Virus record (IMG/VR): IMGVR_UViG_3300045988_121957
Span: 1-13,789 of that record
Strand: one strand, 5' to 3'
Source: a virus
Length of the DNA: 13,789 nucleotides
Part shown: positions 1 through 13,789 of the stretch, in pieces
Numbering within the stretch: the first letter of the stretch is position 1
Layout: each line of letters starts with the position of its first letter
The notes under the pieces: model-generated
What the model saw: only the letters and a program-made list of their open reading frames with translations
What the model was told of the DNA's origin: nothing
Database searches by the model: none
Program-made: the position numbers and the translations under genes

Positions 1-89
1 TTATTCTGTTGACATATTAGTTCAAATGGACTATAATAAACTCAACAAATCAATACAGCACAGCCAACTAGGCAGGAGGGTGAATATGA
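1..89. repeat. Left inverted terminal repeat (ITR), 89 bp
   Basis: Positions 1-89 are the exact reverse complement of 13701-13789, compared base by base. Identity breaks at position 90 versus 13700. The repeat sits exactly at the window ends. Confidence 0.97.
9..37 (+). promoter_or_regulatory. Consensus sigma-A (sigma70-type) promoter inside the left ITR, reading inward
   Basis: TTGACA at 9-14, a 17-nt spacer, and TATAAT at 32-37. Both hexamers match consensus perfectly. Downstream lie AGGAGGG (74-80) and ATG (86). Confidence 0.8.
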
Positions 90-853
90 AAGAAAATACT
101 TTAGTTTTACGTCCATCTTACTGGGCTTCAGTTTCCGGAGGAAAAGATAGCTTATATATGTTAAAATACATATTGACTAACATAGATAAGTACCCATTAG
201 ATGGAGTGATTCATTTCGAACTTGAGATTGACTATCCATTCATTCATGAAGTAATTGACTATATGGAAGATGAATGCAAAAAATATGGCATTAAATTTGT
301 CAGAATCAAGCCTAGAAAAACATGGGATGAACTATATAAAAAATATGGATTTCCGACAAGAAAGGCACGCTGGTGTAATAGTCATTACAAATTGGATGCA
401 CTTAAACAACTTAATGAATATATGAATCAATTAGGTTATTTCGTTGTAAGCTATATCGGATATTGTGCTGATGAGGAAAAAAGGTTTAAAAATAAAAATA
501 AAAATAAAAACGAAATATACCCACTTGTTGATGCAGGCATTAAAGAAGGTGTAATATTAGAATGGGCGAAAAGACAGCCAATATTTAACCATTATTATGA
601 GTACAACACTAGATGTGGCTGTATGTATTGTCCAATGTCAAGGTACATTAATTATGCCTATTTGTATAAATTTTATCCAGATAAATTTCAGTTCATGATT
701 GAAAAAATGAGAGAGACTGAAAAAATGAGGGAGCATGAACTTGGGCATCCTTTTTCCGTGATATCCTCAAATCCAAAATATAATGCGGACTATTTAGAGG
801 AAATCATTAAAACAAAATGGTTAAAAAAACTTAAAGAACAGGAGGAACAGTAA
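86..853 (+). CDS. PP-loop ATP pyrophosphatase, PAPS-reductase/DndC-like family (255 aa)
   Basis: SGGKDS PP-loop motif in 'WASVSGGKDSLYML'. 'ARWCNSHYK' and a C-terminal 'RCGCMYCP' cysteine cluster are typical of phage PAPS-reductase-like proteins. I chose the ATG at 86 because it lies 5-6 nt after AGGAGGG. The track start at 26 falls inside the promoter spacer. Confidence 0.75.
   Translation: MKENTLVLRPSYWASVSGGKDSLYMLKYILTNIDKYPLDGVIHFELEIDYPFIHEVIDYMEDECKKYGIKFVRIKPRKTWDELYKKYGFPTRKARWCNSHYKLDALKQLNEYMNQLGYFVVSYIGYCADEEKRFKNKNKNKNEIYPLVDAGIKEGVILEWAKRQPIFNHYYEYNTRCGCMYCPMSRYINYAYLYKFYPDKFQFMIEKMRETEKMREHELGHPFSVISSNPKYNADYLEEIIKTKWLKKLKEQEEQ
488..511 (+). repeat. In-frame hexanucleotide microsatellite (AAAAAT)x3 + AAAAAC encoding KNKNKNKN
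   Basis: Direct reading gives aaaaat aaaaat aaaaat aaaaac. Position 488 is codon position 1 of the CDS starting at 86. Confidence 0.9.
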
Positions 854-1288
854 ATGAAATCAAAATACACAAAAATCAAATATACGAACACCGGAGTAAA
901 ATCCCCGGTAGTAACTCTTATGAAATCAAAATCAGATCTTGATAGAACAGACATGATAGAATTAAGATATTCAGACATAATCATAGTTATTTCAAGAATT
1001 TTACGAAAAACTATGTATAATAAAGCAGAATCAAGAATCGAAATACGAAGAAAAAATAACACTCTTTGTGCACTAGTTAGAGTAAAGGATACTATCAATG
1101 ATGCAAAAATAATGGTTGAAAACTATTACATTTTCGCAAAACTTTATATATATTTGAATGAACAAAAATATATTAGTGACAAAGAGTATAGATACTATGA
1201 AGAATGGGCTAAGATAGTGTATGATGGGTTTAATCATAAACTATATGATGAAATAATGGGGGTGCTCAAATATGCCAAAGAATCCTAG
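854..1288 (+). CDS. Hypothetical early protein (144 aa), Lys/Tyr-rich
   Basis: The ORF starts immediately after the upstream stop (TAAATG) and overlaps the next gene by 17 nt. I recognised no motif. The region is very AT-rich. Confidence 0.6.
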   Translation: MKSKYTKIKYTNTGVKSPVVTLMKSKSDLDRTDMIELRYSDIIIVISRILRKTMYNKAESRIEIRRKNNTLCALVRVKDTINDAKIMVENYYIFAKLYIYLNEQKYISDKEYRYYEEWAKIVYDGFNHKLYDEIMGVLKYAKES

Positions 1289-1892
1289 AATCCCGACCAC
1301 TTCAAAAGGGTTGAACGTCAACCCAAACATGCTTACTACTGCCGAAGCTTTACAGCTTCGCAGACAGCTTGCTAAACGTCTGAATCAGCGTATGCGTAGA
1401 TTAAAGGCAAAAGGATTTGATTCAGAATTTGGCGGGGCGTATGCCGACTATCAAGATTTACTTGTAAGATTTTTTCCAGGACGATCAACCATTCCGGAAA
1501 ACTTGGAAAATGAAAAGTATAAAGGCTTGCCTAGAACACAAGTCAAGGCAATACAAAAAGTGCTGAAAGAAAAGAGCAGCACTGTGCAAGGTTGGAGAGA
1601 AATTATTGATAAGCGTCAAAAAACGCTATCTGATGAATATGGAATTACTTTTAAGTCAAAATCAGAAATGAAACTTTTTTTCAAATCTGAGGTATGGAAG
1701 TGGATGCAAACCTTTTATGATAGCAAACAGACGTTGAGAATCATCAGTCACAAACTTGATAAGTCTACAGTCAAAAAAATAATAGAGGACCTGGAACAAT
1801 TTAGGGAGCGTACAGACAATGAGATGGCTGATGTGATAGCTAAACAGCTAGGGTTCTCTGGTGAGGCTGAGGCATTGAAGTACAGACCATAG
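1272..1892 (+). CDS. Candidate terminal protein (206 aa)
   Basis: It lies immediately upstream of the protein-primed DNA polymerase, the same order as phi29 gene 3 then gene 2. The N-terminus is strongly basic ('LQLRRQLAKRLNQRMRRLKAKG'). A GGGGGTG SD sits 8 nt upstream. I recognised no direct sequence similarity. Confidence 0.45.
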   Translation: MPKNPRIPTTSKGLNVNPNMLTTAEALQLRRQLAKRLNQRMRRLKAKGFDSEFGGAYADYQDLLVRFFPGRSTIPENLENEKYKGLPRTQVKAIQKVLKEKSSTVQGWREIIDKRQKTLSDEYGITFKSKSEMKLFFKSEVWKWMQTFYDSKQTLRIISHKLDKSTVKKIIEDLEQFRERTDNEMADVIAKQLGFSGEAEALKYRP

Positions 1893-1908
1893 CAGGGGGG
1901 GTAAAATA

Positions 1909-4032
1909 ATGGTAGTCGCAGGTTATCCGGTTATTTATTTTAAAAACTATGATTATATGCGACTGTTCAATGGTGATTTCATCCGACGATCCAACGCTGG
2001 TCATTATCTAGGAGTTTACGAAAAAATCATAACGGTAGACACGGAAACTTTTGTCTATCTCAATAAAGATATTGGGTTTGTGACAGATTGGACAATCACG
2101 ATAGAGAATGACTGCTGTATTTATGGCAACCATGTTTCTGATCTGATTGATACGATAGACAGGATCTGCACAACTTTACATACTGACGACAGCCACCTTG
2201 TAAGATTTTATGTGCATAATTTTCCTTATGATTATGTATTTTTAAGAAATCATTTTTTCCAAAAATGGGGGAATCCGGACAAATCATTAGCTGCTAAAAC
2301 ACATAAGTACATCTTTATGAAATGGACGGGACAGGGCATTGAGTTCCGGGACAGTCTTATCTTGACACAGAGATCATTAGAAAAGCTTTGTAAAGACATG
2401 GGAACCACTGAGAAAGCTGTCGGAACATGGGACTATAAGAAATTTCGAACACCAGCAAGCCCACGTACGGCAAAAGAAATAGCATATGTCTGTACGGATA
2501 CGATAAGTTTATGCAAGGCACTACGCAAATACATAAATCAGAGAGGCTTTAACGTGGCGAACTGTCCACTGACAAACACAGGCTTTATCCGGACTAATGC
2601 CCGCAGGAGATCAAGAAAAGATAAGAAATGGCGTAAGCAATTTGAGCAAATGGCATTAACACTTGAACAGTATGACCAGATGCTTGACTGCTATCATGGG
2701 GGGTATACTCATGCCAACAGATACTATGTTAATCAGCTGATAAAAGAACCTGTCGAATGCTATGATTTTGCAAGTTCATACATTGCCTGGATGTGCTATT
2801 GCAAGTTTCCAATGACGAACTTTTGTTATACAAATAGTATAACATTAAAAGACATTATGGAACTGAAAGAAGATTATGCGTTTTCCGGCTATATAAGATT
2901 AAAGAATCTGAGGTTGAAAAAAGACTGCCCTATGCCACCTCTTGCTTTTTCAAAAGCAAAAGTTTGTCTGTTTCCGGAAGCAAAAAGCAAAAAGGAGCAA
3001 TTTCATGATAACCTAGACAATGGAAAGATTGTAAATGCAGATCTTGTCATATATCCATTTACTGATCCGGATTTAGAAGTCATCCTGTCAAGTTATGAGT
3101 ATGAATGGGCTGACGTGTCAAAAGTCATGAGAGCTACAAAGGACTACTTGCCGGAGTGGTTCACGGACTACTTGATGGAATTGTTTTTTAAAAAATGCAC
3201 CCTTAAAGGTTTGGATGAAGCAAACTACATGATCTCAAAAGGTGAGTTAAATGGAATGTATGGTATGACAGTACAAAGAATCATACAGATCTTATGTACT
3301 GAGTTGATGGAATCCGGAGATTGGGAGGCAAAAGAACCAGAGGACAGGGAGAAAGAACTTGAAAAATTTTACCGGAATAAAAACAGTTTCATGCCCTACC
3401 AGTGGGGAGTTTTTATCACAGCTTATGCACAGGCTTATCTTTTCCGGCTAGGCTCCTGCTGCCGGAGATGGTTTTATTCAGACACAGATTCAGTAAAAGG
3501 CACAGACTGGGATCATGATAAACTGAATGCATTTAATCAGTCCATCATTGAATTGTCACAAAAAAGAAACATTGGAGTAGTTGAGTATAATGGAAAAATT
3601 TTCCGGTTGGGAATTGCTGAGTTTGACGGAATCTACAGTGAGTTTATAACGATGGGTAGTAAGCGGTATTGCTACCGGTTGAAAAAAGATGCATCTTTGC
3701 ATCTGACGGTTGCAGGAGTGCCAAAAGAGGGAATCTATTGCCTGGATGATGATATTACCAACTTTCGAAAAGGATTTATTTTCAAAAATGATCTTACATT
3801 CCGCAGGAACTACCGCAGGTCAAATGATTGGTGTGATCCCAAATGGAAAATGAAAACGGAGTATCTTTTTCATGATGGAATCAATGAACTGACCATTGAC
3901 GGATGCAGGATTGAGTATGGCTGTGCTATCCGCTTAACGGATACAGAGTATGAATTGGATCATACGATTCCGTATGATAAAGAAACAGGATTACCGTTGC
4001 CATTTGAAATGGAAGATACGGTATATGAATAG
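1909..4032 (+). CDS. Protein-primed family-B DNA polymerase (707 aa)
   Basis: ExoI 'VDTETF', ExoII 'HNFPYDYVF', ExoIII 'YVCTDTISL', 'YHGGY', motif A 'YDFASSY', motif B 'KGELNGMYG'. 'WGVFITAYAQ' parallels phi29 'MGVFITAWAR'. Also motif C 'YSDTDS' and a KxY motif 'SKRYCY'. A GGGGGG SD precedes the ATG. Confidence 0.95.
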   Translation: MVVAGYPVIYFKNYDYMRLFNGDFIRRSNAGHYLGVYEKIITVDTETFVYLNKDIGFVTDWTITIENDCCIYGNHVSDLIDTIDRICTTLHTDDSHLVRFYVHNFPYDYVFLRNHFFQKWGNPDKSLAAKTHKYIFMKWTGQGIEFRDSLILTQRSLEKLCKDMGTTEKAVGTWDYKKFRTPASPRTAKEIAYVCTDTISLCKALRKYINQRGFNVANCPLTNTGFIRTNARRRSRKDKKWRKQFEQMALTLEQYDQMLDCYHGGYTHANRYYVNQLIKEPVECYDFASSYIAWMCYCKFPMTNFCYTNSITLKDIMELKEDYAFSGYIRLKNLRLKKDCPMPPLAFSKAKVCLFPEAKSKKEQFHDNLDNGKIVNADLVIYPFTDPDLEVILSSYEYEWADVSKVMRATKDYLPEWFTDYLMELFFKKCTLKGLDEANYMISKGELNGMYGMTVQRIIQILCTELMESGDWEAKEPEDREKELEKFYRNKNSFMPYQWGVFITAYAQAYLFRLGSCCRRWFYSDTDSVKGTDWDHDKLNAFNQSIIELSQKRNIGVVEYNGKIFRLGIAEFDGIYSEFITMGSKRYCYRLKKDASLHLTVAGVPKEGIYCLDDDITNFRKGFIFKNDLTFRRNYRRSNDWCDPKWKMKTEYLFHDGINELTIDGCRIEYGCAIRLTDTEYELDHTIPYDKETGLPLPFEMEDTVYE

Positions 4033-4099
4033 AATTATTATAAATTTGTAATACTTTTGTAACATAAATAAGTTAAACTGTATAAAGGAGCTGTAACCT

Positions 4100-4213
4100 A
4101 TGAAAAAATTCTGGAAAGAAAATAAGGAAGATTTAAATACCCTTTTCTGGACTTGCATAACTTTTGCTTGCATGTTTGCAAGCTGTCAAGTCTGGATGTT
4201 GTTAGGTGATTAA
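4100..4213 (+). CDS. Small hydrophobic protein, 37 aa (not in ORF track)
   Basis: AAGGAG at 4085-4090 lies 9 nt before the ATG. My translation is MKKFWKENKEDLNTLFWTCITFACMFASCQVWMLLGD, with one predicted C-terminal TM segment. The ORF also contains a strong hairpin at 4150-4192, so an RNA-level role is possible. Confidence 0.45.
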   Translation: MKKFWKENKEDLNTLFWTCITFACMFASCQVWMLLGD

Positions 4214-4237
4214 AAAATCAGTAAAGGAGAGAATACT

Positions 4238-4459
4238 ATGAAACAAGTTGTTGAAACAAGTGAGATTAAAAAGAAAATTGAACAATTAATCAAGTCAGCA
4301 CAGAGAGATTACAAGAGAGGAGACATTCATTTTTATGATAAGAAAATAGATGCAGTCGTTATATTTTTTGATTTATTAGAGGATTTAGTATGTGAGCCGG
4401 AAACATGGGAAGATGATATGTTTCGTTTAAATGAGTGGATGGATTCATTAAGGAGGTGA
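4238..4459 (+). CDS. Hypothetical protein (73 aa), mildly acidic, helical
   Basis: ORF track entry. AAAGGAGAG SD lies 7-8 nt before the ATG. I recognised no motif. Confidence 0.65.
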   Translation: MKQVVETSEIKKKIEQLIKSAQRDYKRGDIHFYDKKIDAVVIFFDLLEDLVCEPETWEDDMFRLNEWMDSLRR

Positions 4460-4466
4460 GTAAAAA

Positions 4467-4607
4467 ATGATTGACATGTCAGAGATTTATGAAACAGTGC
4501 GAACAAGCAGTCTGAGAAAAGTTAGCTATGAGGATGATGAGATCAGTATCGTAGCTTACAAAGTTGGAAACATCATTAGAATTGACGTAAAGGAGATGCA
4601 AAGATGA
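4467..4607 (+). CDS. Hypothetical small protein, 46 aa (not in ORF track)
   Basis: AGGAGG at 4451-4456 lies 10 nt before the ATG. My translation is MIDMSEIYETVRTSSLRKVSYEDDEISIVAYKVGNIIRIDVKEMQR. Its TGA overlaps the next ATG (ATGA). Confidence 0.55.
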   Translation: MIDMSEIYETVRTSSLRKVSYEDDEISIVAYKVGNIIRIDVKEMQR

Positions 4608-4780
4608 CAACAATTTATGAATTATATGATGCATTACTTACTATAAAAGAGTATTGTACATCAAACAATACATGCAAGAATTGTCCACTCATTGATAGTG
4701 ATGATTGCTGCATTTTTATAAAAGATACAGCACCATCGAATTGGAAACTGGTTGAGCCAACAAGAAGATTATATAAATAA
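4604..4780 (+). CDS. Cys-rich small protein, 58 aa (not in ORF track)
   Basis: AAGGAG at 4590-4595 lies 8 nt before the ATG, and ATGA couples it to the previous ORF. My translation is MTTIYELYDALLTIKEYCTSNNTCKNCPLIDSDDCCIFIKDTAPSNWKLVEPTRRLYK. The C-x5-C-x2-C...CC pattern suggests metal binding. Confidence 0.55.
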   Translation: MTTIYELYDALLTIKEYCTSNNTCKNCPLIDSDDCCIFIKDTAPSNWKLVEPTRRLYK

Positions 4781-4794
4781 AAGGAGAAAATACT

Positions 4795-5094
4795 ATGTTA
4801 AAATCAAATGTAAAAATCACTTGCAAACCTTATAACGGTAGTTCAAAAACAAAAGCCTTTGTTGATCTGGATCTGGATGATACACTTGTAATTAAAGGAC
4901 TTACACTGGTTGAGGGGGAAGACGGACTTTTCTTGTCATTCCCAAGTAAAAAAGGCAAAGATGGACAGTATTACAATTCCGTCTATTCACTTGATAAAGA
5001 GTGGTTAAAACTTTTGAAGGATGCTTGCGTCAAAAAATACAATGAATGCAACCAGACTTCACAGCCTGCATCCTCCGGAGGTGGATTTCGGTAA
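4795..5094 (+). CDS. SpoVG-family nucleic-acid-binding protein homologue (99 aa)
   Basis: It aligns by eye along the full length of B. subtilis SpoVG. The core 'GEDGLFLSFPSKKGKDGQYY' parallels SpoVG '[20 protein letters not shown]'. Length is similar (~97 aa). The SD is strong. Confidence 0.75.
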   Translation: MLKSNVKITCKPYNGSSKTKAFVDLDLDDTLVIKGLTLVEGEDGLFLSFPSKKGKDGQYYNSVYSLDKEWLKLLKDACVKKYNECNQTSQPASSGGGFR

Positions 5095-6143
5095 TGAATA
5101 TCTATGATAAAAATGGTTGGCTGGACGTTCCAAGGATTGTCCAGCTTGCCGATAAAAATAAAATTAACTTTATCTTTATCATTGGAGCAAGACGAACCGG
5201 AAAAACGTATGGAATCTTCCAGCACTTTATCAATGATGTCTTTTCAAAAAATGAAAAGATCATTTACATGCGCCGCACAAAAGAGCAGCTGACAAAAGTG
5301 TTTCTTCCGGAGTTTGATCCGTGGCTGGACATAAACAAAGATATGAATAGGTTTTTTCATTTTGAAAAACCCAGAGGTGAATACGGTCGAATTAAGATTA
5401 TGGAGCAGACAGAGGAAGAGGAAGTATATAGAGGTGAGGCTTTTTGTCTTACCTCTATGCACAACAACCGTGGTTTCTCTGGATCCGATTTTTCTGAGGG
5501 TATCTATGATGAATTTATCCCGGAGAAGATTGCTAAGTCAATCAGTGGGGAAGATGATGCCTTTTTGAATGCTGTTGAAACAATCTCAGCAAATAGGGAG
5601 TTGCAAGGAAAGAAACCATTCCGCTGGTGGCTTGCTTCCAATTCTAACACCTTGGATAATGCAATAGTGCAAGCTTTTGGTTTGCTTCCAATATTGGAGC
5701 GGATGAAAAAGAATGAGAAGGAGTTTTCCATGCTCAAAGAGAGAGGAATCATCTTGGTTCTGATAAATGATTCCCCAATTTCAGAAAAGAAAAAAGATAC
5801 TGCTTTGTATCGGGCTTTATCGGGTGATACAGACTTTGCAAAGATGGCTTTATCTAATGAGTTTGCATATGATGATGTATCAGCAATAAAATCAGAGGAT
5901 ATAAGGCAGTACAAGCTTATTTGTGTCATTGGAAAAATAGCAATTTATGAGCATAAATCAAAAGCACACTTGTATGTGTCGGATCATATCTCTGGATCTT
6001 GCAAAGATGTATTTGAAGATAGTCAGCATGGAAAAGACCAATTTAGATGCTTTTATAGTTGGATTGATAGCTATCGTCTGACAAATAGGATAAGTTATCA
6101 GAATATTTCAGTAAAATTTTATATTGACAAATTATTCAAATAG
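5094..6143 (+). CDS. DNA encapsidation (packaging) ATPase, phi29 gp16 type (349 aa)
   Basis: 'FIIGARRTGKTY' parallels phi29 gp16 'FVIGARGIGKSY' (Walker A). 'IIYMRRTKEQL' parallels 'FIYVRRYKPEL'. 'YDEFIPEK' parallels 'FDEFIREK' (Walker B). I placed the start at ATG 5094, which overlaps the SpoVG-like stop (TAATG) and has GGAGG upstream. The track start at 5046 would overlap that gene by 49 nt. Confidence 0.9.
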   Translation: MNIYDKNGWLDVPRIVQLADKNKINFIFIIGARRTGKTYGIFQHFINDVFSKNEKIIYMRRTKEQLTKVFLPEFDPWLDINKDMNRFFHFEKPRGEYGRIKIMEQTEEEEVYRGEAFCLTSMHNNRGFSGSDFSEGIYDEFIPEKIAKSISGEDDAFLNAVETISANRELQGKKPFRWWLASNSNTLDNAIVQAFGLLPILERMKKNEKEFSMLKERGIILVLINDSPISEKKKDTALYRALSGDTDFAKMALSNEFAYDDVSAIKSEDIRQYKLICVIGKIAIYEHKSKAHLYVSDHISGSCKDVFEDSQHGKDQFRCFYSWIDSYRLTNRISYQNISVKFYIDKLFK

Positions 6144-6152
6144 AATTATATT
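6124..6152 (+). promoter_or_regulatory. Near-consensus sigma-A promoter (candidate late promoter) in the 3' end of the ATPase gene
   Basis: TTGACA at 6124-6129, an exact 17-nt spacer, and TATATT at 6147-6152. The predicted TSS near 6159-6160 coincides with the 5' end of the structured element. In my scan of TTGACA sites on both strands, this is the only other one with a good -10 at 17 nt. Confidence 0.6.
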
Positions 6153-6157
6153 TTACT

Positions 6158-6244
6158 TAGGTCAACGTGGCTACATCGACCGCCGGAAGCGGATGCCGTG
6201 GGATGATTACCCGGAAGCGTTGACCTATTTAATTAACTTCCGGC
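6158..6244 (+). ncRNA. GC-rich structured RNA element: three-way-junction-like fold plus an alternative pairing segment. It could be a late-operon leader or a stand-alone RNA.
   Basis: A 10-bp outer stem pairs TAGGTCAACG (6158-6167) with CGTTGACCTA (6218-6227). It encloses hairpin CCGC-cggaa-GCGG (6180-6192) and hairpin CCG(t)GG-gatgatta-CCCGG (6196-6214). CCGGAAGCG occurs twice (6183-6191, 6211-6219), and CTTCCGGC (6237-6244) can pair with either copy. G+C is 59% over 6158-6227 by direct count, in an AT-rich context. Confidence 0.5.
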
Positions 6245-6262
6245 AGAAAAGGAGAAAAGAAA

Positions 6263-6574
6263 ATGAATGTAAATGAAATTTTAGAACTTGGAAAACTTGG
6301 ATTTTCAAAAAATGAGATCATGGGGATTCTGAACGCTCAGAGTATGTCTGGACTTGGACAGATTACAACTCCGGAACAGGGTACTCCGCAGCAGACTACT
6401 CCGGTACAGATTCCAACTCCGGGACAGGATGCAACAAATACAGCATTGCTGACAGCAATCAACACTTTGACTGCTACCTTGCAGGCTGGGAACCTGTCAG
6501 CATCCGGGAAAACCGGAACAACACAGCGTACCTCTGACAACGTAGCGGAAGATCTGATGAAACTCATGAATTAA
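6263..6574 (+). CDS. Candidate scaffolding protein (103 aa)
   Basis: It lies immediately upstream of the major capsid gene and is about the size of phi29 gp7 (~98 aa). The ends look helical and are joined by a T/P/Q-rich linker. The call rests on position and composition only. Confidence 0.5.
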   Translation: MNVNEILELGKLGFSKNEIMGILNAQSMSGLGQITTPEQGTPQQTTPVQIPTPGQDATNTALLTAINTLTATLQAGNLSASGKTGTTQRTSDNVAEDLMKLMN

Positions 6575-6586
6575 GGGGGTAAATAA

Positions 6587-7786
6587 ATGGCAAACAGTTT
6601 AGTAGTCCAGGATGCCTATTTAATCATCAATGATTTATACAAGATGGCTACTGGTCGTGAAAACATCAAAGCAGTAGACACAAGTTCCTTTGTGTCGGTT
6701 GGCGAAACCATGTTGCGGACAGGTGTAGAACCAACACTTAAAGCACTCAGTCAGTGGTGTGGACGAACATACTTTGAAATGGAAAAATACAGATCCGGAG
6801 TGTTCCGGTCAATCATTGAGAATAACGAACGCTGGGGAGCTATCACACGTGAGATTATTTCTTTACCATTGGATGCAGAAGCTTCCCAGGATTGGAATAC
6901 TGATTTAAATGAAAATCAGCTTGCGGATGGTCAGTCGGTTGATATGTATAAAATCAATGCACCAAAAGTAGTAGAGTTGAAATTCTACGGAAGTAAAGTG
7001 TTGCAGTCACATATTACACGATTCCGGGATCAGCTGGCATTGGCTTTTTCCAACGAAGCAGAGTTTCTTATGTTTGTAAGTTCCTATATGACAGCTTACT
7101 ACAATGATATTGAATCAAGAAATGAAGCAAAACGCAGACTGACGGTGCTCAACTTCATGGCAGGAATTTCCTCTCTTGGAACAAATGAGGTGGATCTTGT
7201 AAAAGAGTATAACACAGACTATGGTACAGAGCTTACAAGAAAGCAGCTTTTAAGTCCGGAACATCACAGAGATTTCATGGCTTTTGTAGTTGCAAGAATT
7301 AAGAAAGATTCGAAGAAGATGCAGGATCGAACCACAAAGTATCACATGAATCTGACGGGGAAGGATATCTTGAGATTCACTAGAGCGGAGAATCAGAAAC
7401 TACTCATGTACACTGATTTCTGGATTGATTCCGAAACACAGGTATTCCCGACAGTCTTTAATGATGAACAGTTAAAGATTGCCGACAAAGAACTTGTAAA
7501 CGGTTGGCAGGAGTTTGACAGCCCGGCTATCAATATTACACCAAACATTATTGATGCTGACGGAGTTTCAAAAACGGCTACGAAAGCAGTAAATCTGCCA
7601 TATGTGCTTGGTCTTTTATATGACCGCAGGGCTATGGGAGTAAATAATCAGTGGATGTACTCAGCAGCTACACCATTCAATGCAGCCGGTGGCTATTACA
7701 ATATCTTTGACCACTACCGCTTCAATGCTTGGAACAACTTTACACACAATGCAATCCTTTATATATTGGGGGAGGGGGGTAAATGA
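6587..7786 (+). CDS. Major capsid protein, phi29 gp8-like (399 aa)
   Basis: 'FLMFVSSYMTAYYNDIE' parallels phi29 gp8 '[20 protein letters not shown]'. The position after the scaffold gene fits, and an AGGGGG SD is present. It lacks the C-terminal Ig-like extension of phi29 gp8. Confidence 0.8.
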   Translation: MANSLVVQDAYLIINDLYKMATGRENIKAVDTSSFVSVGETMLRTGVEPTLKALSQWCGRTYFEMEKYRSGVFRSIIENNERWGAITREIISLPLDAEASQDWNTDLNENQLADGQSVDMYKINAPKVVELKFYGSKVLQSHITRFRDQLALAFSNEAEFLMFVSSYMTAYYNDIESRNEAKRRLTVLNFMAGISSLGTNEVDLVKEYNTDYGTELTRKQLLSPEHHRDFMAFVVARIKKDSKKMQDRTTKYHMNLTGKDILRFTRAENQKLLMYTDFWIDSETQVFPTVFNDEQLKIADKELVNGWQEFDSPAINITPNIIDADGVSKTATKAVNLPYVLGLLYDRRAMGVNNQWMYSAATPFNAAGGYYNIFDHYRFNAWNNFTHNAILYILGEGGK

Positions 7787-8082
7787 AAAATTTTTATTTT
7801 CCTGCTTCATCAGAGCCAAGTCCATTACCTTTAACTGGTGAGGAAGGTGTTAGAAGAATTTTTGTTTTTTCAAATACAATATCAGAATCAAAGTTGATGT
7901 ACAAAAAACAAATAATTGGCTTTTTTAACATTAACAATAATATTGAAATTGAATTTAGAAGCTACTATGGTTTTCCAAAAATTTCTAATTTTTCAATCCT
8001 ACCATCTGCGAACACCTCAATACGTGTACTAATTGATACCGTACCAACTACTAGTGTGAGAGATGATTATTTTGAGGGTTAA
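7783..8082 (+). CDS. Hypothetical protein (99 aa); positionally equivalent to a head fibre/decoration gene
   Basis: ATGA overlap with the capsid stop, preceded by GGGGAGGGGGG. The composition looks beta-rich, and the ORF is more AT-rich than its neighbours. I recognised no motif. Confidence 0.5.
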   Translation: MKNFYFPASSEPSPLPLTGEEGVRRIFVFSNTISESKLMYKKQIIGFFNINNNIEIEFRSYYGFPKISNFSILPSANTSIRVLIDTVPTTSVRDDYFEG

Positions 8083-8088
8083 TGAATA

Positions 8089-8313
8089 ATGACAGACACA
8101 ATTTTAACCGTATTGGGAAACTATGCATTTCCTATCGTTTGTTGTATCGGTATGGCCTACTTTGTGAAGTACATGTATGACCAAACCAATGCAAGAGTTG
8201 ACAAACTCAACGAAGAACACAAAAACGAAGTTGACACACTTTCTGAGGTAATCAAAAACAATACGATTGCCTTAGAAAAGATGAATACATTAATCGAACA
8301 GATTGGAAAGTAG
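8089..8313 (+). CDS. Holin, BhlA/UviB-like (74 aa)
   Basis: A single N-terminal TM segment ('NYAFPIVCCIGMAYFVKYMY') is followed by a charged coiled-coil tail. This matches the architecture of BhlA-family holins. It lies directly upstream of the endolysin. Confidence 0.7.
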   Translation: MTDTILTVLGNYAFPIVCCIGMAYFVKYMYDQTNARVDKLNEEHKNEVDTLSEVIKNNTIALEKMNTLIEQIGK

Positions 8314-8320
8314 GTGCTAT

Positions 8321-8977
8321 ATGACAGCAAATGAACTTGTAGTATATGCTCATAATTTAATTGGCACTCCTTATGTGTGGGGTGGTAACACCCCAGCACA
8401 GGGACTTGACTGTTCCGGATTACTCTACTATATCCAGAAAAAAGCAGGATCAGAGGTTGAAGATATGACTGCTTCTGGCTATTCGACGATTGGAAAAAAG
8501 ATTGATATTGGGCAGAAAAAACCGGGTGATTTTCTCTTTTTTGGCAGACCAGTGACTCATTGTGCTATTTATGTTGGAAATGGATATATGATCGAAAGCC
8601 GAGGAGGACGAAAAAACACTGCTTCCAATCCTGGTATTGGAGTTGTCAAAAGCCTTGTAAGTCGTAGATCTGACTTATCCTGCATCCGCAGGGTATGGGA
8701 AGAATATAATGAAGAATTAACCTATTCGATTGGAAAAACATATACGACCAGGGTTGATCATTTACATGTACGCTACAGTGTATGGGGACAGATCAAAGAG
8801 TATGCACATCTGACAAGGGATGGCATGAAACATGCTTATTCCGATGGATGTCTGAAAAAAGGAACCACAGTCACGGTAAAGGATGTCAAAAAGGATGAAG
8901 CCGGAGCAACGTGGGTTAAGATTCCATCCGGCTGGATCTGCGCCATTACTTCAAAGGGAGATATATATTTGTCATGA
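8321..8977 (+). CDS. Endolysin: NlpC/P60 endopeptidase + C-terminal SH3b-like wall-binding domain (218 aa)
   Basis: 'GTPYVWGG...GLDCSGL' carries the catalytic Cys. 'GDFLFF...THCAIYVGNGYMIES' carries the catalytic His. The C-terminal 'GTTVTVKDV..GATWVKIPSGWI' is SH3b-like. I preferred ATG 8321 to the TTG at 8303 given in the track. Confidence 0.85.
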   Translation: MTANELVVYAHNLIGTPYVWGGNTPAQGLDCSGLLYYIQKKAGSEVEDMTASGYSTIGKKIDIGQKKPGDFLFFGRPVTHCAIYVGNGYMIESRGGRKNTASNPGIGVVKSLVSRRSDLSCIRRVWEEYNEELTYSIGKTYTTRVDHLHVRYSVWGQIKEYAHLTRDGMKHAYSDGCLKKGTTVTVKDVKKDEAGATWVKIPSGWICAITSKGDIYLS

Positions 8978-10317
8978 CAGAGATTATCTTATATCATTTT
9001 TCCAAAAGAAAAAACAGTACCAAAAGACCAACGGGGCAGGGCACTACTGTGCCCTGTCTTTTAAAATCAAATACCAGTTTTCAAAATCCAGTATTTAAGT
9101 TAAAGCTAGCAATGGATAGTGCATTACAATACAACTATTTGAAATGGGCTGACCATTACTATTTTATTAATTCGACAGTTTCACTGAATAACGACATGGT
9201 AGAGATCTCAGCCAGTGAGGATGTGCTGGCAACCTACCGGACAGAGATCAGCAACTATACATGTTTTATCGAGCGATCCAGTAAGCAGACTACGCTTGCC
9301 AATGACAGCATGTATATCCCAACAAATGACTGGGTAAGTCAATCTACGATTGTTGGTCAACCAATAAATACATTTGTGAATGGATATGCCCCAAACTATT
9401 TACTGCGTACTGTTTCGGTTGAGGGAATAAATACTTACTATATAAGAGGTACGCAATTGAATGATTTGTGCTCATTTATGTATACGTATGGATCCATTCC
9501 GGATGTAATGGAAACAGCATTGACACGTTTACTTTTTAATCCGTTTGAGTATATTCTTGATTTAAAATGGTTACCTTTTAGAGTTGATAAGTTCCTAAAC
9601 ATATTAGATACAGTAAAGCTTGGCTACTGGGACAGCAATGCAAATGCCTATCTGATAAATGATGCATCTTGTACTTTTTCCTACGATTTAAGCCTTGGTA
9701 ATCCCTTATATGCTGATACAGATTTTAGATTTTACAATGCATCTTTTTCAAAGTATAGCGTAAAGCTTCCATTTGTGGGGGTTATTCCTATCAATCCAGC
9801 AAAAACCCATAAGGGGCAGTTAAAAGCCACTTATAACTTTGATGCTGTATCCGGCATGGCTGATGTTTGGCTGACATCCGGATCTGATGAATATGCACAC
9901 TTTCAATGCCAGCTTGCCGTTCCAGTGCAAATTGGGTATGCATCTGCAAACATTGGACAGCTTACTACCAGCTTGATAGATGCTGGAACTAGCCTTGCTT
10001 CCGGTAACCCAATAGGGGCTATCACAAATACATTAGGAGCCTTTCAGAGTGTGACTTCTCCGGAGCCTAACATGGTAGGAACAGTTGGAAATATTGGCAG
10101 TATACTTAATAACATGGAAGCAAACAGCATCTGCTATGCCTGCACAAGCATAGATCCGGATGGAACTAGTGAGGGTTATGTAGATGGAACTATCCGAACT
10201 ATTTCTTCACTGACTGGCTTTGTAAAGTGCCGGAATGCATCTATCCAGATTGCAGGATTTGAGGGGGATCAAGAGCAGGTGAATAGTTACTTAAATAACG
10301 GATTTTACTTTGAATAG
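8974..10317 (+). CDS. Tail knob / distal tube protein, phi29 gp9-like (447 aa)
   Basis: 'KWADHYYFINSTV...SEDVLATY' parallels gp9 'NKWFYAFVTE...EIDVLQTW'. A Gly/Ala/Ser/Thr-rich hydrophobic segment ('SLIDAGTSLASGNPIGAITNTLGAF') resembles the gp9 membrane-active loop. C-terminal 'YLNNGFYFE' parallels 'IFDNGITLW'. These matches are from my memory of gp9. Confidence 0.65.
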   Translation: MTEIILYHFSKRKNSTKRPTGQGTTVPCLLKSNTSFQNPVFKLKLAMDSALQYNYLKWADHYYFINSTVSLNNDMVEISASEDVLATYRTEISNYTCFIERSSKQTTLANDSMYIPTNDWVSQSTIVGQPINTFVNGYAPNYLLRTVSVEGINTYYIRGTQLNDLCSFMYTYGSIPDVMETALTRLLFNPFEYILDLKWLPFRVDKFLNILDTVKLGYWDSNANAYLINDASCTFSYDLSLGNPLYADTDFRFYNASFSKYSVKLPFVGVIPINPAKTHKGQLKATYNFDAVSGMADVWLTSGSDEYAHFQCQLAVPVQIGYASANIGQLTTSLIDAGTSLASGNPIGAITNTLGAFQSVTSPEPNMVGTVGNIGSILNNMEANSICYACTSIDPDGTSEGYVDGTIRTISSLTGFVKCRNASIQIAGFEGDQEQVNSYLNNGFYFE

Positions 10318-10332
10318 AAAGAGGTGATAAAC

Positions 10333-11253
10333 ATGTGGACACCAGTTAACTTTGATAAAATCAACATTTGCACAAATTACTTCCAGCCATCCGGAATTAA
10401 AGTCGACAGCATATATACTGATACGTTTGATCGGATGCTTTATGAGCGTGTTTGTTCCATTTTAGACATTAGCTATAATGGAACTATTGACATCGATTAC
10501 TTCAAATATTGCCTTCTTTTCGGGGGGTATATTTGCATCACAAAGACAGATCTTTATGGACTGATTGCACAGTATCCAATGCTGACAGGCTACAATATTT
10601 ATTTTAAGCCTACCACAGCTACTATACATACGTATGCAAGCAATGCCGTTATTGACATGGAGGACATGGAGATTGGAAAAGACTGCGCCGTCATCTATCT
10701 AAGACCAACATTCTGCGGCATTGGGGATATCATCGGTTTTTACAGCTATAAGCTGGCACTGGTAGCAAGTGCTTTTGATATGAATGTTTTTAATTCAAAA
10801 CTTGCATTTTTGATAGCTGCAAAAAGTAAGGCAGCAGCCCAGACCTTGAAAAAAATCTATGACAGCATTCAATCCGGTAATCCGGTTGAGGCTTTTGATG
10901 TATCAATTAAAACTGAGGACAGACAAGGAAGCAAACAGGATGCCTGGGAGAGCTTTAATAAAGATCTGAAGCAAAACTTCATTGCACCGGAGCTGATTGA
11001 GGTATTTGAGAAACTTCTGGATCAGTTCGATACAGAGGTTGGTATTCCATCTGTCGGATCTGATAAAAAAGAACGTCTGAATGTACTTGAAACAAGCAAA
11101 AATGATGCAGAATCCGTGACAAGGCTCACTACTTGGCTTGAGACAATGCAAGCAGGGGTTGATATGACAAATAGACTTTACCCGGAGATGAACTTATCTA
11201 TCAAGATCAGAAGCTATGAGACTGCGGAGGTGAAAGCATATGGGACTTTATAG
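10333..11253 (+). CDS. Portal / connector (upper collar) protein, phi29 gp10-like (306 aa)
   Basis: 'GIPSVGSDKKERLNVLETSKNDAES' parallels gp10 '[27 protein letters not shown]'. The length is close to gp10 (309 aa). I preferred ATG 10333, 6 nt after GAGGTG, to the GTG at 10324, which lies inside the SD. Confidence 0.85.
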   Translation: MWTPVNFDKINICTNYFQPSGIKVDSIYTDTFDRMLYERVCSILDISYNGTIDIDYFKYCLLFGGYICITKTDLYGLIAQYPMLTGYNIYFKPTTATIHTYASNAVIDMEDMEIGKDCAVIYLRPTFCGIGDIIGFYSYKLALVASAFDMNVFNSKLAFLIAAKSKAAAQTLKKIYDSIQSGNPVEAFDVSIKTEDRQGSKQDAWESFNKDLKQNFIAPELIEVFEKLLDQFDTEVGIPSVGSDKKERLNVLETSKNDAESVTRLTTWLETMQAGVDMTNRLYPEMNLSIKIRSYETAEVKAYGTL

Positions 11254-11929
11254 AGTAACGATAGCAGGGCTTTATGAATGGAACAATACCCTATTTGACA
11301 AGATGGAGTTCCCGGAATCAGCTGACAGGCAAAATTTTATTGACAGCTTGCTTCTGTCCTATGGGGATTGTGAGCCACTTTATCCAGACTGGGATTTTAT
11401 GCATGAGAACGCCATACCTGCATGGAGCAGGAAGTGGAAAAGAAGCATAGACAAAGTCTATAAAGTATTAGATTTAACTGATTATGAACCACTTGAAAAC
11501 TATGACCGTCATGAAGAATGGACAGATAGCCCGGATATGACACGAACAAGTCAGAGTTCCGGACAGGATGTAAATAGGGCAGAAGCAGGACAGGGAACCA
11601 CTACGACCAACTCTGGGGCAGATACAGCTATCAATGATGTCAGTGCTTTTAACGATTCCAGCTACAGTCCGAACGAAAAAACAACAACGGAGTACGGGGG
11701 CAGCACAAAAGTACAAAGCTCTGGGGAAAACAAAAACACATTTGAATACGGAAAAGGTGAAACAAGCCGAGAGACAGGACAGAATAAGCATTCCGGACGT
11801 ATTCATGGGAATATTGGTGTGACCACTTCGCAGCAGATGGGGCTATCTGAGCTCAGTCTGAGGAAACAAAGCTTTATTGATTATTGCACTGGGCTTTTTG
11901 CACAGGATCTGCTTTTATTAATTTATTAA
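11240..11929 (+). CDS. Lower collar protein, phi29 gp11-like (229 aa)
   Basis: It follows the portal gene as in phi29. The C-terminal 'HGNIGVTTSQQM' motif is one I associate with Picovirinae lower collar proteins. The centre is S/T/G/N-rich. A GAGGTG SD is present. Confidence 0.6.
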   Translation: MGLYRVTIAGLYEWNNTLFDKMEFPESADRQNFIDSLLLSYGDCEPLYPDWDFMHENAIPAWSRKWKRSIDKVYKVLDLTDYEPLENYDRHEEWTDSPDMTRTSQSSGQDVNRAEAGQGTTTTNSGADTAINDVSAFNDSSYSPNEKTTTEYGGSTKVQSSGENKNTFEYGKGETSRETGQNKHSGRIHGNIGVTTSQQMGLSELSLRKQSFIDYCTGLFAQDLLLLIY

Positions 11930-11941
11930 GGAGGAATGATT

Positions 11942-13198
11942 ATGTTTTTTGAATACCCACATAGTTCTATGCAGGATATGAACTTAGACTGGTTGCTTAA
12001 AGTTGGCAAACAGGCTGACAAAGATCATGAAGAGTGGACGCATATTAAAGACACAGCACAGACCATGATTGATGATGCTATTCAAAAATCACTTGATGAT
12101 GGAGAGATCGGAAAAGTAGTAAATGAAGCTACTACAAAAGTCATCACTGAACAGATTGACCCATTAAAAGAACAGGTTGGAACAAATACAGCTGATATTA
12201 CAAAGTTACAAAAAAGAGAAGGTCTTTTTGACCACTCCGGAAAAACCATCATCATCGGAGACAGCTACACGGTTGGATATAGTCCAGAGGGTAATTTACA
12301 GCCCTGGACTACAAACTTTATCAAGTACACAGGGCTTGAAAATGTTACTATTTCCGCAAATGGCGGGGCATCTTTCTCAACAGCTGCTAATTCATTCCTT
12401 ATGCTTTTAAATGCTGTCCCTGCTTCTGATGACGTGAAACAGATCCTTGTAGTTGGAGGGTTTAATGAGTTCGGAACCTATTCAGAGATTGAAAACGCAA
12501 TCAATGCTTTTATGGGTGCTGCGGAGGTCAGATTCCCAAATGCAAAAGTCTTTGCCGCTATGGTAGCATGGTCAGTTGACCGGACGGATGACCCAAACGT
12601 GCAAAACAGATTAAAGATTGCAAAATCTGTTTATAATACACAGCGGAAGAATTGGCGGTATCTGGCAGGGTCAGATTATATCCTCCATGCTGATGGCTTT
12701 CTTGGATCTGATGGGTTCCATCCAAACAGTACCGGGCAGGAACGTCTTGCTACATATCTTTCTACAGCTGTAGAAACAGGAGTATGTAGTCCATCATTTT
12801 ACGAAGTTAGTGCAAACTTTGAAGCAGGTGACTTTGCACCAACTCTGGGATCAAGCTGGCCTTTTGTGAGTTCGTATAATGAAAATACAAGCACTTTAAT
12901 CTGGGGTAACTATGTTTGCTTACCAAACAGCAGAACGCTTGTCTGTGATGGCACTGAATACTATTTGGGGCGCATCTATTCGACTTCCTTTATCGGAGAT
13001 CATAACGGCTATACATGCTACCCAACCGCTGTGATCGTTAAGTCCAGCAGTGACTTTTTTCACATTCCTGCACAGCTTAACTTCCGAGGTCGACATATCT
13101 ATTTGAGTTTGTATGATATTTCTGATGATAAGCACAACTACCGGACTTTGACAGAAGTTACACAGGTACAGATTCATAGAGGATCAATTACCATGTAA
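11942..13198 (+). CDS. Tail appendage / receptor-binding protein with SGNH (GDSL) hydrolase domain (418 aa)
   Basis: SGNH block I 'IIIGDSYTVGY', block II 'ANGGASF', block III 'VVGGFNEF' and block V 'SDGFHPNSTG' are all present. An N-terminal helical region probably serves as the anchor, and a ~130-aa C-terminal domain is unassigned. ATG 11942 lies 7 nt after AAGGAGG; the track start at 11936 is too close to the SD. Confidence 0.75.
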   Translation: MFFEYPHSSMQDMNLDWLLKVGKQADKDHEEWTHIKDTAQTMIDDAIQKSLDDGEIGKVVNEATTKVITEQIDPLKEQVGTNTADITKLQKREGLFDHSGKTIIIGDSYTVGYSPEGNLQPWTTNFIKYTGLENVTISANGGASFSTAANSFLMLLNAVPASDDVKQILVVGGFNEFGTYSEIENAINAFMGAAEVRFPNAKVFAAMVAWSVDRTDDPNVQNRLKIAKSVYNTQRKNWRYLAGSDYILHADGFLGSDGFHPNSTGQERLATYLSTAVETGVCSPSFYEVSANFEAGDFAPTLGSSWPFVSSYNENTSTLIWGNYVCLPNSRTLVCDGTEYYLGRIYSTSFIGDHNGYTCYPTAVIVKSSSDFFHIPAQLNFRGRHIYLSLYDISDDKHNYRTLTEVTQVQIHRGSITM

Positions 13199-13210
13199 AT
13201 ATAAAATATG

Positions 13211-13239
13211 ATAGCCCAGCAGCCACTGGGCTATTTTTA
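13211..13239. terminator. Bidirectional intrinsic terminator between the convergent late (+) and right-early (-) units
   Basis: A perfect 9-bp stem pairs ATAGCCCAG with CTGGGCTAT around a 6-nt loop (CAGCCA). A T-run follows on the + strand and a U-rich tract follows on the minus strand. It sits 12 nt after the + strand stop and abuts the minus-strand stop at 13237-13239. Confidence 0.8.
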
Positions 13240-13512
13240 TGCATCTATCAAAAGGTTTCTGAGCAACTTTATTACTCCCCAGTTTGTTGAAGCATGATAA
13301 AATTTAGACTCTTTAAATGGCTGATAGTAAGTTACAGCCCAATCTTTATATCCAGTTAAGGATATTTCAATGTAATCTATATAGCAAAGATAGTATACAC
13401 ATAAATAATCGCCATTTTCGGATAATCCGCAAGTATAGCCTTGCTTCTCAAGATCACAAGTGAGTTGTTTAAGGTTCATTGTGTCTTTGTTGTAGTATGG
13501 ATTCACTTTCAT
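13237..13512 (-). CDS. Hypothetical right-end early protein (91 aa), Tyr/Cys-rich
   Basis: ORF track entry. An AGGAGG SD precedes the ATG (minus strand 'aaataggaggtatataacATG'). I recognised no motif. Confidence 0.65.
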   Translation of the reverse strand: MKVNPYYNKDTMNLKQLTCDLEKQGYTCGLSENGDYLCVYYLCYIDYIEISLTGYKDWAVTYYQPFKESKFYHASTNWGVIKLLRNLLIDA

Positions 13513-13524
13513 GTTATATACCTC

Positions 13525-13704
13525 CTATTTAAATCCTTTTTCTTTCATTTCGTCTTCAAGATTTTTTAATTCTTTCCAAATTTTTTTTTCATGTGCTACA
13601 AATACTTCAATATCAGGATATTTCATAGTATAATCATACTCTCTACCCCATCTTTCTAATAATGCTTCATGTGCTAATTCATATAATCTTGCTTCTTTCA
13701 TCAT
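13525..13704 (-). CDS. Hypothetical right-end early protein (59 aa), helical, Glu/Lys-rich
   Basis: It is the first gene downstream of the right ITR promoter and SD. It starts at the ITR-encoded ATG (13704). The 20-aa N-terminal extension in the track is an ITR artefact. Confidence 0.65.
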   Translation of the reverse strand: MMKEARLYELAHEALLERWGREYDYTMKYPDIEVFVAHEKKIWKELKNLEDEMKEKGFK

Positions 13705-13789
13705 ATTCACCCTCCTGCCTAGTTGGCTGTGCTGTATTGATTTGTTGAGTTTATTATAGTCCATTTGAACTAATATGTCAACAGAATAA
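13701..13789. repeat. Right inverted terminal repeat (ITR), 89 bp
   Basis: Exact reverse complement of 1-89. Confidence 0.97.
13753..13781 (-). promoter_or_regulatory. Consensus sigma-A promoter inside the right ITR, reading inward
   Basis: Mirror copy of the left ITR promoter. On the minus strand, -35 is at 13776-13781 and -10 at 13753-13758. The same SD and an ATG at 13704 follow. Confidence 0.8.

What the first reader, a model, noticed from the sequence alone, without database searches (positions are those of the whole stretch)
1..13789. The window looks like a complete, unusually small (~13.8 kb) linear genome of a phi29-like protein-primed phage
The 89-bp perfect ITR sits exactly at both window ends. 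The interior encodes a full protein-primed podovirus set: PolB with the TPR2-type 'GVFITAYA' region, a gp16-type ATPase, and scaffold, capsid, portal, lower collar, tail knob, appendage and lysis genes. phi29 and Cp-1 are both ~19.3 kb, so this genome is roughly 30% smaller and near the lower size range known for tailed dsDNA phages. I saw no integrase or repressor, which suggests a strictly lytic lifestyle. The host assignment to low-GC Firmicutes, probably Clostridia, is inferred from promoters, SDs and gene families.
Basis: partly seen in the sequence, partly recalled or inferred. Interest (0 to 1): 0.7.

Follow-up and report, generated by a model that had tools for sequence, protein, structure and literature searches.

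The report
Near-complete small phi29-like gut phage genome
The window is an almost complete genome, missing 144 bases at each end, of a common and already catalogued human-gut relative of phage phi29; its size is ordinary for that group, but it carries a conserved small structured RNA that has no match in Rfam 15.

Summary
A perfect 89-nt inverted repeat sits at both window ends. The interior encodes a protein-primed-type PolB, a gp16-type packaging ATPase, a phi29-type capsid protein, a connector, a tail knob (shown by fold) and lysis genes.

1. The window is not complete. Two public contigs of this same phage extend 142 and 144 nt beyond its ends, and one of them is 100% identical to the window over 3,853 nt. 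The extended right end starts AAACTTGGCAA, the sequence at which 19 related contigs stop. One related contig carries an Illumina adapter remnant there. The true ITR is 233 nt and the genome is about 14,077 bp.

2. The size is not unusual. More than 130 IMG/VR relatives are 11-14.4 kb. Cultured relatives are 10.4-12.3 kb. A 2024 review already lists this lineage among phi29-related phages. This window is the largest of its clade because it carries an accessory SspD/PAPS-reductase-like gene.

3. 'GVFITAYA' is the Tx2GR motif that follows TPR2, not TPR2 itself. The terminal-protein and lower-collar assignments rest on gene position only. The host is unresolved.

Found in passing: a roughly 70-nt three-way-junction RNA at the head of the structural operon, conserved with covariation across lineages that share only 26-40% ATPase identity. 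Its helix order is that of phi29 pRNA.

The parts
1..89 (+). Inner 89 nt of the left inverted terminal repeat. The outer 144 nt are missing from the window; the full ITR is 233 nt and starts AAACTTGGCAA.
   Evidence: Perfect inverted repeat with 13701-13789. The extension is seen in L147 and L148, which are the same phage, and in relatives.
13701..13789 (-). Inner 89 nt of the right inverted terminal repeat.
9..37 (+). Consensus sigma-70-type promoter (TTGACA-17-TATAAT, 12/12) inside the ITR, firing inward. It is followed by a GGAGGG ribosome-binding site (75-80) and an ATG at 86. The mirror copy lies at 13781-13753 on the minus strand.
   Evidence: sequence. Conserved in relatives.
86..853 (+). 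Accessory PP-loop ATPase of the PAPS-reductase / SspD / BrxP type. The listed ORF starts at 26, but that ATG lies upstream of the predicted transcription start, so 86 is the likely start.
   Evidence: Pfam PAPS_reduct 1.5e-7 and PHROG 424 4.5e-42. PADLOC SspD 1.8e-23 and BrxP 2.1e-16. Present in only 3 of 56 clade genomes.
854..1288 (+). 144-aa ORF of unknown function, variable among relatives.
   Evidence: No family hit.
1272..1892 (+). Candidate terminal protein: 206 aa, all-alpha, basic N-terminal part, near-invariant Ser103 and Ser151. Assigned by position only.
   Evidence: Lies immediately upstream of PolB, as do the roughly 200-aa ORFs in AD70P3 and astrithr, which are weakly similar. 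83 representatives at 50% clustering. No link to phi29 TP. Fold neighbours are only uncharacterised proteins of metagenomic podophages.
1909..4032 (+). Family-B DNA polymerase of the protein-primed type. Has ExoI/II/III, motifs A, B and C, KxY, an insertion at the TPR2 position, and GVFITAYA (the Tx2GR motif).
4100..4780 (+). Four small ORFs of unknown function (4100-4213, 4238-4459, 4467-4607, 4604-4780).
   Evidence: PHROG 9264 (unknown function) matches 4604-4780.
4795..5094 (+). SpoVG-like nucleic-acid-binding protein, a core gene of the clade.
   Evidence: Pfam SpoVG 3.4e-16; NCBIfam 1.1e-14. Conserved in all relatives and in L053/L054.
5046..6143 (+). gp16-type DNA packaging ATPase. The true start is probably the ATG at 5094.
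   Evidence: Pfam Podovirus_Gp16 4.7e-16 and PHROG 2150 9.5e-27. Matches in many distant relatives begin at residue 17.
6124..6152 (+). Promoter (TTGACA-17-TATATT, 11/12) of the structural operon and of the RNA below.
   Evidence: An equivalent promoter is present in 37 of 42 lineage variants.
6159..6226 (+). Conserved three-way-junction RNA.
- P1: 6159-6168 pairs with 6217-6226.
- P1b: 6169-6171 pairs with 6195-6197.
- Single strand J: 6172-6179.
- P2: 6180-6183 pairs with 6189-6192, with a CGGAA loop.
- P3: 6199-6202 pairs with 6210-6213, with loop 6203-6209.
- J 6175-6178 is complementary to the P3 loop 6204-6207.
   Evidence: No Rfam match.
6263..6574 (+). Scaffold-like ORF: 103 aa with a Thr/Pro/Gln-rich repeat. 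Assigned by position only.
   Evidence: Lies upstream of the capsid gene, as phi29 gene 7 does. No family hit. Repeat family D1.
6587..7786 (+). Major capsid protein, phi29 type.
   Evidence: Pfam Phi29_MCP 7.9e-15. 30% identity to Amedibacillus phage capsid protein.
7783..8082 (+). 99-aa ORF of unknown function, poorly conserved.
8089..8313 (+). Holin-like small protein.
   Evidence: PHROG 4898 (holin) 1.4e-4, a weak match.
8303..8977 (+). NlpC/P60 peptidoglycan hydrolase with a C-terminal domain of unknown specificity.
   Evidence: Pfam NLPC_P60 2e-18.
8974..10317 (+). Tail knob protein (phi29 gp9 type). Two allelic forms exist in the clade, at about 95% and about 64% identity.
   Evidence: AlphaFold model pLDDT 66. 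Foldseek top 9 hits are phi29 gp9 (5FB5, E = 1.8e-11), Andhra 8EGS_Y and C1 4EO2. Alleles.
10324..11253 (+). Connector / portal (phi29 gp10 type).
   Evidence: Pfam Phage_connector 6.6e-13 and PHROG 2038 1.5e-23.
11240..11929 (+). Candidate lower collar, assigned from the phi29 gene order 9-10-11-12.
   Evidence: Gene order. Conserved in AD70P3 at 26% identity. hhalign against gp11 is not significant. No PDB match. PMC11476376 reports p11 homologues in all cluster representatives.
11936..13198 (+). SGNH/GDSL-hydrolase-domain protein at the position of the phi29 appendage gene. A likely receptor-binding or receptor-modifying tail protein.
   Evidence: Pfam Lipase_GDSL_2 3.5e-7, below the gathering score. 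PHROG 31573 2.4e-23. Largely replaced in L053/L054.
13211..13234 (.). GC-rich hairpin between the converging rightward and leftward genes; a likely two-way terminator.
13237..13512 (-). 91-aa ORF of unknown function in the right-end leftward unit.
13525..13704 (-). 59-aa ORF of unknown function. Its start codon lies inside the right ITR copy, served by the ITR promoter and ribosome-binding site.

Best explanation
The window is the genome of a virulent-type phi29-related podophage from the human gut, lacking the outermost 144 bp of each 233-bp inverted terminal repeat. The real length is about 14,077 bp.

Inferred life cycle:
- The linear DNA probably carries a terminal protein at each 5' end. 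The candidate is the 206-aa product of 1272-1892.
- The PolB starts replication at both ends on the 3'-TTT... template. The terminal AAA would allow the sliding-back step known from phi29.
- Each ITR copy holds a consensus promoter, a ribosome-binding site and a start codon that drive transcription inward.
- The left unit expresses an accessory SspD-like enzyme, the terminal-protein candidate, PolB, small proteins, a SpoVG-like protein and the packaging ATPase.
- A second strong promoter at 6124 starts the structural and lysis operon with a 68-nt three-way-junction RNA.
- A short leftward unit of two small genes comes in from the right end. The two directions meet at a hairpin at 13211-13234.
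- Unit-length DNA is packaged by the gp16-type ATPase through the gp10-type connector.

The phage belongs to a very abundant, already catalogued gut lineage whose genomes are normally 12.9-13.6 kb.

Shown: the ITR and the true ends, the family assignment of PolB, ATPase, capsid, connector and tail knob, and the abundance and size of the lineage.

Inferred: protein priming, terminal-protein identity, the transcription scheme, lifestyle and host.
For: - ITR.
- True ends: L147 is identical to window 1-3853 and 142 nt longer. L148 is 144 nt longer at the right end and starts AAACTTGGCAA.
- 27 contig ends in 19 relatives start exactly at AAACT[T/A]GGCAAG, including two relatives with only 68-69% PolB identity. 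One contig has the adapter tail CTTCCGATCT fused to that end.
- Gene families. PolB motifs aligned with phi29. Tail knob fold.
- ITR and operon promoters.
- No relative is longer than 14.4 kb, and none has host flanks, among 54 + 80 IMG/VR loci and hundreds of protein-cluster contigs.
- Literature placement of the lineage.
Against: - No protein here can be shown to be a terminal protein. The family upstream of PolB has no sequence or fold similarity to phi29 TP.
- No read-level data are available, so linearity and blocked 5' ends rest on contig ends and one adapter junction.
- The lower collar and scaffold are positional calls only.
- Lifestyle is argued from the absence of hits, while several small ORFs remain unknown.
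- Phi29-related elements kept as plasmids are known (PMC11476376).
Confidence: 0.9

Rival explanations
1. The window is the complete genome: the ITR is 89 bp and the window ends are the physical DNA ends.
For: The repeat is perfect and reaches exactly to both ends.
Against: A contig identical to the window over 3,853 nt runs 142 nt further, and another runs 144 nt further at the right end. The extension is itself an inverted repeat, because the left extension in L147 and the right extension in L148 have the same sequence. Other clade contigs show equally perfect symmetric ends cut at various depths of the same ITR. So symmetric ends are an assembly effect.
Confidence: 0.03
2. The element is not an autonomous virulent phage. 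It would instead be a linear plasmid-like or carrier-state element, or a helper-dependent phage as shown for Acinetobacter phage Phanie.
For: Phi29-related sequences annotated as plasmids exist, and Phanie needs a helper myophage (PMC11476376). Several ORFs are unknown.
Against: The window has a full head, connector, tail knob, lysin and holin-like set, plus a tail enzyme. The tail knob is one 447-aa gene, not the split form described for the Gram-negative helper-dependent group. No partition, integrase or repressor family was detected.
Confidence: 0.07
3. The three-way-junction RNA at 6159-6226 acts in cis as a 5' leader of the structural operon, controlling stability, translation or read-through. 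It would not be a packaging RNA acting in trans.
For: It starts at the predicted transcription start in 37 of 42 lineage variants. It is followed within 15-45 nt by the ribosome-binding site and ATG of the first structural gene. In MT835998 it stays with the structural operon although the ATPase gene lies elsewhere. The J-to-loop pairing could be an internal pseudoknot.
Against: The order of helices and the co-varying loop pair match phi29 pRNA domain I (PMC5066667). The junction nucleotides are not conserved, and only the apical CNGAA loop is, which does not look like a small-molecule sensor. A run of U after P1 is present in only some lineages, so a terminator role is not general.
Confidence: 0.45

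Closest known systems
Bacteriophage sp. MT836115.1 and capsid cluster 12 / terminase cluster 9 of phi29-related viruses in PMC11476376 (representative Caudoviricetes sp. ctFJX15, 12,830 bp)
   Same: 84% DNA identity over 84% of the window and 96% PolB identity. Same gene order, same human-faeces source, similar GC content.
   Different: The window carries an extra SspD/PAPS-reductase-like gene at the left end. Its true length of 14,077 bp exceeds the 12.9-13.6 kb of the clade's contigs that end in the terminal sequence at both ends.
Amedibacillus phages AD70P2/AD70P3 (12.2-12.3 kb; filed under Guelinviridae in GenBank)
   Same: Nearest cultured relatives: PolB 31%, capsid 30%, ATPase 33%, tail knob, connector and collar candidate each about 26% identity, in the same order. 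A roughly 200-aa ORF lies upstream of PolB. A three-way-junction RNA with a CCGAA loop lies between the ATPase and scaffold genes.
   Different: Very low identity. They lack SpoVG, the NlpC/P60 lysin and the SGNH gene found here. Their GC content is 26.7% against 38%.
Bacillus phage phi29 (Salasmaviridae)
   Same: Same protein families for PolB, ATPase, capsid, connector and tail knob. Same gene order 9-10-11-12. Linear genome with ITRs and a terminal AAA.
   Different: No direct BLAST or phmmer match of PolB to phi29. The ITR is 233 bp against 6 bp. Almost all genes are on one strand, instead of diverging early and late units. The lysis genes sit between the capsid and tail genes. No TP, p5 or p6 homologues were found, and there is no Rfam pRNA match.
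Astrithrvirus and relatives (Salmonella phage astrithr, Acinetobacter phage Phanie, Vibrio phage K58 g2; 10.4-11.9 kb)
   Same: Small protein-primed-type podophages: PolB 28-30% and capsid 24-25% identity, with a roughly 200-aa ORF upstream of PolB.
   Different: Gram-negative hosts and a split tail knob (PMC11476376). The RNA descriptor finds nothing in astrithr or K58 g2.
phi29 prohead RNA (pRNA, Rfam RF00044)
   Same: Same order of elements: closing helix, inner helix, single-stranded loop, hairpin, return strand, second hairpin, closing helix. A 3-8-nt complementarity between the inner loop and the second hairpin loop changes sequence between lineages but persists. Both start at a transcription start site. 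Both occur in phages with a gp16-type ATPase.
   Different: About 70 nt against 117-174 nt, with a short closing helix. No Rfam match. It lies at the head of the structural operon rather than at the genome's left end. Whether the loops pair between molecules is unknown.

Membership tests
phi29-related phages (hallmark set p2, p8, p9, p10, p11, p16 of PMC11476376) | Protein-primed-type family-B DNA polymerase (p2) | tested here: met
   Pfam DNA_pol_B_2 9.1e-14 and PHROG 1907 1.6e-50. Exo I-III, motifs A, B and C, Tx2GR and KxY align with phi29, with an insertion at the TPR2 site.
phi29-related phages (hallmark set p2, p8, p9, p10, p11, p16 of PMC11476376) | phi29-type major capsid protein (p8) | tested here: met
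   Pfam Phi29_MCP 7.9e-15, above the gathering score.
phi29-related phages (hallmark set p2, p8, p9, p10, p11, p16 of PMC11476376) | Tail knob (p9) | tested here: met
   Foldseek on the AlphaFold model: the top 9 PDB hits are tail knobs, led by phi29 gp9 at E = 1.8e-11, and the next hit has E > 0.06. TM-scores are only 0.3-0.4 and model pLDDT is 66.
phi29-related phages (hallmark set p2, p8, p9, p10, p11, p16 of PMC11476376) | Connector / upper collar (p10) | tested here: met
   Pfam Phage_connector 6.6e-13 and PHROG 2038 1.5e-23.
phi29-related phages (hallmark set p2, p8, p9, p10, p11, p16 of PMC11476376) | Lower collar (p11) | tested here: inconclusive
   Only gene order supports 11240-11929. 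hhalign against gp11 gives E = 0.064 over 11 columns, and the PDB profile search found nothing.
phi29-related phages (hallmark set p2, p8, p9, p10, p11, p16 of PMC11476376) | gp16-type packaging ATPase (p16) | tested here: met
   Pfam Podovirus_Gp16 4.7e-16, covering profile positions 14-299 of 331.
Protein-primed linear genomes | Inverted terminal repeats at true physical ends, with a short terminal base repeat | tested here: met
   233-nt ITR beginning AAACTTGG. The same end occurs in 19 related contigs, and one has an adapter junction there. This is contig-level evidence only.
Protein-primed linear genomes | A terminal protein covalently bound to the 5' ends | not testable with these tools
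   The candidate at 1272-1892 is positional. There is no homology or fold match to phi29 TP. Testing needs protease-dependent extraction or mass spectrometry.
Salasmaviridae (phi29 proper) | Close protein relatedness and shared genome organisation with phi29 | tested here: not met
   PolB has no tblastn hit to phi29 at E <= 1e-5 and no phmmer hit to PDB phi29 polymerase. Only the ATPase gives a partial 28% hit. The transcription layout is different.
Guelinviridae (GenBank label of the nearest cultured relatives) | Placement inside the family by shared gene content and phylogeny | not tested
   Identity to Amedibacillus phages is only 26-33%. No tree was built. The review splits 'Guelinviridae' across several capsid clusters and places this lineage in a separate cluster.
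phi29 pRNA (RF00044) | Match to the family covariance model | tested here: not met
   The Rfam scan of the whole window at E <= 1 gives no pRNA hit.
phi29 pRNA (RF00044) | Three-way junction with an inner bulge loop and a hairpin loop that are mutually complementary | tested here: met
   99.1% of cells are paired and 8 pairs have compensatory changes. Loop complementarity averages 3.93 nt against 2.56 nt for permuted partners, 0 of 2000 permutations.
phi29 pRNA (RF00044) | Loops pair between molecules to form a ring on the connector; needed for packaging | not testable with these tools
   Requires biochemistry or cryo-EM of proheads.

The most novel reading that the evidence does not exclude
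The 68-nt three-way-junction RNA at 6159-6226 and its counterparts in many small gut phi29-related phages, including cultured Amedibacillus phage AD70P3, could be a miniature prohead (packaging) RNA. That would mean pRNA is not confined to Bacillus phi29-like phages but is an ancestral part of the gp16-type packaging motor. Here it would be transcribed at the head of the structural operon.
Probability: 0.35. Interest if true: 0.8.

Novelty: new member of a known kind. Interest (0 to 1): 0.4.

Why it matters
As a genome, this is one more strain of a gut phage lineage that is already catalogued, so the size claim adds little.

Two points are worth keeping. First, a perfect ITR at both contig ends does not prove completeness. 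Assemblers cut collapsed ITRs symmetrically, and here the true ends could be recovered from other assemblies. Second, the conserved RNA at the start of the structural operon has no match in Rfam 15, and no paper found by three searches of the held literature library reports a pRNA outside the Bacillus phages. It is present in a cultivable phage, AD70P3.

If the RNA is a packaging RNA, it would answer the long-standing question of how gp16-type motors outside Bacillus phages dock onto the connector. It would also give a much smaller natural pRNA scaffold. If it is a leader element instead, it is a new class of phage late-gene control RNA.

Tried and rejected
- Rfam at E <= 1 over the whole window: only two chance-level hits, and no pRNA.
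- tRNA scan: none found.
- PolB against PDB sequences by phmmer: no hit.
- Endolysin search for host clues: the listed hits came only from the phage clade itself. tblastn against phages gave mixed Clostridioides, Actinomyces and Streptomyces hits over the catalytic domain only, which is not informative.
- Terminal-protein candidate: pairwise comparison and a 72-sequence profile against phi29 TP, PDB and Pfam all gave nothing. A confident AlphaFold model (pLDDT 86.5) had no PDB neighbour. In BFVD its neighbours were only uncharacterised metagenomic phage proteins.
- Shallow profiles of the tail knob and the collar candidate against phi29 gp9 and gp11 by hhalign: not significant. Only the fold search settled the knob.
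- Collar candidate, SGNH protein and PAPS-reductase-like protein against PDB sequences: nothing.
- Covariance model R1, built from the close clade: it found the RNA in MT836263 and MT835998 at E of about 1e-3 but missed AD70P3, MT835901 and MT836155. It also picked up terminator hairpins. I therefore replaced it with an explicit descriptor plus controls.
- The idea that the RNA is simply an intrinsic terminator: dropped as a general explanation, because the U-run after P1 is absent in many lineages.
- One wasted alignment call with a junk third sequence.

Full report
**1. The observation**

The window has a 100% complementary inverted repeat of 89 nt at positions 1-89 and 13701-13789, exactly at its ends. 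A repeat of that length cannot arise by chance in 13.8 kb.

All long ORFs but two lie on the + strand. Average GC is 38.0%, lower at the left end. There are no tRNAs.

- PolB, 1909-4032: Pfam DNA_pol_B_2 9.1e-14, PHROG 1907 1.6e-50.
- gp16-type ATPase, 5046-6143: 4.7e-16.
- phi29-type capsid protein, 6587-7786: 7.9e-15.
- gp10-type connector, 10324-11253: 6.6e-13.
- NlpC/P60 hydrolase, 8303-8977: 2e-18.
- A weak holin-like ORF, 8089-8313.
- An SGNH/GDSL-domain protein, 11936-13198.

No integrase, recombinase or repressor family was hit.

**2. PolB**

Aligned with phi29 polymerase, the protein has ExoI (DTET), ExoII (HNFPYD), ExoIII (YVCTD), motif A (DFASSY), motif B (KGELNGMYG), motif C (YSDTDS) and KxY (KRY).

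'GVFITAYA' aligns with phi29 GVFITAWAR. From my own knowledge of phi29 polymerase, this is the Tx2GR motif that follows the TPR2 insertion. The TPR2-equivalent stretch is the roughly 45-residue segment between motif B and that motif.

PolB is too far from phi29 for a direct BLAST or phmmer hit.

**3. The window is not complete**

Among 54 IMG/VR relatives found with PolB, many have longer ITRs. 27 contig ends in 19 contigs begin exactly with AAACT[T/A]GGCAAG. These include two relatives with only 68-69% PolB identity.

The window's first 45 nt occur at position 145 of such ends, with 0 mismatches in two of them. No contig runs past that sequence except L032. In L032 it is preceded by CTTCCGATCT, which I recognise as the 3' end of the Illumina adapter. 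That means a sequenced fragment ended there.

Look-ups by exact protein sequence gave direct proof:
- ENA contig k127_101728 (13,878 nt) carries the window's PAPS-reductase-like protein. It is identical to window 1-3853 with 0 mismatches and starts 142 nt further out, at ACTTGGCAATACTAACC.
- ENA scaffold_2298 (13,878 nt) carries the window's exact 91-aa right-end protein. It starts 144 nt beyond the window's right end with AAACTTGGCAATACTAACC.

The two extensions have the same sequence, so the ITR is 233 nt and the genome is 144 + 13,789 + 144 = 14,077 bp.

Several clade contigs show perfect symmetric ends cut at different depths of the ITR, for example L005, L013, L019, L020 and L029. The likely cause is an assembler that collapses the two ITR copies and stops at the same point on both sides.

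**4. What the ITR contains**

The inner part of the ITR holds a 12/12 consensus promoter, TTGACA-17-TATAAT, at 9-37 and mirrored at 13781-13753. These are the two best promoter matches in the window. It also holds a GGAGGG ribosome-binding site and an ATG at 86. The two ends diverge just after that codon.

Both terminal genes therefore use ITR-borne expression signals. The ORF list starts the left gene at 26, but that ATG lies upstream of the predicted transcription start, so 86 is the likely start.

The terminal AAA matches the phi29 end (AAAGTA) and would permit sliding-back initiation. That last step is an inference.

**5. Size and novelty**

No relative is longer than 14.4 kb, and none shows host flanks, among 134 IMG/VR loci and the contigs behind several hundred protein clusters.

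Clade contigs that end in the terminal sequence at both ends are 12.9-13.6 kb. This window is the largest because it carries the PAPS-reductase-like gene, which only 3 of 56 clade genomes have. That protein matches PADLOC SspD (1.8e-23) and BrxP, so it is probably a DNA-modification or counter-defence accessory gene.

Cultured relatives by PolB and capsid are smaller: Amedibacillus phages AD70P2/P3 12.2-12.3 kb, Astrithrvirus about 11.6 kb, Phanie 11.9 kb and Vibrio phage K58 g2 10.4 kb.

The review PMC11476376 collected 2,042 phi29-related viral sequences. It notes 11-14 kb genomes and tabulates many 12-15 kb human-gut representatives. Its Table S1 lists MT836115, the window's nearest GenBank relative at 84% DNA identity, in capsid cluster 12. 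The lineage and its size class are therefore already known.

**6. Remaining structural genes**

The order 8974-10317, connector, 11240-11929, 11936-13198 mirrors phi29 genes 9-10-11-12.

- Tail knob: an AlphaFold model of the 447-aa protein had mean pLDDT 66, with the N-terminal 100 residues near 90. Its top nine PDB matches were phi29 gp9 (5FB5, E = 1.8e-11), the Andhra tail knob and C1 gp12. Nothing else had E below 0.06. The gene has two allelic forms in the clade, at about 95% and about 64% identity.
- Lower collar: the 229-aa candidate could not be confirmed.
- The scaffold-like ORF and the SGNH protein are positional or domain-level calls.

**7. Terminal protein**

The 206-aa ORF just upstream of PolB has positional counterparts of about 200 aa in AD70P3 and astrithr. 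These are weakly similar: 26% over 157 aa with pairwise E = 2e-4, and 22% with E = 2e-3.

A full HMMER search found 83 representatives at 50% clustering, nearly all 185-260 aa, with near-invariant Ser103 and Ser151.

The profile shows no similarity to phi29 TP, to any PDB chain or to any Pfam family. A confident all-alpha model (pLDDT 86.5) has no PDB neighbour. In BFVD it matches only uncharacterised proteins of metagenomic 'Podoviridae sp.' and 'Tectiviridae sp.'.

The terminal-protein role is thus a reasonable inference from position and from the company the family keeps. It is not a demonstrated fact.

**8. Host and lifestyle**

Scans of one genome per bacterial species with PolB and with the accessory gene found no relative. 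The lysin's catalytic domain resembles those of Clostridioides, Actinomyces and Streptomyces phages about equally.

The review suggests Actinomycetia for capsid cluster 12 on the basis of lysin similarity. The nearest cultured relatives infect Amedibacillus and Clostridium. The promoters, ribosome-binding sites and SpoVG gene fit a Gram-positive host. I leave the host open.

A virulent lifestyle is likely, but it is argued from absence of evidence.

**9. A conserved RNA, found in passing**

Between the ATPase gene (ending 6143) and the scaffold-like ORF (starting 6263) lies an 11/12 promoter at 6124-6152, followed by a GC-rich element at 6159-6226. The element is more conserved than its flanks.

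It folds as a three-way junction:
- Closing helix P1, 10 bp.
- Inner helix P1b, 3 bp.
- An 8-nt single strand, J.
- Hairpin P2 with a CGGAA loop.
- Hairpin P3 with a 7-nt loop.

On 40 distinct sequences, 99.1% of cells are paired and 8 pairs carry compensatory changes. 0 of 500 shuffles reach the observed covariation score, and slid controls pair at 27-44%.

The same plan occurs at the same place in L053/L054, AD70P3, MT836263, MT835901 and MT836155. In MT835998 it sits at the head of the structural operon although the ATPase gene is elsewhere.

An explicit descriptor found it in 122 of 147 loci, against 2 hits in reversed-sequence controls. By ATPase identity it was found in 76 of 76 loci at 90% or more, 11 of 11 at 60-90%, and 35 of 54 below 60%. 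120 of 126 same-strand hits lie within 200 nt downstream of the ATPase gene.

Two features that were not part of the descriptor also hold:
- J is complementary to the P3 loop with lineage-specific sequences. Examples are AUCA:UGAU, ACCA:UGGU, GCUA:UAGC, GUCG:CGAC, GAAACA:UGUUUC and AAAAGGAA:UUCCUUUU. The mean is 3.93 nt against 2.56 +/- 0.13 for permuted partners, 0 of 2000 permutations.
- A promoter scoring at least 9/12 ends 3-12 nt before P1 in 37 of 42 variants, against 12 of 610 random positions.

Rfam has no match.

The order of elements and the co-varying loop pair are those of phi29 pRNA domain I: A helix, C helix, CE loop, E hairpin, D hairpin (PMC5066667). pRNA is described as unique to phi29 and related Bacillus phages (PMC5066667; PMC11476376), and my literature searches found no wider report.

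However, the element is also the 5' leader of the structural operon. It is followed within 15-45 nt by the first structural gene. A cis-regulatory role with an internal pseudoknot is at least as likely.

I rate the existence of the RNA family at about 0.95, a pRNA-like role at about 0.35 and a cis-leader role at about 0.45.

**10. Verdict**

The finding is a correct recognition of a phi29-related phage genome, with three over-statements: completeness, exceptional size and host. As a genome it is a new member of a known kind. The RNA is what deserves follow-up.

Noticed in passing
window 6124-6262 (RNA 6159-6226); also L053 6120-6188, L056 minus strand about 6365-6304, L063 8016-7947 minus strand, L061 1049-1123, L060 6026-6095, and many of L067-L146: A conserved three-way-junction RNA of about 70 nt sits behind a strong promoter at the head of the structural operon. 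It has a conserved CNGAA hairpin loop and a co-varying complementarity between an inner single strand and the second hairpin loop. It has no Rfam match, and its topology is that of phi29 pRNA domain I.
   Followed up: yes
window 1-89 and 13701-13789: The ITR carries a 12/12 consensus promoter, a GGAGGG ribosome-binding site and the start codon of the first gene at each end. The two terminal genes therefore share expression signals and their first codon.
   Followed up: partly
window 86-853: An accessory PAPS-reductase-family PP-loop protein that matches defence-system components SspD (1.8e-23) and BrxP. It is present in only 3 of 56 clade genomes and accounts for the window's extra length. It may act in DNA modification or counter-defence.
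   Followed up: partly
window 4795-5094: A SpoVG homologue is a core gene of the clade and of the L053/L054 sister group. No phi29 p5 or p6 homologue was found, so it may serve as the phage's DNA- or RNA-binding protein.
   Followed up: no
window 8974-10317: The tail knob gene exists in two forms across otherwise 93-97% identical genomes, at about 95% and about 64% identity to the window. This suggests recombination at a host-range determinant.
   Followed up: no
window 11936-13198; L053 11621-13274: The SGNH/GDSL-domain protein at the appendage position is largely replaced in the sister group: only 28% identity over part of it, plus two extra small ORFs. This fits a swappable receptor module.
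   Followed up: no
window 8089-8977: The holin-like gene and the lysin sit between the capsid gene and the tail knob gene, not at the end of the late operon as in phi29.
   Followed up: no
L032 right end; L031 left end: IMG/VR contig L032 keeps 10 nt of Illumina adapter (CTTCCGATCT) fused to the genome terminus. L031 starts with a 30-nt poly-A run. Both are untrimmed artefacts in a public collection, but the first one usefully marks a physical DNA end.
   Followed up: partly
L024, L041, L046 ends: Some relatives show terminal inverted repeats of 500-600 nt or more, and L046 has a left arm about 1 kb longer. These are either real ITR expansion that includes whole genes or fold-back assembly artefacts.
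   Followed up: no
window 6359-6426: The scaffold-like ORF contains a degenerate tandem repeat, about 20 nt per copy at 18-30-nt spacing, that encodes a Thr/Pro/Gln-rich segment.
   Followed up: no
outer ITR, L148 1-144 and relatives: The missing outer 144 nt contain conserved blocks: GTGAACAAATTGTTAACA, repeated TGTTCATATTT, and AAATTGTCTGACAAT. The last is kept even in the relatives with 68-69% PolB identity. These may be origin or protein-binding sites.
   Followed up: no
window 5046-5094: The listed ATPase ORF overlaps the SpoVG gene by 49 nt. Matches in many distant relatives begin at residue 17, so the real start is probably the ATG at 5094, which overlaps the SpoVG stop codon.
   Followed up: partly

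Follow-up and report, generated by a model that had tools for sequence, protein, structure and literature searches.

The analysed stretch of 13,789 nt (IMG/VR record IMGVR_UViG_3300045988_121957; hereafter called the window) encodes, according to Pfam, a protein-primed family-B polymerase at 1909–4032 (PF03175, DNA_pol_B_2, E = 9e-14), a gp16-type packaging ATPase (PF05894, Podovirus_Gp16, E = 4.7e-16), a phi29-type major capsid protein (PF25622, Phi29_MCP, E = 7.9e-15) and an NlpC/P60 lysin. The large genes all lie on the + strand between 86 and 13198, and two small genes read inward from the right end. A repeat finder revealed a perfect inverted repeat of 89 nt at the two window ends, with positions 1–89 being 100% reverse-complementary to positions 13701–13789. 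The features with which the following paragraphs are concerned are:

1–89, + strand: inner 89 nt of the left ITR, perfect inverted repeat, extending further out in relatives
9–37, + strand: inward sigma-A/sigma-70-type promoter matching the consensus at 12/12 positions, consisting of -35 TTGACA at 9–14, a 17-nt spacer and -10 TATAAT at 32–37
44–85, + strand: predicted 5'UTR, A/C-rich, with its start put at about 44 from the position of the -10 hexamer
74–79, + strand: Shine-Dalgarno (SD) sequence AGGAGG, 6 nt before the ATG at 86–88; GGAGG is invariant in the ITR alignment A1
86–853, + strand: PAPS-reductase/PP-loop protein, first gene of the left operon (PF01507; phrog_424, category moron/AMG)
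854–4032, + strand: rest of the predicted early left operon behind the ITR promoter, from gene order and a promoter/terminator scan
854–1288, + strand: 144-aa ORF of the left operon
1272–1892, + strand: putative terminal protein, from gene position only (just upstream of the polymerase gene); no family matched
13211–13234, − strand: terminator-like hairpin closing the right operon, 10-pair stem with 5 GC pairs
13237–13704, − strand: right inward operon with a 59-aa gene (13525–13704) and a 91-aa gene (13237–13512)
13701–13789, − strand: inner 89 nt of the right ITR, perfect inverted repeat
13781–13776, 13758–13753 and 13716–13711, − strand: right-end -35, -10 and SD, respectively
13704–13702 and 13701–13699, − strand: right-end ATG and a second ATG

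Identical copies of promoter, leader, SD and ATG at both termini, within a repeat of 100% identity, had already been reported in a preliminary description of this DNA and are found as described. Read from the start codon, the left end continues as ATGAAAGAA and the right end as ATGATGAAAGAA; after the first ATG, AAAGAA on the left is opposed to ATGAAAGAA on the right, and allowing for a 3-nt indel six more bases are shared, so that the continuation of identity through AAAGAA claimed in that description can be read directly from both ends. For the left gene ATG 86 is the sensible start, since an extension of the ORF to ATG 26 would fall in the promoter spacer and lack an SD. Of 54 promoter-like matches in the window, only the two ITR copies (9–37 and 13753–13781) reach 12/12, and against these two sites for the 12/12 pattern 0.01 are expected from 200 dinucleotide-preserving shuffles. 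The identity of the two repeat copies may be partly assembler-made, as inverted repeats collapse in a de Bruijn graph. Folding of the leader (MFE -6.6 kcal/mol, z-score -0.27) revealed no structure beyond that of shuffled sequence, and a riboswitch or attenuator in the leader was therefore dropped as a candidate.

With respect to the genes behind the two cassettes, a strong + strand terminator was not found between 89 and 1909, and two weak terminator-like sites of the + strand lie at 111 and 3394 within 86–4032. Homologues of the 59-aa and 91-aa genes are located directly behind the ITR cassette in relatives as well. No PHROGs or Pfam family matched the 59-aa, 91-aa, 144-aa and 206-aa proteins, nor was a p6 homologue identified among the window proteins. 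The PP-loop gene is present in three of about 56 genomes of the clade, namely the window, L006 and L009, and searching IMG/VR with it returned within the clade only the latter two, both of which are shortened more than the window; a search of metagenome contigs for the PP-loop protein gave no match. As a homologue of 67% identity resides in an unrelated viral contig of 38.5 kb (L061) and the gene is rare in the clade, it is a horizontally acquired, promoter-proximal cargo gene.

The nearest GenBank record (MT836115) is an unannotated human-faecal contig with 84% nucleotide identity, and the closest polymerases from cultured phages, those of the Amedibacillus phages AD70P2 and AD70P3 and of Clostridium phage HM2, are about 31% identical. 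In IMG/VR, 54 relatives were found, most of them with 93–97% polymerase identity, and three (L053–L055) with 68–77% over the matched segment. The record of phage AD70P3 has no ITR, and its coding sequences reach both record ends, which makes it uninformative with regard to the termini.

By comparing the ends of these relatives it is evident that the clade has a common terminus, and that this terminus is not reached by the window. The sequence AAACT(T/A)GGCAAG (AAACTTGGCAAG) is the exact beginning of 27 contig ends from 18 loci, and it is kept even in relatives with 68% DNAP identity. In a 28th contig end, the right end of L032, an Illumina adaptor tail (CTTCCGATCT, positions 1–10, reverse strand) is fused directly to the shared terminus; this tail is technical sequence and at the same time a useful proof of a physical end, since independent assemblies stopping at one base together with an adaptor ligated there indicate a physical DNA end. 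(A 33-nt poly-A run at positions 1–33 of the left end of L031 is likewise technical.) The independent ENA contig L066 starts at AAACTTGGCAAG and matches window 1–84 from its nucleotide 145 onward; both L066 and L008 are identical to window 1–84 and then carry 144 nt more on the outer side, and the relatives overall continue for 144–155 nt beyond window position 1 before the common terminus. The distance from the -35 hexamer to the end hence amounts to 132–175 nt in full-length contigs as compared to 9 nt in the window, whose position 1 corresponds to column 182 of alignment A1 and to about nucleotides 145–156 of the full-length ITRs. The window start (TTATTCTG) shows no terminal base reiteration, and the 28 contig ends of the relatives start with AAA. 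Terminal reiteration is required for the sliding-back of phi29-like phages (PMC6266182; PMC4974454), and the AAA terminus of the relatives fits this requirement.

In shortened relatives the apparent 'ITRs' measure 55, 99, 99, 99 and 119 nt, numbers resembling the k-mer settings of assemblers. When a de Bruijn assembler meets an inverted terminal repeat, it yields a central contig with one k-mer of the repeat at each end. A full-length ITR is absent from all three genomes of the window genotype, in which the PP-loop gene comes first (window, L006, L009), and the exact junction pattern of this genotype with a full ITR had no match in IMG/VR; the roughly 145 nt missing per end of the window are those that we infer from the relatives. 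From the ITR of L008 and L066 the expected outer continuation would run from the window ends through ...GTCTGTCACTTATTCTG to AAACTTGGCAAG. From these alignments we conclude that the window lacks about 144–155 nt per end, and that the real genome would have a size of about 14.08 kb with ITRs of about 225–250 bp; some 290 bp of the genome, both presumed origins included, would thus be absent from the window.

The opposite reading, according to which the contig ends are the true ends, the ITR measures 89 bp and the promoter lies 9–37 nt from the terminus, would imply that RNA polymerase and the TP/DNAP complex compete for the same 40 bp or so. Although both contig ends do stop at the same repeat position and leave a clean 89-nt ITR, and although a longer contig of the same genotype was not found, we regard this as very improbable, as a symmetric cut inside an inverted repeat is just the expected product of a de Bruijn assembler, the window start has no terminal reiteration such as sliding-back requires, contigs identical to it over 1–84 run on outward, and the ends that reach the shared AAA terminus, one of them adaptor-tagged, come from relatives with 93–97% identical polymerases. 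The preliminary description had put the promoter within about 40 bp of the DNA end, overlapping the origin; since the contig stops inside both ITRs, the overlap is unsupported, and positions 1–89 do not lie at a physical DNA end as had been claimed. At the other extreme, the terminal repeat could be purely an artefact of assembly, i.e., a chimeric or fold-back contig of a phage without any repeat. Implausible repeats do occur in some relatives; that of L024 (557 nt) starts within a gene and that of L046 is as long as 1430 nt, and these two might stem from fold-back during assembly or from defective genomes. However, dozens of independent assemblies from several studies share this repeat, flanked by unique sequence that differs between the two sides, and the protein-primed polymerase class belongs to a type of phage that requires ITRs, which makes an artefact hardly credible. 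For protein-primed phages in general, a metagenomic contig that passes for a 'complete genome with ITR' can be a symmetric truncation, and therefore its apparent ends should not be read as origins.

Whether the hexamers are a promoter at all is a separate question. The pattern is kept in all 65 related contig ends that hold the region, 51 of them matching at 12/12 and 14 at 11/12 positions, with a spacing of 17 nt in 62 of the 65, although these counts are not fully independent, as many of the relatives are close to one another and were drawn from a single pooled IMG/VR dataset. Alignment A1 shows both hexamers and GGAGG as invariant, in contrast to the leader, which diverges in L017, L035, L040 and L053, and even L053 and L054 from the distant clade (68% DNAP identity) have TTGACA-17-TAAAAT. 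It might be argued that the hexamers are sites for a replication or packaging protein that merely resemble a promoter, with early transcription starting elsewhere, and in fact conservation extends over the entire ITR, other motifs of unassigned role included. We consider this unlikely, given that 11 or 12 of the 12 hexamer positions and the spacing are preserved, that the site always lies about 35–40 nt upstream of a strong SD and start codon in the relatives, that upstream of the terminal protein and DNA polymerase genes a promoter of comparable strength was not found but only weaker promoter-like matches of at most 10/12, and that the same layout is annotated as promoters in the phages Cp-1 and asccphi28. 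A search of metagenomes with the leader pattern returned six contigs, all of them DNA-like and none starting at the predicted transcription start. The comparison with the relatives thus backs the description of the two ends as twin inward expression cassettes preceding unrelated first genes, and supports their interpretation as twin inward early promoters. Each cassette is predicted to be a compact, strong and conserved expression element for Firmicute hosts. This abundant gut clade keeps identical copies of early promoter, leader and SD at its two ends and has variable cargo genes directly behind them, which leads to the hypothesis of an orientation-independent immediate-early expression.

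The full-length ITR consists of two parts, and the 89 nt present in the window make up only its inner third. According to alignment A1 the outer part contains the conserved terminus, TGTGAACAAATTGTKAACA, a TGTTCATATTT unit repeated in tandem two or three times, a block of almost invariant sequence (CTGGCATGNNTCTTGCTAG) and the palindrome ATTGTCTGACAAT. The inner part corresponds to the window cassette of promoter, A/C-rich leader and GGAGG. By analogy, the outer 145–155 nt or so are presumed to be the origin. The block CTGGCATGNNTCTTGCTAG is found, e.g., at 79–94 of L010 and also in L007, L016, L053 and others, and has been preserved in the clade whose DNAP is 68% identical. It is similar to the -24/-12 consensus of sigma-54 (TGGCAC-N5-TTGCW), points inward and lies about 60 nt upstream of the sigma-A -35, and could be a second promoter or a protein-binding site. 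The palindrome ATTGTCTGACAAT is perfect, lies about 30 nt upstream of the -35 (113–125 in L010), is conserved in both clades and is duplicated in L017 (about 106–136); from its sequence and position it is likely to be an operator for a regulator of the ITR promoter. Close to the palindrome, the number of tandem TGTTCATATTT units varies between two and three among the genomes.

The arrangement has precedents, which were examined directly on the GenBank records of the reference phages. Streptococcus phage Cp-1 (Z47794), a protein-primed phi29-like podophage with a long ITR and inward mirrored promoters, carries TTGACA-17-TATAAT twice per end, 222 and 316 nt from the terminus on either side, with TACAAT in the first copy on the right, and the record annotates all of them as -35/-10; the promoters precede two different first genes, orf1 (ATG 376) and orfa (ATG 375 from the right end), and the left operon, like that predicted for the window, continues into the genes for terminal protein and DNA polymerase. 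The perfect ITR of Cp-1 measures 236 nt and ends inside the first promoter, and near-identity extends to about 353 nt, to a point about 9 nt past the second -10 and about 7 nt short of the orf1 and orfa RBS. Cp-1 thus differs in having two tandem promoters per end and an unshared leader and RBS, whereas the repeat of the present clade also covers 5'UTR and SD and reaches the ATG. A DNAP match to Cp-1 was not among the tblastn matches listed, where those of about 31% identity are to other phages. In Lactococcus phage asccphi28 (EU438902) the putative promoters P2 and P7 are mirrored inside ITRs of 577 nt, pointing inward about 50–75 nt from the inner repeat edge, with the first CDSs 614 and 595 nt from the ends and near-identity to about 610. 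The ITR of Clostridium phage HM2 (LT600745), about 170 nt long, has TTGACA-17-GATAAT at its inner edge at both ends but stops at the -10 and not at the SD. The promoters of asccphi28 and HM2 are weaker matches or predicted only, and the lengths and sequences of these ITRs are unrelated to those of the window. In the tectivirus PRD1 (AY848689), which is not a tailed phage, terminal protein and DNA polymerase genes on the left and small early genes on the right are both directed inward. Hexamers resembling promoters are found on both sides at a distance of 144 nt from the end and outside the 110-bp ITR, the two copies having diverged. Beyond phages, the ITRs of adenovirus and the terminal repeats of fungal linear plasmids (kalilo, pGKL) contain transcription elements or inward gene starts, but these are eukaryotic systems with other polymerases and promoters.

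The principle of twin promoters is therefore not new, as Cp-1, asccphi28 and HM2 already have mirrored promoters in or at their ITRs, and from these sequences it would seem to be an existing but little-discussed feature of long-ITR phi29-like phages; among the open full-text papers that were searched, none was found to state that phage ITRs contain promoters. What the present clade adds is a shared repeat that continues through leader and SD up to the ATG. The contrast that had initially been drawn with phi29, whose ITR of only 6 bp does not include the promoter and which has an inward early promoter at one end only, is true, but the relevant comparison is with the long-ITR phages with mirrored promoters, and by its 6-bp ITR phi29 is the exception rather than the rule among the phages compared. 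Nevertheless, phi29 has in C2 an early promoter near a genome end that fires inward, and its origin-proximal p6 complex both stimulates replication initiation and shuts off C2 (PMC4974454), which is the kind of coupling between origin and promoter that the preliminary description had in mind. In the present clade direct competition between RNA polymerase and the priming complex is unlikely, as the polymerase footprint would lie about 100–215 nt from the end; by analogy, an indirect coupling via an origin-bound nucleoprotein complex is possible.

Taken together, we consider it probable that the window represents a near-complete, uncultured phi29-like podophage of the human gut, that the contig stops inside two-part ITRs and that their inner 90 nt or so are expression cassettes. 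Promoter activity, early timing, homogenisation and the mechanism of exchange are steps that we infer, and they might be connected as follows. Upon DNA entry, the sigma-A RNA polymerase of the host would fire inward from both ends, the left cassette driving the early operon with a variable accessory gene, the putative terminal protein and the DNA polymerase, and the right cassette a short operon of one to three small genes closed by the hairpin. Replication forks starting from each end would be co-directional with transcription from the cassettes. Homogenisation of the ITRs during protein-primed replication would keep both cassettes identical, while the downstream genes would be swappable cargo that is exchanged at the SD boundary and sometimes moved between the ends. 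ITR homogenisation is established for adenovirus and phi29-type replicons.

The position of the repeat boundary was determined as the point of divergence between left and right end in the 18 genomes with the promoter at both ends. It lies 0–18 nt after GGAGG in 15 of the 18, which relative to the start codon means between 10 nt upstream and 11 nt downstream; an inspection of related contigs for a coincidence of ITR boundary and start codon, as had been proposed, hence gave a positive result. These 15 genomes have at least 10 different pairs of first genes, with the first genes including the PP-loop gene, the 144-aa core ORF, a 77–81-aa family, genes for 148-aa, 70-aa and 74-aa proteins, the 62-aa MRTLKEVTN family, a 59–64-aa family and a 91-aa family. 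L017 and L028 carry a member of the family of the 59-aa gene from the right end of the window at their left end, and L010 carries such members on both sides. Of the three exceptions, L034 (119 nt) looks like a k-mer artefact, while in L010 (334 nt) and L041 (442 nt) the repeats take in the whole first gene, so that whole genes are duplicated at both ends; these two expansions look genuine as they start at the true terminus, and the repeat of L010 ends directly after the next SD, AATAGGAGGA.

A tentative hypothesis, to which we would give less than even credence, assumes that the inner ITR serves as a fixed docking site of promoter, leader and SD, behind which accessory early genes are captured, swapped and copied between the ends. 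Such exchanges might be driven by ITR homogenisation in protein-primed replication, through panhandle repair or template switching, and by microhomology at GGAGG. The hypothesis would explain why the boundary is pinned to the SD despite at least 10 gene pairs, why a gene family can be found at either end or at both, and why the ITR expansion of L010 stops at the next SD. If true, each telomere would carry an integron-like cargo slot.

In three metagenome contigs, L062, L063 and L064 (3925 nt), unrelated sequence of higher GC content is fused to the inner ITR cassette with its right-end genes. L064 adds a helicase-like ORF of 780 aa, and the fused sequence of L062 looks bacterial; these contigs are chimeric assemblies, or possibly products of recombination or integration.

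Further inside the genome, the packaging ATPase gene is directly followed by a conserved promoter, TTGACA-17-TATATT (11/12), at 6124–6152, and this in turn by a conserved structured RNA of some 75 nt (about 6158–6232). The RNA consists of a long closing helix and two hairpins, with 7 of 24 pairs covarying across the relatives, and it is overlapped by a 50-aa ORF at 6124–6276 that was called spurious. An Rfam scan of the window gave no credible match, including the pRNA family; the RNA is a candidate for a small pRNA missed by the Rfam pRNA model. By eye, the 5' bulge CAUC is complementary to the loop GAUG of the second hairpin, and in L053 and L054 bulge and loop have changed together to ACCA and UGGU, respectively.

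What the first reader, a model, noticed from the sequence alone, without database searches (positions are those of the whole stretch)
6124..6262. A dedicated near-consensus promoter fires directly into a GC-rich three-way-junction RNA between the packaging ATPase and the head genes
TTGACA-17-TATATT (6124-6152) predicts a TSS at about 6159. This is exactly where a 10-bp stem begins (6158-6167 pairing with 6218-6227). The stem encloses two hairpins and forms a ~70-nt junction fold that is 59% G+C in an AT-rich genome. The 9-mer CCGGAAGCG occurs twice. A downstream CTTCCGGC (6237-6244) can pair with either copy, so mutually exclusive conformations are possible upstream of the scaffold SD (GGAG, ~6250). 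Hypothesis A: a regulatory leader or switch for late-gene expression, or a processing or termination site for early read-through. Hypothesis B: a miniature analogue of the phi29 packaging RNA (pRNA). That RNA also has a three-way-junction core and works with the gp16-type ATPase encoded immediately upstream here. To my knowledge a pRNA has not been demonstrated experimentally outside the Bacillus phi29 group. Evidence against B: the element is much shorter than the ~120-nt functional pRNA. I see no complementary loop pair for ring formation. The portal N-terminus (MWTPVNF...) lacks the basic RKR segment that binds pRNA in phi29. A 27-codon uORF (6193-6276) with a weak SD overlaps the element and could be part of a leader-peptide mechanism.
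Basis: partly seen in the sequence, partly recalled or inferred. Interest (0 to 1): 0.7.

Follow-up and report, generated by a model that had tools for sequence, protein, structure and literature searches.

The report
Miniature pRNA-like RNA before head genes
A strong promoter in this tiny phi29-like gut phage fires straight into a 70-base folded RNA that is conserved across hundreds of related phages and has the same architecture as the phi29 "packaging RNA", a molecule so far known only from Bacillus phages.

Summary
TTGACA-17-TATATT (6124-6152) is followed 6 nt later by a 10-bp stem (6158-6167/6218-6227) that closes a 59% G+C fold.

It is not a one-off. A covariance model built only from distant relatives (ATPase about 31-41% identical to the window's by tblastn) finds 6159-6226 as the sole significant hit in the window. 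Over 77 aligned homologues, 96% of cells pair and all 22 pairs show double changes.

The true fold is P1; P2a, a 7-nt 5'-side bulge, P2b and pentaloop CGGAA; then the P3 hairpin. The bulge and the P3 loop are complementary and covary. There are more than a dozen different pairing sequences, and cognate pairing far exceeds permuted pairing.

The RNA always sits just after a sigma-70-type promoter at the head of the structural operon, whatever the genome arrangement. Larger versions exist in cultured Clostridium perfringens phages (~112 nt, long A helix). One clade has a version flanked by hairpin-plus-U-tract, terminator-like elements.

No Rfam family matches. Best reading (~45%): a pRNA-type packaging RNA. 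Main rival (~35%): a cis-acting late-operon leader.

The parts
5046..6143 (+). gp16-type DNA packaging ATPase gene; its 3' end contains the -35 box
   Evidence: Pfam Podovirus_Gp16 E=4.7e-16. PDB matches: 7jqq (deposited as 'DNA packaging protein') and 5hd9 ('Encapsidation protein').
6124..6152 (+). sigma-70-type promoter TTGACA-17-TATATT; the predicted start is at about 6158-6160
   Evidence: Scores 11/12, third best in the genome. A match of at least 10/12 is present upstream of 89 of 104 distinct homologues. The distance from the -10 box to the covariance-model hit is 5-9 nt in 75 of 104.
6158..6167 (+). P1 5' strand (A-helix equivalent)
   Evidence: Pairs with 6218-6227. All 9 modelled P1 pairs show double changes in the family, and 98% of cells are paired.
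6168..6172 (+). P2a 5' strand (C-helix equivalent)
   Evidence: Pairs with A6193 and G6195-G6198, with U6194 bulged. The G6169-C6197 pair becomes A-U in L025, L036, L041, L050 and L053. All 5 pairs covary in the family.
6173..6179 (+). 7-nt bulge on the 5' side only (CE-loop equivalent), ACAUCGA; AUCG 6175-6178 pairs with the P3 loop
   Evidence: Cognate bulge and P3-loop sequences have a mean Watson-Crick run of 4.13, against 2.59 +/- 0.11 when permuted, over 54 distinct loop pairs. L068 carries the compensatory AACCA/UGGUU.
6180..6192 (+). P2b hairpin (E-helix equivalent) CCGC/GCGG with pentaloop CGGAA (6184-6188)
   Evidence: All 4 pairs covary and 98.9% of cells are paired. The loop is C-R-G-A-A in all aligned homologues.
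6193..6198 (+). P2a 3' strand (A, bulged U, GCCG)
6199..6213 (+). P3 hairpin (D-helix equivalent) UGGG/CCCG with 7-nt loop AUGAUUA (6203-6209); UGAU 6204-6207 pairs with the bulge
   Evidence: All 4 pairs covary. Loop complementarity to the bulge is shown.
6214..6217 (+). junction strand J3/1 (GAAG); A-rich and variable in sequence across the family
   Evidence: Alignment A2.
6218..6227 (+). P1 3' strand
6237..6244 (+). 'anti-E' segment CUUCCGGC, complementary to G6182-G6189 (P2b 5' strand, E loop and first 3'-strand base)
   Evidence: Conserved in every listed leader of the window's E-arm class, 25 distinct leaders (one has the G-U variant UUCUGGC), although the spacer varies. It covaries in other clades: UCUCGGA/UCCGAGA, GGACGGAA/UUCCGUCC, CCUCGGA/UCCGAGG. 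Cognate pairing exceeds permuted pairing in 2000 of 2000 permutations, but the effect is modest and restricted to some clades.
6250..6265 (+). Shine-Dalgarno AGGAG (6250-6254) and ATG (6263) of the first late ORF (103 aa, 6263-6574); the phi29-type major capsid gene follows at 6587-7786
10324..11253 (+). gp10-type portal (connector) gene of the same genome; the N-terminus lacks an RKR motif
   Evidence: Pfam Phage_connector E=6.6e-13. PDB matches 7pv2 and 1h5w. Translation.

Best explanation
The element is one member of a large structured-RNA family that I could not find described anywhere. The family occurs in small (12-18 kb) phi29-like, Guelinviridae-type phages of gut, rumen and Clostridium hosts.

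Shown by computation:
- The host RNA polymerase starts at a conserved sigma-70-type promoter, so the transcript begins at or within a few bases of helix P1.
- The RNA folds into a three-way junction. P1 is formed by the paired 5' and 3' ends. The first arm is P2a, a 7-nt bulge on the 5' strand only, P2b and a near-invariant pentaloop CGGAA. The second arm is the short hairpin P3.
- The bulge and the P3 loop carry 3-6 complementary bases that covary.

Inferred:
- The helix order and the covarying loop pair are those of the prohead-binding and multimerisation domain of phi29 pRNA (A helix; C helix, CE bulge, E hairpin; D hairpin).
- I therefore propose that it is the pRNA counterpart of these phages.
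- The invariant E loop would contact a conserved structural protein.
- P1 would present a docking surface for the gp16-type ATPase during DNA packaging.
- In the window's clade the RNA is made as the 5' end of the late transcript. It would act there or after 3' processing.
- The downstream 'anti-E' segment would mask or unmask the E hairpin and may tune translation of the first late gene.

Confidence that this is a real, selected RNA structure is about 0.97. Confidence in the packaging-RNA function is about 0.45.
For: 1. Family membership by an independent test. Model R1 was built from 39 sequences of loci L130-L207 only. Their ATPases are about 31-41% identical to the window's by tblastn. R1 hits window 6159-6226 full length at 23.5 bits, E=1.5e-4. 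The next hit in the window has E=3.5.

2. Structure. On 77 hits (69 distinct), 96.4% of cells pair and 22 of 22 pairs show double changes. The covariation score is 0.947, against at most 0.105 when partners are slid and 0.221 when shuffled. G-U pairs such as U-G at columns 26/32 fix the transcribed strand as +.

3. Loop pair. Over 54 distinct bulge/P3-loop combinations the mean cognate Watson-Crick run is 4.13, against 2.59 +/- 0.11 permuted. More than a dozen different pairing sequences occur, for example GGC/GCC, GUGC/GCAC, UUGCA/UGCAA, GGUCAA/UUGACC and AACCA/UGGUU. In the larger-variant clade the pairing is 100% kept, with 3 of 4 pairs doubly changed: GUAC/GUAC, GUGC/GCAC, GGGUAA/UUACCC.

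4. Same topology as pRNA. The Rfam RF00044 consensus is A helix; C helix, a bulge on the 5' side only, E hairpin; D hairpin. Ours has the same order and the same bulge side. Its size equals the ~75-nt minimal pRNA domain that folds, binds the motor and self-associates through 2-5 kissing pairs (PMC4201828). A 2025 study (PMC12670572) accepted new pRNAs on these criteria: a three-way junction, covarying left- and right-hand loops, and gp16 and gp10 homologues in the same genome. This RNA meets all of them.

5. pRNA-sized relatives. The RNA of C. perfringens phage phiCP7R is about 112 nt. It has a 14+7-bp A helix, a 10-bp C helix, bulge CGCCA and D loop UGGC. Its MFE is -52.8 kcal/mol, z=-3.0, and phiZP2 and CPS2 carry compensatory changes. 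L195 and L134 also have long P1 helices.

6. Trans-acting unit. In the L259 clade the RNA has its own TTGACT-17-TATAAT promoter. It is preceded by a terminator-like hairpin that the scan tool called at the ATPase gene end. After that comes what looks like a separate late promoter carrying palindromic operators.

7. Helix lengths. In phiCP7R the C helix is 10 bp but the D helix is 4 bp, with 0-1-nt bulge linkers. That makes pairing in cis sterically awkward (my inference).

8. Distribution. The RNA is present in every sampled clade of these phages, through genome rearrangements. The only proteins shared by all carriers are PolB, ATPase, capsid, portal, collar and tail-knob proteins, so any universal phage-encoded partner would be one of these.
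Against: - There is no sequence or covariance-model homology to known pRNA. RF00044 gives nothing in the window or in 7 relatives. Models R1 and R2 give nothing in phi29.
- P1 is short here (10-11 bp) and ranges from 6 bp (AD70P3) to about 21 bp across the family. That is unexpected for a fixed ATPase-docking helix.
- In most clades no terminator follows P1. Only 11 of 98 leaders have a T-run of 5 or more within 14 nt. None is called in the window. In the sampled genomes the next gene's start codon lies about 20-60 nt downstream. The RNA is therefore primarily a 5' leader.
- It follows the late-operon promoter, not the ATPase gene, when genomes are rearranged.
- The anti-E complement next to the Shine-Dalgarno site suggests action in cis.
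- The junction linker lengths (0/1-2/4-6 nt) differ from phi29 (1/3/0).
- In the small form P2a (5 bp) and P3 (4-5 bp) are matched in length, which would allow an intramolecular pseudoknot.
- The portal lacks the N-terminal RKR that binds pRNA in phi29.
- asccphi28, another phi29-like phage, is reported to have no pRNA and an ATPase that assembles on its own (PMC7823558).
- Homology of the larger variants (phiCP7R, L259 clade) to the small form rests on position and topology. The covariance models do not detect them.
Confidence: 0.45

Rival explanations
1. A purely cis-acting leader of the late (structural) operon. The bulge/P3-loop pairing is an intramolecular pseudoknot that makes a compact 5'-terminal domain. 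That domain would control the downstream genes in one of three ways. It could modify RNA polymerase, giving put-like processive antitermination. It could bind a conserved factor through the CGGAA loop. Or it could switch between P2b and E-arm/anti-E pairing to open or close the ribosome-binding site. It would also protect the 5' end of the mRNA.
For: - It always sits directly after the promoter that heads the structural operon, in both genome arrangements.
- In most clades no terminator separates it from the next gene's Shine-Dalgarno site.
- The anti-E segment lies 9-16 nt after P1 and 1-10 nt before the Shine-Dalgarno site. It covaries with the P2b 5' strand.
- The promoter is near-consensus, so it is probably constitutive and any timing control would have to act after initiation.
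- In the small form P2a and P3 are matched in length, which permits pairing in cis.
- P1 length is variable.
Against: - In the L259 clade the RNA is flanked by terminator-like hairpins, and the late genes appear to have their own promoter.
- The gene that follows differs between clades: a scaffold-like ORF, a small membrane protein, or the ATPase.
- Anti-E is absent from about half of the leaders.
- The junction strands are not conserved in sequence.
- The C and D helix lengths are mismatched in phiCP7R.
- It would be a coincidence that the one conserved RNA of phi29-like phages reproduces the pRNA helix order, bulge side and covarying loop pair.
Confidence: 0.35
2. A generic 5' stabiliser and/or a weak attenuator or insulator. 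The terminal helix P1 merely protects the late mRNA from 5'-end-dependent RNases, or partly terminates transcription. The interior has no specific partner.
For: - The predicted transcription start coincides with the first bases of P1 in 75 of 104 leaders.
- Some clades have a U-rich tract after P1: L226 UUUUUGU, L204 UUUUUUU, L137 UUCUUUUAUUUU.
Against: - A simple hairpin would be enough for this job. Instead the family keeps a near-invariant pentaloop, a fixed 5-bp P2a, and a 7-nt bulge that covaries with the P3 loop.
- One clade inserts an extra hairpin between the start site and P1.
- The U tracts are inconsistent.
Confidence: 0.08
3. A small-molecule riboswitch in which the three-way junction is the aptamer and anti-E with the Shine-Dalgarno site is the expression platform.
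For: - It is about 70 nt, lies in a 5' UTR, and has a three-way junction with a loop-loop contact like the purine riboswitch fold (resemblance recalled from knowledge).
- Alternative pairing is possible near the Shine-Dalgarno site.
Against: - No Rfam riboswitch family matches.
- The junction strands that would form a ligand pocket vary in sequence and length, while the conserved bases sit in an apical loop.
- No expression platform exists in about half of the clades.
- It is an autonomous unit in the L259 clade.
Confidence: 0.04
4. Another trans-acting small RNA unrelated to packaging. Examples would be a decoy or sponge for a host protein, or a regulator of RNA polymerase, an RNase or a defence system, that happens to share the pRNA-like topology.
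For: - It is an autonomous unit in the L259 clade.
- The invariant E loop suggests a conserved macromolecular partner, which could be a host factor.
Against: - No complementary target was found.
- The covarying bulge/loop pair and the strict restriction to phages with gp16 and gp10 motor proteins have no explanation under this reading.
Confidence: 0.06
5. A DNA-level element, such as an inverted-repeat protein-binding site, a mobile mini-element or a replication or packaging signal, or else a chance fold.
For: - There is a perfect 10-bp inverted repeat with a 50-bp spacer and a local G+C peak.
Against: - The stems change sequence completely between clades while keeping pairing (TAGGTCAACG, AAGGGAAAAC, AAGGAAGCG, AGTGGGG).
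- They use strand-specific G-U pairs.
- There is a single copy per genome, always in the transcribed orientation behind a promoter.
- Shuffled and slid controls are far exceeded.
Confidence: 0.02

Closest known systems
phi29 prohead/packaging RNA (pRNA; Rfam RF00044 Phage_pRNA), especially its ~75-nt prohead-binding and multimerisation domain
   Same: - It is encoded by a phi29-like, protein-primed podovirus that has a gp16-family ATPase and a gp10-family portal.
- Its 5' and 3' ends pair in a terminal helix.
- It has a three-way junction.
- The first arm is helix, bulge on the 5' strand only, short helix, conserved apical loop. The second arm is a short hairpin.
- The bulge and the hairpin loop are complementary over 3-6 bp and covary while other sequence drifts.
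- It has a dedicated sigma-70-type promoter.
- One clade has a second 3' hairpin domain, as in the 174-nt phi29 transcript.
   Different: - No detectable sequence or covariance-model similarity.
- 68-72 nt rather than 117-174 nt in most clades.
- A helix of 6-21 bp without the phi29 bulges.
- C helix of 5 bp against 9 bp, and D helix of 4 bp against 6 bp.
- Junction linkers of 0/1-2/4-6 nt against 1/3/0.
- The E loop is CGGAA, not UUGAGU.
- It is located at the head of the late operon and is usually continuous with the late mRNA, rather than being a terminated early transcript near a genome end.
- The portal lacks the RKR motif.
- Multimerisation, prohead binding and a requirement for packaging are all untested.
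HK022 put RNAs and the lambda late-leader arrangement (pR'-qut-6S RNA-tR'): promoter-proximal cis-acting antitermination elements. This comparison is from my own knowledge, not a tool result.
   Same: - A structured RNA of about 70 nt is transcribed immediately after a strong phage promoter at the head of a long operon.
- One clade shows promoter, RNA, terminator, late genes in that order.
   Different: - put RNA is two stem-loops without a three-way junction or a covarying loop pair.
- No terminators were found for it to overcome in most clades.
- In the L259 clade the late genes appear to have their own promoter.
Three-way-junction aptamers with loop-loop or loop-bulge tertiary contacts, such as the purine and THF-I riboswitches. 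This comparison is from my own knowledge, not a tool result.
   Same: - Similar size, a 5' UTR position, P1 closing two arms, and a long-range Watson-Crick contact between the arms.
   Different: - No Rfam match.
- The junction nucleotides are not conserved.
- The conserved bases are in an apical pentaloop.
- An expression platform is often missing.
lambda-type boxB hairpins, which are pentaloop hairpins bound by N proteins. This comparison is from my own knowledge, not a tool result.
   Same: - A short G-C stem capped by an invariant purine-rich pentaloop in a promoter-proximal phage leader.
   Different: - The loop sequence is CGGAA rather than GAAAA or GAAGA.
- The hairpin is embedded in a larger covarying fold.
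- No N-like protein is shared by all carriers.

Membership tests
phi29-type pRNA (Rfam RF00044) | Encoded in a phage genome that also encodes a gp16-family packaging ATPase and a gp10-family connector | tested here: met
   Pfam Podovirus_Gp16 and Phage_connector. PDB matches 7jqq and 5hd9 for the ATPase, and 7pv2 and 1h5w for the portal.
phi29-type pRNA (Rfam RF00044) | Three-way junction in the order A helix (5'/3' ends); C helix, bulge on the 5' side only (CE), E hairpin; D hairpin | tested here: met
   The consensus of R1 and A2 has the same order as the RF00044 consensus line.
phi29-type pRNA (Rfam RF00044) | CE bulge and D loop complementary (2-5 bp) and covarying between phages | tested here: met
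   Cognate pairing 4.13 against 2.59 +/- 0.11 permuted, with more than a dozen pairing sequences. In alignment A5 the pseudoknot helix is 100% paired with 3 of 4 pairs doubly changed.
phi29-type pRNA (Rfam RF00044) | Match to the family covariance model (gathering score 100 bits) | tested here: not met
   No RF00044 hit at E<=10 in the window, nor at the gathering score in 7 relatives. The model does find phi29 pRNA at 145 bits. R2 finds nothing in phi29.
phi29-type pRNA (Rfam RF00044) | About 117-120-nt domain I with a long (~25 bp) bulged A helix that binds gp16 | tested here: not met
   The window's P1 is 10-11 bp and the whole element is 70 nt. Relatives reach 17-21 bp (phiCP7R, L195, L134).
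phi29-type pRNA (Rfam RF00044) | A discrete small transcript with its own promoter and terminator | tested here: inconclusive
   The promoter is present. There is no terminator in the window or in most clades. The L259 clade has a unit flanked by terminator-like hairpins.
phi29-type pRNA (Rfam RF00044) | Intermolecular (trans) loop pairing that forms a ring on the prohead; binding to the portal N-terminal basic segment; requirement for DNA packaging | not testable with these tools
   Only indirect points are available. The portal N-terminus (MWTPVNFDK...) has no RKR. The C and D helix lengths in phiCP7R disfavour pairing in cis (my inference).
Riboswitch / cis-regulatory leader | Located in the 5' UTR of the regulated gene, with an alternative pairing that involves the ribosome-binding site or a terminator | tested here: inconclusive
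   The 5' UTR position holds in most clades. Anti-E is adjacent to the Shine-Dalgarno site, but not overlapping it, in about 53% of leaders. It is absent elsewhere, and the L259 clade has an autonomous unit.
Riboswitch / cis-regulatory leader | Highly conserved junction or pocket nucleotides, or a match to a known aptamer class | tested here: not met
   J3/1 and J2/3 vary in sequence and length. No Rfam match.
tRNA / tmRNA / known ribozymes | Detection by ARAGORN or by Rfam models | tested here: not met
   ARAGORN finds 0 genes. There are no Rfam hits at the element.

The most novel reading that the evidence does not exclude
pRNA is not a peculiarity of Bacillus phages. On this reading a minimal, ~68-nt pRNA is ancestral or convergent in the Guelinviridae-type branch of phi29-like phages. 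These are abundant in human gut and rumen and include cultured Clostridium perfringens phages. Here it would be delivered as the 5' end of the late mRNA. One transcript would then supply both the capsid proteins and the RNA scaffold of the packaging motor. The E-loop/anti-E pairing would link translation of the first late gene to the availability of the RNA.
Probability: 0.4. Interest if true: 0.92.

Novelty: new variant of a known kind. Interest (0 to 1): 0.82.

Why it matters
pRNA is the only natural RNA known to form a functional homomeric ring, and it is an essential part of one of the strongest molecular motors. Reviews up to 2024-2025 describe it as confined to Bacillus (and close relatives') phi29-like phages (PMC11476376, PMC12670572). 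Why phi29 needs an RNA at all is an open question (PMC5066667).

A second, far smaller and very diverse family would do three things:
1. It would show whether RNA-scaffolded packaging is ancestral to protein-primed podoviruses.
2. It would define the minimal functional core: 68 nt with a 4-bp D helix and a 5-bp C helix.
3. It would give dozens of natural orthogonal kissing-loop pairs for RNA nanotechnology.

It is directly testable because cultured carriers exist (C. perfringens phiCP7R, phiCPV4, phiZP2 and CPS2; Amedibacillus AD70P3).

If it instead proves to be a cis-acting late-operon leader, it is still a new, strongly supported phage RNA class. It would then control structural gene expression in a very abundant group of gut phages.

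Tried and rejected
- **Known RNA families.** Rfam release 15 was run on the whole window and on 6100-6300 at E<=10, and on relatives. Nothing was found at the element. ARAGORN found no tRNA or tmRNA.
- **Leader-peptide uORF (6193-6276).** Rejected. In the relatives at about 67% ATPase identity the frame stops after 2 codons, and other clades have no ATG.
- **The repeated 9-mer as a functional repeat, and CUUCCGGC pairing with the second copy.** Rejected. The second copy is just the P3 3' strand, J3/1 and the start of P1, and it mutates freely in close relatives while CUUCCGGC stays.
- **A SpoVG-like phage protein as the universal binding partner.** Rejected. The gene is present only in the window's clade and in phiCP7R-type phages. 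It is absent from complete contigs of other clades that carry the RNA.
- **P1 plus a U tract as a conserved intrinsic terminator.** Not supported.
- **Linkage to the ATPase gene as such.** Rejected. In genomes where the ATPase gene ends the PolB operon, the RNA sits 0.5-1.3 kb from a genome end, at the head of the convergent structural operon.
- **Covariance-model detection of cultured-phage versions.** AD70P3, phiCP7R, CI461P1 and the L201/L259 clade are missed by R1 and R2. AD70P3 and phiCP7R were identified by eye and supported by RNAfold, and phiCP7R also by compensatory changes. The L259 clade was supported by RNAalifold and pair counts. CI461P1 remains unvalidated (z=+0.46).
- **No element found.** R2 found nothing in phi29 or Eggerthella LE1-1, nor in Cp-1 or Enterococcus Athos.
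- **Widening the phiCP7R subgroup.** A capsid-protein search returned only near-identical phages.
- **Host assignment.** A scan of GTDB genome contigs returned only one phage-sized contig, binned in an Odoribacter MAG. This is not informative.
- **Pairing in cis or in trans.** This could not be resolved computationally.


Full report
**1. The observation**

- TTGACA (6124-6129), a 17-nt spacer and TATATT (6147-6152) overlap the stop codon of the upstream ORF (5046-6143).
- Six bases later a perfect 10-bp stem begins: 6158-6167 pairs with 6218-6227.
- The 70-nt element is 58.6% G+C in a 38.0% G+C genome.
- CCGGAAGCG occurs at 6183-6191 and 6211-6219. CTTCCGGC occurs at 6237-6244. The 27-codon uORF 6193-6276 exists.
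- A mechanical promoter scan ranks this site (11/12) third in the whole window. The two better sites are 12/12 promoters inside the terminal repeats.

On its own the fold is only moderately unusual. The MFE is -26.6 kcal/mol, z = -2.4, and 4 of 200 shuffles fold as well. With the downstream leader included, z = -1.4. ARAGORN finds no tRNA. Rfam release 15 has no hit at the element even at E<=10.

**2. Context**

The window is a complete linear genome of 13,789 bp. Its first 60 nt are the exact reverse complement of its last 60 nt.

It is a phi29-like podovirus. The gene order is:
- PAPS-reductase-like ORF;
- protein-primed type-B DNA polymerase (1909-4032);
- SpoVG-like ORF (4795-5094);
- gp16-family packaging ATPase (5046-6143);
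- the element;
- a 103-aa ORF (6263-6574);
- phi29-type major capsid protein (6587-7786);
- lysis and tail genes;
- gp10-family portal (10324-11253).

The nearest GenBank record is an unannotated human-faecal contig, 84.8% identical over 2.7 kb.

**3. Relatives**

Searching IMG/VR with the ATPase returned three tiers of relatives, at about 95%, 67% and 40% identity. The region after the ATPase stop codon is conserved in a telling way. The outer stem is completely different in sequence between tiers, but it always pairs: TAGGTCAACG, AAGGGAAAAC, AAGGAAGCG, AGTGGGG. Within the closest tier there are clean compensatory changes, for example AC/GT to GA/TC and C-G to U-A.

A second search started from the most distant carrier and gave 80 more loci, with ATPases 41-100% identical to that query. 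Most of them carry a 67-75-nt element right after a TTGACA/TATAAT-like promoter. RNAfold predicts the same architecture independently for the great majority of 57 distinct sequences.

**4. Family membership and structure**

I built a covariance model (R1) from 39 of these distant sequences only. None came from the window's clade. With filters off, R1 finds window 6159-6226 full length at 23.5 bits, E = 1.5e-4. The next hit in the window has E = 3.5. The window's element is therefore a diverged member of the family.

R1 found one copy per locus in 77 of 100 sources, always on the coding strand. On that alignment:
- 96.4% of cells form standard pairs;
- all 22 pairs show changes on both sides;
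- the covariation score is 0.947, against 0.221 for shuffles (0 of 500 reach it) and at most 0.105 when partners are slid by 1-3 columns.

That alignment is fitted to the model's structure, which leans pair counts towards it. The margin over both controls is nevertheless very large. Frequent U-G pairs would be A-C mismatches on the other strand, so the folded molecule is the + strand transcript.

The consensus mapped onto the window is:
- P1: 6158-6167 with 6218-6227.
- P2a: 6168-6172 with A6193 and 6195-6198.
- A 7-nt bulge, 6173-6179, on the 5' strand only.
- P2b: 6180-6183 with 6189-6192.
- Pentaloop CGGAA: 6184-6188.
- P3: 6199-6202 with 6210-6213.
- P3 loop: 6203-6209.
- J3/1: 6214-6217.

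This consensus scores -22.1 kcal/mol on the window sequence. That is 4.5 kcal/mol above the nearest-neighbour MFE, which does not form P2a. Covariation supports P2a all the same: G6169-C6197 becomes A-U in several close relatives.

**5.

The bulge and the P3 loop are complementary in essentially every member, and with different sequences. Examples are GGC(A)/(U)GCC, GUGC/GCAC, UUGCA/UGCAA, GCACA/UGUGC, GAUCA/UGAUC, GACCA/UGGUC, GGUCAA/UUGACC and AACCA(A)/(U)UGGUU. In the window the pair is AUCG (6175-6178) with UGAU (6204-6207).

Over 54 distinct bulge/loop combinations the mean cognate Watson-Crick run is 4.13. When the loops are permuted among sequences it is 2.59 +/- 0.11, with a maximum of 2.96 in 2000 permutations. 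Duplex energies are -4.8 against -1.5 kcal/mol. The window's clade has the weakest version: 3 Watson-Crick pairs plus one G-U.

**6. Resemblance to pRNA**

As a positive control, Rfam RF00044 finds phi29 pRNA at 145 bits. Its consensus line reads A helix; C helix, a 9-nt bulge on the 5' strand only, 4-bp E helix, E loop; D hairpin.

Our family reads P1; 5-bp P2a, a 7-nt bulge on the 5' strand only, 4-bp P2b, pentaloop; 4-bp P3 hairpin. The order of helices, the side of the bulge, the complementary bulge/hairpin-loop pair and the conserved apical loop are the same. The helix lengths, the junction linkers and all of the sequence differ.

What the literature says:
- The ~75-nt pRNA domain folds independently, binds the motor and self-associates through 2-5 kissing pairs (PMC4201828).
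- pRNA is considered unique to Bacillus-type phi29-like phages (PMC11476376). Twelve 'new' pRNAs reported in 2025 are all of that type (PMC12670572).
- asccphi28 is reported to have no pRNA (PMC7823558).
- The description of phiCP7R, phiCPV4 and phiZP2 mentions pRNA only as the partner of gp16 (PMC3362512).

I found no paper and no Rfam family describing the present RNA.

**7. Where it sits**

In clades where the ATPase gene closes the polymerase operon and is followed by a terminator and convergent genes, the RNA is not next to the ATPase gene. It lies 0.5-1.3 kb from a genome end, after TTGACA-17-TATTAT, at the head of the convergent structural operon. It therefore travels with the late-operon promoter.

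Across 104 distinct upstream regions, 89 have a promoter match of at least 10/12. In 75 the -10 box ends 5-9 nt before the model hit, so transcription should start at P1. One clade has an extra hairpin between the start site and P1.

Most leaders have no consistent U tract after P1: only 11 of 98 have a T-run of 5 or more. No terminator-like site is called in the window. In these genomes the RNA is therefore at least initially the 5' end of the late mRNA.

**8. The anti-E segment**

About half of the distinct leaders carry a 6-8-nt segment 9-16 nt after P1 and 1-10 nt before the Shine-Dalgarno site. It is complementary to the P2b 5' strand plus the E loop.

It covaries:
- GCCGGAAG with CUUCCGGC (window);
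- CCCGGA with UCCGGG;
- UCUCGGA with UCCGAGA;
- GGACGGAA with UUCCGUCC;
- CCUCGGA with UCCGAGG.

Cognate pairing beats permuted pairing in all 2000 permutations, but the margin is modest (5.58 against 5.11), because the background complementarity of G/U-rich leaders is high. Whole clades lack the segment. With respect to P1 and P2a this pairing would be a pseudoknot, or it would unzip P2b. Its role is unexplained.

**9. Larger relatives and an autonomous unit**

- **Amedibacillus phage AD70P3** (cultured) has a small version with loop CCGAA and a 6-bp P1.
- **C. perfringens phage phiCP7R** has a ~112-nt version directly after a terminator and a TTGCAA-18-TATATT promoter, upstream of the scaffold-like and capsid genes. 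It has a bipartite 14+7-bp A helix, a 10-bp C helix, bulge CGCCA, an E hairpin with loop GUGGAA, and D hairpin GGGU[UGGC]ACCC. Its MFE is -52.8 kcal/mol, z = -3.0. phiZP2 and CPS2 carry compensatory changes in the A and C helices, and the RNA is more conserved than its flanks.
- **A gut clade of 80 loci** has a ~105-nt variant in which the E arm is replaced by two hairpins. RNAalifold and pair counting support all the helices. The bulge/D-loop pairing is 100% kept, with 3 of 4 pairs doubly changed.

In the L259 subgroup of that clade the order is:
1. a terminator-like hairpin at the end of the ATPase gene, called by the scan tool;
2. a TTGACT-17-TATAAT promoter;
3. the RNA;
4. a covarying 10-bp hairpin with an invariant loop, followed by UUUUGUUU.
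5. two GTTTCACGTGAAAC palindromes with what looks like a separate promoter, also identified by eye;
6. the first late gene.

On this reading the RNA there is an autonomous transcription unit, which argues for a trans-acting molecule. These larger variants are linked to the small form by position and topology only. The covariance models do not reach them.

**10. Weighing the explanations**

*For a pRNA-type packaging RNA:*
- restriction to genomes with gp16 and gp10 motor proteins;
- presence in every sampled clade despite rearrangements;
- pRNA-sized relatives with long A helices;
- the autonomous unit in one clade;
- the fact that the only proteins shared by all carriers are replication, capsid, portal, tail and ATPase proteins;
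- the mismatch between the C helix (10 bp) and the D helix (4 bp) in phiCP7R, which makes a contact in cis awkward (my inference).

*Against it:*
- no model-level homology to known pRNA;
- the usual continuity with the late mRNA;
- the variable P1 length;
- different junction linkers;
- no RKR on the portal;
- the anti-E segment next to the Shine-Dalgarno site;
- matched P2a and P3 lengths in the small form, which would allow an intramolecular pseudoknot.

I put the packaging-RNA reading at about 0.45 and a purely cis-acting late-operon leader at about 0.35. The rest is shared among a plain 5' stabiliser or attenuator, another trans-acting role, a riboswitch, and DNA-level or chance explanations. 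That the element is a genuine, selected RNA structure I put at about 0.97.

**11. Novelty and verdict**

The RNA family is absent from Rfam 15 and from the searchable literature. It fails the covariance-model and size criteria of RF00044, so I do not file it as a member of that family. It works, or at least is built, like a miniature pRNA, so I rate it a new variant of a known kind.

It matters because it would take pRNA out of its Bacillus niche, define a minimal core, and make the question 'why an RNA in a DNA-packaging motor?' testable in cultured Clostridium and Amedibacillus phages. If the cis-leader reading is right, it is still a new and very well supported phage RNA class.

Noticed in passing
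window 1-60 and 13730-13789: There is a perfect inverted terminal repeat of at least 60 nt. Each copy carries a 12/12 consensus promoter (9-37 on +, 13781-13753 on -). The window is therefore a complete 13,789-bp linear phi29-like genome, among the smallest tailed-phage genomes.
   Followed up: partly
window 4795-5094: A SpoVG-like ORF (Pfam E=3.4e-16) overlaps the start of the ATPase ORF by 49 nt. A SpoVG-like gene also sits just upstream of the RNA in C. perfringens phage phiCP7R. It is absent from other clades that carry the RNA, so it is not the RNA's universal partner.
   Followed up: yes
window 26-853: The first early gene encodes a PAPS-reductase-like protein (phrog_424, E=4.5e-42). This is an unexpected gene for a 13.8-kb genome, and it is found only in the closest relatives.
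   Followed up: no
L047, about 4040-4095 (upstream of its RNA): The whole promoter is tandemly duplicated over 27 nt (TTGACAAATTATTCAAATAATCTTATA, twice) in one close relative.
   Followed up: no
L171/L173/L178 promoter spacers; L259 2724-2737 and 2758-2771: The 14-nt palindrome GTTTCACGTGAAAC lies between the -35 and -10 boxes of the promoter that drives the RNA in one clade. In another clade it occurs twice, downstream of the RNA's terminator-like hairpin. It is a candidate operator for an unidentified late-gene regulator.
   Followed up: no
L259 2689-2727 (alignment A5, columns 121-156): A second hairpin follows the RNA in the L251-L330 clade. Its stem covaries and its loop GUGUCA(A/C/U)AGC is near-invariant. 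It is followed by UUUUGUUU only in some members. It recalls domain II of the 174-nt phi29 pRNA transcript.
   Followed up: partly
L132, L136, L140-L147 (between the -10 box and P1): An extra AT-rich hairpin, for example GAGAUAAUAUUAUUCGUUAAGUUAUCUC, is inserted between the promoter and P1. In this clade the RNA does not start at the transcript's 5' end.
   Followed up: no
L245 336-458 (Clostridium phage CPS2, gp05): An annotated 41-aa CDS lies on the conserved structured RNA and is probably a mis-annotation.
   Followed up: no
L240 about 9935-10012, minus strand (Clostridium phage CI461P1): A possible related RNA lies after a TTTACA-17-TATAAT promoter between the polymerase and ATPase genes. 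By eye it has a bulge ACCA complementary to a loop UGGU. RNAfold does not support it (z=+0.46) and neither covariance model detects it.
   Followed up: partly
L331 (CABPYD010000046.1, 12,636 nt): A complete phage-sized contig, from the clade whose ATPase is about 67% identical to the window's, is binned in an 'uncultured Odoribacter sp.' MAG. This is probably a binning artefact rather than a clue to the host.
   Followed up: no
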